From positions 352,001 to 416,000 of the forward strand of contig CAVUAK010000001.1 of the NCBI GenBank assembly GCA_963739455.1: DNA of 64,000 nt. Reading direction: 5' to 3'. A model generated the notes under the pieces. It was given only the letters and a program-made list of their open reading frames with translations. It had not been told where the DNA came from and searched no databases. Positions 1 through 64,000 of this stretch are shown here, piece by piece; positions within the stretch are counted from its first letter, which is position 1; each line of letters begins with the position of its first letter. Origin of the DNA: an uncultured Gemmatimonadales bacterium. Its GTDB lineage: Bacteria > Gemmatimonadota > Gemmatimonadetes > Gemmatimonadales > GWC2-71-9. Both the position numbers and the translations under genes were made by a program.

Positions 1-161
1 TCGGCGGCACGCGCAAAGTGTCCCACGCCCGGCATCACGACCCTGAACCCTTGACTCACGACCTCTGGATCAGCAGAGAGGGTGACCTCATGCCCCGACG
101 CCCCGATCGCGCGCACGACACTGGCCAGGTTGTTCACCCCGTAGTCCACCACGACGATCAC
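1..161 (-). CDS. hisH: Imidazole glycerol phosphate synthase glutamine amidotransferase subunit, N-terminal part (runs off window)
   Basis: Manual translation from GTG at 161 (overlapping the hisB stop): MIVVVDYGVNNLASVVRA...VVMPGVGHF, the HisH N-terminal DYG.N and PGVG motifs; follows hisB. Confidence 0.9.
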   Translation of the reverse strand, partial: MIVVVDYGVNNLASVVRAIGASGHEVTLSADPEVVSQGFRVVMPGVGHFARAA

Positions 162-748
162 AGCACGCCCTTGGTCGACGGCACCCCCCGCACTCGGGGA
201 TCGATCATGGTGGCACCGTCCAGCGCGCGGGCAAACGCCTTGACCGCCGCCTCGACGATGTGGTGCGGGTTGTCGCCGCGGATCAGGTCTACGTGCGCCG
301 TGAGCCCGGCATTCGTCACCAGCGCGCGGAAGAACTCCGGCGTGAGGAACACGTCGTAGTCGCCCAGCAGTTGCCACTTCGGAATCTCGACCTGGTATGA
401 CAGGTACGGCCGGCCGGAGACGTCCACCACGGCGCGCACCAGCGCCTCGTCGAGCGGCACCAGCGCATCGGCATACCGGCGGATACCGGCACGGTCACCC
501 AGCGCCTTGGCAATCGCCTCCCCCAGCGCGATCCCGGTGTCTTCCACCGTGTGATGCCCGTCCACGTGCAGGTCGCCCTTCGCCTCCACGGTAAGGTCGA
601 AGAGCCCGTGCCGCGCGAAGGCGTCGAGCATGTGGTCGAAGAAGCCGATGCCCGTGCTCACGCTCGCCACGCCCGACCCGTCGAGGTCGATGCGCACGCG
701 CAGTTCCGTCTCCTTTGTCTTCCTGGTTATCTCACCGATTCGCGCCAT
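158..748 (-). CDS. hisB: Imidazoleglycerol-phosphate dehydratase
   Basis: R.TKET, GIGFFDHML, DGHHTVED and NPHHIVEA..KAFARAL motifs. Confidence 0.97.
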   Translation of the reverse strand: MARIGEITRKTKETELRVRIDLDGSGVASVSTGIGFFDHMLDAFARHGLFDLTVEAKGDLHVDGHHTVEDTGIALGEAIAKALGDRAGIRRYADALVPLDEALVRAVVDVSGRPYLSYQVEIPKWQLLGDYDVFLTPEFFRALVTNAGLTAHVDLIRGDNPHHIVEAAVKAFARALDGATMIDPRVRGVPSTKGVL

Positions 749-755
749 CGACCCT

Positions 756-783
756 CCTCACTCCTCACCCCTCACCCCTCACG
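756..783 (+). repeat. 4 x heptamer CCTCACN at the hisC/hisB junction
   Basis: CCTCACT CCTCACC CCTCACC CCTCACG; on the minus strand it supplies the hisC TGA (779-781) and runs into the AGGAGG SD of hisB. Confidence 0.9.
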
Positions 784-1868
784 CAGTTCCTAGAATCTCG
801 GCCAACGCCCGTTCCACCGCCACCATGTCCCCATCCGTCCCCACCGAGATGCGCAGGCATTGCTCCAGCCCGGCCACGCCCGACACATCGCGCACCAGGA
901 TGTCATGCTCCTCGAGCAAGCGCCGGTACACCTCGCTCGGTGCCACCGAATGGAAGCGCACCAGGAAGAAGTTGCCGGCGCTCGGGTACACCGTGACACC
1001 TGGCAGCGCGCTGAGCCGTGGGAACGTCCGGTCGCGCGTCGCGATGATGCGCGACACCAGGTCCTGGCGTACGTCCATGTGCTCCAGTGCCACTTCCGCC
1101 GCCGTCAGCGTGAACAGGTTCACGTTGTACGGCAGCTTGGCCTTCGCGATCTCCCTCGCCATCCGCCGGATGCGCCAGCCCCACGCCGAACCGGAGCCCC
1201 GCCATGCCGAGCGCCTTGGAGAAGGTGCGCAGCACGACGACCCGGTCCGATGATGCCAGCGCACCCATTGCGTCCGCCCCGCCGAAATCGATGTACGCCT
1301 CGTCGCACAGCACCAGCGCCCCGGTCTCGGCGAGCACGCGCTCCACGGCACCCTGCGGCAGCACGCTGCCGGTCGGGTTGTTGGGCGAGTTGAGCACCAC
1401 CACCTTGGCCCGCTCTCGCACCGCAACGTCGATGAGGCGGTCCATGTCGTACTGGAATGCGTCATCGAGCGGCACCGGCACGTAGCGCCCGCCCGACACT
1501 GCCGTCAGGACGCGATAGAGCGAAAAGGTCGGGGCCGGTGCCACCACGGCGTCGCCCGGCTCCACCGTCACCGCGAGCGTCGCCTGGATCAGCTCGTTGG
1601 AGCCGTTCCCCGCGAGGATGCCGTCGGCCGGCCAGCGGAACCACTCGGCGAGCCGCTCGAGCAGCCTCGCCGGCACGAACTCAGGATAGCGCGGCCACGA
1701 GGCGCGGGCCACGCGCTCCACGATCTCGCGCTTGAGCGAGTCGGGGAGGTCGTACGGACTTTCGTTCTGGTTGAGTTTGCGTCCCGCGTCGAGTGCCGCG
1801 AGGGTGTACCCGGGCTGCGCCCTGACCGATGCCTTGATCAGGTCGAGCGCATCGGGCTCGTTGCTCAG
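779..1868 (-). CDS. hisC: Histidinol-phosphate aminotransferase (one frameshift near 1164, probably assembly error)
   Basis: KLNQNESPY, GNGSNELIQ, NSPNNPTG, DEAY, RTFSKALGMAGLR motifs across ORFs 903..1721 and 779..1465; in-frame 5' extension to a CTG at 1868 overlapping the upstream TGA. Confidence 0.9.
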
Positions 1869-4136
1869 ACCCGGCGGCGGCCCAGCACCGCCTCGAGCCG
1901 CGCCGAGAGCGCGCGGGCGCGGAAGGGCTTGGTCAGGAAGTCGTCGGCACCCATCTGGAAGACACGCACTTCGTTGTCCTCGTCACCCTTGGCCGTGAGC
2001 ACGATCACCGGGATCTGGCTGGTGGACGGCCGCGACCGGAGCCGCTGCAGCACGCCGTACCCGTCGATGCCGGGCAGGTTGAGGTCGAGCATGATCAGGT
2101 CGGGCGCGCTCCGGTCCACCTCATCCAGCGCCTGCGCACCGTCGCGCGCCTCAGCCACCTTGTAGCCCTCGCGCTCGAGCAGGTCCTTCATCACCCGGCG
2201 CAGCTGGTCCTCGTCTTCCACCAGCAGCACCATGCGGCCCTTGCCGCGGCCGGCCCACCGGGTCGTCGATGACCGGCGTGATCGCATCGTCCAGCAGCTC
2301 GAAGGAGAGGTCCACCCCCGGTCGCCGCCGGGCGGCGCCAGCGTGGCGACGCCGTTGCTGGCCGGCTCGACCGGCGGCATCGCCGGCTGCTGGCCGGACA
2401 CCCGGAACGGCGCCGGCGTCGGCACCCGGCCGATGCCGAAGCCGCCGGCCCGGTCGTCGTGCGGCACGTCGGTGACGCGGAGCAGCTCCTCCATGCGTCG
2501 TCTCGCCGTTGAGCACATGCACCAGGCCGCTCTCCCACAGCGACTTCATCCCCGAGTGACGCGCCGCCTCGGCGATCTTGTCGGCCGTGGCGCCGGCACC
2601 GATGCGCCGCTCGATCTCGGGATTCATCGTCAGCACCTCGACGATGCTGAAGCGGCCGCGGTAGCCCGTCATGGCGCAGTCGGGGCAGCCCACCGAGCGG
2701 TACAGCACCGCGCCCTCGGGGATGTAGCGCTTGATCCGGGTCGGCACCGCGTCGCGCGCTTCCTGCCGGCAGAGCGGGCAGAGGCGGCGCATCAGCCGCT
2801 GCGCGACGACGCCGCGCAGCGCGGTGGCGATCTTGTACGCCTCCATGCCCATGTCCACGAGGCGCGTCACCGCGTTCGGCGCGTCGTTGGTGTGGAGCGT
2901 GGAGAGCACCAGGTGGCCCGTGAGCGACGCCTGCACCGCGATCTGCGCCGTCTCGTGGTCGCGAATTTCGCCGACCAGCACCACGTCGGGGTCCTGCCGC
3001 AGGATCGAGCGCAGCGCCGTCGCGAACGTCAGCCCCGCCTTCTCGTTGACCTGCACCTGCACGATGTTCTCGCCCAGCCGGTACTCGACCGGGTCCTCGA
3101 CCGTGACGATGTTGACGCCCTCGCTCTGCACCATGCGGAGCGCGGAGTACAGCGTCGTCGTCTTGCCCGAGCCCGTCGGGCCGGTGACGAGGATGATGCC
3201 TTCCTTGTTCGTCAGCAGCTTCCCGATCTGCTCCCGCTCGTCCTCGGACATGCCGAGCGAGTCGAGCGACAGCACCGTCGCCTTGGCGTTCAGGATCCGG
3301 ATGACGACCTTCTCGCCGTGCGTCGCCGGCAGCGTCGAGATGCGCAGGTCGACCGGCGAGCCGTTCACCGAGACACGGGCGCGCCCGTCCTGCGGCCGGC
3401 GCCGGTCGGCGATGTCGAGCCCGGACATGATCTTGATGCGGGAGATGAGCGGCACGCCGGCGCTGCGCGGGATCTTCATGACCTGCCGCAGCACGCCGTC
3501 GATGCGGTAGCGCACCACGACGCCACCCTCCACCGGCTCGACGTGCACGTCGCTCGCCCGGCTGGAGATGCCGTCGGCCAGCATCATGTCCACCAGCCGC
3601 ACGATCGGCGCGGTGCTCGCCTCTTCCGCCGAGGCGGCGACGTCGGCCGGTTCGTCCTCGAGCTGTACGTCCGCATCCTCGAGGCCGCCCAGGATCTTGT
3701 GCACCGCCTCGTCGGCGCCGCCATAGAGCATCTCGGCGCGCTCGCGGATCTTCGACGGCGACGCCAGCAGCATGCGCACTTCGCGTCCTGTCGCGAACGC
3801 GAGCATCTTCTCGGCGTCGATGTCGAATGGATTGGCGGTGGCGACTTCGAGGAAGGAATCCGTCATCCGGAGCGGCAGCACGTTGAAGCGCCGCACCAGG
3901 TTTTCCGGCAGGTTCTCGCGCACCCTGACGTCGAGCACCCCAATTTCCGCCACCGGCAGGCGGAAGCGCTTGGCGATCGCCGCCAGGATCAGGTCGTCCG
4001 TCGTCAGCCGACGCTGGACCAATTGCTCCCAGAGGGACACCGTCGCCATCCCGGATTCCGACCGGACGGCATCGATGGCACCCTCAGGCAAAAGGACCTG
4101 AACCGTGGCAACCAGCCACTCGTCGTTGAACGCCAT
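1865..4136 (-). CDS. GspE/PilB-family secretion/pilus ATPase with C-terminal response-regulator receiver domain (frameshifts at about 2490, 2315, 2255)
   Basis: N-terminal T2SSE_N-like domain, ASDVHVEP, Walker A GPTGSGKTTT, LRQDPDVVLVGEIRD, TGH...STLHTN, CxxC..CxxC; then REC: LLVEDE..LIMLDLNLPGIDG..LTAK..TKPF. Confidence 0.8.
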
Positions 4137-4292
4137 GAACTCCTGACTCGCCAGTGAAGCCTGCGACCCTGACTGAAGCTAACTATACCTCCCGCAAGAC
4201 CATAGCGGCGTGCAGGGTGCCTTCAGGGGCCCCCGTGGCTTGCTGCCCGGGCGCGCCCGCCGGTACCTTCCCGCCCTCCCCACAGCCACCTC

Positions 4293-4904
4293 ATGACACG
4301 ACTCCGCGGGCATCTTAGCAGGACGCGTTCCAATGCCCGGGGATGGGCCACCCTGGCACTGGCCCTGGCCGCGGCCTGCGGGGGACGGCGCGGCGTCAAC
4401 ACCTCCTCCCGCCCTGAGGAGACTGTCGAACGCACCCTGGCGCAGTCCGACGTGTGGGTCCTGGAGGCCGGAGGCACCCCGCCCGACGACACCACCCTCA
4501 CGCTCATCGCCGGCCAGGCCCGGGTGGTCGTGCTGCGCAACGGTGCCCCCGACCTCGCCACCTTTGCGGTCCTGATCTTTCCCGACAGCGCACTCAAGGC
4601 CGAGGCCGGCACCCCGGTGGAGCTGACGCTGCATGTGCGCCCCGGCGTCTACGGCCTCGATATCGACTGCAAGGCCGAGACGGTGGGTGCCCGCATCATG
4701 TTCAAGTATGCTCGCCACTTCGAGGCACCTATCGAGGCATACAAGAAGTACGGCAGCAACGAGGCTTTCGAGCGGCAACTCGCCATCGGGCGGCTCAATG
4801 GCGACAGCACGATGCTCCTGCTCGCCACCCGGCGCCCCAACCAGGACAACCTGAGCGCGCTGATCAAGGGCAACGGCGCCTACGTGGTGGCGGGCCCCCG
4901 ATGA
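4293..4904 (+). CDS. Hypothetical lipoprotein
   Basis: Hydrophobic signal ending in LAAAC lipobox; stop overlaps the trpE start (ATGA). Confidence 0.7.
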   Translation: MTRLRGHLSRTRSNARGWATLALALAAACGGRRGVNTSSRPEETVERTLAQSDVWVLEAGGTPPDDTTLTLIAGQARVVVLRNGAPDLATFAVLIFPDSALKAEAGTPVELTLHVRPGVYGLDIDCKAETVGARIMFKYARHFEAPIEAYKKYGSNEAFERQLAIGRLNGDSTMLLLATRRPNQDNLSALIKGNGAYVVAGPR

Positions 4905-6392
4905 AGAGTCGCTTCGAGGACTTCGCCGAGCGCGCCGCGCGGGGTGGCATCGTCCCCGTCACCCGCGAAGTGGTGCTCGACGGCGATACGCCCGTATCGG
5001 CCTTCCAGAAACTCCACCGCGGCCGCTACGGTTTCCTCCTGGAATCACTCGAGGGTGGCGAGCGCTGGGCCCGGTACACCTTCCTCGCCACTGACCCGCG
5101 GGAAGTGTTCGAGTACCGCGACGGTGGCGTTCGTCGCTGGTCGGCGGCCGGAGGGTGGGGCCCCCTCACCCCTCACCCCTCACCCCTCACCCATCTGGGC
5201 GAGGTCATGCGCGCCCATCCGCCCGCCCATGTGCCGGGATTGCCACGCTTCACCGGCGGTGCCGTCGGGTTCATGGGCTACGACGTGGTGCGCACGCTCG
5301 AGAGCTTGCCCGATGCCCCGCCCGACGACCGCGACCTGCCCGACGCGCTCTTCATGGTGGTCGACACTCTCCTGGTGCTCGACAACATCTACAATCGCGC
5401 CACCGTCATTGCCTCCGTCGAAGTGACGCCCGGTGCCGATGCCGCAACGCTGAGGCAGGGCTTTGACGACGCCGAGGCGCGCATTGACCTCTGGCTCAGC
5501 CGCCTCGAGTCGCCCAGCCAGGTGCAGCCCCTCGCCATGGAGCCGGTGGCGATGCCCCGCTCCACGTCGCCCTACCCCGACGACACCTTTCGCGCCGACG
5601 TCTCGCGCATCAAGGAGTACATCGCGGCCGGTGACATCTTCCAGGCGGTGCTCTCGCGGCGCATCGACCTCCCCGCGCCGCCACCATTTCTCGCCTATCG
5701 GTATCTCCGGGCACTCAACCCGGCGCCGTACCTTTACTACCTGCAGTTTGACGATATCTGCATCGTGGGCAGCTCCCCCGAGGTGCTGGTGCGCGTGGAG
5801 GACGGCGAGGTGGTCGTCCGGCCCATTGCCGGCACCCGGCCCGCGGGGCGCCACGCCGGAGGACGACGCCGCCATGGAGGCGGAGCTCGTCGCCGACCCG
5901 AAGGAACGGGCCGAGCACCTCATGCTGGTGGACCTGGGGCGCAACGACGTCGGCCGGGTGGCCGAGTACGGCACCGTACGCCTTACCACCTTCATGACGG
6001 TGGAGCGATACTCTCACGTCATGCACCTCGTCAGCGAAGTGCGGGGACGCCTCCGCCCCGGTATCGACGCCCTCGCGGCACTCGGCGCCTGCTTCCCCGC
6101 AGGCACGGTGAGCGGCGCCCCCAAGGTGCGGGCGATGGAGGTCATCGATGAACTGGAGCCCACCCGTCGCGGTCCCTATGCCGGCGCCGTCGGCTATGTC
6201 AGCTGGGGCGCGCTCACCCTCGATACCGCGATCGCCATCCGCACCTGCGTCATGAAGGACGGGCGCGCCTGGGTGCAGGCCGGTGCCGGCGTGGTCGCCG
6301 ACTCCGATCCGATGACCGAGTGGCGCGAGACGGAGGCGAAGGCGCGCGCCGTGCTTACCGCCCTCGCACTCGCCGCCCGGGGTCACGCATGA
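4901..6392 (+). CDS. trpE: Anthranilate synthase component I (frameshift near 5840)
   Basis: [83 protein letters not shown] motifs. Confidence 0.9.
5164..5191 (+). repeat. 4 x CCTCACC heptamer inside trpE (encodes [11 protein letters not shown])
   Basis: Perfect tandem; same unit as 756-783. Confidence 0.9.
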
Positions 6393-7967
6393 GCGAGACG
6401 GTCTTTCGCTTGATCCGCACCAACGGCCCCGAGGCGTTCGAGCTCGCGGCCGGCAACTCGTACGTCCTCGGCCGCGGCCCCTCGAGCGACTTCCCGGTGG
6501 CCGACCCCACCATCTCCCGGCGTCACGCCGAGCTCCGCGTGGAGTCCGATGCACTGGAGATCGTCGACCTCGGCAGCAGCAACGGCACCCAGGTCAATGG
6601 CAACAAGATCGCGCGCGGGCGTGCCGCGGCCTTCGATACGCTGACCTTCGGGCGCGCCACCTTCCGCGTCGAGCCGCTGGAGACGGGTCCCCGCTCGGCC
6701 GGCGGCACCATCGTGCGCCAGGTCAGGGTCGAGGGTGGACGCGACGCCTTCGCGCACCTCGATGCTCACTCCGAGCGAAGCCTGCTCAAGCTCGGTGACG
6801 CCGATGCCGCCGCGCGGCAGGCCCGCAAGCTCGAGCTGCTGCTCGATCTTTCCCAGCGCCTCTCGGGCGAGCTCGATCACGAGCGCCTGCTCGAGACGAT
6901 CGTGCACACCGCGTTCGAGGTGCTCGCGGTGGATCGGGTCGCCATCCTCCTGCTCGACGTGGCGAGTGGCAAGCTCGTGCCCCGCATGAGCCGGAGCCGC
7001 ATCGGCAACCTGCCCGCAGAAGCGGTGCCCCGCTCCATCGTCGACACCGTCGTCGCCGGCCGCGTGGCCGTGCTCTCCGACAATGCAGTCGCCGACAGCC
7101 GCTTCAGCGGACAGTCGATCCTGCGCCAGAGCGTGCGCAGCGCCATGTGCACACCCCTCATGGCCAGCGCGGAGCAGGTGCTCGGCATTCTCTACGTCGA
7201 CAGCGTCACCGCCACCAACTCGTTCAGCGACGAGGATCTCCAGTTCCTCATCGCGTTCGGTGGTATCGCGGCCGCCGGGCATCCGCGCCAGCATGCAGGC
7301 CGACGAGCTGCAGGAGCAGGCCATCGTGCGCGGCAGTTTCGAGCGCTACTTCGCGCCCGGGGTGGCCGCCGAGATCGCGCGCACCGCCGGCGCGACGCAG
7401 CTGGGTGGCGAGCGCCGCAAGATCGCCGTGCTGTTCAGCGACGTGCGCGGCTTCACCCGTCTCGCCGAGGGCATGACCCCCGAGGCCCTGGCCAAGCTCC
7501 TCTCCGAGTACTTCACGGAGATGGTCGAGGTGGTGTTCGAGCACGGCGGCACCCTCGACAAGTTTGTCGGCGATGCCATCATGGCCCTGTGGGGTGCACC
7601 CCAGGCGCAGGACGACGCCCCCGATCGCGCCGTGCGCGCCGCGCTCGCCATGCAGGAGGCGCTGGCACACCTGAACGCCCGCTGGCTCGCGGCCGGGCGG
7701 CCCGCACTCGGCGTGGGCATCGGCATCAATTTCGGTGAGGTATTTGTCGGCAACATCGGCAGCCACCGCCGGCTGGAATACACCGTGCTCGGCGACGTCG
7801 TGAACGTCGCGGCGCGCCTCTGCGCCGAGGCGGGAGCCGGGGAGATTCTCGTGGCTGATGGGGTTCGCGCAGCGACCTACGGCGGATGGAACTACGACGC
7901 GCTGGAGCCGATGGCCCTCAGCGGACGGGAGGAGAAGGTGAACGTCTTTCGGGTGGTTTCATCCTGA
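6389..7967 (+). CDS. FHA + GAF + class III adenylate/guanylate cyclase (frameshift near 7280)
   Basis: FHA ([17 protein letters not shown]), GAF ([23 protein letters not shown]), cyclase ([32 protein letters not shown]). Confidence 0.9.
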
Positions 7968-7989
7968 GCGCAGCGAAGGATCGCCCTGC

Positions 7990-8436
7990 TTGCGCATAGT
8001 CCTCCAGCGCGTCTCGAGCGCCTCGGTCACGATCGACGGCGAGGTGACTGGCGCAATCGGCACCGGCTTCTGCCTCCTGGCTGGCTATGCCCCCGATGAC
8101 ACTCCCGATGTCGTGTCATGGCTCGCCGAGAAAGTCGCCGGCCTTCGCCTCTTCAGCGATGCCGATGGCAAGATGAACCTCGGCCTCACCGATGTCGGCG
8201 GCGCGGTCCTCGTCATCTCCCAGTTCACGCTCTACGGCGATGCCTCGAAGGGCCGTCGTCCCTCCTTCATCGCCGCCGCGCGCCCGGAGATCGCCATTCC
8301 GCTGCACGATCAGTTCATCGCTGAACTTCGCGCCAGCGGCCTCACCGTTGCCACCGGGCGCTTTGGCGCCGACATGAAGGTGGCGCTCGTCAACGACGGT
8401 CCCGTCACCCTGATCCTCGAGCGCAACGCCGCATGA
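7990..8436 (+). CDS. dtd: D-aminoacyl-tRNA deacylase
   Basis: [25 protein letters not shown] motifs. Confidence 0.96.
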
Positions 8437-9002
8437 TTCCACCCCTGGTGCTGGCGTCCGCATCGCCCCGTCGCAAGCAACTGCTGGAGATGCTCGGCAT
8501 TCCCTGCACCGTCGTTCCGTCCCGCGTCCCCGAGGTTCGCATCGCTGGGGAAAAGGCGATCCCCTACGCCGAGCGGCTGGCGCAATCAAAGGCCCTGAGC
8601 GTGGCGGGCGATCTCGTCCTCGCCGCTGACACGATCGTGGTCTCCGGGGACAGCATCCTGGAAAAGCCCGCCGATGAGACGGACGCGTTCCACATGCTCT
8701 CGCGGCTTCGCGGACACTCGCACAAGGTCGTCACAGCGGTGGCGCTTTCCCACATGCGCCAGCTCCGGCTCAGGACCGATGTCACCAAGGTCACCTTCCG
8801 GCACGTGTCCGATGATTTCATCCGCGCCTACATCGCCACCGGCGAACCGATGGACAAGGCCGGCGCCTACGGCATCCAGGGCTACGGCGCCGCCCTCGTC
8901 GAGAAGGTGGAGGGCGATTTCTTCGGGGTGATGGGCCTGCCGGTGCGGCTGGTGCTCGACCTCCTCGCCGAGGCCGGATTCGACTACACCTTCAGGTCCT
9001 AG
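8433..9002 (+). CDS. maf: Maf-family nucleoside triphosphate pyrophosphatase
   Basis: [31 protein letters not shown] motifs. Confidence 0.95.
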
Positions 9003-9035
9003 AACGAGAAACGCTCCCGGCTTCAGCCGGGAGCG
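9001..9035 (-). terminator. Intrinsic terminator between convergent maf and glmS
   Basis: Stem CGCTCCCGGC (9012-9021) / GCCGGGAGCG (9026-9035), loop TTCA; minus-strand tail TTTCTCGTTCT. Confidence 0.75.
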
Positions 9036-9039
9036 CCCG

Positions 9040-9062
9040 TTCCCTGTTTCCCTGTTTCCTGT
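9040..9062 (+). repeat. About 3 x TTCCCTGT just after the glmS stop
   Basis: TTCCCTGT TTCCCTGT TTCCTGT; related to the CCTGTTC array at 25986. Confidence 0.75.
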
Positions 9063-9063
9063 C

Positions 9064-10890
<1,827 letters not shown>

Positions 10891-10903
10891 CGTTCACTCC
10901 TTC

Positions 10904-12280
10904 TCAAGCCAGCTCCCGCGCAGCGCCGACAAGTGACTCGGCGTCGGTCGCCGTTGGAGCCTCTGCGATGTAGCGGATGATCGGCTCCGTGCCCGATGGC
11001 CGAACGTGCAACCACCGATCGCGCCACGAAAGGCGAAGCCCATCCCGCTCGTCCGCGTCCGCATCAGGAAAGCGGCGCCGGAGCGCGTCGTACAGGGGGC
11101 GCAGTTCCGCCCCTCTCGGACCCTTCGCCTTCACGATCGTGTACCGTGGATGCTGACGGACCAGCTGGGACACCGGAACCCCAGACCCAGCCAGCATTTG
11201 CAAGATAAGGGCCACCCCCAGGGGGGCATCGCGGCCGATATGCAGCGCCGGCAGCATCACCCCGCCGTTGCCCTCCCCGCCGATCAGCGCCCCCTCATCC
11301 CGCATGGTACGAGCGACGTTAGCCTCACCCACCGGCGCCCGGACAAACCTCGCGCCGTAGTCCCGGGCGGCATCCTCGACGACAAGGCTGGTGGAAAGGT
11401 TCACCACCACTGTGGCTGGCTTCCCCGCCTTCCCCGCCCTCCCCGCCTTGTCCGCTTGGAGGACCGTCCTCACTGCGAACGCCAGCGTGTAGTCCTCCCC
11501 CGGCGCCGTTCCTGTCTCATCCACCAGGGCCAACCTGTCCACGTCCGGGTCGACGGCCATCCCGATGTCGGCCTTCGTTTCCCGGACCAGCTTGCCGAGC
11601 TCGACCAGGTTCTCCGGGATCGGCTCCGGCGCACGAGGGAAGCGGCCATCGGTCTCGAGGTTGATACCATGCACCTCGCATCCGAGTTGCTCGAGCAGCG
11701 CCGGAATCGACCGTCCCCCGGCTCCACGGACACAATCGAGCGCCACCCGGAACCGCCGGGCCCGGATCTTTTCGACGTCGATCATCGGCAGGCGAAGGAT
11801 GTGCGCGAAGTGCCGCTGCAGTGCCGAAGGGTCCTCGCGCACCACGCCGAGTCCCTCCCAGCCGTTCCTGACCGGGCCCTTCTCGGCCAGGGCGCGCACC
11901 GCGGCACCTGCGTCCCCATCCAGGAAGATCCCGTCGGGACCCACGAACTTGAGCGCGTTCCACTCGATCGGGTTGTGGCTCGCGGTGAGGATCAGACCCG
12001 CACCGGCGTGATGCTCCTCCACCGCCATCTGCACCGTCGGCGTCGGCACGATGCCAAGGTCGATGACGTCCACGCCCACCGACATCAGGCCGGCCGTGGC
12101 GGCATGCGCGAACATCGGCCCACTCGTTCGCGAGTCGCGCCCGAGTACCACCAGTGGCTTCCCCTGGCTTCGCGCCCAGGAACCCAGCGCCGCGGCGTGG
12201 CGGGTGACGAGTTCAGGCGTGAGGTCGGTTCCCACATGTCCACGCATTCCGGACACGCTGATCATGAGTGTTGATGACAT
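10904..12280 (-). CDS. glmM: Phosphoglucosamine mutase / alpha-D-phosphohexomutase
   Basis: TASHNP, DPDVDR, GEGNGG, VRPSGTEP; adjacent to glmS. Confidence 0.8.
   Translation of the reverse strand: MSSTLMISVSGMRGHVGTDLTPELVTRHAAALGSWARSQGKPLVVLGRDSRTSGPMFAHAATAGLMSVGVDVIDLGIVPTPTVQMAVEEHHAGAGLILTASHNPIEWNALKFVGPDGIFLDGDAGAAVRALAEKGPVRNGWEGLGVVREDPSALQRHFAHILRLPMIDVEKIRARRFRVALDCVRGAGGRSIPALLEQLGCEVHGINLETDGRFPRAPEPIPENLVELGKLVRETKADIGMAVDPDVDRLALVDETGTAPGEDYTLAFAVRTVLQADKAGRAGKAGKPATVVVNLSTSLVVEDAARDYGARFVRAPVGEANVARTMRDEGALIGGEGNGGVMLPALHIGRDAPLGVALILQMLAGSGVPVSQLVRQHPRYTIVKAKGPRGAELRPLYDALRRRFPDADADERDGLRLSWRDRWLHVRPSGTEPIIRYIAEAPTATDAESLVGAARELA
11421..11447 (+). repeat. 3 x nonamer (T/C)TCCCCGCC inside glmM (encodes KAGRAGKAGK)
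   Basis: 11420-11447 is identical over 28 bp to 12359-12386. Confidence 0.9.
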
Positions 12281-12312
12281 CGTTTCTCGGTGTAAGGTCG
12301 GGCTAGAATCTA

Positions 12313-12386
12313 GGCGGGTACGGCGGGTAAGGCGGGGAGGGGCGGGGAGGACACCCCACTTCCCCGCCTTCCCCGCCCTCCCCGCC
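12313..12386. repeat. Inverted pair of nonamer arrays in the divergent glmM / cystathionine gamma-synthase intergenic region
   Basis: Left GGCGGGTAC GGCGGGTAA GGCGGGGAG G GGCGGGGAG; right TTCCCCGCC TTCCCCGCC CTCCCCGCC. Confidence 0.85.
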
Positions 12387-12421
12387 CTGACTAGGCTTCC
12401 CCCTCCTCAAGCCACCCGTCC

Positions 12422-13590
12422 ATGACCCAGATCCGCGACCACGACCTGACCCTCGGCTTTGCCACTCGAGCCGTGCACGCCGGCCAGCAGCCGGACCTCC
12501 TGTCCGGCGCCGTCATGACACCGATATACCAGACCTCGACCTATGCGCAGGAAGGCATTGGTCGTCACAAGGGCTACGAGTACGCGCGGACTCAGAACCC
12601 CACGCGCGAAGCGCTCGAGCGCAACATTGCCAGCCTCGAGGGTGGACAATTCGGCTTTGCGTTCGCGTCCGGCCTTGCGTCGCTCGATGCGATCCTCAAG
12701 CTCCTCAAGGCCGGTGATCATGTGATCTGCGGCGCCAACGTCTACGGCGGCTCGCATCGCCTCATGGAGCGGCTGTACACCAACTTCGGGCTGACGTTCA
12801 CCTTCGCCGACATGCGCGACATCAAGAATGTCGAACGCGCCATCACGCCCGCGACGCGACTCATCTTCGGCGAGACGCCCACCAACCCGATGATGCACCT
12901 CTCCGATCTCAGCGCGATCGGTGACGTGGCCCAATCGCATGGGCTTGTCTTTGCTGTGGACAATACATTCGCGACGCCCGTCTTCCAGCAGCCGCTCGGG
13001 CTGGGCGCGGATATCGTGCTCCACTCCACCACCAAGTACCTCAACGGTCATAGTGACATGATCGGGGGGATGCTCGTCGTCAATCGCGAGGATCTCGCCG
13101 AGCGGCTCGGCTTCATCCAGAACGCGTCGGGCGCCGTGCCAGGCCCGATGGATTGCTGGCTCTGCCTCCGCGGCACCAAGACGCTGCCGCTCCGCATGGC
13201 GCGTCACGATGCCAGCGGACGACAGATCGCGAAGTGGCTCACCGAGCGGAAGGACATCAGCACGGTCTACTATCCCGGCCTGCCCGATCCAACCCGCAGT
13301 TCGAGCTGGCGAAGCGGCAGATGAAGGGCTTCGGCGGCATGATCAGCTTCGACGTGAACGATGCGGCGCGCGCGCGCCGCGTCGCCGAGAAAGTGAAGAT
13401 CTTCGCGCTCGCCGAGTCACTCGGCGGGGTGGAGAGCCTTATCGGTCACCCGGCGTCCATGACCCACGCCGCCGTGCCGCAGGCGCAGCGCCTGGAAATG
13501 GGCCTCACCGACAGCCTGCTGCGATTGAGCGTTGGCGTGGAGGAAGTCGATGATCTGCTGGCGGATCTGGATCAGGCACTTCGGACGTGA
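12422..13590 (+). CDS. Cystathionine gamma-synthase/lyase, PLP-dependent transsulfuration family (frameshift near 13290)
   Basis: PIYQTST, YARTQNPTR, ETPTNP, DNTFATP, HSTTKYLNGHSD, AESLGGVESL, RLSVGVE. Confidence 0.9.
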
Positions 13591-13634
13591 AGACGTGATG
13601 TGGCAGTTACCTCACGTCTTCACGTCCTCACGTC
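13583..13634. repeat. Inverted octamer arrays forming a perfect 16-bp stem
   Basis: GGACGTGAAGACGTGA (13583-13598) is the exact reverse complement of TCACGTCTTCACGTCC (13612-13627); 13-nt loop; left arm contains the upstream gene's TGA. Confidence 0.9.
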
Positions 13635-13707
13635 TAATTGTACCATTTTGAAACGTTAGGGAACCTGATTATCGTACAGGCGCCTTCCCTGAATCGAGGT
13701 CAGTGCT

Positions 13708-14724
13708 ATGTCGTCGTCCATTCCCGTCGCCCGCTCGCGCCGCACCTTTCCCGGCATAGCCGCCGTCACCTGGGAGCACCCCGCCGACCGCGCGGCGCTC
13801 CAGGCCCTGCGCAGCGTGCCCGGCGCCGAGGAAGTCATCAAGAAGATCCTTGCCATGATCGGTGGCGAGCGCGGCATTCGCCTCCTGTTCCAGGGCAATG
13901 CCGTACGCGTCGGACCCGAGCAGTATCCGCGGATCTGGACCCTCCACACCGAGGTCTGCACCACCTTCGACTGGGACGTCGTGCCCGAGCTGTACGTCTC
14001 CCAGACGCCATTCGTGAACGCCGGTGCCTACGGCATCGACGAGCCGTTCATCGTCCTCAACTCGTCGGCCATCGAGCTCCTCACCGACGACGAGGTGCGC
14101 GTCCTCATCTCGCACGAGATGGGGCACGTCATGAGCGGCCATTCGCTCTACCGCACCATCGCGGCGATCCTGGCTCTCATCAGCCTCGGTGCACTCCCTG
14201 CCCTGGCAGGACTCGCCCTGCTGCCGGTCCGGCTCGCGTTCCTCGAGTGGTCCCGGAAGGCGGAGCTCTCCAGCGATCGCGCCGGCCTCGTTGGCAGCCA
14301 GGACATTCTCTCCACGCAGCGGCTCTTCATGAAGCTTGCGGGCGGCGGGCGGGGCGACCAGTTCGTGGGCCAGCTCAACGTCGATGCGTTCATTGCCCAG
14401 GCCAACGAGTACGCGACGTCCAACGAGGGCCTCGACATCGTCTACAAGGTGCTGGCTACGCTCGGCCTCACGCATCCGATGAGCACGGTGCGCGCCGGCG
14501 AGTTGCAGGCGTGGGTCGCCTCGGGAGACTACGAGCGCATCGTGCGCGGCGAGTACGTGCATCGCGGCGCTGAGGCGCGCGAGCGTCCGCTCAGGGACGA
14601 CTTCGCCGCGGCGGGCCGGCACTACGCCGCCGGCGCGCGCGACGTCGCGTCACAGGTGGCCGACGCCGCCAAGGGCGTGGCCGATCGGGTGGGAGAAGCG
14701 TTCCGGCAGGCCCAGAAGTCGTGA
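13708..14724 (+). CDS. M48-family zinc metallopeptidase
   Basis: NAGAYG, HEMGH, WSRKAELSSDRAG, THP motifs. Confidence 0.9.
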   Translation: MSSSIPVARSRRTFPGIAAVTWEHPADRAALQALRSVPGAEEVIKKILAMIGGERGIRLLFQGNAVRVGPEQYPRIWTLHTEVCTTFDWDVVPELYVSQTPFVNAGAYGIDEPFIVLNSSAIELLTDDEVRVLISHEMGHVMSGHSLYRTIAAILALISLGALPALAGLALLPVRLAFLEWSRKAELSSDRAGLVGSQDILSTQRLFMKLAGGGRGDQFVGQLNVDAFIAQANEYATSNEGLDIVYKVLATLGLTHPMSTVRAGELQAWVASGDYERIVRGEYVHRGAEARERPLRDDFAAAGRHYAAGARDVASQVADAAKGVADRVGEAFRQAQKS

Positions 14725-15995
14725 GGCTGCTAGTCGTAGGCGGTGGCGGGCGCGAACACGCACTATGCTGGGCCCTCCACCGCGAAAACCCGGACGTGAT
14801 CATCTGCTGCGCGCCCGGAAATCCTGGCACCGCTGAATTCGCCACCAACCTCGCCATTGCCGCCGACGACATCGATCGCATCGCCGATGCGACCGACATG
14901 TACGGCATTGACCTCGTCATCATCGGGCCCGAAGTGCCGCTGGCGCTCGGTCTGGCCGACCGGCTGCGTGCCGAGGGACGGCTCGTCACCGGGCCCGGCG
15001 CCGCGGCGGCGCGCATCGAGGCCTCGAAGGCGTTCTCCAAGGACGTGATGGCGGCCGCGGGCATTCCCACCGCGGCGAGCGAGACCTTCACTGATCTTCA
15101 GGCAGCACTCGCGTACGTCGCGAAGCACGCCGAACCACTGGTGGTGAAGGCCTCCGGCCTCGCGGCGGGCAAGGGTGCGATCGTCTGCGCCACGCGCGCG
15201 GAAGCGAAGGCGGCGGTGCAGTCGATGCTCGGCGATCGCCAGTTCGGTGACGCCGGCAGCGTCGTCGTCATCGAGGCCTTTCTCGAGGGTGAGGAAGTCT
15301 CGCTGCTCGGCTTGACCGACGGCCGGACCGTCGAGCTCCTTCCTGCAGCGCAGGATCACAAGCGCCTGCTCGAGGGAGACCAGGGGCCCAACACCGGCGG
15401 CATGGGCGCCTACGCACCAGTCTCCATCGCGACGCCCGCGCTGCTCGAGCGCGCGCGCAGGGAAGTCTTTGCGCCCTGCCTCGCGGAGCTCGCGCGACGC
15501 GGCGCGCCATTCACCGGTGTGCTCTACGCCGGCCTGATGGTGGCGCCCGACGGCACGCCCAACGTGGTCGAGTTCAACTGCCGCCTCGGTGATCCGGAGA
15601 CGGAAGTGGTGCTGCCCCTGGTGACGAATGGCCTTCTCGCCGCGTTCGAGGCCATCGCTCGCAGCGAGACACCGCCGCCGCTCGAGATCGCGCGCGACCG
15701 CTTTGCGGTGACCACGGTGCTGGCATCCGAGGGATATCCCGACAAGCCGATGAAGGGGCAGCCGATCGACTTCCCCGAGAGCTTCCCTCCCGGTGTCCTC
15801 GCGTTCCATGCCGGCACCACCCGAGACGTCCAGGGCGTGCTGCGCGTCAGCGGCGGTCGCGTGTTCGCCGTGACAGGCGTGGGCGCCACCTTCGAGGAGG
15901 CGCAGGCACGCAGCCGCAGCGGTGCCGAGGCGATTCACTACCAGGGCAAGGTCTATCGCAGCGACATCGGCTGGAGAGAGGTCGAGAGGCGTTAA
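14721..15995 (+). CDS. purD: Phosphoribosylamine--glycine ligase
   Basis: GGGGREHAL, APGNPG, GPEVPL, KASGLAAGKG, QDHKRL..GPNTGGMGAY, EFNCRLGDPE. Confidence 0.98.
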   Translation: MRLLVVGGGGREHALCWALHRENPDVIICCAPGNPGTAEFATNLAIAADDIDRIADATDMYGIDLVIIGPEVPLALGLADRLRAEGRLVTGPGAAAARIEASKAFSKDVMAAAGIPTAASETFTDLQAALAYVAKHAEPLVVKASGLAAGKGAIVCATRAEAKAAVQSMLGDRQFGDAGSVVVIEAFLEGEEVSLLGLTDGRTVELLPAAQDHKRLLEGDQGPNTGGMGAYAPVSIATPALLERARREVFAPCLAELARRGAPFTGVLYAGLMVAPDGTPNVVEFNCRLGDPETEVVLPLVTNGLLAAFEAIARSETPPPLEIARDRFAVTTVLASEGYPDKPMKGQPIDFPESFPPGVLAFHAGTTRDVQGVLRVSGGRVFAVTGVGATFEEAQARSRSGAEAIHYQGKVYRSDIGWREVERR

Positions 15996-16034
15996 GCGTT
16001 AAGCGTTAGGCGTTAGGCGTTAGGCGTTAGGCGT
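15989..16034 (+). repeat. 6.5 x heptamer GCGTTA(A/G)
   Basis: GCGTTAA x2, GCGTTAG x4, GCGT; provides the stop codons of both purD (15993-15995) and the convergent four-helix-bundle gene (16020-16022). Confidence 0.95.
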
Positions 16035-16385
16035 GGAAAGGAGGCTTCGCCGCAACCCGCCAAGCAAGCGGCCGGTTTCCTCGTTCCGATTCTCCAGCTC
16101 GGCGTGTGTCGCGTCGCTCAGGTATCCGAGTGCATGAGCAATGTCGAAGAGGCACGCAAGTTCGCCGAGAGACCCTGCCGCTATGCTGAGGTATCGTGCA
16201 AACTCGTTTCGACCGTGTCGTGCGGCCCCTTCGGCAATGTTTGCGCAGACTGAGACGGCCGCCCTTCGCGCCTGAGCTGTCAGGCCGAAGCGTTCATGTG
16301 AGGGCCACGGGCCTGAAACGCGATATACTTCAAGGGTCAGTGCACGGGCGTGTTGCCAGGAGACGAAACGTGAGTGGCGAGCCAT
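16020..16385 (-). CDS. Four-helix-bundle protein (23S rRNA intervening-sequence protein / TIGR02436-like family)
   Basis: Family signature WQ....VY...P..ERFGLTAQ.RRAAVSV.ANIAEG....EF.RYL.IA.GS..E; 121 aa; antisense to both neighbours. Confidence 0.9.
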   Translation of the reverse strand: MARHSRFVSWQHARALTLEVYRVSGPWPSHERFGLTAQARRAAVSVCANIAEGAARHGRNEFARYLSIAAGSLGELACLFDIAHALGYLSDATHAELENRNEETGRLLGGLRRSLLSTPNA

Positions 16386-16468
16386 GCTTGATCCTTACAT
16401 CAAATAGCAGGTCTTCATGCACCCTTTCTTCGCGACCTGGGGCATACTGCCGCGCTAGCATGTCACAA

Positions 16469-16493
16469 CCAACGCCTCACGACTAACGCCTAA
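16469..16493 (+). repeat. Degenerate heptamer array C(C/T)(A/C)ACG(C/A), inverted relative to 15989-16034
   Basis: CCAACGC CTCACGA CTAACGC CTAA, ending directly at the mutM GTG; reverse complement matches 16006-16030 at 22/25 positions. Confidence 0.8.
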
Positions 16494-17351
16494 GTGCCCG
16501 AACTGCCCGAGGTCGAGACCATCGTCCGCGACCTTCGTCCCCACCTGGTCGGTCGCACCATCCAGAGCGCGAAGCTGTCTCACGACGACGTTCTCCGCGG
16601 CGTCACGAAGCGGAAGCTCGTCGCGTCGCTCGCCGGGGCCCGAATTGTCGGCATGACACGCCGCGCCAAGCACGCGATCCTCGAGCTCGGCTTTCCACTT
16701 CACGTCCTTACGTCTTCACGTCCTCACGTCTTGTCATCCAACCCGGCATGACCGGCTCCCTCATGATCTCACGACAAGCCACTCACCCCAGCGGAGGCCG
16801 AAATACTGCCGTCCTCCGCGCCCCGCTCGACGACGGCCGGGAGCTGGTCTACCGCGACGTGCGCCGTCTGGGCACAATTCTGTTGCTCGACGAAAAGGGC
16901 TGGGCCGCTTACGACGCGGCCCTGGGCCCCGAACCCCTCGACCCCGAACTCACGCCCGCTCGCTTCGCCGCCATCATGGCGTCGTCGAAACAGGCGATCA
17001 AGAAGGTGCTGATGGACCAGCGGAAGATCGTCGGCGTCGGCAACATCTACGCGAACGAGGCGCTCTTCGCGGCGGGTATCGACCCGTCCAAGGCCGCGTC
17101 GCGACTCACGACCTCACGACTCACGACTCCTGCTCGACCCACACCCGCGCATCCTGGAGGCCGCGATCGCTCCCAGGGCACCACCTTCCGCGACTACCGC
17201 ACCGGCACCGGCGAGAAGGGCAACTTCCAGCTCGAGCTCTTCGTCTACGGTCGCGAGGGAGAGAAGTGCAAGGTGTGCGGCACACGGCTGGCCCACACGC
17301 ACGAGATCGACGCGCGCATGCACCGTCTTCTGCCACAAATGCCAGCAGTAG
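16494..17351 (+). CDS. mutM: Formamidopyrimidine-DNA glycosylase (several frameshifts, two at repeat arrays)
   Basis: MPELPEVET, RRAK, GMTG, DVRRLG, LGPEPL, DQ..VGVGNIYANE, GTTFRDY, VYGREG.C..C and, in a shifted frame, TVFCHKCQ ending TAG 17349-17351. Confidence 0.9.
16699..16730 (+). repeat. 4 x octamer (C/T)T(C/T)ACGTC inside mutM
   Basis: TTCACGTC CTTACGTC TTCACGTC CTCACGTC; coincides with a reading-frame break. Confidence 0.9.
17105..17126 (+). repeat. 3 x CTCACGA inside mutM
   Basis: CTCACGA C CTCACGA CTCACGA; same unit occurs at 16476-16482. Confidence 0.75.
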
Positions 17352-18449
17352 CCCGCGCTCCCACGCTCGCCCTGGCGTCCGCCGACCTGGAGCGGCTGCG
17401 CGTGCGCGTGCGCGCCCTCGCCGAGAACCGGCCCGGCGTGTATCGCATGCTCTCCGCGACGGGTCGCATCCTCTACGTCGGCAAGGCGCGGAAGATCCGC
17501 ACCCGTCTCCTGTCGTACTTTCGCGCCGACAACCACGACAAGGCCGCGCGCATCCTCCAGGCAGCCCACGACATCAAGTGGGACTACGCGCCCAGCGAGT
17601 TCGCGGCACTGCTCGGCGAGTTGCGCCTCATCCGGCAGCATCGCCCGCCGTACAACGTGCAGATGAACCGCACCCGTCGGGCACTGCTGATCAAGATCAG
17701 TGGCGGGGCGGCACCCCGCGTGTACGGTGGCGGCGCGGTGGTGGCCGAGGACCGTCTCGCCTACGGTCCCTTCGCGTCGATGGGACGGATGCTCGATGGG
17801 GTGCGGGTCCTCAACGACCTGCTCGGCCTGCGCGACTGCGCCGCGACGATGCCCATCGTCTTTGCGTCCCAGGGCGACCTCTTCGGTGCCCCGCGACACG
17901 CCGCCTGCATGCGCCACCAGTTCGGCACCTGCACCGGGCCCTGCGCCGGCTTCGTGAGCGAGGCCGACTATCGCTCGCGCGCCGAGGTCGCGGCCGCCTT
18001 CCTCGAGGGCCGCACCCTGACGCCGCTCGACCGCGCTGTCCACGCCATGACGGAGGCAGCCGCCGCAAACGACTTCGAGCGTGCCGCGCGCTGGCGCGAC
18101 AAGTTCGAGCAGCTCGAGTGGCTGCTCGCCGCCACCAGTCGCGCGCGCACCGCGATCGACTTGCTCACCTTCGTCTATCGCGACCCCGGCACCTTTGGCG
18201 ACGACCGCGCCTACGTCGTGCGCCGCGGTGTCGTGCGCGCCACCTATCCCTGGCCCGAGACACCCATCGAGCAGATGGCGTTCTCCGGCGTCGTGGCGCA
18301 CGAGAAGGAACAGCTCGCCGGGCCTGCCTGGCCCCTGCCACTCGAGTTCCTCGACGAGATTCTCCTGGTGTCAGCCTGGTTCCGGCAGGCACCCCGAGGC
18401 ACTCCGTCGTACCACGCCCCTCGAGGAGTTCAACGCGAACTGCCATTGA
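17339..18449 (+). CDS. UvrC N-terminal-like (Cho-like) GIY-YIG excinuclease with UVR domain (frameshift near 18388)
   Basis: PGVYRM..ILYVGKA..RTRLLSYF, E.RLI..HRPPYN, YGPF, LRDC..C....GTCTGPC, M..AA...DFERAARWRD; artificially fused to mutM in the ORF track. Confidence 0.85.
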
Positions 18450-18615
18450 TCCGCCACCGCACAACCGGCGGCCGGACGCAACAGACCGAAAAGCATTCTT
18501 CTGCACCGCTACAGCCCACTCCCAAGTCAGGCTCGCGCACGCCGCTTCCACTGCTGTCTCGAACCCCGACACCGTAGCACTTCCTGACGCTGAGGGGCCG
18601 GTGCCACGAAATTCC

Positions 18616-18632
18616 TTGGCATCTCCCCTGCC
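18616..18632 (+). promoter_or_regulatory. Candidate sigma-54 (-24/-12) promoter for the M23 peptidase
   Basis: TTGGCATCTCCCCTGC: GG(18618-19)-N10-GC(18630-31). Confidence 0.4.
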
Positions 18633-18646
18633 CCTGTTTCCGGGCA

Positions 18647-19652
18647 ATGAGATACCTCCTGCGGTTCATCCTGCAGTTCGTGGCCGTCACCTGCCTCCTC
18701 CTCGTGGCGCAACCAGCGCGCGCGGATTCGCCGGGTCGGCGCGAGCCTGCCCGCGTCACCGTCTATCCGGTGAGCCGGGTGCGTGAGGGCGGCTGGTACC
18801 TGCAGCGGATCAGCGATCCAGGGCGAGTTCCAGCCGTCGATCGGTGCATCGCTCGAGGAAGCACTGCCCGACAGCCTGCTCAATGACCATGAGCGGCACG
18901 TCATGGCGTGGGATATGGCGGGGCTGCTGCGCTGGGACGTGGACTTTGCGCGCGGCATGGACGCCGGCGATCGCTACTCGATCGTCTTCGAGCGCTTCCT
19001 GGGCGACAACGGCGAGGTGCGCTACGGACGGCTGCTGGCCGCCGAGCTGCTGGTGAGCGGGCGACAGGTGTCGATCTACGCCTTCGATGCGCCCGACGGC
19101 CGCATCGTCTACTTCGATGGTGAGGGACGTTCACTCGAGCGCAGCTACCTGAGCGCCCCGGTGGACTTCCAGAGGATCAGCAGCGGCTTCTCGCGCTCAC
19201 GCTATCACCCGGTGCTGCATCGCTGGCGGAAGCACGAGGGCATCGACTACGCCGCCGACCCAGGCACGCCGGTGCGGACCATCGCCGATGGTGTGGTGGT
19301 GCGTGCCGGATGGTCGGGTGGGTATGGTCGCATGGTCGAGATCCGCCATGCCAACGGGATCGTGACGCGTTACGGTCACCTGAGCGCGTTCGCGGCAGGG
19401 CTCCAGCCGCGCATGTCGGTGCCCCAGGGCGCGGTCATCGGCGCTGTCGGTTCATCCGGTCTCGCCACCGGACCGCATCTTCACTTCGAGCTGCGCATCA
19501 ATGGCGTCGCCACCGACCCGCGCTTCATGCCGCGCGAGGGTGGCAAGCCGATCGCCGAGGACGATCGTGTTTCGTTCACGATCCAGCGCCAGAAGCTCCG
19601 AGGTCTCATGGACGAACCCCCCGTCACAACTCTTTCCGCAAACACGCACTAG
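18647..19652 (+). CDS. M23-family peptidoglycan endopeptidase, MepM-like (frameshift near 18780)
   Basis: Signal peptide; HEGIDYAA, GGYG, YGHL, TGPHLHFE motifs. Confidence 0.88.
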
Positions 19653-19656
19653 CTCC

Positions 19657-19699
19657 CTCACGTCCTCACGTCCTCACGTCTTCACGTCTTCACGTCTTC
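19657..19699 (+). repeat. 5 x octamer (C/T)TCACGTC between convergent genes
   Basis: CTCACGTC x3, TTCACGTC x2; contains the TGA of 19690..20334. Confidence 0.95.
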
Positions 19700-20334
19700 G
19701 GCACCACCACCAAACCCCATCTGGCCGGCAACATCTCGATTCGACTCGCCCGTTCCCCGTCGTGTGGCGCTGGCCACGAATACCATGCACTCGGGTCGTT
19801 GTCATAGCTGCGGAACGCGATCGTCGCCTGGCGCGACGTCTCGTCGATGAACCACGCCACCGGTAGCAAGAGCTCCACGCTCCATCCCGCCGCGTCCGAA
19901 CTCGACTGCACCTCCCAGCCATCGATGCTTCTCGCCTTCCCCAGTCGCCAGTCGGGGTCATCGCTCGGTGGCATCCAGCGCCCGTGACGGCCCTGATTGG
20001 CAACGCTGCTGTCGAGCATGCGGCGCAGGTACCACTGCGTGTCATCGTGCCCCGGTCCCGGGGTTCCGTCGCCCAGCGGATCGATGCTCACCACGAAGTC
20101 ATCGCCCCAGTAGTACGTCGAGTCGGTCATGCGGGCAGCGACATATGCCGAGTCGCCGTGTCGAACGAGCCAGACCTCGACCTTGCCCTGCGCCGTCGGG
20201 ATCACAACGCTCGGCGTGCCATACTCGGCGGCGGACGCAGCCCCATCGAAGCGAACTGAGCTCGGCGCATCGCGCATGCGCAGCGTGTCCGCGTGCTGAA
20301 GTGCAGTGAGGGCGATCAGGGTCGTCAGCAGCAT
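19690..20334 (-). CDS. Secreted hypothetical protein (Trp-rich, possibly DOMON/CBM9-like beta-sandwich)
   Basis: Signal-like N-terminus; FDG....EY, D.FVVSIDP..DG and WSVELLLP patterns. Confidence 0.6.
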   Translation of the reverse strand: MLLTTLIALTALQHADTLRMRDAPSSVRFDGAASAAEYGTPSVVIPTAQGKVEVWLVRHGDSAYVAARMTDSTYYWGDDFVVSIDPLGDGTPGPGHDDTQWYLRRMLDSSVANQGRHGRWMPPSDDPDWRLGKARSIDGWEVQSSSDAAGWSVELLLPVAWFIDETSRQATIAFRSYDNDPSAWYSWPAPHDGERASRIEMLPARWGLVVVPKT

Positions 20335-20354
20335 TGTCCTCAGGGGTTACAGAT

Positions 20355-20381
20355 TGAAACAAATGGGCTCGCCAGTGCGTC
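20355..20381 (+). promoter_or_regulatory. Candidate ECF sigma promoter TGAAAC-N17-CGTC
   Basis: Matches the SigW/SigM-type consensus; lies about 30 nt upstream of the ATG at 20414. Confidence 0.5.
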
Positions 20382-20413
20382 AGGCCGCCATCCCTCAGAC
20401 CGCGGTCACCATC

Positions 20414-20863
20414 ATGCGCGCATCGATCCTGGCCCTGACATTGGGTCTCGCCGCCGTCCCTGCGGCAGCACAGAATACGTCAGCGGCCCCTGCCACCGCC
20501 CCGGCAGCAGAACTCAACAACACCCAGTGGATCCTTCTGGGTCGCCAGGTCACCGAGTGGTTCATGATCGGCCAGACCGACAGTCTCCTCGCTCATTCCT
20601 CGCCCGATGTGCTTGAACGCATGGGTGGCGCCAAGGGACTGCTCGAGGCCCGGGACGAGCTGGCCTCGCGTGTTGGCTCCGAGGTCGAGGTGATCACCGA
20701 CAAGATGACCAAGCGGAAGGGAAATCCACAGTACTGGCGGGAATCGAGGTACGAGAATGCACCGGAGCCCATTGTGCTACGATTCGTCTTCAACGCGCAG
20801 GCCCAGATCATCGGCATCGGGATGAGCCCGTTGAGCCAGGTTCCGGCTCCCGATCCATCATAG
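20414..20863 (+). CDS. Secreted hypothetical protein
   Basis: Signal peptide MRASILALTLGLAAVPAAAQ; good codon pattern. Confidence 0.65.
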   Translation: MRASILALTLGLAAVPAAAQNTSAAPATAPAAELNNTQWILLGRQVTEWFMIGQTDSLLAHSSPDVLERMGGAKGLLEARDELASRVGSEVEVITDKMTKRKGNPQYWRESRYENAPEPIVLRFVFNAQAQIIGIGMSPLSQVPAPDPS

Positions 20864-20874
20864 CGTTCAGCGAC

Positions 20875-21465
20875 GTGGAGGGCCCCATCCGCAAGCTGGG
20901 CTGGACCACCATGACGGTCCTGGCGCTGGGCGTGGCGATCTACGCGATTGCCGTGCTGGCGCTGCCTGCGTTTGGCCCACCCTTCATTCACGAGCGGCGC
21001 GCCATCATGCCGCTCGCTGTCTGGGCGCACCTTGCTGGTGGAAGCCTCGCCCTCGCCCTCGGTCCCTGGCAGTTCCTCCCCAGCATTCGCGCCAATGCCG
21101 TTGCGGTTCATCGCTGGACCGGACGAGCCTATCTCGTGGCGGTCCTGGTGGGTGGGCTCGGCGGGATGGCCCTGGCGCCGCAATCCCAATACGGACTCGT
21201 GACGCACGTGGGATTTGGCTTTCTGGCCCTCCTCTGGCTGGGCGCCACCGGACAGGCATACTGGTCTATTCGTCAGCGCGACGTCGCGGCGCACCAGCGG
21301 TGGATGACGCGGAGCTATGCCCTCACGCTCGCCGCCGTCACCCTGCGCATCTGGCTGCCCCTGAGCCAGGCGGCTGGTATCCCGTTCGCTGACGCCTATC
21401 AGGTAGTGGCGTGGCTCTGCTGGGTGCCCAACCTGGTGATCGCGGAGTGGCTGATCATCCGGTAG
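20875..21465 (+). CDS. DUF2306-like membrane protein
   Basis: H..GG.LAL..GPWQF, HRW.GRAY, H.RWM.RSYALT.AAVTLR, W.CWVPNL. Confidence 0.85.
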   Translation: MEGPIRKLGWTTMTVLALGVAIYAIAVLALPAFGPPFIHERRAIMPLAVWAHLAGGSLALALGPWQFLPSIRANAVAVHRWTGRAYLVAVLVGGLGGMALAPQSQYGLVTHVGFGFLALLWLGATGQAYWSIRQRDVAAHQRWMTRSYALTLAAVTLRIWLPLSQAAGIPFADAYQVVAWLCWVPNLVIAEWLIIR

Positions 21466-21535
21466 CGCGCTACGCGTTCTCCAGTGGCCAGTGAATATTG
21501 AAGGAGGAAGCCACTCCACAACCACCGAGATCCTC

Positions 21536-22195
21536 ATGCGCCTGTTGCTCCTGCTTGGCCTGATGGCGCAGACGGCGGCTTGCTGCACACGCCTGAGCGC
21601 CCAGACCGGCTGTGAACCCGTCGCACAGCGCGGATCGCGGGAGCTTGGTTGCTACATCACGGCCCGGCAGGAGCTTGGTAGGCTTCCGCGCGACACGCTT
21701 CTCTACTGGCATGTCGACAGTTTCCCCGGACTCGCGGCCGCTGACTCGGCGCGTACGCCCCGCAGTACCATCGTGCGGTCCCTCGGGTCCAACTGGCTCT
21801 TCACCATTGCAGAGACGGGTTGGCAGGCGCCGGCGGGCTATCACGTGGCCGTCATAGGCCCCGTGCCCCTCTTCGCGGCCGACAGTTTTGCCGCCGTTTA
21901 TATGGAGGGAGTATTCGAACCTGGCATGCAGACCGCCGTGCACCGACATCCCGGCACCGAGGCATGGTACACCCTCACGGGGCAGCAATGCCTCGAGACG
22001 CCAAGGGGAAGGATGGTGCAGAAGGCTGGCGATCCTGGGGTCATGGTACCCGGCGGTGAGCCGATGATCCTGACGGGCATTGGCACGACCATTCGCCGGT
22101 CTCTCGTCCTGATTCTGCAGGACGCCACGCAGCCGCGATCCATGCTGGCGACCGACTGGACACCGGCTGGATTGTGCAGCGCCCCTGGCTTGTAG
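21536..22195 (+). CDS. Secreted cupin-domain protein
   Basis: Signal peptide; HRHPGTEAWY cupin motif. Confidence 0.7.
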   Translation: MRLLLLLGLMAQTAACCTRLSAQTGCEPVAQRGSRELGCYITARQELGRLPRDTLLYWHVDSFPGLAAADSARTPRSTIVRSLGSNWLFTIAETGWQAPAGYHVAVIGPVPLFAADSFAAVYMEGVFEPGMQTAVHRHPGTEAWYTLTGQQCLETPRGRMVQKAGDPGVMVPGGEPMILTGIGTTIRRSLVLILQDATQPRSMLATDWTPAGLCSAPGL

Positions 22196-22725
22196 TGGCG
22201 GCACAGGTGCGCCTGCCACTGATGCTGTGCTCCTTCGCCTTCGCTGCGCTGCCATCTGTCGCGCTGGCCCAGTCGAAGATCGCCGGCGCCAACTGGCAGA
22301 AGGGCCCGCGCATCGACAGCGTGCGGGCGGTGGTCAGCCGGGTTGAGGAACTCTCCGGCACCCTGACCATGCAGGTCGACTCCAGCGTCTGCGACGACGG
22401 CCACGTCGCCCTCGTGAGCAAGCTCTTCACCGACAGCGGCAACGTCGTGCGGCGATTCACGGTTCAGGGTGGATCGGATGAATCGGCTGGGCAGGAGTAT
22501 CACTACTACGATGCCCTCGGTACGCTCCGCTTCACGTTCGCCGAAACGAGTGCCGCCAACGGAACCCGCCGCGAGGATCGCTACTACTACGATGGCTCAG
22601 GCACCCTGATCTACCACGATGAGCGCAACCTGCGCGGTCCGGGATATTCCGGCGGGTTTATTGGCCTGCCGGTGCGCGACCCGCGAGGCGCCTTCCTCGC
22701 AGGATGCAGGCAGCACGACGAGTAA
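22174..22725 (+). CDS. Secreted hypothetical protein (start uncertain)
   Basis: Signal-like segment; repeated Y.YD..G.L hairpin motifs. Confidence 0.55.
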   Translation: MQRPWLVVAAQVRLPLMLCSFAFAALPSVALAQSKIAGANWQKGPRIDSVRAVVSRVEELSGTLTMQVDSSVCDDGHVALVSKLFTDSGNVVRRFTVQGGSDESAGQEYHYYDALGTLRFTFAETSAANGTRREDRYYYDGSGTLIYHDERNLRGPGYSGGFIGLPVRDPRGAFLAGCRQHDE

Positions 22726-22785
22726 CCTGTCGGCAGCGCTGCGACGTATCTTCCTCGGCATTCCAGTCAACAGGGAGATTATCGC

Positions 22786-23283
22786 ATGCGCCGGCTGCTA
22801 CCGTTGTACCTCCTGTCCGTTGTCATCATGGGGTGCAGTCCGGCCCCGGCACGACAGGAGGCGCCGCCGCCCATCGTCGGCGCCTGGCGCTCCTCACTCC
22901 AGTTCGCTGACGGCGCCTTCGCCGGCATCAAGGACCTGGAGTTCATGTACGTGTTCAACCAGGGCGGCACCCTCACCGAGTCATCCAACTACGATGGCGC
23001 TCCGCCCGTACCGCCCGCCTACGGTGCCTGGCGCGCCATCTCTGCCACCGAGTTCGAGGCGAAGTACGAGTTCTACGTCACCACTCCGGCACCGCCCGAC
23101 GCGTTCAAGACTGGGGCTGGCTGGTTGCCGGCGGGCCGCGGCATCTTCACCGAGCGGATCACGCTGGGTGCCGATGGAAAGACCTTCACCTCGACCATCA
23201 CCTACGAGGCCTTCGATACGCGCGGCCAGGCGGTAGCGGGTGGTGGTACCGCTACGGGACGCGCGGTCAGGATCGGTCTCTAG
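22786..23283 (+). CDS. Hypothetical lipoprotein (beta-barrel-like)
   Basis: Lipobox IMGC; IVGAW motif; SD GGGAG upstream. Confidence 0.7.
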   Translation: MRRLLPLYLLSVVIMGCSPAPARQEAPPPIVGAWRSSLQFADGAFAGIKDLEFMYVFNQGGTLTESSNYDGAPPVPPAYGAWRAISATEFEAKYEFYVTTPAPPDAFKTGAGWLPAGRGIFTERITLGADGKTFTSTITYEAFDTRGQAVAGGGTATGRAVRIGL

Positions 23284-23298
23284 CGAGGCCTCACCCGG

Positions 23299-23892
23299 CT
23301 ACTTGAGCTTGAACCCCGTTGCCTCGATCTGGGCCGCGGTCATCTGGATTACGCTCACCGTGAGCGGGATCGGCACCAGCGGTTCATCGAGTGAGTCGGT
23401 CGGCACCGACACGATCGCCTCAGCCACGTCCATTCCCTTGATGACCTGTCCATAGACCACGAAGTTGCCGTCCAGTCGCTTCAGGCCGTCCTTGTTCACC
23501 ACGATGTAGAACTGGCAGCCGGCGGAAAGCTTCTGCGGGTTGTCGTCGCGTCCGGCCCCGACTGCCCCGTACACATGCTTCAGGTCCGGTACGAACTCTG
23601 GTGCCAGGTTATACGGTGAGTCCTTGAACCCCGCCGGCGTGTCAGGGCACCCGCCCTGTGCCACGAAGTTCTTGATGACACGGTTGAACGTCAGCGAATC
23701 CCAGTAGTGCGCATCGGCGAGCTTGATGAAGCTCGCCATGTGGTTCGGCGTCTGGGGATACAGGTAGAACAGGATCTCGCCCTTGGGCGTGACAATACGG
23801 CCCACCGGGTATGTCGGGGCACTGTTCGCAGACAGGAAGGCGATGAGGGCCATCGCCGCGAGGGCGGGAAGGAATTTCTTCATGCGCGTCAC
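23299..23892 (-). CDS. Cyclophilin-type peptidyl-prolyl isomerase, exported
   Basis: FNRVIKNFVAQGG, H.YGA, QFYIV, LDG..VVYGQVIKGMDV. Confidence 0.92.
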   Translation of the reverse strand: MTRMKKFLPALAAMALIAFLSANSAPTYPVGRIVTPKGEILFYLYPQTPNHMASFIKLADAHYWDSLTFNRVIKNFVAQGGCPDTPAGFKDSPYNLAPEFVPDLKHVYGAVGAGRDDNPQKLSAGCQFYIVVNKDGLKRLDGNFVVYGQVIKGMDVAEAIVSVPTDSLDEPLVPIPLTVSVIQMTAAQIEATGFKLK

Positions 23893-24494
23893 CCCTGGCT
23901 CACGAGTTGTTTGACGCCATCGACCACCGTCTGCACCGCGAGCGCGGCGAGCAGCAGCCCCATGACGCGCCTCACGATGTTGATCCCGCCGTCCCCAATC
24001 AGGCGCTGGATCGGGCTCGCCGCGAGCATCAGCAGCAGCGTGAACCCAAGCACCGCGAGCATCGCGACGGACGTCTGCACCTGCTCCCCGACATTGAAGG
24101 TCGCGTTGTCGGTCAGCACCACCACCGCCATCATCGCCGCCGGCCCCGCCATCGAGGGGATCGCCACCGGGAAGACGGCCACGTCGTTCCCCTTCACCTG
24201 GTCGGCGTCCTCTTTCTGGTGCCCCGGATCGAACACCATTTGCAGGGCGAAGAGGAAGAGCACGATGCCACCCGCCACCTGGTACGAGGACAGCGAGATC
24301 CCCATCGCATTGAGCACCACCTGCCCCAGCGCCACGAAGCCGAGCAGGACGCCCGCCGAGATGAATGTCGCCCGCACGGCGACACGTCGCCGCTCCGCGT
24401 CGGTCATTCCCGCCGTTGCGGTGAGGTAGATCGGGATGGTTCCAACGGGATCGATCACGGCAATGAGCGTGACCAGGTCCTTCAGGACATCCAT
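23889..24494 (-). CDS. MarC-family membrane protein
   Basis: IDPVG.IP, AGGIVLF, AVFPVAIP..AGP, R.MGLLLAALAVQ. Confidence 0.92.
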   Translation of the reverse strand: MDVLKDLVTLIAVIDPVGTIPIYLTATAGMTDAERRRVAVRATFISAGVLLGFVALGQVVLNAMGISLSSYQVAGGIVLFLFALQMVFDPGHQKEDADQVKGNDVAVFPVAIPSMAGPAAMMAVVVLTDNATFNVGEQVQTSVAMLAVLGFTLLLMLAASPIQRLIGDGGINIVRRVMGLLLAALAVQTVVDGVKQLVSQG

Positions 24495-24498
24495 GGAG

Positions 24499-24990
24499 TC
24501 AATCCTCGTCGGGGTTGGTGAGCGGCACGAGTCGCCCGCGCGGTGGGATGCCCGGTTCGAGCTCGAGGATCCCCACCGACGGCAGGATATCGAAGCGCCG
24601 CTGGCCGGCGGCACCGGGGTTCATCACGGTCACGACCAGGTCCACCAGCGTCAGCAGCGGCTTGTGCGTGTGTCCGTACAGGATGATCTCGGCGTCGGGA
24701 TACGCGGCGTACAGTGCATCCGGTGTGGGGCTCCCGAACTGGTCACCATGGGTCACCACGATCTCGAACCCATCCAGCTGCACCCGAGCCACCTTGGGCA
24801 CCGCCGCCCGTACATCCCAGTCGTCGGTGTTGCCGTAAACAGCGGTGACGGGCGCAAGTGCCTCGAGCTCGGTCAGCAGCGCCAGCGACCCGATGTCACC
24901 CGCATGGAATATGTGGTCGACCTCGCGGAAAACCTCGAAGACTTCGGGCCGCAGCAGGCCGTGGGTATCGGAGATGATTCCGAGTCGCAT
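24499..24990 (-). CDS. YfcE-like metallophosphoesterase
   Basis: SDTHG, HAGD, GNTD, HG, GHTH, NPG motifs. Confidence 0.92.
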   Translation of the reverse strand: MRLGIISDTHGLLRPEVFEVFREVDHIFHAGDIGSLALLTELEALAPVTAVYGNTDDWDVRAAVPKVARVQLDGFEIVVTHGDQFGSPTPDALYAAYPDAEIILYGHTHKPLLTLVDLVVTVMNPGAAGQRRFDILPSVGILELEPGIPPRGRLVPLTNPDED

Positions 24991-24999
24991 GCGACCGTG

Positions 25000-25392
25000 C
25001 TACCGTTTGCGCTGTTGCGTATCGGCCAGGCGGATTTGCAGCGCAGACACAAATGCGCGCGCCTCATGACGGAATTTCCGGCTCACCAGGAGCGTGACCT
25101 CACGCGGATTCCGGGGAGAGAGTTCGACGAACGCCGTCGCATCACGGGCCGTCAGGCGAATGCGGCTCGTGAGGATACCCGGCCGGAGCACCGCCGACGA
25201 AATCTCGCTGTAGAGCACTTGCGCGCTGTTTGTCGCCCCGCCGCTTGACGCCGCGATCTCGAACACCAGGGCCTCATCGGCCAGCACGACATGCCCGTTC
25301 AGCCGGCGGGACAGTGAGCTGACCATGAGCCGCGCGTCGGGGTCGGCATCGTCCGCTGAGCTGGAGAGCCGGAATGGAATGTCGAGGGGCAC
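25000..25392 (-). CDS. Hypothetical protein
   Basis: Fills the operon gap between ubiX and the phosphoesterase with tight spacing. Confidence 0.55.
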   Translation of the reverse strand: MPLDIPFRLSSSADDADPDARLMVSSLSRRLNGHVVLADEALVFEIAASSGGATNSAQVLYSEISSAVLRPGILTSRIRLTARDATAFVELSPRNPREVTLLVSRKFRHEARAFVSALQIRLADTQQRKR

Positions 25393-25393
25393 G

Positions 25394-25978
25394 TCAGCCC
25401 TCCCAGCGCGCGGCGATGCTGATATCCAGGTCGAGCTGGTCGAGGACTCGCTGCACGATGAAATCCACCAGCTCCCTCACCTCCGTCGGCCGGTGATAGA
25501 ACCCGGGCGCGGCGGGAACCACGGTGGCTCCCGCCTCCGTCACCGCTACGAGGTTGCGCAGGTGGATCAGCGACATCGGTGTTTCCCTTGGGACGAGAAT
25601 GAGTTTGCGGCGCTCCTTCAGGGTCACGTCCGCAGCGCGTTCCACGAGGGAGCGGCTCGTGCCCCCGGCGATCGCCGCCACCGTGCCCATGGAGCAGGGA
25701 CAGACCAACATTCCCCCGGTGCGCTGCGACCCCGACGCCGGCAACGCGCCGCGATCATCGTCTGGAAAGACCCGCACGCTGGCCCAGTTGCCGCCCGTCG
25801 CCGCCTTGAGCGCGTCGATGTCGCCAATGCCACACTCCGCCTGCAGTAACCGGAAGCCATGACCGGAGACGATGAGCCACACCGGCACCGCGGCGCTCGC
25901 CAATGCCTCGAGCAGGCGCACGCCATACGGCGCCCCGGACGCCCCAGTGATGGCCAACACGATCGGCAACTGCTTCAC
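25394..25978 (-). CDS. ubiX: Flavin prenyltransferase (UbiX/MqnM)
   Basis: AITGASGAPYG, ASGS, PCSMGT, RAADVTLKERR.LILVPRETP, PGFY; GTG at 25978 with AGGAGG SD. Confidence 0.95.
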   Translation of the reverse strand: MKQLPIVLAITGASGAPYGVRLLEALASAAVPVWLIVSGHGFRLLQAECGIGDIDALKAATGGNWASVRVFPDDDRGALPASGSQRTGGMLVCPCSMGTVAAIAGGTSRSLVERAADVTLKERRKLILVPRETPMSLIHLRNLVAVTEAGATVVPAAPGFYHRPTEVRELVDFIVQRVLDQLDLDISIAARWEG

Positions 25979-25985
25979 CGCTCCT

Positions 25986-26038
25986 CCTGTTCCCTGTTCC
26001 CTGTTCCCCGCCACTTCACGTCCTCACGTCCTCACGTC
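25986..26038 (+). repeat. Compound array: 3 x CCTGTTC, 1 x TTCCCCGCC, 3 x (T/C)TCACGTC
   Basis: Three repeat families abut between the ubiA stop (26032-26034) and the ubiX SD. Confidence 0.9.
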
Positions 26039-26919
26039 AGCGCGTCGAGGAGCGCGAAGGCAAAGACAGTCACGCTCATCACCGCGTTCATCGTGAAGAA
26101 GGCTGCATCGAGCCGTGAAAGGTCGTCGGCCCGCACAAGGTGGTGCTCCCAGACCAGGATCGCGGCCGCCACCGCGACCCCCACGTAGTACCATGTCCCG
26201 AAACCCGACCCCCAGCCGAAGAGCAGCAACGCAGGGATGGTGATGCCGTGCAGTACCTTGGCAAGGATGATCGCCCGCGGCACGCCCAGCCGCACCACGG
26301 CGCTGTGCAGTCCCTCGGTACGGTCGAACGCTTCGTCGGGCAGGGCGTAGAAGATGTCGAACCCCGCGACCCAGGTCGCCACCGCCACCGTGATGGCGGC
26401 CAGCGTCCACCACGGCGCGCTCCATTGGCCGGTAATGGCGAGGTACCCCCCCACCGGGGCGATCGCGAGGCTCAGGCCAAGCCACACGTGCGGCCACCAG
26501 GTGAAGCGCTTGGCGAGGCTGTAGACCATCACCCAGGCAAGTGCAAACGGGGCCAGCAGGGCGCAGAGCGGATTGAGCAACCATGCCGCAAGCAGGAACG
26601 CGACCGCCGCCACCGTCACGGATACCCAGGCCTGCCCGACCGTCAGCGTCCCCTTCGGGAGTTCCCGGTTGCTGGTGCGAGGGTTCCTGGCGTCGAAGTG
26701 ACGGTCGGCGATCCGGTTGAACCCCATCGCCACCCAGCGCGCTGCCGTAAACGCGGCGACTACCAGTAGTACCTCGCGAAGGTGCAGCGGTGTCGCCCGT
26801 GATGCCGCCACCACCCCCAGCAGCGCAAACGGGAGCGCAAACAGGGTGTGTGGAAGCTTCACGAAGTTGGCAAATCGAACTACGAGGGATTCACCCGCCA
26901 GCACCTGCCCCTCAGCCAT
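26032..26919 (-). CDS. UbiA-family polyprenyltransferase (MqnP-like)
   Basis: KLPHTLFALPFA, ARW.AMGFNRIADR.FDARNPRT..RELP.G, YS..KRF, GFDIFYA. Confidence 0.9.
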   Translation of the reverse strand: MAEGQVLAGESLVVRFANFVKLPHTLFALPFALLGVVAASRATPLHLREVLLVVAAFTAARWVAMGFNRIADRHFDARNPRTSNRELPKGTLTVGQAWVSVTVAAVAFLLAAWLLNPLCALLAPFALAWVMVYSLAKRFTWWPHVWLGLSLAIAPVGGYLAITGQWSAPWWTLAAITVAVATWVAGFDIFYALPDEAFDRTEGLHSAVVRLGVPRAIILAKVLHGITIPALLLFGWGSGFGTWYYVGVAVAAAILVWEHHLVRADDLSRLDAAFFTMNAVMSVTVFAFALLDALT

Positions 26920-26928
26920 CGAGCCTCC

Positions 26929-26976
26929 CGCAGTCGCGGTTCCTCCTCACGCGGTCGCTGTTCCGCCTCACGCGGT
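26929..26976 (+). repeat. About 2.3 x 21-bp tandem repeat at the menG/ubiA junction
   Basis: CGCAGTCGCGGTTCCTCCTCA CGCGGTCGCTGTTCCGCCTCA CGCGGT; minus strand repeats ACCGCG-TGA-GG(C/A)GGAA. Confidence 0.7.
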
Positions 26977-27705
26977 TCTCACACCGATGTGCATGGCACA
27001 CGATCCTCCCAGCAACGCCTCGTATGTCACGTCCCCAAACCCGTTCTCCCTCATCCGTCTCGCCAGCTCCGGCGGCGCAGGGAACACCCGGGTAGACTCT
27101 GGAAGCCAGGAGTACGCAGTCCTATGTTTCGAAATGGCGCGACCAATCCGCGGGAGCACGTGATCAAAGTAGAAATCGACGAGCGCCCGAAACGGCTGCC
27201 AGCCCGGTTGCGACATCTCGAGAATCGCGAGACGCGCACCTGGCTTGAGCACCCGCGAGGCCTCCCGGAGACCGGCCTCGAGATCCACCAGGTTCCGCAT
27301 GCCCCACCCTACAACCGCGCCATCGAAGTAGTCATCCGGGAAGGGCAGCTCGAGCGCGTCTGCCGTCACCGGCAGGATCGCACTGGTACCGATCTTCGTG
27401 CGACCGGTCACCAGCATCGCCGGAACGAAGTCGGCCGCGACAATGCGGCCCGCAAATCCGGGCTGGGTGGCCAGGGCCACGCTGAAATCCAGGGTGCCTG
27501 CGCACAGGTCGAGATAGACGCCGCCCGGACGCCGTTCCCAGCCGAGACGCCCGACCGCGCGGCGTCGCCAGCGCTGGTCGAAGCTGAAGCTGATGATCCG
27601 GTTCAGGCGGTCGTAGGTCGGGGCAATCGCCGCGAACATGGTCCGCACGTATGCCCGTTTTTCGGGCCCGCCAAAGACGGGTAAATGCTGATTTGATGCG
27701 GACAT
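26968..27705 (-). CDS. menG: Demethylmenaquinone methyltransferase (UbiE/MenG)
   Basis: V..MF..IAPTYDRLN, LDLCAGT.D, DALELPFPD, RN..D..GLRE..RVLKPG, YSWLPES. Confidence 0.9.
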   Translation of the reverse strand: MSASNQHLPVFGGPEKRAYVRTMFAAIAPTYDRLNRIISFSFDQRWRRRAVGRLGWERRPGGVYLDLCAGTLDFSVALATQPGFAGRIVAADFVPAMLVTGRTKIGTSAILPVTADALELPFPDDYFDGAVVGWGMRNLVDLEAGLREASRVLKPGARLAILEMSQPGWQPFRALVDFYFDHVLPRIGRAISKHRTAYSWLPESTRVFPAPPELARRMRENGFGDVTYEALLGGSCAMHIGVRTA

Positions 27706-27758
27706 ACGAGCGTAATGTACCCCGGGCGGAATCGCGTCCGCAAGCATGGTAGCAGCGC

Positions 27759-28364
27759 GTGGCTGAGCGCCCTGCGGCCTTGTCGGCCCTCACCGACCAG
27801 GAGGTCGTCCTGCTGGCGCGGGGCGGGCAGGAGCGCGCCTATCGCGAGCTCGTGCGACGGTACGAGCGCCCGATCTTCTCGTTGCTCTATCGCATGGTGC
27901 GCGACCGGGAACTCGCCGAGGACCTGTCGCAGGACACCTTCGTGAAGGCGCTCAACGCCATCGAGAGCTACAAGCCCGAGTACAAGTTCTCGTCCTGGCT
28001 CTTCAAGATCGCGAACAACGCCGCCATCGATCACCTCCGCCGCCGCGAACTCGACACCCTCTCCCTCGAGGGATCACCGCACGCCGTGACACCCGACGCC
28101 GTTGAAGCCACCGCATTGCAGATCGGCGACCGCGGTGAGAACGCACTCGACATCGTGGAGGCAAAGGAACTGGGCGGGGAAATCGAGCGGGCCATCGCCC
28201 TGCTCCGCCCCGAGTATCGCGCCTGCATCCTGCTGCGGCACGTGGACGGGCGCGCCTATGAAGAAATCGCCGAGATGCTCGACCTGCCGCTCGGCACGGT
28301 GAAGACGTACATCCACCGCGCGCGCAACGAGTTGCGACGCTCGCTGGCCCACTTGAAGGAATAG
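27759..28364 (+). CDS. ECF RNA polymerase sigma factor (SigW/RpoE-like)
   Basis: AEDLSQDTFVKA, FSSWLFKIANN..IDHLRRR, YEEIAEMLDLPLGTVKTYIHRAR. Confidence 0.95.
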   Translation: MAERPAALSALTDQEVVLLARGGQERAYRELVRRYERPIFSLLYRMVRDRELAEDLSQDTFVKALNAIESYKPEYKFSSWLFKIANNAAIDHLRRRELDTLSLEGSPHAVTPDAVEATALQIGDRGENALDIVEAKELGGEIERAIALLRPEYRACILLRHVDGRAYEEIAEMLDLPLGTVKTYIHRARNELRRSLAHLKE

Positions 28365-28396
28365 GCAGTCCCATTTTGACGGCGAGGACCCGGGAG

Positions 28397-28423
28397 TGAA
28401 ACCCCGGCCGTCCAGCCCGCGTA
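28397..28423 (+). promoter_or_regulatory. Candidate ECF promoter TGAAAC-N17-CGTA between sigma and anti-sigma genes
   Basis: SigW-type -35/-10 elements immediately upstream of the ATG at 28439. Confidence 0.6.
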
Positions 28424-28438
28424 GGAGGGGTCAATTCT

Positions 28439-29041
28439 ATGGAGCGCTCAGTCCTGCAGCACCTCACACTCGACGAGATCGATCTCGTCCTCGAGGGTAA
28501 CTACCCCGAGACAATTCGCGCGCACGTCAATGGCTGCCCCGACTGCAGTTCGCTCATCAACGGCGAACGCCTCGTGGTCCAGTGGCTGGGTGCGCTGCCG
28601 CTCCATGTGCCCGCCGCCGGCTTCGAGGATCGGGTCATGGCACGGGTGCAGGTTGTAACGCCCCGCTCGGCGCTCGCGACGCTGCGCCATCGCGCCATGG
28701 CGACGCCAGCGTCTCGCGCGCTGGCGGCCGGTGCCATGGTCTCGGTGCTCGGATCGCTCGCCGGCAGCATCGTCTGGTCCCTCGGGCACCGCGAGGTGCT
28801 CGCCTCCCTTGGAATGACCGCTCTCCACAACGTCGCCGAACTTGGCTGGGTAGTCGTGCATGGCCTGGCGACCACCCTGGTCGAGCAGCCCTGGTACGGT
28901 TCCGCACGCGCGCTGGCCGATTCGCCGGCACGCCTCGCGACCGTCGCCGGCGTGCTGACGACGGCGTGGGCCGCGGGAATGCTGCTGATGCGCCGGCTGA
29001 TTGCCATTCCGGCTGGGTCGGTGGCACATGAGCACATCTAG
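28439..29041 (+). CDS. Zinc-binding (ZAS) membrane anti-sigma factor
   Basis: HL...HVNGCPDC (Hx3Cx2C), F.DRVMARV, transmembrane segments; follows the ECF gene. Confidence 0.8.
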   Translation: MERSVLQHLTLDEIDLVLEGNYPETIRAHVNGCPDCSSLINGERLVVQWLGALPLHVPAAGFEDRVMARVQVVTPRSALATLRHRAMATPASRALAAGAMVSVLGSLAGSIVWSLGHREVLASLGMTALHNVAELGWVVVHGLATTLVEQPWYGSARALADSPARLATVAGVLTTAWAAGMLLMRRLIAIPAGSVAHEHI

Positions 29042-30304
29042 GGCGCTCCGGCTCGCTCCAGCCATTGCAGTGATTGCGCTGCTCGCCTGGCCCGCGCTCG
29101 TCTGCGGGCCGACGAGCCGAGCGATGTGCTGCGCGATGTCTGGACCCGCATCCAGCAGATCGCGCCGGGCCAGGATGCAGCGCCCACCCGGCCGCATCCG
29201 CAGGCAGTACAGACCTCGGCCGATGCGCCGAGCATTTCGCTCCGCGATCTCTCCCATCCCATCTCGCTCGAGCGAAGCATCCGTGCCGCCGCAGCGGTGC
29301 CACCCGCACAGCTGCGCCTCGCCATCCCGAACGGCCAGGCTCGCCTCGGCGACTTCAGCATCGGCTCAGACCAGGCGGTCACCGGCGACCTGCTCGTGCT
29401 CGAGGGTACCGCGGACGTCTACGGTCGCCTCAACGGCAACCTGGTGTGCTGGGGCGGCGACATCGTGCTGCACCCCGGTGCGGTGATCGACGGTGACGTG
29501 CTGGCGCTTGCCGGCCAGGTTCGCCTCGAGGGTGGAGAGGTGACGGGCGAAGTACGCACGCTGTCGGCGCCCTCCGCGGAGCAGTCGCCTGCCGCGCCCG
29601 CGTCGCCGATGCGCCACATCTTCCGCTCGCTGGCCGGCACCACCGGGGTGTTCCTTACGCTGCTCCTCGCCGGGTTCGGCCTTGTGCTCTTCGGCAAGTC
29701 GCCGCTTGAAGTGACCTCAGACACGGTGCGAAGCTCTTTCAGCCGGGCGTTCATCGTGGGACTGCTCGGCCAGATCCTCGTCCTGCCCACCTTCGGCATG
29801 CTCGTCGTGGGCCTGATCCTCACGGTCGCCGGCATCCTCCTGATCCCGTTCGTCGTGATCGTGTTCGCCCTGCTTCTCGTCGCCGGCATCGTCGGCGGCG
29901 CGCTGGCGGTGGCGCACGCCATGGGTGAGTCGATCACGCGGCGGCAGATGGCACAGGGGCGGGCGCTCTCTCCCAACAGCTATCGCTATCTCGTCGTCGG
30001 GCTCGCCTGCATCTTCGCCCCCTGGCTCGTGTGGACCCTGTTCGGCTGGGCACCGGTCGCCGGCGAACTGATGCTCGGTGCGGCGATCCTCATCAGCTGG
30101 CTGCTCGCGAGCGTCGGGTTCGGCGCCGCACTGCTGAGTCGCGGTGGGCTCAAGGAGCAGTTTGCCGGACGGTTCATCCCGCCCGAGATGCTGACCGACG
30201 AATTCCTCTGGGCCACGCCCCGGTTTGGTGTTCCGGCGGCGAAGCGGCCGGATAGCAGTACCAGCCCGCGCCCCGGCTCGCGGCCGCCCGACGGTTCGCG
30301 GTGA
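29028..30304 (+). CDS. Bactofilin-like beta-helix plus multi-TM membrane protein (frameshift near 29100)
   Basis: V.GD..V..G beta-helix repeats followed by about 5 hydrophobic segments; ATG overlaps the anti-sigma 3' end. Confidence 0.75.
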
Positions 30305-31164
30305 TGCGCCATCTGCTCCGGTTCGTGCCTCTCGGTCGGCCCCGCCACCGCCGCCCGGTGACGTGCAGGGCGCAGACGCTGCGCGAGTATTCCAGCACGC
30401 GGCAGGATCATGGTGAGTCGCGACTGTCGACGACGGTCCAGTATGCCGGCGGTACGCTCAGCCTGGTCCCCGCACCGTCGGGCATCCTGTACGCGCTACG
30501 CCTCACCTACGACGCCGATCGCTTCGCGCCCGTCGCACAGTTCGATCCCTCGGTGCCGCAACTCACCCTCGGTACCGAGACGCTGCCGCGCAGTGGTGGC
30601 GTCAGGGTGAGCCATCGCGGCACGCCGCCGGCCGCCACGATCGCGCTCAGTACCCGCGCGGACCTCGATCTCGATATCGAATTGGGCGCCGCCGAGGCCA
30701 CGCTCGAGCTTGGCGGGATCCGCATCAGCCGGCTCAAGGTCCAGACCGGTGCGAGCAAGACGGTGGTGCACTTCGCTGAGGCGAACCCGATTCGCTGTTC
30801 CGGCGCCGAGTTCTCGGCGGGGGCCGCCGAGCTCGTCGTGACGGGCCTGGGCTACGCGCGATGCGGCGAGGTCGACTTCAATGGCGGCGTGGGCAAGGTG
30901 ACGCTCGACTTCAGCGGGCGCTGGTCGGGACCGATGCACCTCGACGCCGGCATTGCCGTGGGCGAGCTGGTGCTGCGCCTGCCGCGGCGCGCCGGGATCA
31001 AGCTCGAGCTCGACAAGTTCCTGGCGAGCTTCGCCCCGGCGGGCCTGGTGCGCAGCGCTGACGGTCGCACATGGGTGAGCGCAGGATTCGAGAACGCGCC
31101 GCAGCAGCTGGTGGTCGAGCTGGAGACGGCGTTTGGCGGGGTGACCGTCGAGTGGATCGACTGA
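30301..31164 (+). CDS. LiaF/toast-rack-like beta-solenoid envelope protein
   Basis: Repeating L....GA....L.. beta-solenoid pattern; last gene of the ECF operon. Confidence 0.65.
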   Translation: MMRHLLRFVPLGRPRHRRPVTCRAQTLREYSSTRQDHGESRLSTTVQYAGGTLSLVPAPSGILYALRLTYDADRFAPVAQFDPSVPQLTLGTETLPRSGGVRVSHRGTPPAATIALSTRADLDLDIELGAAEATLELGGIRISRLKVQTGASKTVVHFAEANPIRCSGAEFSAGAAELVVTGLGYARCGEVDFNGGVGKVTLDFSGRWSGPMHLDAGIAVGELVLRLPRRAGIKLELDKFLASFAPAGLVRSADGRTWVSAGFENAPQQLVVELETAFGGVTVEWID

Positions 31165-31177
31165 GGCCAGCCGGCCC

Positions 31178-31633
31178 TCAGCCCTTCTTGCGTGTTCCCG
31201 TCACCGGTCTCGGCTCCTGGGGCCCTGCATCGGGGCTGTCGATCTGCCGCGCTACCGTACCCTCGAGACCGTCGCCCTTCGCCCGCAGCACCCAGGTACT
31301 CACCACGCTGGCTTCGTGCTCGGCGCCGTTGACGTTGATGGTGGCCTTGCTGTGCGCAAGGAACGTGGCCTCGCCGGCACTCGCCCTCGCCGCAAGCCGC
31401 ATCGGTGGCCGCGATGGCATGTCGGGAGCGGGAGTGGGCGCCAGCATCCCGATCAGCGAATCGCCGGCGGCCTCGACGGTGAGCGTGCCAGTCCCCATGA
31501 TGGGAGTTGCGACGCCGTCCTCGATCCGCATTCCGGCCTGAAAGTTGACTTGCCACGTGCCAACCAGGGACTGATTCTGCGCCTGCAGCGTGCCGCTGCA
31601 CAGCATGAGTACCGCTAGCAGTTTTTTCGTCAT
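31178..31633 (-). CDS. Secreted hypothetical protein (lipocalin-like LVGTW motif)
   Basis: Signal peptide MTKKLLAVLMLCSGTLQAQ; SD GGGAG. Confidence 0.65.
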   Translation of the reverse strand: MTKKLLAVLMLCSGTLQAQNQSLVGTWQVNFQAGMRIEDGVATPIMGTGTLTVEAAGDSLIGMLAPTPAPDMPSRPPMRLAARASAGEATFLAHSKATINVNGAEHEASVVSTWVLRAKGDGLEGTVARQIDSPDAGPQEPRPVTGTRKKG

Positions 31634-31705
31634 ATCTCCCTGATGCCTGAGGCGGGCGGGCCGTCGCAACTGGCGTTCATGTCACGAAGGATAGGCTGGG
31701 GCCCG

Positions 31706-32638
31706 ATGAATACCCTCAAGCTCCTTGGCACGGCCCGCCATTTGTTCCCCCTGAACGCACTGTTGTTGGTGGCCGGGTGTCGTTCCGCCCCTGAGGCGCC
31801 AGTCGAGCCTGTCGCATTCGACTTGCCACCCAACACGAACGCGTCGCCGGTGGACTACGAGCCGTCCTGGTCGCCCGATGGTACGCACCTGGCATTCATT
31901 TCCAATCGGGACGGCCCGCTCAACGTATACACCGTGCGTGTCGATGGCACTGGCCTGACTCGGCTCACGAGTGGTACCGCCGAGGACGACTCGCCTTCCT
32001 GGTCGCCCGATGGACGAAGCATCGCGTTCGTCTCCACCCGGGACGGTAATCCCGAGATCTACCGGATGAATGCCGATGGGTCTGGAGCGGTGCGCCTGAC
32101 GGACGACCCCGGGATCGACATTCATCCGATGTGGGCGCCCGATGGCCAGTCGATCATCTGGAACTCTTCGCGCCACGCCCACAATGCGTCGGAGCCCGAC
32201 GTGTTCGAGATCCTGGCGATGGCGCCCGATGGAACGCCGATCGGGCAACTCACCGAGGGCGGTGTGGCCACCTATGCGTCGTGGTCACCCGATGGCGCGC
32301 TGCTCCTCTACCGGCGCCAGGTGACAGACAGCAACTCGGAGGTTGTGGTCAAGCACCCCGGCGGCGCCGAGATGAACCTCACGCGCAACGCCGCCTTCGA
32401 CGGCTGGCCGTCGTGGTCCGCGGATCGCGGGCAGGTGGTGTTCGCACGCGAACACGGTGACGAGGCAACGATCATGGTGATGGACACCGACGGAGCCGCG
32501 GCGGCTCCCCTCTCGACACTGCCCGGTCGGTGGACCAACCCCCGCTGGTCACCGGACGGAAGCCAGATCGTGGCTTCGAGACGCGATGGGTCCGGCGTCC
32601 ATCTCTACCTCATTCGGCCGCCCTCGCGCGCACGCTGA
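31706..32638 (+). CDS. TolB-like PD40 beta-propeller lipoprotein
   Basis: Lipobox VAGC; multiple PSWSPDG..IAF.S.RDG repeats. Confidence 0.88.
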   Translation: MNTLKLLGTARHLFPLNALLLVAGCRSAPEAPVEPVAFDLPPNTNASPVDYEPSWSPDGTHLAFISNRDGPLNVYTVRVDGTGLTRLTSGTAEDDSPSWSPDGRSIAFVSTRDGNPEIYRMNADGSGAVRLTDDPGIDIHPMWAPDGQSIIWNSSRHAHNASEPDVFEILAMAPDGTPIGQLTEGGVATYASWSPDGALLLYRRQVTDSNSEVVVKHPGGAEMNLTRNAAFDGWPSWSADRGQVVFAREHGDEATIMVMDTDGAAAAPLSTLPGRWTNPRWSPDGSQIVASRRDGSGVHLYLIRPPSRAR

Positions 32639-32695
32639 CACAAGAAGCCATTCGTGTACGTCCGATGTCAGACCCATTCCGGAGATCCTGCACGC

Positions 32696-33696
32696 ATGCG
32701 CCCTGATTTTCGACTCCTGGCAGTGTCCTGCGCGGTCCTCGTCGGCACATCAGCCCAGCGTCGCCGCGCACAGGGCCTCAAGAGCGGCAACCTGCTCGTC
32801 GCCAACCAGGAGGCGGCCAGCGCCTCGCTTGATCGACCTTCGCACCGACAGCATGCGACTCATCCCGGTCGGCATCGGCCCGCACGAGGCCGCGATCTCG
32901 CCCAGCGGGCGCACCGGGGTGGTGACGATCTATGGCCAGCGACCGGCCGGCAACGAGCTCGCCGATCATCGATATCGCGTCGGGCACCGTCACGCGAACC
33001 ATCTTCGCTCGGCCAGTACACCCGCCCGCATGGGGTGGTCTTCATGCCGGGCAATGAGAGCCAGGTGGTGGTCACCTCCGAGTCCACCGGCAACGTCGTC
33101 ATCGTGGACCTCGAGCCAGCGGCACGGTCGAGGCGGCGATCCCGACCGAGGCGAAGGGCTCGCACATGGCAGCCATCACCGCCGACGGGAAGCGCGTGTT
33201 CACCTCGAACGTCGGGTCCGGGAGCGTATCCGAGATCGACCTCGTCGATCGCAAGTTCGTGCGCGCAATTCCCGTGGCGCCGCAGGTCGAGGGCATCGCC
33301 GTGACACCCGACGGCAAGCTCGTGTTCGCCGGGAGCAACACCGACGGCACGGTCAGCATCATCGATACCGGTACCGGCACCATCGTCACCACGCTGCGCG
33401 GCTTCAAGCTGCCGTATCGCCTCGCCGTCTCCGCCGATGGGCGCACGGCCATCGCATGTGATCCCGACGGTGGGGCCATTCATGTCATCGATGTCGCTAT
33501 GCGCGCCGTGGCGTGGAAGCTCGATGGACTCGCCTCTCCACGGGGCGTCAGCATCGCGCCCGACGGCCGTACGGCGTTCGTCACCCTCGCCGACGATCCT
33601 TCGGTGGGCCTGGTGGACATGACCACGCACAAGCTGGTGCGGACGATCACCGTGGGGGCATCGCCCGACGGCGTGGGGTACGGTCCCACGCCGTAA
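32696..33696 (+). CDS. YncE/YVTN-type beta-propeller protein (several frameshifts in the 5' half)
   Basis: VG.GPHE, RPHG, GIAVTPDG, G.VS.ID, VGASPDG repeats across ORFs 32654, 32586 and 33166. Confidence 0.75.
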
Positions 33697-33740
33697 GTCC
33701 GTTGGCGGTGGGCGGCCCGATGCGATAGACTCTTGGCAGC

Positions 33741-34362
33741 ATGGATACCCTTCAGCTCCTGGGACTGGCACTCGGCACGGCCTTCGCGGCCGGGCTCAAT
33801 GTCTATGCGACGGTCGCCATACTCGGCGCGTCGCAGTACTTCCATCTTTTCGCACTGCCTGCCGGTCTCGGGCGTCCTGGGGCACCCCGTGGTGATCTTC
33901 GGGGCCGCCGTCCTCTTCTTCATCGAGTTCTTTGCCGACAAGGTCCCCTATGTCGATACCGTCTGGGACTCGATCCACACCCTGATCCGGCCCGCCGTCG
34001 CGGCGGGCCTCAGCTTTGGCATCTTCTCCGACATGCCGGAGGCATGGAAGGTGGTGGCGGCGCTCGTGGGTGGATCGGTGGCGCTCACATCACATGGTGC
34101 GAAGGCGGTCACCCGCACGGCAGCGAACGCGAGCCCCGAGCCGTTCAGCAACTGGATTCTCAGCGTGTTCGAGGATGCAGTGGCAGTCGGTCTCACCACG
34201 CTGGCGATGTCGCACCCGATCGTGGCTGGAGTCGTCGCGGTGGTGTTCGTGGTCATTGCCGTGCTGGTGATCCGGCGAGTGGTGCGGTTCTTCAAGCGCG
34301 CCTTCGCAAACGTGGGCGCCGACGTGCCGTTGGCCGAGTTGCCGCCTCCTCCCGTCCCCTGA
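33741..34362 (+). CDS. DUF4126 membrane protein (frameshift near 33870)
   Basis: AAGLNVYATV, EFFADKVPYVD..WD.IHT.IRP, SPEPFSNW..S..ED. Confidence 0.85.
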
Positions 34363-34375
34363 AGGTCCCCGGTCC

Positions 34376-35500
34376 ATGAAGGTTGTAATAGTTGGCGCGG
34401 GCTTCGGCGGGCTCGAGACAGCCGCCTGTCTCTCCGAGGCGCTTGGCGACAAGATCGACGTGACTCTGATCGACAAGAGCGACAGCTTTGTCTTCGGCTT
34501 TTCCAAGCTCGATGTGATGTTCGGCCGGGCCGCGCCGGCGGCGGTTCAAGTTCCCTACCGTGCGATCAGCAAGACAGGCGTCACGTTCAGGCAGGAAGAG
34601 GTCACGGCAATCGACCCGGTGGCCCGCCGTGTCGTGACGAACCGCGCCACCTACGATGCCGACATCCTGGTCGTTGCCCTGGGCGCGGACTACAACGTGG
34701 CCGCGACGCCGGGCCTCGCCGAGGCCGGGCACGAGTTCTACTCGGTGGCGGGGGCGACAAGGCTTCGCGACATCCTGCCGGAATTCGAGGGAGGCACGGT
34801 GGTGGTCGGCGTCATGACACCGCACTACAAGTGTCCGCCCGCGCCGAGTGAGACGGCGATGCTGATGCACGACTACCTGACGGCGCGCGGCCTCCGCGAT
34901 CGTTCCCGCATCATCCTCGTCACCCCGTTTCCGTCACCGCTCCCGGTGTCGAAGGCCGCAGGCGACGGCGTCCTGGCGCGCTTCGCTGAGCTGGGGATCG
35001 AGTGTGTGTCCGGCGCCATCGTCACGCGAGTCGATGCCGCGACGCGTACACTCCGGCTCGCGGCAGGCGACCCGATTCCCTTTGACCTGTTGCTCGCGGT
35101 GCCCGTCCACGTCGCGCCAGGGGTGGTGCTGGAATCCGGGCTGGCCGAGGGCGGCTGGATCCCCGTCAACCGGGCTACCCTGGAGACTCGCTTCCCCGGT
35201 GTGTACGCAATCGGTGACGTGACCAGCGTGGGCACGCCGCGCGCAGGGATCTTCGCCGAGGGCGCCGGGAAGGTGGTCGCGGCCGGGATCATTGCCCGTG
35301 CGCAAGGCGGCGACACGTCCGCCTACAAGGGCGACGGTCACTGCTACATCGAGTTTGGCGGAAACCAGATCGCGGAGGTGTACGTCAACTTTCTCGGTGG
35401 GCCCAAGCCGACGAGTGACTTCAAGGGTGCCACCCCGCAGGGTGTTGCCGACAAGCGGCTCTTCGGCTCGACCCGCAAGGCCCGCTGGTTTGGCTTGTAA
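34376..35500 (+). CDS. Sulfide:quinone oxidoreductase-like FAD-dependent oxidoreductase
   Basis: VVIVGAGFGG, YKCPPAP.E, VYAIGD, second Cys in G.CYIEFG, K....W C-terminus. Confidence 0.8.
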   Translation: MKVVIVGAGFGGLETAACLSEALGDKIDVTLIDKSDSFVFGFSKLDVMFGRAAPAAVQVPYRAISKTGVTFRQEEVTAIDPVARRVVTNRATYDADILVVALGADYNVAATPGLAEAGHEFYSVAGATRLRDILPEFEGGTVVVGVMTPHYKCPPAPSETAMLMHDYLTARGLRDRSRIILVTPFPSPLPVSKAAGDGVLARFAELGIECVSGAIVTRVDAATRTLRLAAGDPIPFDLLLAVPVHVAPGVVLESGLAEGGWIPVNRATLETRFPGVYAIGDVTSVGTPRAGIFAEGAGKVVAAGIIARAQGGDTSAYKGDGHCYIEFGGNQIAEVYVNFLGGPKPTSDFKGATPQGVADKRLFGSTRKARWFGL

Positions 35501-35539
35501 CCAGCCCGTACGAAATTCCAACCGGAGTAGGTGTCACCC

Positions 35540-35818
35540 ATGGCAAGATTTCTCATCGAAGTGCCCCACGAAGACTCGATCGACGTCTGTCTGCGGACCG
35601 TGGACGTCTTTCTCCGGTCCGGATCCCATTTCCTGAGCCATGCGGACTGGGGATGCAGGGACGGCGACCACAAGGCGTGGCTCGTCGTGGACGTCGAGAA
35701 TCGTGATGAGGCCTCCAACATCATTCCGCCGATGTTCCGCGCACAGGCGCGGATCGTCCAGCTCAATTCGTTTACGATGGCGGAGATCGAGCACATGATG
35801 AGAGCCCGCGAGGGGTAG
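35540..35818 (+). CDS. Small hypothetical protein with two Cys
   Basis: 92-aa ORF with SD-like GGAG, tightly spaced between SQR and PEP-mutase genes. Confidence 0.7.
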   Translation: MARFLIEVPHEDSIDVCLRTVDVFLRSGSHFLSHADWGCRDGDHKAWLVVDVENRDEASNIIPPMFRAQARIVQLNSFTMAEIEHMMRAREG

Positions 35819-35821
35819 GGT

Positions 35822-36709
35822 GTGATCCCTCGCACGACCCTGTTCCGCAAGCTTCACGAGGCCGGGTGCTTCGTGATCCCGAACCCATGGGACCTTGGAA
35901 GCGCGAAGCTTCTCGTACAGCTCGGCTTCCCTGCCCTCGCCACCACCAGTTCCGGGTTCGCATGGTCCCTTGGACGTCCCGACAACCACGTATCGCTGGA
36001 TGAGTGCCTGGCCCACCTGCGCTTGATCGCGCAGGGCGTTGCTGTTCCGGTGAATGCAGATTTCGAGGGCGGCTTCGCCGTGGAACCGGAACAGGTGGCT
36101 GCGAACGTGGCGGCCGCGACGGCCACTGGTATCGCAGGATTGTCGATCGAGGACTCGACCGGCAGTGCAGCAAGGCCACTGTTCGATTTTCCGCTTGCGC
36201 TCGAGCGCGTACAGGCGGCGCGACGCGCGATCGATGCGAGTGGAACGGGAATCCTGCTCACCGCCCGATCGGAAGGCTTCGTCGTCGGCCGCCCTGATCT
36301 TGCTGAGACGATACGTCGCCTCACGGCCTATGCTGAGGCGGGCGCCGATTGCCTCTTCGCACCCGGCATCCGCAGTCCGTCCGACATCGCGGCCGTCGTC
36401 AAGGCCGTGGCGCCCAAGCCGGTCAATGTGCTGGTCGGCGGTGACTTCACTACCGTGCAGCAGCTCGCCGATGCAGGAGTGCGACGCATCAGCGTTGGCG
36501 GCGCGCTGGCGCGCGCCGCCTGGACAGGCTTCCTCCACGCCGCCCGGGAGATCGTCGAACACGGGACCTTCGCTGGCCTCGCACGTGCAACGCCATCGGC
36601 CGAGATCAACGGGGCATTCGAGATGATCCGGCCTCCAGCCGACCTGCCGCCCGGCGTGGACGCCATCACTCGGTCCCTCGGGCCCGCGTGTGAGCAGTAC
36701 GCCGGTTGA
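35822..36709 (+). CDS. Isocitrate lyase/PEP mutase family protein
   Basis: PNPWD.GSA, ATTSSG, VNADFEGGF, GLSIED, AYAEAGADCLFAPG, RISVG. Confidence 0.92.
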   Translation: MIPRTTLFRKLHEAGCFVIPNPWDLGSAKLLVQLGFPALATTSSGFAWSLGRPDNHVSLDECLAHLRLIAQGVAVPVNADFEGGFAVEPEQVAANVAAATATGIAGLSIEDSTGSAARPLFDFPLALERVQAARRAIDASGTGILLTARSEGFVVGRPDLAETIRRLTAYAEAGADCLFAPGIRSPSDIAAVVKAVAPKPVNVLVGGDFTTVQQLADAGVRRISVGGALARAAWTGFLHAAREIVEHGTFAGLARATPSAEINGAFEMIRPPADLPPGVDAITRSLGPACEQYAG

Positions 36710-36772
36710 AACGTCCTCAGTAGCGGGTAGGTTTCGGGTGTCCCCTATCCGTCACCGTCATGTCCCCGGTGC

Positions 36773-38770
36773 ATGTCCATGATCGACCTGCACGTCCTTG
36801 GCGCCCTGGTCGTCCGCGCGGAACACGGCGACACGCCCGCGGGCGGCCTTACCCAGCCCAAGCGGCTGGCGCTCCTCCTCTACCTGGCGCTGTCCCAGCC
36901 GTACGGGCTCCATGCGCGCGACCAGCTGCTGGCCCTGCTGTGGCCGGACGCTGATGACGCCTCATCCCGTCATTCACTGAGGAATGCGCTCCATGCGCTC
37001 CGGCAGGCCCTCGGCGACGAGGCCGTCGTCGCGCGTGGCGACTTGTATGTCGGCCTCGATCTCGATGCATTCCGCTGTGACGCGCACGCCCTGCGCGCGC
37101 ACATCGGGGCGGGGCGGCTGGATGAGGCGGTCGCCCTGTGGAAGGGTGACCTGGCCCCAGGGTTCCACGTCTCGGGAGCCCCGGAGTTCGAGCGCTGGCT
37201 GGATGACCAGCGGTCGGAGTTGCGGCGCGCGGTGCGCGCGGCGGCCTGGCAACGCAGCCAGCAGCTGGCGGGCACCGGGCAAGCCGAGAGCGACGCGGTC
37301 CGGAGGGCACTTCAGCTCGACCCCGGGAACGAGCCTGGCGCGCGAAGGCTCATGCGCATGCTGGACGCAGCCGGGGACCGCGGTGGCGCGCTGCGGGTCT
37401 ACCGTGAGCTGTGCGACTACCTCGCCCGGGAGCTGGAGACGCAGCCGTCAGCTGAGACGAGTGCCCTGGCCGGTACGCTTCGCGCCGCACCGGTCGCTTC
37501 GCGCCCGACGCCGGCGCCGCCCGCCTGGCAACCGACCGTCGCAATGTCACCGGTCGCCGGCGGCACGCCCCCGGTTCCGGTCCGGCGACCACTCGCCGGT
37601 GTGGCCGTGGCCGTCGGTGCCCTTGCTGTGCTCGCGCTGGGAGCGAGGGCGCGGTCGCCACATCGCACCGAGCTCGTGGTGCCCCGCGCTGGCACCGAGT
37701 CGGTGGCATCAGGCGAGGCCGGGCGCGCCATCCTGCTGCTGCCGGCGCGATATCGCGAGGACACCTCGGCGTACACGTCATACCTTCGCGGCCTCACGCT
37801 TCGGTTCCAGTTCCGCTTCCCCGAGTCGCGCGATACCTTCGCCGCGCTCGTGGCTCGCGAGCCGCTCTACGTGCCCGGGCTGTACGGCCTGGCCCACGCG
37901 TACATCTTCACGACCCTCAACGACCTCACGAGCGCCGAGGAAAGCTGGCCGAAGATCGACGCACTCGCGCGCCGTGCGCTCGCGCTCGACAGCACCGCGG
38001 CCAGCGCGTGGCTCGCACTCGCCGCAGCCGACATGTTCTATCGACCGAACCTGCCACGCGCCGCCGAACGAATCGCGCGAGCGCGACTGCTCGATTCGCT
38101 CGAGCCCGACGCGGCGAGCATGCAATCAGTCTGGTTCAGGTTCCACGGAGAAATGGACAGCGCAGTCGCCGCGGCGCAGCGCGCGCACCGGCTTGATCCC
38201 CTGAGCGCCTTCTTCGCCCGCCTGGTCGGCAAGCAGCTCTACTTCGCGCGGCGGTATGAGGAGTCGCGGGTCGTGTATGAGGGAATGTTGCGGGATGATC
38301 CAGGATGGAAGCGCGGCTACGTGGACATTTCGCAGCTCTATCGTGCGATGGGAAGGCCACGCGATGCGGTGGAGTGGTTGCGTCGCGCCGCCGCCGCGAC
38401 AGGAGACTCGGCGAGGGCCGCGGCGCTGACGACCCCGTCCACCGATGCCGAGGCGCGCCGAATGCTCGCCGCCGACTCACGCCGCGTCATTGCCCGGCTC
38501 AACCGCGCCACCCAGGCCGGTGCTCCCGTGCCGCCCTCTCACTACGCCGAGGCCTTCGCCGGGCTGGGTGACACCGAGGCAACCCTGAAGTGGCTCGACG
38601 CGATGATTGCATACCATGACACATACCTGGCCCAGATCCGCGTCGATCCGCTGTTTGACTTCGTGAGGAACGATCCGCGATACCAGGCATGGGAAGCGCG
38701 ATCCGGCCTCCCGCCTCTCGCGCCATCGGCGATCGCGCAGCAAACGCCGGTCGCACACACACCTTCATAG
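36773..38770 (+). CDS. SARP/BTAD-family transcriptional regulator with TM segment and C-terminal TPRs
   Basis: QPKRLALL.YL, RD.L..LLWP, SLRNAL..LR, EFERWLD, P.NE...RLM, L..ELE..PS; TPR-like C-terminus ending DP.FD..R.DPR. Confidence 0.85.
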   Translation: MSMIDLHVLGALVVRAEHGDTPAGGLTQPKRLALLLYLALSQPYGLHARDQLLALLWPDADDASSRHSLRNALHALRQALGDEAVVARGDLYVGLDLDAFRCDAHALRAHIGAGRLDEAVALWKGDLAPGFHVSGAPEFERWLDDQRSELRRAVRAAAWQRSQQLAGTGQAESDAVRRALQLDPGNEPGARRLMRMLDAAGDRGGALRVYRELCDYLARELETQPSAETSALAGTLRAAPVASRPTPAPPAWQPTVAMSPVAGGTPPVPVRRPLAGVAVAVGALAVLALGARARSPHRTELVVPRAGTESVASGEAGRAILLLPARYREDTSAYTSYLRGLTLRFQFRFPESRDTFAALVAREPLYVPGLYGLAHAYIFTTLNDLTSAEESWPKIDALARRALALDSTAASAWLALAAADMFYRPNLPRAAERIARARLLDSLEPDAASMQSVWFRFHGEMDSAVAAAQRAHRLDPLSAFFARLVGKQLYFARRYEESRVVYEGMLRDDPGWKRGYVDISQLYRAMGRPRDAVEWLRRAAAATGDSARAAALTTPSTDAEARRMLAADSRRVIARLNRATQAGAPVPPSHYAEAFAGLGDTEATLKWLDAMIAYHDTYLAQIRVDPLFDFVRNDPRYQAWEARSGLPPLAPSAIAQQTPVAHTPS

Positions 38771-38787
38771 CACACCTCGGCCGGCGA

Positions 38788-38817
38788 CGACCCCATGCCA
38801 CCTGTGGCATGGGGTCG
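38788..38817. terminator. 13-bp hairpin between convergent genes
   Basis: CGACCCCATGCCA / TGGCATGGGGTCG, loop CCTG; no U-tract. Confidence 0.55.
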
Positions 38818-38829
38818 CCCGGTCGCTCG

Positions 38830-40242
38830 TCAATGGCCGAAGTGCCCGTGCGCCCGCTGCAGCGAATGATCCGCAACGTATCGCCCGACCTTCCGGCCCT
38901 GCTCGATCCCGACCACGGTAGCCTGACGGAAGAAGGCGCCGCCATAGACCTGCCCATCCGCTTCCTCCCGCACCGCTTGATCCACTGACCGGAAACTCCT
39001 GGGCTGGCCGGGCAAGGTCACCGATTCGAGCGTGAATCCGGTCGGACCGTCCAGATCGGCAAGGATCGCCTGCGCAGCCGCCTGGGCCGCAGCGACCGGC
39101 GCCGCGCTATGCGCCGGAAACGGTGGCGTGGGACCATTGGCTGCGATGGAGAAGGTCGAGACCTGCCAGGTGGGATCGCCCGGAGTCGCCGCGTCGAGGT
39201 TTCCGAGCCGGATCGCGGTGATCGGCCGCCAGAGATTGTAGTAGTACGCCGTCTCGAAGGCGGAAATGAGCGCGTCAGCGCGAGCGAGGGCGACGTGCGA
39301 AAGCAGGCGTGCCAGCCTCCATGCATTGAGCTGCCGCTTGGCGGCAAGCTGGCGGGCAATGGTGTTCCAGCTCTGCGGATGACCGCCGAGCCAGAAGTAT
39401 CCGATGTCGGTCTGCTCCTGCGTACGCTCCGATACCTGCCCACCCAGACGCTTGACCTCGGCATAGTCGGCGAGATAGCCCGGGGTCTGCACTGCGGCCG
39501 TCACGGTGGACGATCCGTACATCGGCGACGCCCGGAACTGCGAGCCCGTGGCCATGACGAAGGGACGCACGTTCCCCCAGTAAGGAATGGACTGGGGACC
39601 GGTCAGCGCCGTGGCGGTCGCGACGGTCGAGCGGAATTTTCCGGCTTCACCCGTGGAGGTGAACACCACCGCCGGCGGCCCCGAGGAGCCGTCGCCGGCG
39701 CGCAGCGCCAGCATGGCGGTCGCGGCATCGTGCCCGAGTGCCTTGCCGCGAGTCACTTCATCGCACTGGTCGAGCGCGGCCATGTAGTCGTTGTAGGCCT
39801 GGGTTATGAAGTTCAGCGCGTCCGGGGTCGGGAGACCCTGCCCGATCGACGCCAGCACTTCGTAGGTGCCGGTGGCGATCGCCGCCTCGACCGAGAGTGG
39901 GCGGGTCACGCGCCCATCGTACGCATACGGATCGAACCGGCGATCCACCGCGTTCAGCACATCGTGCATGGTGGTGTTGCCCATGGCCTGGATACGGCTC
40001 TCGGCTGGCGGGTTGGTGGCCGCCAGGGTGCTGAATTGGGCGATGTTGTCGTTCCACGTCTCCACTGCCTCGATGAGGTCGGCTCGGCGATGCCCGCCAC
40101 GCCATGCCATGGGGGCGATGTCGAGTTCCATCGACTGGGCTTCGTCACTCCCGGGTGGCTGCGCGCTCGGCTCGATGGGAGGCTGGTCATTGCATGCAGC
40201 CAGCCCCAGCAGAAGGGCCAATCCAGCCAGTTGGTTTCTCAT
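38830..40242 (-). CDS. Vanadium-dependent haloperoxidase/PAP2-fold lipoprotein with degenerate active site
   Basis: Lipobox LAAC; HD..NA, W..V.PF, Y.EVK.LG...S.RT.EQT..G.FW, YY.WRP.TAIR, R.F.S motifs. Confidence 0.8.
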   Translation of the reverse strand: MRNQLAGLALLLGLAACNDQPPIEPSAQPPGSDEAQSMELDIAPMAWRGGHRRADLIEAVETWNDNIAQFSTLAATNPPAESRIQAMGNTTMHDVLNAVDRRFDPYAYDGRVTRPLSVEAAIATGTYEVLASIGQGLPTPDALNFITQAYNDYMAALDQCDEVTRGKALGHDAATAMLALRAGDGSSGPPAVVFTSTGEAGKFRSTVATATALTGPQSIPYWGNVRPFVMATGSQFRASPMYGSSTVTAAVQTPGYLADYAEVKRLGGQVSERTQEQTDIGYFWLGGHPQSWNTIARQLAAKRQLNAWRLARLLSHVALARADALISAFETAYYYNLWRPITAIRLGNLDAATPGDPTWQVSTFSIAANGPTPPFPAHSAAPVAAAQAAAQAILADLDGPTGFTLESVTLPGQPRSFRSVDQAVREEADGQVYGGAFFRQATVVGIEQGRKVGRYVADHSLQRAHGHFGH

Positions 40243-40397
40243 GTGCTGTTCCCTCCAGGATATCGGACCCGGATCTGGGCCCCGTGAGCCATGCATTCCC
40301 CTACACTTCCGGAACGCGTGACTCGACGCAGAATTGGGCCATCTGGGACTGGAGGGACTCGGGACTTCGGGCGAGATACCTGCTCGTGCTGCGGTGA

Positions 40398-40652
40398 CTA
40401 CTCCCTCGGTTGGTTCAGCCGTGCTGCATCGCGCTGCTGCGCAAGCATCCGCTCGGCGAAGTCCAACCGCTCAGCGAGTTCACCCACCTGCTGGTGCAGT
40501 GCCTCGAAATCCTCCCGGCTCGGTCCGTCGCCGCCCCCATGCCTCGCCGTCTCCGCCCGCTCCTTCGACCGCTGGCTCAAGTAGGCAAAAAACATGGCCA
40601 GCGCGACCGTGCCGCCGATGATCAGGACCTTCAGGACACCTTCCATCTGCAT
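40398..40652 (-). CDS. Small single-TM protein with coiled-coil (ELAERLDFAERML)
   Basis: SD GGAGG; hydrophobic N-terminus; coiled-coil C-terminus. Confidence 0.7.
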   Translation of the reverse strand: MQMEGVLKVLIIGGTVALAMFFAYLSQRSKERAETARHGGGDGPSREDFEALHQQVGELAERLDFAERMLAQQRDAARLNQPRE

Positions 40653-40668
40653 CCTCCGATGACGCAGG

Positions 40669-42460
40669 TTACCAGCTGCCGCGTACTCTCCGCTCGAGTT
40701 TCCCGCCGAAGTACTCGCCCCACCGTCGCTCCACCAGTCTTACCACCTCATCAGGCATCGTCACCGGCGGCGGATAGCCCGGCTTCCACGTCGCGTCAAT
40801 GCCGATCCGCCCGCCGTACACCGGCTTGGCCCCAATGAACGACTGGCGCTCGAAGATCATGTCACGCGCCGGGTCGAAGCGGGTGAAGATGCCCCACACC
40901 GTGCTGCTCTCGTCGTCGAGGTCCACATCATCGCTCACGGCGGCGATGAAGCGAACCGGCCCGAGCCCATCCCACTTCACCAGCCCCGCGAGTACGTCGC
41001 GCGGCTCGGACTTCACTGTGACCACCACGAACCCGCCGTCGAGCACCTTGTGCTTCGTGATCCGCCGGTCGAACGCCGAGGGATCGCTGACCGCCGTGGG
41101 CGGCGCTTCGTTAGTTCGCGCTGGACCGGTGGCATCGAGCACCAGCTTGCTCCCCACGTGCAGTTCATACGATGTGTAGTCCAGCGTGTCGAGCGGTGCG
41201 ATCGGCAGCAGGAGCATCCTGTCCGCCGGGTCGAACCGGTACCAGAGCTCGCGCAGCATCGCCGGGAAGCTCCGCACCGGTACGTCCTCGCGCACCAGCA
41301 CCGTCACCTTGGTCAGCGACAGCTGCCCCGTGCCCAGGAGGTTGAGCGCCACCTTCAGCGCCTCCTTCGGGATGCCGCTCTACCATCGCCACCACCAGCA
41401 GGTTGTGAAAGACCGCATCGGCGGACGCGCTCAGGTCGCGAATCGACGGGTTGATGACGCGGATGAGCGGTCCCACGATCTCCCCCGCGGCGATCCCGAT
41501 CCACTTGTCCTCCTGCGGCGGCTTTCCTACGACGGCGCCGGGGTACACCGGGTTTCGCCGCCGGGTCACCGTCCGCACGTTGAAGACGGGAAACATCTCC
41601 GCCTCGGAGTAGTGCCCATAGTGATCGCCGAAGGGTCCCTCGAGCCGGCGCACATCGGGCGGCACCGTGCCCTCGAGGATGAATTCCGCATTGGCGGGAA
41701 CGTCGAGGGAGATCGTCCTGCCCTTCACGAAGCGCGTTGGCGCGCCGCGCACGTATCCGGCGCACGACAGCTCGTCCATGTCCTCTGGCAGCGGCAGGAT
41801 CGCTGCGAGCATGGTGACGGGGTCGCCACCGAGCACCACCGCGGCCTCGAGCTCCTTGTGCTCCCGCTCCGCCTCGAAGTGATGCCCCCGCCCGCCCTTC
41901 ATGCTCTGCCAGTGCATGCCCGTCGTCGTCGCGTCGTACACCTGCAACCGGTACAGGCCGAAGTTCCGCGCGTTAGTGCGGGGATTCTGCGTCAGCGTAG
42001 GACCGAACGTGATGAATGGGCCGCCGTCGCGCGGCCAGCTCCACAGGTTGGGCAGCCGGTCGAGTCGCGGCGCCTCAACGACCTCCTGCACCGGCGCACT
42101 CGACACGTGCGCCGGCCGCATGAAACGCGCGCGCGCCAGTCGCCCGCGCATCGCCCAGATTTTCGAGAGTGTGGGGGGATTGAGCTGCTGCACCAGGTCG
42201 ATCAGCTCCCGGCCGATCTCCTCCGGGTGACGGCCCAGGGCGATCTCGATGCGTCGCGTCGAGCCGAAGAGGTTCATCACCAGCGGAAAGTCGGCGCCCT
42301 TCACCCGCTCGAACAGCAGCGCCGGACCATCCTGGCGAATGACCCGCTGCACCAGCTCCGCCACTTCATACTGGGGATCGACCTCGACGGCGACACGGAC
42401 CAGCTCGCCTTGCCGCTCGAGTTCCGCGATGAACGACTGCAAGTCGCTGAAGGCCAACAC
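40669..42460 (-). CDS. ubiD: UbiD-family decarboxylase, MqnL-like (frameshift near 41375)
   Basis: GPALLFE, NLFG, WPRDGG.FIT, N.G.YRLQ, EGPFGDH.G.Y, GKPPQED; duplicated C-terminal ..RFDP.RD module. Confidence 0.88.
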
Positions 42461-42488
42461 GTGTCCTCGGTTATCTGTTTCCACCCAC

Positions 42489-42516
42489 CCAACGCCCAAC
42501 GCCCAACGCCCAACGC
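42489..42516 (+). repeat. 4 x CCAACGC immediately after the DUF62 stop
   Basis: Perfect tandem; same family as CTAACGC/GCGTTAG at 15989-16493. Confidence 0.92.
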
Positions 42517-43278
42517 CTACCCGCCCAGTCGCGCCCGCACCTCATGACCCACACCAATGCCCAGTCGACGAGCCGCCGATCCATCACGGACGGCAATCTC
42601 CACCAGCCCGCCCGAGCCGACGTAGCTCACCAGCCCGCCACTTGGCACGTCACCAAACGTCTTCTGCAGCCGGCCCACTTCGAGGTCGTTGGTCTCGAGC
42701 ACGGCGTAGTCCGGCACTTCCTCGGTGGTGAGGTTCGTCACCAGCGTGCCGAAACGGTCCACGTAGATCACCTCGCCGACCACCACCTTGCCCTCGTAGT
42801 GCGGCGCGCCCGCGGTAAGGCGGACCAGGTCGGCACTGGCGGGGGCGCCAAGCAGGTGCAACGGGTAACCCATGAGGATGCGCGCCGCCGCAGGCGCAAA
42901 GAGGTCGCGGCCATGAAACGTGGGAGCGGCACGCTCCGGCGTCTCCAGCGTCACGGCCTCGAATGGTCCCGCGGTGAGCACATAGGAGAAGATGCCGTTG
43001 TCCGGTCCCACGAAGGTGTGACCATGTGACCGCACCGCAAGCGCAGCCCGCGCCGTTCCTACGCCAGGATCGACTACCGCGAGGTGGACCGTGCCTTCGG
43101 GGAATGACCGCCACGCGCGACCCAGCACATAGGCAGCGCTTCGAATGTCTCCGGGGGGGATGAGGTGGGTGATGTCCACGATGCCGGCATCAGGCACTCG
43201 AGACAACAGCACGCCCTTCACCTCGGCGACATAGGAGTCGTTGAGGCCGTAGTCCGTCAGGAAGGTGATGAGTGGCAC
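42517..43278 (-). CDS. SAM hydroxide adenosyltransferase / chlorinase-fluorinase family (DUF62)
   Basis: ITFLTDYG..D.YV, VDITH, VVDPGVG, GPDNG, TFHGRD.FAP, D.FG, GS.G.VEIA. Confidence 0.92.
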   Translation of the reverse strand: MPLITFLTDYGLNDSYVAEVKGVLLSRVPDAGIVDITHLIPPGDIRSAAYVLGRAWRSFPEGTVHLAVVDPGVGTARAALAVRSHGHTFVGPDNGIFSYVLTAGPFEAVTLETPERAAPTFHGRDLFAPAAARILMGYPLHLLGAPASADLVRLTAGAPHYEGKVVVGEVIYVDRFGTLVTNLTTEEVPDYAVLETNDLEVGRLQKTFGDVPSGGLVSYVGSGGLVEIAVRDGSAARRLGIGVGHEVRARLGG

Positions 43279-43371
43279 AGGGAGAATTGTAGGCACCAGA
43301 ACCGGTTGCCGCACGGGCCGGCACCTGCCGGCGGCACTGCAGCACTAACGCGGGCCGGCGATGGCCATGAC

Positions 43372-44499
43372 TCAGCCCCCCGGTGGCCCAGGCTGGCTGT
43401 CGAGTTCCACGATGTCCATCCGGTGCGCCTTCCGCCCACCACGCACGGTCCTGTCCACCGGAGCATCGGCCGCGACCAGGACCGCGGCCTTCTCGACCGC
43501 GCGCTGCGCCAGCGCCCGCGCGCCCTCTCGCAGTTCCGGGCTGCGCATCACGTAGGTGACGTTCCGCTCCATGTCCTCTGCCGACCAGCCGCGGCTGCTC
43601 GCAATGAAGGGAAACTGGGGGAAGTCGAAACCAAGCTCCGAGAAGAACATGAGCATCTGTCCCGCGACCGCCTGCACGTTGTCCTGTCCACCGGTGATGA
43701 TGAACGCCGCCACCTTGTTCCGGATCAGTACGTTGTCGCGGATCGTCACCTGGTTCTGGATGCAGTTCATCCGCTCGATCAGCTTGAAATAGAGCGAGCT
43801 GGCACTGCCCCACCGGATCGGCGAGGAGAGGATCACCACGTCACTCCAGAACACCAGCGCCTCGTAGACCCGCTCCATCTGGTCTTCCGCATCCATCTGC
43901 GTGATGGAGCATGGCCAGGTGCATGCCTGTGCGCTCTTCGAGTAGTAGCCCTCGCAGTGGCGGAACTTCAGCGTGTTCGCATGCAGCATCCGGGTCTCGG
44001 CGCCCGCCTCGGCGGCAGCATCGAGCGCAACTTCGAGCAGGCTGTCGGAGGTGGAGTAGCGGGGATAGGCAGCGTCCATGGCGGTGGTTGAGAGGCCGAG
44101 GACGCGAATCCGCCCCGGTTCACGGATGATCGGACGCTCCAGTGGGTGCCGCTCGTGCGGTGCCTTCCGCCGCGGCGTGGCACTCGCAAGGTCCACCAGT
44201 ACCCGCCCGTCCTCGATCTTGAGTTCGTAGCGCGGCACCTGGTCGGTCTCGTAGCCTGGCTCCCCCTGCCCCGTGACCCGATGGAATTTCCAGTGATGCC
44301 AGGGACACACAATGAAGTCGCCCTCGAGGGCACCGTCGCCCAGCGGACCGCCGACGTGATTGCAGACGCCCGACACCGCGCCGAACACGCCCGCATGATG
44401 ACTCAGCGCGATCTTCGTCCGCCCGATGATGAGTTGCTGCAGTGAGCGCTGCCGCAGGTCGGCGACGGCGCCGAGATCCTTCCAGTCGGGGCCGCTCAC
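43372..44499 (-). CDS. Rieske [2Fe-2S] domain fused to flavodoxin-like FMN reductase/iron-sulfur flavoprotein domain
   Basis: CNH..GPL and CPWH Rieske ligands; CEGYYSK...CTWPC, SPIRWG, ERMN, ITGGQDN. Confidence 0.85.
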   Translation of the reverse strand: MSGPDWKDLGAVADLRQRSLQQLIIGRTKIALSHHAGVFGAVSGVCNHVGGPLGDGALEGDFIVCPWHHWKFHRVTGQGEPGYETDQVPRYELKIEDGRVLVDLASATPRRKAPHERHPLERPIIREPGRIRVLGLSTTAMDAAYPRYSTSDSLLEVALDAAAEAGAETRMLHANTLKFRHCEGYYSKSAQACTWPCSITQMDAEDQMERVYEALVFWSDVVILSSPIRWGSASSLYFKLIERMNCIQNQVTIRDNVLIRNKVAAFIITGGQDNVQAVAGQMLMFFSELGFDFPQFPFIASSRGWSAEDMERNVTYVMRSPELREGARALAQRAVEKAAVLVAADAPVDRTVRGGRKAHRMDIVELDSQPGPPGG

Positions 44500-44957
44500 T
44501 TGCCCGGTGCCACCCGGCGAAGTGCCGCGAGGAAGCTGTCGGGCTGTGCCGGGCTCACGAGCAGGGCGAATCCCCCGCTCGTGGGCACGTACACCGCCCG
44601 GTGCTGATCCGTCAGCGACAACAGAGCCTTCTCCCCGTTACTGAGCTTGAACCAGCCTGCCTTGTAGCCCGGCAGTCCCGTTCCCATTGTGCGCCATCTC
44701 GGCGCCAGCTCCGGCTCACGATCGAGGTCCACGATCCGCGCGGCGCCGCCGCGCAGACTGGCCGCGGGGATGAGCCGCCGGCCGTAGATGTCACCTCGCA
44801 GGGCCAGCCCCGCAGGCGAGAGCTCGATGCGCGCGCGTGACGGACCGAGGGCCGTCATGAGCAGGCTGGCAGCGACGGCGAGCAGCAGGATGGCGACGGG
44901 AATGAAGAACCAGAGAGGGCGACTGCTGGCAGGCGCGATCGGGAACGTCTCAGCCAT
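44496..44957 (-). CDS. Bacterial PH-domain membrane protein
   Basis: N-terminal TM; RT.G.GLPGY.AGWF.L..G pattern. Confidence 0.7.
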   Translation of the reverse strand: MAETFPIAPASSRPLWFFIPVAILLLAVAASLLMTALGPSRARIELSPAGLALRGDIYGRRLIPAASLRGGAARIVDLDREPELAPRWRTMGTGLPGYKAGWFKLSNGEKALLSLTDQHRAVYVPTSGGFALLVSPAQPDSFLAALRRVAPGK

Positions 44958-45007
44958 CACCTGAGGCCTCGCGAGAGGAGGAGGTTTGCAATCTACGCTC
45001 CACGCGC

Positions 45008-45036
45008 TTGACAGGCACTATTCGAAGTCCTAAGGT
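45008..45036 (+). promoter_or_regulatory. Sigma-70 promoter TTGACA-N17-TAAGGT
   Basis: Perfect -35, 17-nt spacer, TAnnnT -10. Confidence 0.75.
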
Positions 45037-45042
45037 GCATTC

Positions 45043-45105
45043 ATGATGCATACCGCCCGGCAGCAGTGCGCCGTCAGGAACAATCACGGGACGTGCAGCC
45101 CCTAG
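45043..45105 (+). CDS. Putative leaderless leader peptide [20 protein letters not shown]
   Basis: ATG lies 7 nt after the -10 element; followed by mutually exclusive hairpins. Confidence 0.4.
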
Positions 45106-45211
45106 GTCGCGCCCGCTGGGAGGTATTTTGCGAATGCAGCGCCCCCTCCGGAGCCTTCCAGCGGGGGCGCTGGGCATTCAGGGACCCGAGGCACAAAGGA
45201 GTGCCACGACA

Positions 45212-46027
45212 ATGATGATGGAGCGGGAGCCACTCGCCAGGCACTACTTGCTGGCCAGCGATTTTGACCACACGCTGAGCTTCAATGATTCCGGCGTCGT
45301 GCTGAGCGAGATGCTCGGCCTGGCCGGTTTCCAGGAGCGCATCGCGGGACTGAGCAGCATCCACCTGGTCCAGCAAGGCGCCGAACTCGCCTACCTGCTG
45401 CAGCACGACCCCGAGTACCGGCGCGTGCGGCGCGAGGACCTGATCGAGGTGGGGCGGCGCATCCGGCTCAAGTCGAACCTGCCGCTCCTGCTGCAGATGC
45501 TCGACCACGTCGAGGGATATCGGTTCTCTTTCTACGTCATCTCGGCGGCGCCTGAGGAAGTCATCCAGTCCGCGCTCGAGGGCATCGTGTCACCCGACCA
45601 CATCTTCGGGACGCGCTTCCGCTACGATCCCCACTCCGGTGAGATCCAGTCGATTGTCGAGGTGCCGGCCGGATACGGCAAGGTGGCGGTCCTCGAGCAA
45701 CTGCGCAGTCAACTGGCAGTCGGTCGCGACCGCATCATCTACGTCGGCGATGGCAGCTCCGACGTGCACGTCATGCTGCACGTGAACCGCCTGGACGGGC
45801 TCACGGTCGCGGTGTCGGAGAACAAGTACCTCACGCCGATTGCCCGGCGGACCATCCTGAGCGATACCGCGCTCAGCGTCATGGTACCGATCCTGGAGGA
45901 TGTCGTGGGGTGGCAACCGATGCGGATTCGGGCGCTGTTCGACGCACATGGCCTGGTGCTGCAGGAGTGGGACAAGACCCGCACCGATTTCGTCACGGTC
46001 ATCCGCCAGGAGCCGCTCAGTGCATGA
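45212..46027 (+). CDS. HAD-superfamily (IB-like) phosphatase
   Basis: DFDHTL motif I, VISA motif II, K, YVGDG.SD motif IV; SD AAGGAG. Confidence 0.85.
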
Positions 46028-46238
46028 CTGGACCTGGATCGGGTGGGTCGCCACCGCAATTTTCGCCAGCTCCTACCTCTTCAAGGAGCCGGCCGCTCTC
46101 CGCCGAATTCAGGCAGTGGGTGCCGTGCTGTGGATTGTGTATGGCGGGCTCATTCACGCGCTGCCGGTCGTCGTCGCCAACTCCATCGTGGCGGTCATCG
46201 CCATCGGTTCTTCGTTCCGCCGACCAGCTACCCGTTGA
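46020..46238 (+). CDS. Small membrane protein (YgjV/PQ-loop-like)
   Basis: [13 protein letters not shown]....LR.IQ..GA.LW..YG....PV..AN; GTG overlapping the HAD 3' end. Confidence 0.7.
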
Positions 46239-47339
46239 GGATCGGCAGCGCCATCGGGCGCGCTGCCACCGCCTCCTGAACTTTTGCGGCGACGTCACGC
46301 AGCACGGTGGCGGCGGCACTTCCAGGAGCACCCGCCAGCACCGGCATGCCGACGTCGGCTGCCTCGGCGAGTCCCGGCTGCAGCGGCACTGAGCCAAGCA
46401 GCGGCACGCCGATCTCGTCGGCCAGACGCTGGCCACCGCCCGACGAGAAGAGCTCGAAGCGCTTGCCCGTCTCTGGGATCCACGAACGCGCTCATGTTCT
46501 CCACCACGCCGACCACCGGCACGCCGACCTTCTCGAACATCTTGGCCCCGCGGAGCGCGTCGCCCACCGCGACCTCCTGCGGTGTCGTGACGATCACCGC
46601 GGCAGCCACCTGGGTCGACTGGACCAGTGAGAGCTGCGCGTCGCCGGTGCCCGGCGGCAGGTCCACGATGAAGTAGTCCAGCTCGCCCCACTCGACGTCG
46701 CGCAGGAACTGCTGCACGATCTTCATGATGATCGGACCGCGCCAGATCGCCGGCGCGTCGCGGTCCACCAGCAGCCCGAGCGACATCAGCTTCACGCCGT
46801 GCGCCTCGAGCGGCTGGATGCGGTTGCCGATGACTGGCGGCTTGTCGAACACGCCGAACATGCGCGGGATGTTCGGGCCATAGACGTCGGCGTCCATGAT
46901 GCCGACCGCGAAACCCTGCTGCACCAGCGCGATCGCGAGGTTGGCCGCGACGGTGGACTTGCCGACGCCGCCCTTGCCCGAGGAGATCGCGATCACGCGG
47001 CCGAGGTTGGGCTGCGCCATCGGCTGCTGAGCTGGAACACCAGTCGAGGCAGACTGCGGCCCACCAGGCGGTGCATGCGTCGTCTTGGCCGCACCTGCCG
47101 GATCGACCACGTTGATCTTGATGTCGCTCACGCCGTCGAGCTCGCGAATGGCCTTCCGCGCCTCGCGCACGAGCGTTGCCGGGTCGTCACGGCCCAGCAG
47201 GAACGTGAACGCGACCCGTCCCGTCCCATCGACGGTCAGGTCGCGCACCATTCCAGCCGAGACGAGGTCGTTTTCGAGCCGCGGATTCTGCAGGCGGCTC
47301 GAGGGCCGCCATGACCTGTCCTTCGAGTGACTGCGCCAC
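46228..47339 (-). CDS. apbC: Mrp/ApbC (NBP35-family) Fe-S cluster carrier ATPase (frameshifts near 47300 and 46478)
   Basis: SGKGGVGKSTVA.NLA, DADVYGP, WRGP, DLPPGTGD, VTTPQ, GVVENMS, F..GGG; GTG at 47339 with AGGAG SD. Confidence 0.9.
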
Positions 47340-47358
47340 GCTTCTCCTATCGGTCTAC

Positions 47359-47390
47359 TTCACGTCTTCACGTCTTCACGTCCTCACGTC
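47359..47390 (+). repeat. 4 x octamer (T/C)TCACGTC after the nfu stop
   Basis: TTCACGTC x3, CTCACGTC; abuts the TAG at 47391-47393. Confidence 0.95.
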
Positions 47391-47648
47391 CTAGACTGAT
47401 TCCACGCTCCGCACCTCAGGTACCGCCTGTTTCAGGCGCACCTCGATCCCCTGCTTCAGCGTCACCGAAGAAGCCGAGCAGCCGTGGCAGGTGCCTCCCA
47501 GCCGGAGCAGCAGGGTGCCGTCGGCCTCGTCGAAATCCACCACTTCCACCTGGCCGCGATGGGAGGCGATGTAGGGCCGCAGCGTATCGAGCGACTGCTC
47601 GATCCGCTCCATCACCGTCAATCCGGGGTCCGTTCTCAATTCCGACAT
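47391..47648 (-). CDS. NifU C-terminal domain (Nfu) Fe-S carrier
   Basis: LRPYI..H.G.VE, L.G.CHGC.AS..TLK.GIE. Confidence 0.92.
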   Translation of the reverse strand: MSELRTDPGLTVMERIEQSLDTLRPYIASHRGQVEVVDFDEADGTLLLRLGGTCHGCSASSVTLKQGIEVRLKQAVPEVRSVESV

Positions 47649-47679
47649 AGTCACTCGGCAATATGTTCCGGTCAGCCGA

Positions 47680-48709
47680 TCAGGTCAACGCTGGCACCCG
47701 CGAACCCAGGAAGTCCCGCGCGGCCGCCAGCACGATCGCCTGGACTTCCGGCAGGGTGCCTTCCACCGAGAGGCCCGCGGCCTTGGTGTGCCCGCCACCC
47801 CCAAAGTGCTTCGCAAACCCGGCGACGTCTACGTCACCCACCGACCGCAGCGACACCTTCACCCGGCCATGCGCGATCTCGCGGAAGAGCAGCGCCATCC
47901 GCACGCCCTCGACCGAGCGGGGGAATTCCACCACGCCGTCCAGGTCATCGGGTGACACCCCCCACCGCTCCATGGCGCCGGGCGGCACCGTGATCCAGGC
48001 GAGCCCGAGCTCGGGTTCCACCACCAGCGTCTCGAGCGCGTCGGCCAGCAGGCGATGGCGACCCTCCGGCACGTTGGCGTAGACCTCGAGGTAGATCTCC
48101 TCCGGGTCGACGCCGATCTCGAGCAGGTCGGCGGCCACGCGCAGGACACGCGGGTCGCGTATTGCTGAAGCGGAAGCCACCGGTGTCCGTGAGCACCGCC
48201 ACATACAGCGCGCGCGCCGCGCTCACCGGGATGTCCCACCCATTCGCCTCGGCGAGCTCGACCACCAACTCGCCGGTGGCGCTCGCCTTCGGGTCCACGT
48301 AGCGCGGTCCCGGCGGCAGCGTCCCTTCGCTCACATGATGGTCGATGCACGCCACCGGGACGCCGCGATCGCGCACCGCGTCGTGCAGCATGCCGAGCCG
48401 GCCCAGGTCGGCGATGTCCAGAACGAGGATGAGGTCCGCGCGCCGGATCTCCTTCACCGCCTCCGCCGTCTTGTCCACGCCGGGCAGGTCGTGCAGCAGG
48501 AAGTCGAATCGCGGCGGTGTGGGCGTCGGGTTGGTGATGACCGGATGTGCGCCGAGCGCGCGCAGCAGGTGCACCATCGCCACTTCACTGCCGAGCCCGT
48601 CGCCATCGGGATTGACGTGGGTCGTGATGCAGATGCGCTGACCCGGCTTGATCGCGGCGGCGAATGCGGCGGCCGATGCGAGCTTCTCGGCGGAGAGAGA
48701 GATTGTCAT
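47680..48709 (-). CDS. nrnA: DHH/DHHA1 phosphoesterase (frameshift near 48160)
   Basis: H.NPDGD.LGS, IDHH, DTGGF, KVSLRS, GGGH..AAG. Confidence 0.88.
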
Positions 48710-48740
48710 GGACCCCAAAGCTAAGTGTGACGGTGATGGC

Positions 48741-48779
48741 AGAAAAGACGAGGGGACGGAGAAACGCTCCGTCCCCTCG
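48741..48779 (-). terminator. Intrinsic terminator after the guaB-permease operon
   Basis: 13-bp stem CGAGGGGACGGAG / CTCCGTCCCCTCG, 5-nt loop, minus-strand tail TCTTTTCT. Confidence 0.85.
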
Positions 48780-48799
48780 CCGCATGCCGTCGGTGCACC

Positions 48800-50341
48800 C
48801 TACTTGTTCGTCTTGTTCAGCACCGAATGGTTCCGCCCGTAGAGGAAGTAGATCAGCAAGCCGATGAAGAGCCAGACGAAGAGCCGGATCCAGGTATCGA
48901 CCGGCAGCAGCGCCATCATGCCAAGGCACGTCAGGATGCCAAGGATCGGCACCAGCGGCACCAGCGGCGTACGGAAGGGCCGCGGGAGGTCCGGCTGCTT
49001 CTTCCGCAGCACGATGATGCCGCCGCAGACGATCACGAAGGCCAGCAGTGTACCGATGGACACCAGTTCGCCCAGCAGCCCGATCGGCAGGGTGCCCGCA
49101 ATCACCGCCGCCACCAGGCCGGTGATGATCGTCGAGATATACGGCGTCTGGAACTTCGGGTGCACCTTCGCGAACACCGGCGGGAGCAGGCCATCGCGCG
49201 CCATGGTGAAGAAGATGCGCGGCTGGCCCATGAGCATCACGAGCACCACCGAGGCAAGGCCGGCGATGGCGCCGATGTTGACGAAGAAGCCCAGCCACTT
49301 GAGCGCCGGCCCCGCCTTCTCGATGGCGACGAACACCGGGTGCGGCACGTTGAGCTCGGAGTAGTGTGCCAGGCCGGTCATGACGAGTGCCATCAGGATG
49401 TACAGCACCGTGCAGATGGCAAGCGAGCCGAGCATGCCGATCGGCAGGTCACGCTGCGGGTTCTTTGCCTCCTGGGCCGCGGTGCTGACCGCGTCGAAAC
49501 CGATGTAGGCGAAGAAGATCACCGCGGCGCCGCGGATGATGCCGCTCCAGCCGTAGTGCCCGACCTCACCGGTGTTCACCGGGATGAAGGGATGCCAGTT
49601 GGCGGTGTTGACGTACTTGAAGCCGAACCCGATGACGAGCAGGACGATGGCCAGCTTCACGAAGACGACGATGTTGTTGAATCGCGCCGACTCCTTGATG
49701 CCGACGACCAGCAGCGCGGTGATCAGCAGGACCAGCACGACAGCCGGCAGGTTGACCAGGCCGTGCCCGAGGGTGAAGCCCTTGGACACGCAATCGGCCA
49801 CCGGGATGAGCGTGTGACTGACCGCATCCACCGCCACGCCGCCCGACGCGGGGTTGATGCAGATGTCGGAACGGACCAGGGTATGCGTTCCCTGCACACT
49901 GAACGGCGCGCCCGTCAGCGCCGGTGGCAGGGTGAAGCCGATCTCGGCCATGAACGCCGTGAAGTAGCCCGACCAGCCCACCGCGACCGTCGAGGCGGCG
50001 AAGAGGTATTCGAGGATCAGGTCCCAGCCGATGATCCAGGCCACGAGCTCACCCAGCGTGGCATAGCCGTACGTGTAGGCACTGCCCGCCACCGGGATCA
50101 TCGATGAGAACTCGGCGTAGCAGAGTCCGGCGAAGAGGCACCCGATCCCGGCGAGTACGAACGAGAGGACGATGCCTGGCCCGGCGTATTGCGCCGCCGC
50201 AGTGCCCGTCAGGACGAAGATGCCGGCGCCGATGATGGCGCCGATGCCGAGCAGCACCAGGTTGGTCGCGGTGAGGACGCGCTTGAGGCCGCCCTCCTCG
50301 CCCCGGAGGTCGGCCATCGACTTTGTGCGGAAGTAATCCAT
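48800..50341 (-). CDS. APC-family (CAT-like) amino acid permease
   Basis: GIGAIIGAGIF, CYAE, PVAGSAY.Y, FFAYIGFD, EAKNPQR, RPFR.P. Confidence 0.95.
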   Translation of the reverse strand: MDYFRTKSMADLRGEEGGLKRVLTATNLVLLGIGAIIGAGIFVLTGTAAAQYAGPGIVLSFVLAGIGCLFAGLCYAEFSSMIPVAGSAYTYGYATLGELVAWIIGWDLILEYLFAASTVAVGWSGYFTAFMAEIGFTLPPALTGAPFSVQGTHTLVRSDICINPASGGVAVDAVSHTLIPVADCVSKGFTLGHGLVNLPAVVLVLLITALLVVGIKESARFNNIVVFVKLAIVLLVIGFGFKYVNTANWHPFIPVNTGEVGHYGWSGIIRGAAVIFFAYIGFDAVSTAAQEAKNPQRDLPIGMLGSLAICTVLYILMALVMTGLAHYSELNVPHPVFVAIEKAGPALKWLGFFVNIGAIAGLASVVLVMLMGQPRIFFTMARDGLLPPVFAKVHPKFQTPYISTIITGLVAAVIAGTLPIGLLGELVSIGTLLAFVIVCGGIIVLRKKQPDLPRPFRTPLVPLVPILGILTCLGMMALLPVDTWIRLFVWLFIGLLIYFLYGRNHSVLNKTNK

Positions 50342-50379
50342 GCAGTGCCCTGGGTTGAGGGGTCGAGCTCAGAGTAGTG

Positions 50380-51894
50380 TCAGGAAACTCCGGCGGCGCG
50401 AGCGCGTTCGCGCTCCCGCTGCAGCGTGCTGTTGGAACGGCCGTAGGTGAAGTAGATCACCAGGCCGATGGCGAGCCAGATGGCCAGGCGCAGCCAGGTG
50501 TCGACCGGCAGCGTCGCCATGAGGCCGACGCACGCCAGCACACCAAGGATTGGCACCACCGGCATGAACGGCACCTTGAACGGCCGCTCCAGGTCGGGGC
50601 GCTTCTTCCGCAGGATGATCACGCCCACGCACACCAGCGCGAATGCCAGCAGGGTGCCGATGTTCACCAGCTGCCCCAGGATCTGGAGCGGCAGGAGCCC
50701 GGACGCCAGCGAAACGGCGAACCCCGTAAAGATCGTCGAGAGATACGGAGTGCGGAACTTCGGGTGCACCTTGCTGAACCAGCCGCCGATGAGCCCGTCC
50801 CGCGACATGGCGTAGAACACCCGGCTCTGGCCAAGCATCTGCACCAGCACCACCGACGCAAGGCCCAGCACTGCACCCACGTCGATGGACACACGGAGCC
50901 AGTCCGGGGCGCCGGTGCGCTGCATTGCCAGCGCCATCGGCGCCGGCACGTTGAGCTCGGTGTACGACACCATGCCGGTCAGCACCGCCGACACCACGAC
51001 GTAAAGAATGGTACAGACCACCAGCGAGCCGAGAATGCCGATCGGCATGTCGCGCTGGGGATTCTTTGCTTCCTGTGCCGCCGTGCTCACCGCGTCGAAC
51101 CCGATGTAGGCGAAGAACACCAGCCCCGCGCCCCGAAGCACGCCCGACCAGCCGAACTCACCCCACACCCCGGTGTTCGGCGGGATGTACGGCTTCCAGT
51201 TGGCCGGCGTGAGGTGCATGACGCCCCAGCCCACGACCACCAGGATGATCGCGACCTTGAGGACGACGATGAGGTTGTTCAGGTTCGCCGATTCCTTGAT
51301 GCCGATGACCAGGACGATCGTCATCAGCACCGACACCAGGATCGCCGGCAGGTTGACCAGCGAGCCGGTGGTGTTCCATCCCACGTGCGCGCATCCCGCA
51401 ACGGCTGCCTGCACATTCGGGTTGGTGCACCACTGAAAGGGCGCCTGCGCCAGCGCCGCGGGAATGTGAATGCCGAAAATGTCGAGCAGGCTCGCCAGGT
51501 GACCCGACCAGCCGACTGCTACAGTGGCCGCGCCCATGGCATACTCGAGCACCAGGTCCCAGCCGATGATCCACGCCACCAGCTCGCCCATCGTGGCGTA
51601 CGAGTAGGTGTAGGCGCTGCCGGCCACGGGCACCGTGCTCGCCATCTCCGCGTAGCAGAGCCCGGCGAGCGTGCACGCGATGCCCACGATGACCATGGAG
51701 ATCGGCACCGCTGGCCCTGCATGCAATGCCGCGGCGACGCCGGTAAGGACGAAAATGCCGGCGCCGATGATGGCACCAATGCCGAGGAAGACGAGGTTCG
51801 CCGCCGACAGGGTGCGCCGCAGGCCGCCGGCTTCCTCGCCGGCATCTGCCTCTGCGCGCAACGCCGCAATCGACTTCGTCGCCCAGATGCTCAT
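50380..51894 (-). CDS. APC-family (CAT-like) amino acid permease, paralogue of the neighbour
   Basis: Same motifs as 48800..50341. Confidence 0.95.
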   Translation of the reverse strand: MSIWATKSIAALRAEADAGEEAGGLRRTLSAANLVFLGIGAIIGAGIFVLTGVAAALHAGPAVPISMVIVGIACTLAGLCYAEMASTVPVAGSAYTYSYATMGELVAWIIGWDLVLEYAMGAATVAVGWSGHLASLLDIFGIHIPAALAQAPFQWCTNPNVQAAVAGCAHVGWNTTGSLVNLPAILVSVLMTIVLVIGIKESANLNNLIVVLKVAIILVVVGWGVMHLTPANWKPYIPPNTGVWGEFGWSGVLRGAGLVFFAYIGFDAVSTAAQEAKNPQRDMPIGILGSLVVCTILYVVVSAVLTGMVSYTELNVPAPMALAMQRTGAPDWLRVSIDVGAVLGLASVVLVQMLGQSRVFYAMSRDGLIGGWFSKVHPKFRTPYLSTIFTGFAVSLASGLLPLQILGQLVNIGTLLAFALVCVGVIILRKKRPDLERPFKVPFMPVVPILGVLACVGLMATLPVDTWLRLAIWLAIGLVIYFTYGRSNSTLQRERERARAAGVS

Positions 51895-51920
51895 GCACGT
51901 ACCTCCGGCGTGTGTCTGAC

Positions 51921-51945
51921 GACTGCCGACTGCAGACTGCCGACT
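51921..51945 (+). repeat. 3.5 x heptamer GACTGC(C/A) after the guaB stop
   Basis: GACTGCC GACTGCA GACTGCC GACT, overlapping the TAA at 51945-51947. Confidence 0.85.
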
Positions 51946-53402
51946 TATTTCGAGTAGTTCGGTGCCTCGCGCGTGATCGTCACATCGTGGGGATGCGACT
52001 CACGGAGGCCGGCGGTGGTGATCTGGACCATTTCCACGTCGCGCTGCAGCGACGCGATATCGGCGACGCCGCAGTACCCCATGCCACTGCGCAATCCGCC
52101 AACCATCTGGAAGAGCACGTCGCCCACAGGGCCGCGGTAAGGCACGCGGCCCTCGATGCCCTCGGGCACCAGTTTGGACGGTGACATCTCGCCGTCCTGG
52201 AAGTAGCGGTCGGCAGACCCGTCCTGCATCGCCGACAGGCTGCCCATGCCACGAATCATCTTGAAACGACGGCCCTCGGCGAGCACCGACTCACCGGGAC
52301 TCTCCTCGGTGCCCGCAAGCATCGAGCCCATCATGACACACGACGCCCCGGAGGCCAGTGCCTTCACGATGTCGCCGGAGTACTTGATGCCGCCGTCGGC
52401 CACGATGGGCACGTCACCCGCGCCCCGCACGGCGTCCATCACCGCGGTGATCTGCGGTACGCCGACACCGGTAACGACGCGCGTGGTGCAGATGCTGCCC
52501 GGCCCGATGCCGACCTTCACCGCATCGACGCCGCGGCGCACCAGTTCGCGCGCACCTTCCTCGGTGGCAACGTTGCCGGCCACGAGTTGCACGTCGGGAA
52601 ATCCCTGGCGGATGGCATCGACGGTCATGAGGACGCCGTCACTGTGGCCATGCGCCGAATCGATGACGAGCACGTCGACGCCGGATTGCACCAGCGCAGC
52701 GGCCCGGGTGTGCGCCTCAGGGCCGGTGCCCAGCGCCGCGGCCACGCGCAGGCGGCCGTGCTGGTCCTTGTTCGCGTCAGGGTGCTCACGGCGCTTGAAG
52801 ATGTCCTTCACCGTGATGAGCCCGCGGAGCACACCCTGAGCGTCCACCACCGGCAGCTTCTCGATGCGGTGCTTCGCCAGGATGCGCTCCGCCTCGTCGA
52901 GCGTCGTGCCCACCGGGGCGGTCACCAGGCGGTCCTTCGTCATGGCGTCGCGGATCGGCTGGTCGAGGTTGCGCTCGAACTGCAGGTCGCGGTTGGTGAT
53001 GATACCGATCAGCCGGCCCTCGCCGTCCACGATCGGAACGCCGGAGATCTTGAAGCGGCGCATGAGCCCGTGGGCCTCGCGCAGCGGCCGGTCGGCGCCG
53101 AGCGTGATCGGGTTCATGATCATCCCGCTCTCGCTGCGCTTCACCCGGTCCACCTCCGCCGCCTGGCGGTCGATGGACATGTTCTTGTGCAGCACGCCGA
53201 TGCCACCGGAACGGGCCATGGCAATCGCCATGTCGGCCTCGGTAACGGTGTCCATGGCGGCGGCGACGAACGGGATATTGAGCGGGATGGTGCGGGTGAA
53301 GCGGCTGACGATCGAGACATCGCGCGGGTGCACGCTCGAGTGCCGGGGCACGAGCAGCACGTCATCGAACGTGAGCGCGATACCAGGTCGGATTCGACTC
53401 AT
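51945..53402 (-). CDS. guaB: IMP dehydrogenase
   Basis: [20 protein letters not shown] pair, [29 protein letters not shown]. Confidence 0.98.
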
Positions 53403-53512
53403 GTGAGGCGCTGGCGGACGGGGGACTGGCTGGCGATTCGATTGTCTGGCGAACTGGGAGGCAACATCCTGAAGCCTACGCCCCGGGACACCCTAAATCA
53501 AGCCGAGCGGGG

Positions 53513-55351
53513 TCACGAAAGGAGCCCGCCCACGTCGCCCGGCCCCTCCTCGTTGCGCCCCCGGGGAATACCCCGTGGCGCTGCGCCGAACAATGCGACG
53601 CTCCTGATTTCACTGTCGATGGCGAGCAGCAGGCCATCGAGCTCCTCGATCGCCTTCCTGAGCGCATACCGGAACATGTAGCGATAGCTCGCGAATCCGA
53701 GGACGCCGGCCACGAGCACGCCACCCGCGAGCGGGAGCGCCAGCGCGGCGGCGGCGATGCCGGCCTTCGCCGCGGCGGTGAGGCCGATGCCGCCGCCAAT
53801 GACGCCGGTGCCGCCGGTCCACCAGCGGCTGAAGCGATAATTGGCGCGCACGCCCGGCCGGAGATCCCCATAGATGGAAATCTCGGTGCCGCCGTCACCG
53901 GCCAGGGCATGCAGCCGCACCTGGAGCCGGCGCAATTCGATCTGCTGCAGTCGGTAGCTGAACATCGACATACCCTGCGATGACAGGAACTGTGCCGTGA
54001 CGGCGGCAGGCACGTCGAACAGCAGGATCCCGCCGTCCAGGGGGTGGCCCCCCTGCGACTCGAGGAAGCGCATGCCATACGGATGGCCCGGCGCAATGCG
54101 GCCGAGCGCCTCCAGCACGCGGGCCGGCGATGCCCGGATCACCCGCGACACCGACACGCTCCGCTGGCTGGAACCCAGCGCAACGGTCGCCGCCCGATCC
54201 TCCCGGTCCGTCATCACCGAGGCTGCCACGGCTGTTGGCGCCGGCAGTTCCGCCAGTGCGAGAGCCACGAATTCGTCGCCGATTCCCACCTCAGCCGCGG
54301 CTGCGGCGACGTCGGCGAGCCGGTAGCCATCGGTCGGCACGGCCCCGTCCGGCGCGCCGGGCAGCAACTCCTTCCGGGATCGCGCCTCGATCCGGCTCGC
54401 CGCCTCCATCTGCAGCTGTGCCGCCCGGAGCCACACCGCCTGGGCCTGCCCCGCGCTCAACACCTGGTCGAGTGCCATGCCACCCGCGGGCGTCACCGAC
54501 ACCTCCTGCTCCAGCGCGGCGGCCAATGCGGCGGCCAGCGCTTCTCCCGAGGGATGCCGCTCGTCGGGCGCCTTCGCGAGCGCGCGGTCGATGACGCGCG
54601 CGAGACTCTCGGGAACATCGGGCGCGACGTCGCGCAAGCGTGGCGCCGGCTTCGTCGCGTGCATGACCAGGACGGCGCCGGGAGCCACCGCCGAGAATGG
54701 CAGCTGGCCCGCCAGCGCCTGGAATCCAATGACGCCAAGCGCATACAGGTCGCTTCGACCGTCGACGGCGTCGCCGGTGGCCTGCTCCGGGCTCATGTAG
54801 TGCACCGAGCCCAGCACGTGACCCTCCTGCGTCAGCGACGTCGCGCGGATATCGCGCGCAATGCCGAAGTCGGTGACGAGCACCCGACCCGTGGCCCGCT
54901 CCAGCATCACGTTCTCCGGCTTGATGTCCCGGTGAATGACCCCGCGCGCGTGTGCGTAAGCCAGTGCCCAGGCCACTTCGCGAAGGATGCGCACCGTCTC
55001 CGCCGGTGACAGGCGACCACGCGCCTTGATATGGTCAGCCAGCGTCTCCCCGTCCACGAACCCCATGGCGAAGAACGCGAAGCCGTTGCTTTCATCGGCG
55101 TGGTAGATCGGGACGATGTTGGGGTGGGAAAGCTGCGCCGCCGTGCGGGCCTCGCGCAGGAATCGCTCGCGCAGCTCGGGAGAACGGGCGAGATCAGGTG
55201 GCAGCACCTTGAGCGCAACCTGGCGCTCGAGCCGCAGCTCGCGCGCCAGGTAGACGACCCCCATGCCGCCCCGGCCGAGTTCACGCTCCAATCGGTATCG
55301 CCCGTCCAGCGCCTCAGCGAGCCCGACGAGCGGTTGAAGCGTTCCCGTCAT
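53513..55351 (-). CDS. Hanks-type Ser/Thr protein kinase with C-terminal membrane domain
   Basis: LGRGGMGVVY, VALK, HRDIKPEN, DFGIA, YMSPEQ, SDLYALG; two hydrophobic segments near the C-terminus. Confidence 0.93.
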   Translation of the reverse strand: MTGTLQPLVGLAEALDGRYRLERELGRGGMGVVYLARELRLERQVALKVLPPDLARSPELRERFLREARTAAQLSHPNIVPIYHADESNGFAFFAMGFVDGETLADHIKARGRLSPAETVRILREVAWALAYAHARGVIHRDIKPENVMLERATGRVLVTDFGIARDIRATSLTQEGHVLGSVHYMSPEQATGDAVDGRSDLYALGVIGFQALAGQLPFSAVAPGAVLVMHATKPAPRLRDVAPDVPESLARVIDRALAKAPDERHPSGEALAAALAAALEQEVSVTPAGGMALDQVLSAGQAQAVWLRAAQLQMEAASRIEARSRKELLPGAPDGAVPTDGYRLADVAAAAAEVGIGDEFVALALAELPAPTAVAASVMTDREDRAATVALGSSQRSVSVSRVIRASPARVLEALGRIAPGHPYGMRFLESQGGHPLDGGILLFDVPAAVTAQFLSSQGMSMFSYRLQQIELRRLQVRLHALAGDGGTEISIYGDLRPGVRANYRFSRWWTGGTGVIGGGIGLTAAAKAGIAAAALALPLAGGVLVAGVLGFASYRYMFRYALRKAIEELDGLLLAIDSEIRSVALFGAAPRGIPRGRNEEGPGDVGGLLS

Positions 55352-56823
55352 GCCTTATCGGCGCGTCGCCAGAGCAGGTATACCGGAATGCCGAGTGCCA
55401 CGATCAACAACCCGAACGCGGAGAACTTCCGCTTGTCAGGATCTACCAGCAGGACCACCAGCAGGAAGGCGATCGACAGGATGTAGAGCGCCGGGACCAC
55501 CGGGTATCCGAATGCCTTCACCGGCCGCGGCAGGTCGGGCTGCAGCTTCCTCAGCCGGAACAGCGCCACCGTGGTGAGCAGGTAGAAAATGAGTGCGGCG
55601 AAGATGACGTAGTCGAGCAGCTGTCCGTATGTCCCGGTGAGGCAGAGCGCCATCGCCCAGGCCGCCTGGGCCAGCAGGCCGAAGGTCGGCGTGTGCCTGG
55701 TCGGGTGCAGCGTGCCCGCCGGCTTGAAGAACAGCCGGTCGCGCGCCATCGCGTAGTACACCCGCGGTCCCGCCAGGATGAGCCCGTTGTTGCAGCCAAA
55801 CGTGGAGATCAGGATCGCGATCGCCATCACGATGGCACCCGTCGGGCCAATCACCGCCTCGAGCGCCGCCGTGCCAACGCGGTCCTGGGACGCGTAGCTG
55901 ATGCCACGCTCGAACGCATCGGCGCCGGTGGGCTGGCCACCGAACGGCAGCACGTTGAGGTACGCCACGTTCGCGAGGATGTACAGCAGGCTGACCAGGC
56001 CGGTACCATAGGCAAGCGCCCGCGGCAGGTTCTTCTGTGGCTCGCGCACCTCTGCCGCCGCGAAGGTCACGTTGTTCCAGGCGTCACTGGAGAAAAGCGA
56101 GCCCACCATCGCCGCGCCCACCACCGGGAGCATCGCGAGCCCCCAGGACTTGGCACCCCAGAAGGTGTCGAAGTTCATCGCGGAAATGGCCGGCTGCCGG
56201 AAGATGAACAGCCCGAGCATGATGAGCGCCACCAGTGCGCCCACTTTCGCCACCGTGAACACCGTCTGGATAGCGGCACCGAGCCGCACACCGCGCATGT
56301 TCACGACGGTGAGCACCGCGATCATCACCACCGCCACCATGCGCTGGTTCGAGAGGCCGAGCTCGATCGTGCCGCCCGGCAGGTTGAGCGAGCCGAGCTT
56401 GAGGAATACGTCGGGCGTCACCCCGGGCAACAGCACCGCGAGGAACTTGGCGAACGCCACCGCCACTGCGGCGATGGTGCCGGTCTGGATGACGGTGAAC
56501 AGCGTCCAGCCATAGAGGAATCCGGCGGCGGGCGAGAGCCCCTCGCGCAGGAAGACGTACTGGCCGCCCACGTTCGGCAGCATGGCCGCGAGCTCGGCGT
56601 AGGCAAGCGCACCCGCCAGTGTCATGAGCCCCGTCAACAGCCACACCAGCAGCAGGCCACCAGGCCCCCAGCCCGCCACCTGGCGGCTGATATCGGCGGA
56701 GACGATGAAGATGCCCGAGCCGATCATGGAGCCCACGACGAGCGACGTGGCGGCAAGTGGGCCGATGCCGCGCACAAACTGGTCGCGGTCCGGCGCGGGT
56801 GGCGCGTCGTTCGGGTTGGTCAT
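55348..56823 (-). CDS. APC-family (LAT/SteT-like) amino acid permease
   Basis: GSMIGSGIF, YAEL, GGQY, WNN....EV..P.KNLP, RP..AFGYP. Confidence 0.93.
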   Translation of the reverse strand: MTNPNDAPPAPDRDQFVRGIGPLAATSLVVGSMIGSGIFIVSADISRQVAGWGPGGLLLVWLLTGLMTLAGALAYAELAAMLPNVGGQYVFLREGLSPAAGFLYGWTLFTVIQTGTIAAVAVAFAKFLAVLLPGVTPDVFLKLGSLNLPGGTIELGLSNQRMVAVVMIAVLTVVNMRGVRLGAAIQTVFTVAKVGALVALIMLGLFIFRQPAISAMNFDTFWGAKSWGLAMLPVVGAAMVGSLFSSDAWNNVTFAAAEVREPQKNLPRALAYGTGLVSLLYILANVAYLNVLPFGGQPTGADAFERGISYASQDRVGTAALEAVIGPTGAIVMAIAILISTFGCNNGLILAGPRVYYAMARDRLFFKPAGTLHPTRHTPTFGLLAQAAWAMALCLTGTYGQLLDYVIFAALIFYLLTTVALFRLRKLQPDLPRPVKAFGYPVVPALYILSIAFLLVVLLVDPDKRKFSAFGLLIVALGIPVYLLWRRADKA

Positions 56824-56864
56824 GTATTGGTGGGTAAGGGGTGGGCGGGAGCGGGGCGCGAGCC

Positions 56865-57239
56865 TCAGCTCGCGCTTTCACGTGGCGGTTCGAGCTTCTC
56901 GGGCGCCTTCGGCACTGGCGGTGCGGGACGGCTTGGCGGTGCCTGTGCCACGTTGATGGCCTCGTCCACCACCGCCTGGCCGGCGGCCGCGAGGCCCTTC
57001 ATCACCTTGGTGGCGCTGTCCATCAGCCCCATCGTGCCGGAGATCGCCTGGATCGGGAGCTTCCCCGCCCGCATCGTGTCTTCAACCGTCTCGGTGATCT
57101 TCGCCAGGAACCCGGTGGGCCGCTGCCGCTCCGCGTAGCGGCTCTCGAGAAACTCGACGAAATCGAGCACCTGGTAGGCCCGGTCGTCGGGCAGGGTATC
57201 GAGCGCGCGCAGGATGCGCTGCTTCAGAAGGTCGTTCAT
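56865..57239 (-). CDS. Hypothetical protein (DUF2281-like N-terminus)
   Basis: L..LP.....QVLDFVEFL..RY pattern; SD GGAGG. Confidence 0.65.
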   Translation of the reverse strand: MNDLLKQRILRALDTLPDDRAYQVLDFVEFLESRYAERQRPTGFLAKITETVEDTMRAGKLPIQAISGTMGLMDSATKVMKGLAAAGQAVVDEAINVAQAPPSRPAPPVPKAPEKLEPPRESAS

Positions 57240-57322
57240 GTCATTGCCTCCGGGTCGCCGCCACTACGCAGGGACGCTGGAAATGTGTCGCACCCGGCGA
57301 ATCCCTGCCAATCGCCACCGCC

Positions 57323-57348
57323 CTACCCGTCCTCCCCGCCTTCACGCC
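57323..57348 (+). repeat. Degenerate nonamer array at the antiporter stop
   Basis: CTACCCGTC CTCCCCGCC TTCACGCC; resembles the 12313-12386 family. Confidence 0.5.
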
Positions 57349-58574
57349 CTCGAGACCAGGTCCACGCTCCCCGGCTCATCCTGCCGCGGCGCCCCGTCCT
57401 GCTTGGTGAGCAGCTGCTTGAGCAGGATCGGTGCGAGGAAGGTCGTGGCCATCACCATCATGGCACAGGCGGCGAAGAGCTTCTCGTCCAGCACCCCGGT
57501 CACGACGCCCGCGGTCGCAAAGATGAGCCCCACTTCGCCCCGAGGGATCATCCCCACCCCGATGACCACCTTGCGACCCTTCCACCAGAACGGCGCCCAG
57601 CCCGCCACCACCTTGCCGGCCACGGCGCACACGGTGAGGATGCCGCCCACGAGCAGGACACGGGGATCGGCAAACGCGCGCGCGTCCACCAGCGCGCCCA
57701 CGTGCGCGAAGAAGAGCGGCACGAAGAAGTAGCCGATGCGCACCACCCCTTCCTCGATCTGGTGCACCTGCGGGGTCGGCGCGAAGAGCAGCCCCGCCGT
57801 GAAGGCGCCGATGATGAGCGCCGAGCCGACCCGGTCGGCGAGCACCGCCACGAGGAATGCGAGGGTGAGCGCCATGACCGGGAGCGAGGGTCCCTTGCCG
57901 TAGCGCGCCACGAGCCGCACCAGCGGCGGCACGACCCGGCTGCCGATCAGCACGGCAGCGACGATGAACCCGAACGCCGTCACGGTGTTGCGCGCGACGT
58001 TGCCCAGCGTCACCTCGCCGCCCGCCACCACGTCGCTCACCACCGCGAGGATGATGAGGCCGATCACGTCGTCGATGACGGCCGCGCCGAGCACCACCTG
58101 GCTCTCGGGGTCCTGCAGCCGCCCCAGGTCGGAAAGCACCCTTGCCGTGATGCCGACCGACGTGGCCGTGAGCGTGGCACCCAGCACCAGCGCGGCCAGC
58201 TGCGGGAGCCCGAGCGCCTTGGCCGCGAGGAAGCCCAGCGAGAAGGGCACGACGACACCCACCGTGGCCACGGCGAACGCAGCCGAACCCACCTTCATCA
58301 TCTTTCGCAGGTCGGTCTCGAGCCCGATCTGGAAGAGCAGGATGATGACGCCGATTTCAGAGAACGCCTCGATGACCGGCTGGTGCGGATCCACCAGGCG
58401 CATCAGCGACGGACCCAGCAGCACGCCGGCGATGAGTTCGCCGATGACCGCCGCCTGGCCCATGCGCTCAAAGACGTCACCGAGCAGCTTCGCGAGCGCC
58501 AGCATCGCCGCGAGGACCAGCAGCAGCGACGAAATCGAGGTGGCGGTGGATGCCGGGTCGGCGTTCAGCAGCAT
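57342..58574 (-). CDS. CPA2 cation:proton antiporter
   Basis: GEL.AG..LGPS, LLF.IGLE, ATSVGIT, AAVIDD, IGAF.AG, GMIPRGE. Confidence 0.93.
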   Translation of the reverse strand: MLLNADPASTATSISSLLLVLAAMLALAKLLGDVFERMGQAAVIGELIAGVLLGPSLMRLVDPHQPVIEAFSEIGVIILLFQIGLETDLRKMMKVGSAAFAVATVGVVVPFSLGFLAAKALGLPQLAALVLGATLTATSVGITARVLSDLGRLQDPESQVVLGAAVIDDVIGLIILAVVSDVVAGGEVTLGNVARNTVTAFGFIVAAVLIGSRVVPPLVRLVARYGKGPSLPVMALTLAFLVAVLADRVGSALIIGAFTAGLLFAPTPQVHQIEEGVVRIGYFFVPLFFAHVGALVDARAFADPRVLLVGGILTVCAVAGKVVAGWAPFWWKGRKVVIGVGMIPRGEVGLIFATAGVVTGVLDEKLFAACAMMVMATTFLAPILLKQLLTKQDGAPRQDEPGSVDLVSRA

Positions 58575-59242
58575 CAGCGGCCGGTGCTGTCGACGACCGC
58601 CACCAGTTCAGCCACCGGGGTGGGGAGGTACCGCGTGCTCGCAGCCCGGATGGTGACGCGCAATGTCATCTCGGCGAGTGGTGGCAGTGCCTTGAAGCGC
58701 GGCACCGACGTGCGCGGCAGCATGACGTACACGAAGCCGGGCTCCGGCAGTGGACCGCGCATCAGGAGGTACTGCTGGCCCGCGGGAATTTCCGGTCGCA
58801 GTTCATCGGCGGTCTGGATGCTCACCAGCTGCAGCCGCCAGTCGAGTGTCTTGCCCACGTAGCGCGTGGGATCAGCCCGCACTTCGGCCGCCGACACGCC
58901 GAGCGTGGCGCTGCCACTCTCCGGCTTGAGGTCGGACGCGCGCACCCACCCCTCGAACTGCACCCGCACCCATTCGCCACTCTGGCCCAGCACGCGGCCC
59001 TTCGCGCCCAGCGCCAGGTTGCCGAGGGTGCCACTGCCCGGCTGGACGTAGATGTCTGATGGATTGGCGAGTTCGATCGCATCCGGGAGGGTTGGGCCCG
59101 CAGGTGCCGTCGCGACTGGTGCCGGGGGTGCCGATGGCTTCCTGGATTGCTGCGCGGACAGCGGCGTCGCGAGGATCGCGCACACCGCCAGCGCGGCTGG
59201 ATGCCAGCGGAAGGGAGGACTAGATTGCGGCGCTCCGAACAC
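58574..59242 (-). CDS. Secreted hypothetical protein (SH3-like and OB-like segments)
   Basis: Signal-like segment; GEWVRV..EGWV SH3-like motif. Confidence 0.6.
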   Translation of the reverse strand: MFGAPQSSPPFRWHPAALAVCAILATPLSAQQSRKPSAPPAPVATAPAGPTLPDAIELANPSDIYVQPGSGTLGNLALGAKGRVLGQSGEWVRVQFEGWVRASDLKPESGSATLGVSAAEVRADPTRYVGKTLDWRLQLVSIQTADELRPEIPAGQQYLLMRGPLPEPGFVYVMLPRTSVPRFKALPPLAEMTLRVTIRAASTRYLPTPVAELVAVVDSTGR

Positions 59243-59272
59243 GATGGCCCATCTTAGACGGCGCGGAGAGGC

Positions 59273-60826
59273 ATGTCAAACGACGTCGGGCATCGTGGAC
59301 CGGTTGTGCTCGTGGTCCTCGACGGGTGGGGTTACCGGCCTGAACGCGAGGGCAATGCCATCGCGCTCGCGCGTGCGCCAACCTGGGAGCGACTCTGGGG
59401 CCGCTTTCCGCGCACGCTGCTCGACGCGAGCGAACTCGCCGTCGGGCTCCCCATCGGCCAGATGGGCAATAGCGAGGTAGGCCACCTCAATCTCGGCGCT
59501 GGTCGCGTGGTACCGCAGGACCTCGTGCGCATCTCGCAGAGCATCGAGCGGGGTGAGTTCTACCAGCTGGCGGTGCTGCAGGAGCTTGGCGCCTGGCTTC
59601 GGCAGACCGGCGGCACCCTCCACCTGGTCGGGCTGCTCGGCCCCGGCGGCGTGCATGCCCTCGACCGCCACCTGCTGGCCTGCGTCGAGCTTGGTGTGCG
59701 CCTCAAGGTGCCACACATCGCGATCCACGGGTTCCTGGACGGGCGCGATTCGGCGCCCACACTCGGCGCCGAGGTGGTGCGCACCCTGCTGCTCGACATG
59801 CGCCGCATTGCGGGAAGCCGCGTCGACATCGCCTCGCTGACCGGACGGTACTACGGGATGGACCGCGACAAGCGGTGGGACCGGACCCGGGCCGCCTATG
59901 ATGCCATCGCGCATGGCGTCGGCATTGCGGCGGAACATCCCGTCCTCGCGGTGCAGGCGGCCTACCAGCGCGGCGAAACCGACGAGTTCGTGCGGCCGCT
60001 CGTGCATCACCGCAACGGGCTGCCGGTCGCCACGGTCAAGGATGGCGACGGCATCTTCTTCTTCAATTACCGGAGCGACCGGATGCGCCAGATCGTCGCG
60101 GCACTGGGCGTCGATGGCTTCGCCGGTTTCGACACCGGTCGCAGGCCGGCGATCCGTTGCGCCACCATGACGCAGTACGACCAGACATTTCCCATTCCCC
60201 AGGCATTCCCGCCCTTCACGCTGGCGCACATCCTGGCCGAGGTGCTGGCCGACAACGGGCGCACGCAGCTTCGCACCGCCGAAACGGAGAAGTATCCGCA
60301 CGTCACCTATTTCTTCAACGGCGGGTTCGAGCCTCCCTACAAGGGAGAGGAGCGCCTGCTGGTGCAGTCGCCCCGCGTGGCGACGTACGATCTCGCGCCT
60401 GAAATGAGCGCGGCGGGTGTCACCGATGCGCTCTGTGGTGCCCTCACGAAGCGGCAGCATGATTTCCTGCTCTGCAATTTCGCGAACGCCGACATGGTGG
60501 GTCACACCGGGGTCATGCCGGCCGTCATCAAGGCGGTGGAAACGGTCGACACCTGCCTCCAGCGCATTCTCACGAGCGCGGAACAGGCCGGCGCCGCGGT
60601 GCTCGTCACCGCCGACCACGGCAATTGCGAGATGATGATCGACCCGTCCACCGGTGGGCCCCACACGGCGCACACCACCAATCCCGTTCCCCTCGTTGCC
60701 GTCACCGGGGCCGACACGCCCCTTCGGACCGGCGGCTCCCTTCGCGATGTCGCGCCCACGGTGCTCGGGCTCCTGGGTGTCGATCCCCCGGACGACATGA
60801 CCGGTCGCGACCTCCGATTCCCATGA
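59273..60826 (+). CDS. gpmI: 2,3-bisphosphoglycerate-independent phosphoglycerate mutase
   Basis: LDGWG, GQMGNSEVGH, DGRD, GRYY.MDRD.RW, AETEKYPHVTYFF, DMVGHTG, TADHGN, HTAHT. Confidence 0.98.
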   Translation: MSNDVGHRGPVVLVVLDGWGYRPEREGNAIALARAPTWERLWGRFPRTLLDASELAVGLPIGQMGNSEVGHLNLGAGRVVPQDLVRISQSIERGEFYQLAVLQELGAWLRQTGGTLHLVGLLGPGGVHALDRHLLACVELGVRLKVPHIAIHGFLDGRDSAPTLGAEVVRTLLLDMRRIAGSRVDIASLTGRYYGMDRDKRWDRTRAAYDAIAHGVGIAAEHPVLAVQAAYQRGETDEFVRPLVHHRNGLPVATVKDGDGIFFFNYRSDRMRQIVAALGVDGFAGFDTGRRPAIRCATMTQYDQTFPIPQAFPPFTLAHILAEVLADNGRTQLRTAETEKYPHVTYFFNGGFEPPYKGEERLLVQSPRVATYDLAPEMSAAGVTDALCGALTKRQHDFLLCNFANADMVGHTGVMPAVIKAVETVDTCLQRILTSAEQAGAAVLVTADHGNCEMMIDPSTGGPHTAHTTNPVPLVAVTGADTPLRTGGSLRDVAPTVLGLLGVDPPDDMTGRDLRFP

Positions 60827-61506
60827 GTTGCATGCGCCTCGCTCTCCTGCTCCTGCTGGCCGTGCCCGCCGCCCCTGCCATGGCGCAGGTCGGTCACGAC
60901 CCGGCCAAGTCGCCCTACCGCGACATCCGCTACGACCACAACCTCACCGCGTACGCCAGCTATTTCGACGGCGGCGGTGGCACGCTCGGCATCGGTGTCC
61001 ACGATGGCTGGATGTACGGCCTGCGGTACCAGCTGCGCGCCAACCGGTTCATCTCCTTCGGTCTCGGCGTGAGCTACGGTCCCGACCTCCACCGGAACAT
61101 CATCGACCCCTTCGCGCCGGTGGGGGAGCGCGTGCTCGGGCCGGTGCAGATCCGCGTGTGGATCCCCGAGGTGCTGCTGCAGTTCAACCTGACGGCCAAC
61201 AAGAGCTGGCACCGCGTCGCGCCCTACGGCGGCTTCGGGTTTGGCGCAGGCTTCTCGTCCACCGCCCCGACGGATACCGTCTACCGCAGCAGCGTGCGGT
61301 TTGTCTTCACTCCCTATGTCGGCACGCGGCTCTTTCTCGCGAGCAGGGTGGCCCTGCGCCTCGAGGCCCGCATGCCGCTCTACAAGATCTCCTATCCCGA
61401 TGCGTACTTCGTTCCCGAGGAGCCCATCATCGGGAACGACGGCGAGTGGGTCGCGTCGGGCTGGTACTTCGTCGGCCTGAGCTACAACTTCACGCTGAGC
61501 AAATGA
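60823..61506 (+). CDS. Outer-membrane beta-barrel-like protein
   Basis: Signal peptide; amphipathic strands; C-terminal VGLSYNF. Confidence 0.7.
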   Translation: MSCMRLALLLLLAVPAAPAMAQVGHDPAKSPYRDIRYDHNLTAYASYFDGGGGTLGIGVHDGWMYGLRYQLRANRFISFGLGVSYGPDLHRNIIDPFAPVGERVLGPVQIRVWIPEVLLQFNLTANKSWHRVAPYGGFGFGAGFSSTAPTDTVYRSSVRFVFTPYVGTRLFLASRVALRLEARMPLYKISYPDAYFVPEEPIIGNDGEWVASGWYFVGLSYNFTLSK

Positions 61507-61922
61507 TCACCCGCAGCAGCCTGACGCGAACGGTGACCTTCTTCGCATTGCACCACCTGCGGCGCGAGGACTGGAGCGACGCGCGAAACCTGGAGGTGTT
61601 CGGTTCCCTCAGTGATCGCGCCGGCCACGGCCACGACTACACCTGCACCGTGCGGGTGAGTGGCCCGCTCGAGCATGGCATGGTGATGGACCTCGCTGAG
61701 CTGGACCGGTTGCTCGACCTCGTGGTGCGCGCACCACTGGCCGGGCGCCACCTCAACCTCGACATTCCCGAGTTCGGGCGCGGCGGGACCCTCCCGACCT
61801 GCGAGGCATTGGCGGACTACGTCTACCGGCGGCTCCTGCCACGGCTCCCGGCTGAGCTGAACCTCGACCTCGTGCGAATCGCCGAGGATGCAACCTTGTC
61901 GGGCGAGGCGGGCAGCACCTGA
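61503..61922 (+). CDS. 6-pyruvoyl-tetrahydropterin synthase / QueD family protein
   Basis: F.A.H, HGHDY, V.V.G, GMVMD, LN, PT.E, RI.E motifs. Confidence 0.85.
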   Translation: MITRSSLTRTVTFFALHHLRREDWSDARNLEVFGSLSDRAGHGHDYTCTVRVSGPLEHGMVMDLAELDRLLDLVVRAPLAGRHLNLDIPEFGRGGTLPTCEALADYVYRRLLPRLPAELNLDLVRIAEDATLSGEAGST

Positions 61923-61992
61923 CCGCCGTGTGTCTCCCGGTTGCCCGCCCGTCGTCCCCACGCAGGAACCGACCTGGAAAATCGAGCAGATC

Positions 61993-62790
61993 ATGAGCAA
62001 GAGACTCCCAGTCCTGTTGCTGGCCGCCGCGTCCCTGGCAGCGCCGGCCACCCTGGCGGCCCAGAAAACGGGCGACCAGACCCGGCTGGTGTTCACCGTG
62101 AGCGGCGGGTACGCATTCGGGCGGGACCTCTGGGCCGTCGGCTCGCAGCCGGTCTTTCTCGACGGGCTCGACCTGTACGGACTTCAGCGGAACCTGAAGG
62201 GAACCTGGACCGCGGAGCTCGGTGTCACCTACTACCGGAGCCCGACGCTCGGGTTCACGTTCGACCTGGGTTTCATCGACATCGCGACCGTGGATACCTG
62301 CAACCTGCTCAGCAACTCGGGCTCGATCAACAACGCCGCCGTTTGCAGCTCCATCAACGGCGCCACCAGCTCGGCGCTGTCCACCTCCATTGCCGCCGGC
62401 ATCATCCTCCGGGCCGCCAGCCGCCAGGTGATCTCACCCTATCTCCGCGTGCAGGGTGGCGTCCTTTTCGTCCCCCGCAGCACCACCGAGGTCACCGGCT
62501 ACTTCATCAATGCGGACGAGGAGCCGGTGTATGTCCCGATCTATCCCACCGAGGGGTCTTCTTCAGTGAGCCTGTCGCTGGCCCTCGGCGCGGGAGTCAC
62601 CATCCCGATCTCGAAGGCCTATCACATGCGCATCGAGGGACGGGCCAACACCTTCGGACTGCCGGTCGTCACCGGCCCGACCGATTTTCAGGGCATCGTT
62701 CCGCCCACCAAGACGCAGTACCTCACCCAGTTCAGCATCCTCGTCGGGATCGACCTCGTGCTCGAGAAGAAGCACGGGCGCCGCTATTGA
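61993..62790 (+). CDS. Outer-membrane beta-barrel-like protein
   Basis: Signal peptide MSKRLPVLLLAAASLAAPATLAAQ; amphipathic strands. Confidence 0.7.
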   Translation: MSKRLPVLLLAAASLAAPATLAAQKTGDQTRLVFTVSGGYAFGRDLWAVGSQPVFLDGLDLYGLQRNLKGTWTAELGVTYYRSPTLGFTFDLGFIDIATVDTCNLLSNSGSINNAAVCSSINGATSSALSTSIAAGIILRAASRQVISPYLRVQGGVLFVPRSTTEVTGYFINADEEPVYVPIYPTEGSSSVSLSLALGAGVTIPISKAYHMRIEGRANTFGLPVVTGPTDFQGIVPPTKTQYLTQFSILVGIDLVLEKKHGRRY

Positions 62791-63435
62791 GCGTGCGAGG
62801 CGTCATCCTGGCCGGCGGCGGCGCTACCCGTTACGAGGGTCGGCCCAAGGGCCTCGAGATGGTCGGCGGCCGGCGCATCCTCGACCGCGTCGCCGATGAA
62901 CTGGCCGATGCCCTCGGTGCACCGCCGCTCCTTGTCGCCAACGCGCCCGACGCACAGGACTGGCGACCCGATCTCGAGGTTGTGGCCGACGACCGGGAGG
63001 GGCTGGGCGCCCTGGGGGGCATCTATACGGCAGTCCTGCGGGGGCCAGCACCCGTCGTGGTGGTCGCGTGGGACATGCCCTTCATGCAGGCCTCGCTGAT
63101 TCGCGCGCTCGCCCAGGGCCTCGATGGGGCCGACGCCTGCCTTCCCTCCAGCGGCGGCCCCCGTGGTGTCGAGCCGCTCTGCGCCGCCTATGGACCCGCG
63201 TGCCGCGCCGCGATCGAACAGGCGCTGGCTGCGGGTGACCTCCGGGCCATCGGCTTCCATCGTTTCATCAGGATCGGTATCCTCCCCATCGAGTCGGTCC
63301 AGGCAGCTTGTTGACCCTGCGACCGCCTTCTTCAACGTGAACACCGCGGACGATCTCGCGGAGGCGGAAGCGTCATGGCAGGCCCGCGCCTCATCTCGAT
63401 CATCGGGCGAAAGAACGCCGGCAAGACCACGCTGA
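62787..63435 (+). CDS. mobA: Molybdenum cofactor guanylyltransferase (frameshift near 63305)
   Basis: GVILAGG.ATR..G.PK, G.LGGI, DMPF, EPL.A.Y, FFNVNT..DL. Confidence 0.9.
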
Positions 63436-63908
63436 CGGTGACGCTCGCCTCGGAGTTCGTGCGCCGGGGCAAGCGGGTCATGACCATCAAGCACGGTCAT
63501 GATAGCGCGAGCCTCGACACCGCCGGCACCGACAGCTGGCGTCACTACCACGAGGGCAAGGCGGAGCGCGTACTCCTTGCCGGGCCCGATGGTCGCGTGC
63601 TCTTCGACCGCACACCCGACCTGTATGACCCGGTGGCCCTCGCCCGGCAGTACCTCGCCGACGCCGACGTGATCCTGGTGGAAGGATTCAAGCGCGCACC
63701 GGTGCCGAAGATCGAGGTCTGGCGGCGGGAGGTGTCGCCTGCCCCGCTGTACAGCGAATCCGCACCCGACCGCGAACTCTGGGTGGCCCTCCTCACCGAC
63801 GACGAGGCATACCGCGCGACCTGCCGCGTCATCCACTTCCGCGACACCATGTGGCTCCACCTGCTGGCCACCCTCGCGTGGGACGAGGGCCTGGAGCTCG
63901 ACGGATGA
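63375..63908 (+). CDS. mobB: Molybdopterin-guanine dinucleotide biosynthesis protein B
   Basis: G.KNAGKTT, IKH.H, D..G.DS.R, D..LVEGFK..P.PKIEV. Confidence 0.93.
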   Translation: MAGPRLISIIGRKNAGKTTLTVTLASEFVRRGKRVMTIKHGHDSASLDTAGTDSWRHYHEGKAERVLLAGPDGRVLFDRTPDLYDPVALARQYLADADVILVEGFKRAPVPKIEVWRREVSPAPLYSESAPDRELWVALLTDDEAYRATCRVIHFRDTMWLHLLATLAWDEGLELDG

Positions 63909-64000
63909 CGGGACCGCTGGGCGCGCGTGACGCCGCGCTCCGCATTCTCGAGAATATCCGACCGCAGCCGGCCCTCAGGGTGCCACTCGACGATGCGCTG
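63905..64000 (+). CDS. moeA: Molybdopterin molybdotransferase, N-terminal fragment (runs off window)
   Basis: MTGPLGARDAALRILE...RVPLDDAL; ATGA overlap with mobB; context. Confidence 0.6.
   Translation, partial: MTGPLGARDAALRILENIRPQPALRVPLDDAL

Follow-up and report, generated by a model that had tools for sequence, protein, structure and literature searches.

Tandem arrays of short repeat units are known from several bacterial lineages. In Xanthomonas and Nostoc, GGGAATC and GGGGA(C/T)T heptamers form arrays of about four units that are mainly intergenic and lie near stop codons (Rehm et al. 2015, PMC4692102). The parts of that report considered here give 70 convergent inverted pairs of GGGAATC-type repeats in Xcc, describe the repeats as sense-linked near stops with no leading- or lagging-strand preference, and include a supplementary row that places a GGGAATC array across the start of XCC0516, a four-helix bundle of solved structure. 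Genome-wide TAACTGA heptamers are distributed patchily by phylum among Beggiatoaceae, cyanobacteria and Bacteroidetes, and in the sections considered their mechanism was not evident to the author (MacGregor 2015, PMC4679880). The origins proposed for 7–9-nt repeats in such published excerpts are polymerase slippage, G-quadruplexes or unknown regulators. S23p, a PF05635 open reading frame (ORF), lies in the loop that closes the stem of a 23S rRNA intervening sequence and has variable-number tandem heptamers upstream (Warrier et al. 2016, PMC4990558, in part). For Gemmatimonadota, the relevant part of one study reports high gene-strand bias around ter and mentions a genome rich in repeats whose GC skew is degraded (Tomasch et al. 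2024, PMC11237797). Here we analyse 64,000 nt from an uncultured Gemmatimonadales bacterium (the window), together with its genome and relatives.

A few 7–9-nt units make hundreds of arrays

The six unit families and the coordinates given in a preliminary description of the window were borne out (Table 1). At all ten gene ends that it named, the array begins in or just past the stop codon with the G-rich strand as sense, although the antiporter site (57342) has only a degenerate mixed array. Across the genome, exact arrays of at least 2.5 copies number 161, 67 and 83 at periods 7, 8 and 9 (6, 3 and 0 in one codon-block shuffle), with none at periods 10–12, and a handful of units accounts for almost all of them. 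Merging by family, with patterns defined only after the units had been seen, gave 385 arrays, against shuffle means of at most 1 per family. This genome-wide excess of a few 7–9-nt units, mostly intergenic, close to stops and including convergent inverted pairs, places the arrays among the heptamer-type long simple sequence repeats.

The positional bias is real but moderate: 131 of the 192 arrays in stop-holding gaps lie within 10 nt of the stop, compared with 75.9 expected from uniform placement in those gaps. Gene ends are favoured, not obligatory, and 64 of the 385 arrays lie within called genes. When an array contains the stop codon it is G-sense in 44 cases and C-sense in 4, an excess that arises partly because five of the nine unit variants hold a stop triplet on their G strand. 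All 34 close inverted pairs face inward, 25 of them in tandem or divergent gaps, and the inverted remnants beside the 311 solo arrays are likewise inward (32) and never outward. As a hairpin role alone gives no preferred direction, these inward-only pairs count for an explanation by cassettes.

Table 1 Repeat arrays, cassette and skew domain in the window
Feature	Position	Strand	Remarks
Solo CCTCACC array with hisC stop inside	756..782	+	C-rich on +
Solo CCCCTCA array	5162..5192	+	C-rich on +
Solo CCCTGTT-type array 3′ of glmS stop	9040..9063	+	
9-nt array within glmM coding sequence	11420..11449	+	
Gene-less inward inverted pair, 9-nt family, between divergent glmM and metB	12312..12388		G arm 12312–12350, C arm 12360–12388
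Gene-less inward inverted pair, 8-nt TCACGTC family	13583..13635		metB stop in G arm
Cassette downstream arm, (CCTAACG)×6.9 on gene strand	15987..16034	−	+ strand gives purD stop codon
Cargo gene of CCTAACG cassette, Avd-like four-helix bundle of 121 aa (PF05635/TIGR02436)	16020..16385	−	TIGR02436 E 4e-31
Cassette upstream arm, degenerate, G-rich, abutting fpg start	16463..16491	−	Predicted by folding to pair with downstream arm
TCACGTC array within fpg	16698..16732	+	C-rich on sense
GACTCAC array within fpg	17102..17129	+	
Solo TCACGTC array between convergent genes	19657..19699	+	C-sense 4–5 nt past one stop, G-sense over the other
CCCTGTT and TCACGTC arrays side by side at ubiA-like stop	25985..26038	+	
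Solo CCCAACG array at DUF62-like stop	42488..42517	+	
Solo TCACGTC array past nfu stop	47358..47390	+	
Solo GACTGCM array past guaB stop	51916..51945	+	
Degenerate mixed 8/9-nt array at antiporter stop	57310..57348	+	Limits approximate; absent from TRF list
Single skew domain, G-excess strand minus	1..64000	−	Four-fold-site skew −0.05 to −0.23 on +

PF05635 genes lie between arrays of their own unit

All five PF05635 genes of the genome, assigned to PF05635/TIGR02436 by profile scores over the curated cut-off, are each enclosed by two inverted arrays of the gene's own unit that point inward, with the G-rich arm upstream, the C-rich arm downstream and a different unit in each cassette. No further copy was found in the genome; a weak sixth match on contig C3 proved to be an unrelated membrane ORF. 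The window cassette protein matched XCC0516 (PDB 2GSC, E 5e-21) and, at a score below the cut-off of 80, the Avd model NF033474 (E 2.6e-5, 24.5 bits). Its gene has a GC content of 0.61, against 0.67 for the genome. Between cognate arms 400–600 nt apart, PF05635 was the only cargo seen and there was no transposase to mark an IS or MITE. As to target-site duplication, filled and empty spacers look replaced rather than duplicated, in a comparison of relatives only about 80–88% identical. At the purD–fpg gap, G000 and G008 have one cassette and G006 has a different one, whereas G003, G009 and the contigs of two relatives lack any. One PF05635 gene of G008 (L114) has no arms. Among 80 homologous loci from many phyla, an inverted 7-mer is shared across the gene in 33 (0 of 284 in shifted controls), and the test failed at the other 47 distant loci. 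The arms match the protein tree of the cassettes, but because they are inherited along with the gene this match is uninformative on recognition.

Arrays and cassettes also go together from genome to genome. In a grid of four unit patterns by 12 congeners, each of the 11 cells for which the genome has a cassette of the same or a sister unit shows at least 8 matches, whereas 32 of the 37 with neither kind of cassette have none. CCCGTCT is confined to the two genomes that have the CCCGTCT cassette, and the three congeners without PF05635 have no match to any of the four patterns. Arrays without a visible cassette occur in two cells (G009 and G001). In the genome of the window, no CCCTGTT cassette was found, though the CCCTGTT/CCCTCTT group comprises 45 arrays, and for TCACGTC (85), the commonest 8-nt family, the only matching cassette carries a sister unit (TCAAGYC, 16). 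The five cassettes and the genome-by-unit match strongly uphold the tie to the four-helix-bundle family that had been put forward from the window; the GxxExxY partner named with it gave no match to PF13366. Further afield, G027, of another family, has few arrays and no strong skew domains (20 stretches of 20 kb). A Maribacter genome carries its own cassette unit at few places only (8 matches), so that spread of a cassette unit is not universal.

Individual sites change units between relatives. G006 bears an array at 26 of 58 orthologous array sites, compared with 14 of 178 control gene ends, and 14 of the 26 hold another family. The pair between glmM and metB is missing in G008 and one relative's contig and is replaced by other units in G006 and G009; the pair at the metB stop has a different unit in G006 and none in G003 or G004; and the glmS site carries TCACGTCC in G006 and a non-repeat spacer in five congeners. 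Within genes, G010 has its own two cassette units at the glmM site, relatives have other units at the first fpg site with length differences in multiples of 3, and the second fpg site keeps a near-constant length (72–74 nt) with differing units. Constant-length overwriting by every array was nevertheless rejected: of the 32 sites at which G006 lacks an array, 16 are longer in G000 by 27 nt or more and 12 differ in length by no more than 9 nt.

Array orientation follows G/C skew domains

The polarity fixed to the sense strand that the window had suggested did not hold genome-wide, where 156 arrays near stops are G-sense and 68 C-sense. Instead, solo arrays have their G-rich unit on whichever chromosome strand is locally richer in G, irrespective of gene direction, with G-sense to C-sense ratios of 50:3 for genes on the G-excess strand and 3:36 for those on the C-excess strand. 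With local skew computed without the array-bearing genes, orientation agrees with skew at 220 arrays and disagrees at 14 where |skew| is at least 0.1, and is balanced (21:19) below 0.05; orientation in G006 follows skew as well (57:14), and array density also tracks the skew domains. Eight of the ten stop sites in the window belong to minus-strand genes, minus being the G-excess strand there, and the two on the plus strand (13590 and 15995) are outer arms of inverted pairs. Likewise, the C-rich arms noted upstream of starts (12360, 13612 and 16469) are present, but as partner arms of such pairs.

The domains are mirror images that flank four foci and are independent of the replichores defined by KOPS; the focus of the window's domain lies about 270 kb before the window. 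Contig C1 has four sharp skew switches, not one at oriC and one at ter. With what we take to be the KOPS, dif and parS motifs, KOPS hold oriC polarity in opposing domains (4:11, 8:15, 12:4 and 24:10). Where skew opposes the replichore, arrays lie 53:7 on the lagging strand, which rules out polarity set by the replichore. Three foci are syntenic in the congener G006, in which the fourth has no strong domain. Misassembly is an unlikely source of the sawtooth, as KOPS are continuous and G006 switches at syntenic places. The skew is not built of repeat fragments, because unit 7-mers in domain coding DNA are not enriched over synonymous shuffles, nor does it reflect deamination, as A/T and two-fold sites are almost unchanged. 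No shared gene, tRNA, palindrome or oriented motif was found at the foci, and the cassettes are not located there. At the orthologous genes of 11 genomes from other genera, some with 6–13 PF05635 copies, the differences run from −0.04 to 0.06, so having PF05635 is not enough to produce skew domains; in the three congeners that lack it the values are still 0.10–0.16, measured on few genes in more distant genomes. DnaE2 as a genus-specific cause was dismissed, as it scores over the cut-off in 14 of 19 relatives in and outside the genus.

Origin of the arrays

Arrays might be born only as inverted pairs, when cassettes bring in their arms and are afterwards exchanged or removed by recombination, with strand-biased slippage and G/C mutation eroding the skew-opposing arm to leave solos; repeat writing by a protein would then be unnecessary. 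Consistent with this, there are 37 intact pairs and 32 inward remnants, the occupancy of the purD–fpg gap varies, and the skew-concordant arm is longer in 20 of the 37 pairs and shorter in 13. That arm-length bias is weak, however, and no inverted remnant lies within 130 nt of 279 of the 311 solos; some sites hold their length while the unit changes, and arrays lie in frame inside coding sequences (glmM, fpg and kinases) that could scarcely have accommodated a 500-nt cassette. We consider an origin purely from cassette relics credible but doubtful. Independent local slippage, or a long-read artefact, would fit the single-base indels by which the assembly splits hisC, metB and fpg, yet a few units make nearly all arrays, these units are genome-specific and follow the cassettes, and other assemblies carry arrays at orthologous sites, which shows that the arrays are not an assembly artefact, a possibility raised at the outset. 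As a complete explanation this is refuted and to us barely conceivable, and the preliminary description had already doubted that local slippage alone suffices; slippage likely still tunes copy number.

Selection of the arrays as RNA or DNA sites at gene ends (G-quadruplexes, terminator aids or sites for the four-helix protein on transcripts) would account for their enrichment at stops, for the separate hairpin enclosed by 7 of the 34 close pairs and for a small residual effect of sense on orientation (9 versus 1). Xanthomonas repeats fold as G4 in vitro, although the authors of that work did not find a regulatory role for them (PMC4692102). Here, the transcribed strand is set by chromosome position and not by the gene, as the 36:3 majority of C-sense arrays on the C-excess strand shows, orthologous sites have swapped or missing units, and G3 tracts are missing from GTCGGCA, GACGTGAG and GGCGTTA, all of which makes such selection improbable. 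Still less probable is a reverse transcriptase that extends seeds at gene 3′ ends from a short RNA template, coupled to transcription. The stop is frequently part of the first unit, and PF05635 is homologous to Avd, partner of the reverse transcriptase of diversity-generating retroelements (DGRs), according to the part of the source considered (PMC10053308); against this, the search suggested by the preliminary description gave no match to PF00078 or TIGR04416 at E ≤ 1 and no group II reverse transcriptase in this 83.7% complete genome, the window has no Rfam match, and polarity is independent of transcription.

Of the templated adding or copying at gene ends envisaged earlier, a trans-acting copying or adding is still the best reading, without the restriction to gene ends. 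We propose that a host polymerase extends DNA 3′ ends with G-rich repeats in a unit-specific way, each cassette protein likely bringing about the addition of its own unit, a proposal on which our own judgement is evenly balanced. The cassette protein would specify the unit, the host polymerase would add it in tandem, and the template may be the C-rich arm or its transcript. Arrays would persist where they are tolerated (just past stops, beside terminators and in protein loops) and would point along the strand that locally offers 3′ ends, and the skew domains may be traces of run-off synthesis or break-repair that recurs around fixed foci. Two published observations fit this proposal, namely the GGGAATC array over the start of XCC0516 (PMC4692102) and the heptamers ahead of the S23p ORF (PMC4990558). 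The evidence for this mechanism is correlative throughout, and protein binding and synthesis are proposed from sequence. A wider and rather unlikely conjecture is that bacteria have a telomerase-like system free of reverse transcriptase. In it, Avd-like pentamers, each specifying one 7–9-nt unit, would have a host polymerase extend free DNA 3′ ends with G-rich repeats, and the heptamers of Xanthomonas, cyanobacteria and Beggiatoa would come from it too; the arrays of the present genus would record a second, oriC-independent DNA synthesis centred on three or four fixed foci about 700 kb apart, which would also produce a skew purely of G/C transversions that extends for hundreds of kilobases.

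The unit-by-unit match to one small protein family means that a single gene and a single oligonucleotide would be enough to test where the repeats come from, and it suggests that PF05635 has a part to play beyond DGRs and rRNA. Domains that ignore replichores, are conserved between species and predict the place and direction of repeats would suggest that bacterial chromosomes are synthesised or repaired in a way yet to be described. They are also a caution against calling origins from skew, which fails in this genus.

Comparison with known systems

Heptamer repeats themselves are already published, whereas neither the cassette–repeat link nor origin-independent G/C skew domains were found described in the literature searched, which was mostly open-access. 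The PF05635 ORF between complementary arms recalls the 23S rRNA intervening sequence; unlike S23p, which is inside an rRNA gene, the window cassette lies between purD and fpg, and hundreds of gene-less arrays occur in trans. With DGRs (Avd, reverse transcriptase and TR/VR) it shares a homologous four-helix protein, and templated DNA rewriting is the nearest working analogy (PMC10053308, in part). It differs in that no reverse transcriptase was found in the 83.7% complete genome, the Avd model scores below cut-off and the products are tandem units rather than A-mutagenised copies. Telomerase adds short G-rich units in de novo telomere addition. Short G-rich units whose 3′ ends point towards a centre make it an analogy only of how such a system might work, as the arrays here are internal and short, with neither reverse transcriptase nor template RNA identified.

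Like TAACTGA repeats, the unit of which encodes stops, our arrays overlap stop codons; those repeats lie mainly upstream of starts, with S1, Csp and Csr proteins as candidates and, in the sections considered, no mention of PF05635 or intervening sequences (PMC4679880). The Xanthomonas and Nostoc repeats are closest in form, being mostly intergenic heptamer arrays near stops with convergent inverted pairs. The portion of that report considered describes one family per genome, reads it as G4 and draws no link to XCC0516 (PMC4692102), whereas here there are six families, mapped to cassette lineages, and an orientation that follows skew, so that the G-rich strand is not consistently the sense strand after stops. 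The genome shares a high gene-strand bias around ter with the Gemmatimonadota of Tomasch et al. (2024), whose account, in the part considered, ascribes the degraded skew to rearrangement (PMC11237797); in the genus studied here, mirror-image domains lie over intact KOPS polarity, with three foci syntenic in two genomes.

A non-random array system at stop codons

The studied Gemmatimonadales genome (G000; 3.6 Mb, 67% GC, four contigs, 83.7% complete) carries a real, non-random system of short tandem arrays. The array positions in the preliminary description were confirmed in the window, which spans C1:352001-416000, as was the G-rich strand as the sense strand at all ten stop sites that it named (10/10). 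A genome-wide scan for periods 7–9, as it had proposed, counted exact arrays with 2.5 or more copies: 161, 67 and 83 have periods of 7, 8 and 9, respectively, whereas a single codon-block shuffle gave 6, 3 and 0. Periods 10–12 gave no such array anywhere in the genome. Merging by family, with patterns drawn up only once the units were known, yielded 385 arrays, 64 of them inside called genes. The bias toward stops extends genome-wide: among arrays in gaps containing a stop, 131 of 192 lie within 10 nt of it, compared with 75.9 expected. Gene ends came from a custom hexamer gene caller (3216 confident genes used) that overlooks low-GC genes and introduces some false stops. In five of nine unit variants the G strand contains a stop triplet, and stops within arrays are G-sense in 44 cases and C-sense in 4; MacGregor likewise pointed out unit-encoded stops in TAACTGA repeats (PMC4679880). 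Single-base indels split hisC, metB and fpg in the G000 assembly; relatives are free of them, and they are likely sequencing errors. A recurring 21-nt degenerate unit, which often adjoins CCTCAC arrays, may represent a further, longer repeat family.

Coordinates of cassettes and associated features (G000 unless stated)
Feature	Unit	Location	Remarks
PF05635 cassette	CCTAACG	window 16020-16385 (gene)	
PF05635 cassette	CCTCAAGY		
PF05635 cassette	CCCTCCCCG		
PF05635 cassette	GACTGAC/GACTCAC	C1:2353000-2353430	gene frameshifted in this assembly, by error or decay; intact in congeners G003 and G008
PF05635 cassette	CCTCACC		
PF05635 cassette, relative G020		C1:1188475-1192180 (L108)	about 130 nt from dnaE2 start, divergent; single case
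Inward pair	CCCTGTT	C1:472334-472540	unusually AT-rich, ORF-less 170-nt spacer; between divergent genes
21-nt degenerate unit	type CCTCACGC.GT(T/C)GC.GTTC	window 26923-26976; C3:66500-66700; C1 1678874, 2565051	
tRNA clusters		C1:1362006-1362534; C1:1730715-1731387; C3:281799-282348	tight, five to six genes
Array in tRNA-cluster spacer	8 nt	C1:1362087	
Kinase-like paralogs	GACTCAC/GACTGMC or CGCCTCA	C1 ~91-280 kb	many with arrays at equivalent internal positions
hisC		window 779-1721	split by indel
metB		window 12422-13590	split by indel
fpg		window 16494-18577	split by indel; seemingly fused to uvrC-like gene

Array polarity is chromosomal

The preliminary description also held that sense-strand polarity is fixed, a claim not borne out by the genome-wide count near stops (156 G-sense, 68 C-sense). 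Array polarity is chromosomal, not genic. For genes on the strand that is locally richer in G, solos (unpaired arrays) in tandem gaps are G-sense to C-sense 50:3, and for genes on the opposite strand 3:36; inside genes, the corresponding ratios are 28:1 and 2:25. With local skew taken from four-fold sites of array-free genes, orientation agrees with skew for 220 of 234 arrays at |skew| ≥ 0.1, 32 of 37 at 0.05–0.1 and 21 of 40 below 0.05. Eight of the ten window stop sites belong to minus-strand genes in a minus-G domain, and the remaining two form the outer arms of pairs.

Pairs and cassettes share one orientation

All 34 same-family inverted pairs with arms no more than 120 nt apart are inward-facing, with the G arm leading. 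Tandem gaps hold 21 of them, convergent gaps 9 and divergent gaps 4, and seven enclose a separate hairpin. Inverted remnants next to the 311 solos are inward in 32 cases and outward in none. Because a hairpin would form with either arm order, we infer a directional process behind this orientation.

A profile search of G000 for PF05635, an Avd-like four-helix-bundle family, found five genes, and neither a custom profile nor tblastn detected more in this genome. All five are flanked by inverted arrays, G-rich upstream and C-rich downstream, with a different unit in each; the window protein shares 94% identity with a protein from a Gemmatimonadota record. Across 80 homologous loci from many phyla, an inverted 7-mer is common to both gene flanks at 33, compared with 0 of 284 shifted controls, and lacking at the other 47; arrays occupy both gene sides at 18, compared with 2 among the controls. 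The survey of relatives' cassettes covered 70 loci, three without a hit and two being G000's own. In Flavihumibacter the cassette unit has 93 matches, and close pairs there keep this inward arrangement; in a Maribacter genome it has only 8. Unit length clusters on the protein tree (4 changes versus 15.4 shuffled; 49 hand-labelled proteins), a result that linkage alone would yield.

The suggestion that the repeats are tied to this protein family, to be examined by comparing arrays with PF05635 genes across related genomes, is well supported unit by unit. We counted four unit patterns in 12 genus genomes (overlapping matches, cassette arms included), which are kin and not independent, so the counts are descriptive. 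Where a genome has a cassette of the counted unit or of a sister unit (11 genome-unit cells), every cell shows at least eight matches; of the remaining 37, 32 show zero, two a single match and three many (CCCTGTT in G000, 41; CCGTTYA in G009, 15; TCACGTC in G001, 17; these genomes are 84, 64 and 90% complete, respectively). The three genus genomes without PF05635 have zero matches to all four patterns. Orthologs of the CCTCAAGY cassette gene in the congeners G003, G006 and G008 have TCACGTC arms, and G009 has a CCCTGTT cassette; thus, a cassette lineage exists in the genus for every window family. Stretches L181–L240 of G006 also contain GCGCCCT-type 9/10-nt and CCCCTCA arrays, for which no cassette was seen in that genome.

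Relatives carry their own units at orthologous sites: the glmM loop of G010 holds that genome's two cassette units, and TCACGTCC follows glmS in G006. In the purD–fpg gap, G000 and G008 share one cassette, G006 has a different one and G003 and G009 have no cassette; relatives' contigs from two sequencing runs join purD to fpg without a cassette. By reciprocal mapping to a sampled third of G006, 26 of 58 G000 array sites also bear an array there, whereas only 14 of 178 control gene ends do; another family occupies 14 of these 26. Of the 32 sites that are array-free in G006, 16 are longer in G000 by 27 nt or more and 12 agree in length to within 9 nt. The kinase-like paralogs in G006 are without such internal arrays.

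Skew domains are a genus trait

Third-position skew on G000 C1 flips sharply from plus to minus at about 80, 785, 1488 and 2455 kb, foci around which the domains mirror each other. Away from a focus, skew falls from 0.20 to 0.00 beyond 350 kb, and array density declines, not strictly monotonically, from 22.4 to 1.8 per 100 kb (Spearman 0.64 over 72 bins). Four-fold sites exchange G and C between opposite domains (G 0.54/C 0.32 versus C 0.54/G 0.32); A, T and two-fold sites barely change. KOPS motifs indicate a single origin region, close to dnaA (881 kb), and a dif-like site in C2; their polarity is retained inside domains whose skew opposes it, and solos there have G on the lagging strand 53:7. 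These mirror-image G/C transversion skew domains are independent of replichores.

In 60 sampled 20-kb stretches of G006, skew on C7 switches at about 1.91–1.92, 2.70–2.71 and 3.41 Mb, syntenic with three G000 foci and about 700–790 kb apart, and arrays agree with local skew 57:14; the fourth G000 focus is unmarked in this sample. The skew difference (G-strand minus C-strand, orthologous genes) is 0.21–0.29 in eight genus members with PF05635 (including G000), and 0.10–0.16 in three without it. In 11 genomes from other genera, PF05635-rich ones among them, it ranges from −0.04 to 0.06; six genomes yielded no value, and for most congeners the value comes from a handful of window genes whose G strand doubles as the leading strand. 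This makes the domains a genus trait, not produced by PF05635 alone. No gene or motif marking the foci was found. ImuC/DnaE2, reported as a source of G:C to C:G changes (PMC3901139), is present in G000, but outside the genus too.

A possible origin of the arrays

Pairs, cassettes and domains have one feature in common: their G-rich strand points 5′ to 3′ toward a centre. The simplest single reading of this would be the addition of G-rich units to DNA 3′ ends. Two capped ends, once rejoined, would give an inverted pair, or a cassette if a gene lay between them, and a single extended end would give a solo. Domains would then be regions where such ends recur, either because break repair proceeds toward the foci or because auxiliary origins give rise to lagging-strand synthesis. 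The search for reverse transcriptases that the preliminary description had advised found none in G000 (83.7% complete), and a host polymerase is therefore assumed. We give this mechanism as a whole about an even chance.

The main rival holds that arrays arise only as inverted pairs, from which strand-biased decay erodes the arm opposing local skew and leaves solos. Such erosion accounts for the identical polarity, but it sits poorly with in-frame arrays and with solos that lack any remnant. A role of the arrays in regulation on RNA is unlikely, because chromosome position sets which strand is transcribed.

Relation to known repeats

Neither a link between cassettes and repeats nor replichore-independent skew domains were found described in the mostly open-access literature searched. 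The repeats themselves belong to an already known kind. According to the available text of Rehm et al. (PMC4692102), Xanthomonas heptamers lie near stops, form 70 convergent pairs and have no replichore preference. Its table includes an array overlapping the start of XCC0516, the sole solved structure matching the window four-helix protein, and that text draws no link from array to protein. Heptamers also lie ahead of the S23p ORF in an rRNA intervening sequence (Warrier et al., PMC4990558), and degraded skew is reported in a repeat-rich relative (Tomasch et al., PMC11237797).

Follow-up and report, generated by a model that had tools for sequence, protein, structure and literature searches.

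The 23S rRNA intervening sequences (IVSs) of Coxiella burnetii and Leptospira are small elements in which a gene of the S23p family (PF05635) lies inside a terminal inverted-repeat stem. As described in PMC4990558, the Coxiella IVS combines a 28-bp terminal stem, tandem heptamers and an S23p ORF reported to be decaying, and its excision by RNase III fragments the RNA. REPIN-RAYT systems feature single-copy master genes encoding a tyrosine transposase, each flanked by its own repeat family, together with gene-less inverted doublets and singlets in intergenic space, and their inheritance is described as mostly vertical with some transfer (PMC3116915). In diversity-generating retroelements (DGRs), the accessory protein Avd (4DWL) offers a precedent for chaperoning the templated copying of a repeat onto a repeat (PMC10053308). 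Furthermore, the heptamer arrays of Xanthomonas and Nostoc place their G-rich strand after stop codons and the antisense strand before starts, with inverted pairs in Xanthomonas (PMC4692102), and arrays in Beggiatoaceae are placed alike (PMC4679880). The passages on arrays in these two reports name no source element and draw no link to PF05635. The supplement of PMC4692102 (row 15) lists a GGGAATC array at the start of XCC0516 of Xanthomonas, with no inverted partner listed.

The element described here is a cassette of about 500 bp, read from the sequence as a G-rich arm, a four-helix-bundle gene and a C-rich arm, and set between purD and mutM in the window, the 64,000-nucleotide stretch of DNA that was analysed (Table 1). 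Judging from sequence comparison, PF05635 cassettes are probably the source of the short repeats scattered through the chromosome. The anatomy appears to be held in common with the S23p IVSs, which share the protein family, a long terminal inverted-repeat stem of similar size round the ORF and adjoining tandem heptamers (PMC4990558). Unlike them, the cassette lies outside any rRNA gene, has no Rfam match, encloses a gene that runs antisense to the host transcript and evolves under purifying selection, and has arms that are whole tandem arrays tied to genome-wide families. In logic it appears closest to REPIN-RAYT, with a master gene, its own dispersed family and inverted doublets, apart from four orphan families. 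In contrast to RAYT, the enclosed gene encodes an all-helical Avd-like bundle; moreover, its repeats consist of 7-9-nt units in tandem, varying in copy number, where REPINs have REP palindromes; a site can keep its array while the unit is rewritten, and the cassette gene itself moves. The fold is shared with Avd of the DGRs, whereas the protein falls below the Avd family cut-off (24.5 bits against DivGenRetAVD, cut-off 80) and no reverse transcriptase (PF00078) was found in the six genomes searched, which are 84-99% complete. As for IS and MITE elements, profile search found no transposase in the insert, and inspection of the purD-mutM junctions by eye revealed no target-site duplication, a weak test because the empty sites have diverged. 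Thus the element is neither an rRNA IVS, by its location, nor a REPIN-RAYT, as its enclosed gene is no RAYT and its repeats are not REP palindromes, nor a DGR, as no reverse transcriptase was found in those genomes. The analysis itself tested the one-to-one match across species, the rewriting of orthologous sites, the end motif and the skew-linked polarity. A literature search that took in few subscription journals and no supplements of bioRxiv papers found no published description of the cassette, nor a possible report on bacterial 'tandem inverse repeats'.

The genome holding the window is referred to as G000 and its contig as C1, relatives as G001-G009 and so on, and individual loci by L-numbers. 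As the original prediction had it, a PF05635 gene lies antisense between inverted heptamer arms. The ORF scores 107.5 bits against TIGR02436 (cut-off 24) and 112.7 bits against PF05635 (cut-off 33.8). The right arm ends directly at the mutM GTG and matches the left arm at 22 of 25 positions, both as predicted; such a match to the C-rich strand (at least 22/25) occurs at only 10 genome sites, with about 0.002 expected per 600 nt. The left array had been placed as starting in the purD stop codon. The heptamers are there, starting in the last two purD codons and running over the stop, and their opposite strand does encode the last residues and stop of the four-helix gene (TPNA plus stop). The insert is also less GC-rich than its surroundings, as had been judged by eye: with a GC of 0.59, compared with 0.67 across the window, it ranks among the lowest 1.3% of the 505-nt tiles of C1, and GC3 of the four-helix gene is 0.62 against 0.83-0.89 in neighbouring genes. 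No convincing case of other cargo between inverted arms was found. The G000 assembly is 84% complete and contains frameshifts, for instance in mutM and in a cystathionine gamma-synthase-like gene at 12422. The mutM frameshift falls at the separate 8-mer array, is absent from all three relatives translated, and may be a long-read error.

Table 1. Features of the purD-mutM cassette and related repeats (window positions)
Feature	Position	Strand	Basis or remark
purD, host gene on left flank	14721..15995	+	
Left arm, G-rich heptamer array AGGCGTT, 6.9 copies	15987..16034	+	period 7, 95% matches
Four-helix-bundle gene, PF05635/TIGR02436, 121 aa	16020..16385	-	profile matches, dN/dS, fold
AT-richer leader, GC 0.52; probable promoter and ribosome site of the four-helix gene	16386..16468	.	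16386-16493 identical at 98/108 in G008
TAnnnT hexamer, 32 nt upstream of mutM start; possible outward -10 element standing in for mutM's own leaderless promoter	16456..16461	+	kept in G008
Right arm, degenerate C-rich inverted heptamer array	16469..16493	+	abuts mutM GTG at 16494
mutM 5' part, host gene on right flank, frameshifted in this assembly	16494..16751	+	
8-mer array in mutM loop, unit species-specific	16698..16732	+	
Solo dispersed array of the purD-mutM cassette's family, CCCAACG, 4.3 copies	42488..42517	+	
Inverted pair enclosing no gene, from the 9-mer family of the paralogous cassette L003; not present in G008	12312..12388	.	
Unit-switch sites	756; 5162; 16698 (mutM loop); 19658; 42488		cross-species comparison

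The protein is a PF05635/TIGR02436 four-helix-bundle member, passing the curated cut-offs and showing a four-helix fold in the predicted model. This model consists of four long helices (pLDDT 96) and superposes on Xcc0516 (2GSC) with a TM score of 0.92 and 40% identity. The structural kinship to Avd that had been stated earlier is likewise seen in the model, which superposes on 4DWL with TM 0.79 and rmsd 1.9 at 10% identity, although the family score lies below the Avd cut-off. Given the identity to 2GSC and the description in PMC4990558, the protein may form a homopentamer. Its gene evolves under purifying selection (dN/dS 0.125 against G008) and matches PF05635/bAvd only. An NIAEG motif in the protein is invariant.

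The same packaging recurs at other PF05635 genes. All five such genes in G000 have inverted arms, each built from a different 7-, 8- or 9-base unit, and tblastn with 48 proteins found no further convincing copy in this genome. At the level of genus and order, 44 of 48 loci have inverted arms, taken as an inverted repeat scoring at least 14 between the flanks, whereas among 700 control ORFs only 4 do (1/400 small and 3/300 large), so the excess of flanking repeats over other genes that the original prediction called for does exist. Clear tandem periodicity is present in both flanks at 26 of the 48. Among GTDB loci with full flanks, a set that omits the near-identical relative L178 (94% identity) and six loci with short flanks, inverted arms were found at 41 of 73 in at least 13 named phyla, and direct repeats at 6 of 73; the 5' arm has more G than C in 34 of the 41. 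At some loci the cassette has been kept genus-wide while both arms changed unit together, and units shift among 7, 8 and 9 nt between close proteins. On the protein tree, which omits 4 of the 48 as short proteins, unit length changes three times against a minimum of eight in 500 shuffles, as counted on the 35 rows left after nine more without clear period were set aside. Because kin share unit length, the count cannot be read as evidence that the unit is set by the protein, and co-inheritance alone could yield the pattern. Two cassette genes, L004 (G000:C1:2353092-2353271) and L055 of G003, look broken (frameshift; internal stop), and their array families are abundant; the break in L004 may be an assembly error.

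The cassette was also described earlier as a compact mobile unit, and empty sites in relatives bear this out. Thirty purD loci were examined, and four were left out as their mutM junction was not resolved. The cassette gene is present in 3 of the remaining 26 (G000, G008 and G006) and absent from 23, rather than fixed at the locus. The junction is short and empty in G009 and G003, and purD and mutM overlap or abut in outgroups; cassettes elsewhere have inverted arms as well. The G008 gene is 94% identical to that of G000 and shares its unit, and the G006 gene is 55% identical and has 8-mer arms. A four-gene host tree groups G000 with G009 and G001 and not with G008 (98/100; AU p 0.002). Since G000 and G008 are thus not sister hosts, the cassette was either transferred or lost several times. 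A lower dS for the cassette than for its flank (0.245 against 0.67 for purD) was considered as a sign of youth and set aside as evidence of transfer, the divergence of 0.22 at four-fold sites lying within the 0.19-0.43 of seven neighbouring genes.

The purD-site gene of G006 is sister to the paralog L003 (100/97; 65% versus 53% identity). In G000, L003 lies 18 kb away, and the L003 site is empty in G006. These relationships suggest that the G006 cassette relocated, and the purD site was likely filled twice independently, at the strength allowed by a test that does not reject monophyly of the three purD-site genes, that is, simple orthology (AU p 0.146). A candidate decayed cassette gene at the L003 site of G001 scored within shuffles and was rejected. 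Upstream of a gene that we take from its sequence to be coaE, one cassette clade is found antisense in five genomes, whereas in G001 the site is occupied by another clade that points the opposite way. For several cassettes, inheritance at a single locus is stable. As far as such comparisons tell, the cassette moves, but rarely. At four relatives' junctions (L013, L015, L017 and L018), a gene that looks membrane-protein-like by eye stands between purD and mutM instead, which makes this junction a recurrent insertion site. Before mutM at L013 (G002) there is a non-tandem long hairpin repeat, REP/REPIN-like by eye, and such a repeat is also present at G000:C1 near 1266700-1266850, a site that holds a cassette in G009.

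The link between the gene and the repeat arrays scattered through the window, raised in the original prediction as a possibility, is now considerably strengthened. There are 537 arrays of 7-9-mers in G000, and 219 of them are exact matches to the unit of a resident arm, whereas none of 200 letter-shuffled unit sets gave more than 98; in a softer test allowing one mismatch, 337 match against 224 in the best shuffle. The purD-mutM unit is dispersed in only two of 12 congeners, both carriers of the cassette (25 matches at 9 sites in G000, 70 matches in G008), and no matches were found in the other ten. For 11 units compared across genomes, all 20 cassette-positive cells are array-rich (at least 11 matches) against 4 of 81 negative cells. 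The matrix holds 102 genome-by-unit cells, of which one ambiguous cell was omitted (G000, 8-mer, 97 matches, drifted arms). Its patterns were chosen from the arms, its matches overlap and include the arms themselves, and its genomes are related, so a formal p-value would overstate the result. In pooled samples, array density was lower where the gene is missing (six genomes, 13 arrays in 414 kb) than where it is present (six genomes, 73 arrays in 392 kb), with p = 0.063 when compared per genome, and G021 has six gene copies and no arrays in 33 kb.

Additionally, orthologous sites document replacement as well as presence and absence. The place and strand of an array are kept while its unit is often that of each species' own cassette; at 42488, for example, G006 carries the 8-mer of its own cassette. 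A second trace is AACWGCG, the non-repeat end motif of the L005 arms, which precedes 10 of 34 L005-family arrays (background 0.007). It also stands before 18 of 60 arrays of an orphan family, whose unit differs from one form of the motif by only one mismatch, and before 2 of 305 arrays in four other families. This type of end motif is limited to two families of the L005/L043 clade; in the purD-mutM cassette's own family, a shared end motif was found at 1 of 16 arrays only. By eye, dispersed copies of the purD-mutM unit reuse the unit variants of its right arm.

Host slippage and gene conversion might instead spread and rewrite arrays passively, in which case the arms would be ordinary arrays that happen to insulate a passenger gene, itself serving some unrelated function. 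This is an unlikely account, albeit one with several observations on its side. Four array families have no matching cassette: G006 (97% complete), for instance, has 39 matches to a unit on none of its three cassettes, and G000 has 31 matches at 21 sites to the unit of a G009 cassette. Most inverted array pairs are gene-less, with spacers of 1-86 nt in 44 of 59; stacked arrays of different families share one orientation in 5 of 6 cases; and the searches for a catalytic partner, covering reverse transcriptase in the six genomes and the GxxExxY-type family PF13366 in G000, found none. However, passive spread predicts that cassettes within a genome share its commonest unit, and by eye no two of 24 cassettes in seven multi-copy genomes have a unit in common. 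It also leaves unexplained the shared end motif and the enclosure of 44 of 48 PF05635 genes, against none of 400 small ORFs when all three enclosure criteria are counted together.

Stacks of different-family arrays, head to tail on the same strand, lie at G000:C1:2429338, 2476138 and 2565048 and at 25986-26038 in the window, as if existing arrays attracted new ones. Arrays are also seen within mutM loops (16698-16732 and 17102-17129); in the first loop, six species have different repeat-like inserts, in frame in the three relatives translated. At G000:C1:1076173-1076502, an inverted 8-mer pair surrounds 270 nt of apparently continuous coding sequence, with its arrays in two host-gene loops.

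The polarity of the arrays is fixed. Among 407 family arrays, inverted pairs have the G-rich arm first in 113 cases against none the other way round. On a heuristic set of 2,243 G000 ORFs, G-rich strands follow stop codons (122 versus 47) and C-rich strands precede starts (39 versus 23), the same placement as described for Xanthomonas and Nostoc (PMC4692102). In G000, the polarity of solo arrays follows the local GC skew measured at four-fold sites (rho 0.84 over 46 bins), and array density follows skew magnitude (rho 0.73), with a weaker polarity-skew correlation in G006 (rho 0.54, 20 bins); by eye, polarity does not track gene direction. If skew reflects fork direction, these correlations point to a replication-strand step in array formation.

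An alternative proposal is that the protein is a regulator that binds its cognate repeat as DNA or RNA, the arrays being selected sites at gene ends and the arms serving autoregulation. Purifying selection on the gene, one repeat family per protein and the preference of G-rich strands for the position just after stops, here and in PMC4692102, all agree with such a regulon. Still, it is distinctly improbable: it offers no account of the unit switch at hundreds of sites from one congener to another, of the arrays in coding loops or of the close tracking of skew by polarity, and the changes among 7, 8 and 9 nt in close proteins speak against it.

At the RNA level, the arms had been predicted to pair in the purD-mutM transcript, and computed folding agrees. 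The arm-arm duplex reaches -34.7 kcal/mol, and the predicted pairing probability is at least 0.85 at 20 of the 31 positions tested (16463-16493); the whole insert is not more structured than shuffles (z -1.22). A search of sequencing runs listed no RNA run, with every share below 0.1. It had further been proposed that the insert is looped out or excised, keeping purD and mutM coupled. The pairing of arms that abut stop and start favours such an mRNA-level intervening sequence, as does the Coxiella precedent with its stem, heptamers and RNase III cut (PMC4990558). This proposal fares poorly against the rest of the evidence and is very unlikely. Among 10 loci that lack the cassette and begin mutM with ATG, 8 have TAnnnT 6-8 nt upstream of it, so mutM mostly has its own leaderless-promoter signature and need not be coupled to purD. 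The arm of G006 ends 11 nt short of mutM; two of the five G000 cassettes are flanked by convergent stops, where coupling would be meaningless, and some other cassettes are in sense orientation. Moreover, excision of the Coxiella IVS leaves fragmented RNA that is not known to be religated, and dispersed arrays are not accounted for. Restoring purD-mutM coupling is therefore an unlikely role of the stem, which, by analogy with Coxiella, could be an RNase III substrate.

None of the three filled loci keeps its own TAnnnT at 6-8 nt before mutM, and in G000 and G008 a TAnnnT is found inside the cassette instead, so the cassette seems to have replaced a leaderless mutM promoter. A transcription start is predicted near 16468. 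Genome-wide, TAnnnT peaks 5-7 nt before ATG: of 2,243 G000 ORFs, 87 have it at one of the three distances, compared with some 7 per position, an excess suggesting that leaderless transcription is common in G000.

We lean towards the explanation that each cassette is an occasionally mobile master whose arms template one family of tandem arrays, helped in cis by the Avd-like protein and copied by host enzymes. The support from sequence comparison is correlative throughout, and no enzyme was found in the cassette. We infer the part of the protein, its action in cis, the polymerase and the fork step from the patterns above. An Avd-like pentamer would bind the arm nucleic acid of its own cassette, and this cis preference would explain why there is one family per cassette. 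With the pentamer's help, a host DNA polymerase would use the arm as a template and copy it, with slippage, into new sites, probably where DNA is single-stranded at replication forks. New cassettes would arise, though rarely, from full copies, hairpin pairs from copies without the gene, and solo arrays from one-ended copies, with insertions persisting chiefly where genes end or where the encoded protein forms a loop. A switch of template from one arm to the other would keep the two complementary as their unit drifts. Cleavage of the RNA stem by RNase III would come as a by-product that lets 23S rRNA serve as a tolerated target, which would explain the classical S23p IVSs.

In a wider and more tentative form, which falls slightly short of an even call, PF05635 cassettes would constitute a class of mobile or domesticated elements that themselves encode neither a transposase nor an integrase nor a reverse transcriptase. 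Their Avd-like pentamer would direct host polymerases to write arm repeats with a replication-strand bias, giving the 7-9-nt arrays of many phyla as well as the ORF-bearing rRNA IVSs. The cassettes bear on three long-open questions, namely the function of PF05635, the origin of 7-9-nt arrays in environmental bacteria and the spread of ORF-bearing rRNA IVSs. The rule of one cassette, one family leads to the prediction that a new arm unit is written into a genome only with an intact gene; if true, this would be a compact sequence-writing system without a known catalytic component.

The GC skew of G000:C1 is itself unusual in shape. It is saw-toothed, with abrupt plus-to-minus flips near 77, 779, 1486 and 2459 kb and gradual ramps between them, and the pattern persists at four-fold sites and with arrays masked. 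Misassembly is an unlikely cause, since the collinear contig G006:C7, sampled at 41 points of 15-20 kb, also has about four flips of this kind. The best dnaA match, at 882 kb, lies neither at a flip nor at a trough of the skew, and more DnaA-domain matches besides the main dnaA are found at G000:C1:2234918-2236787. The chromosome looks as if it had several replication domains, with either dispersed origins between fork barriers or several origins, an unusual arrangement for a bacterium.
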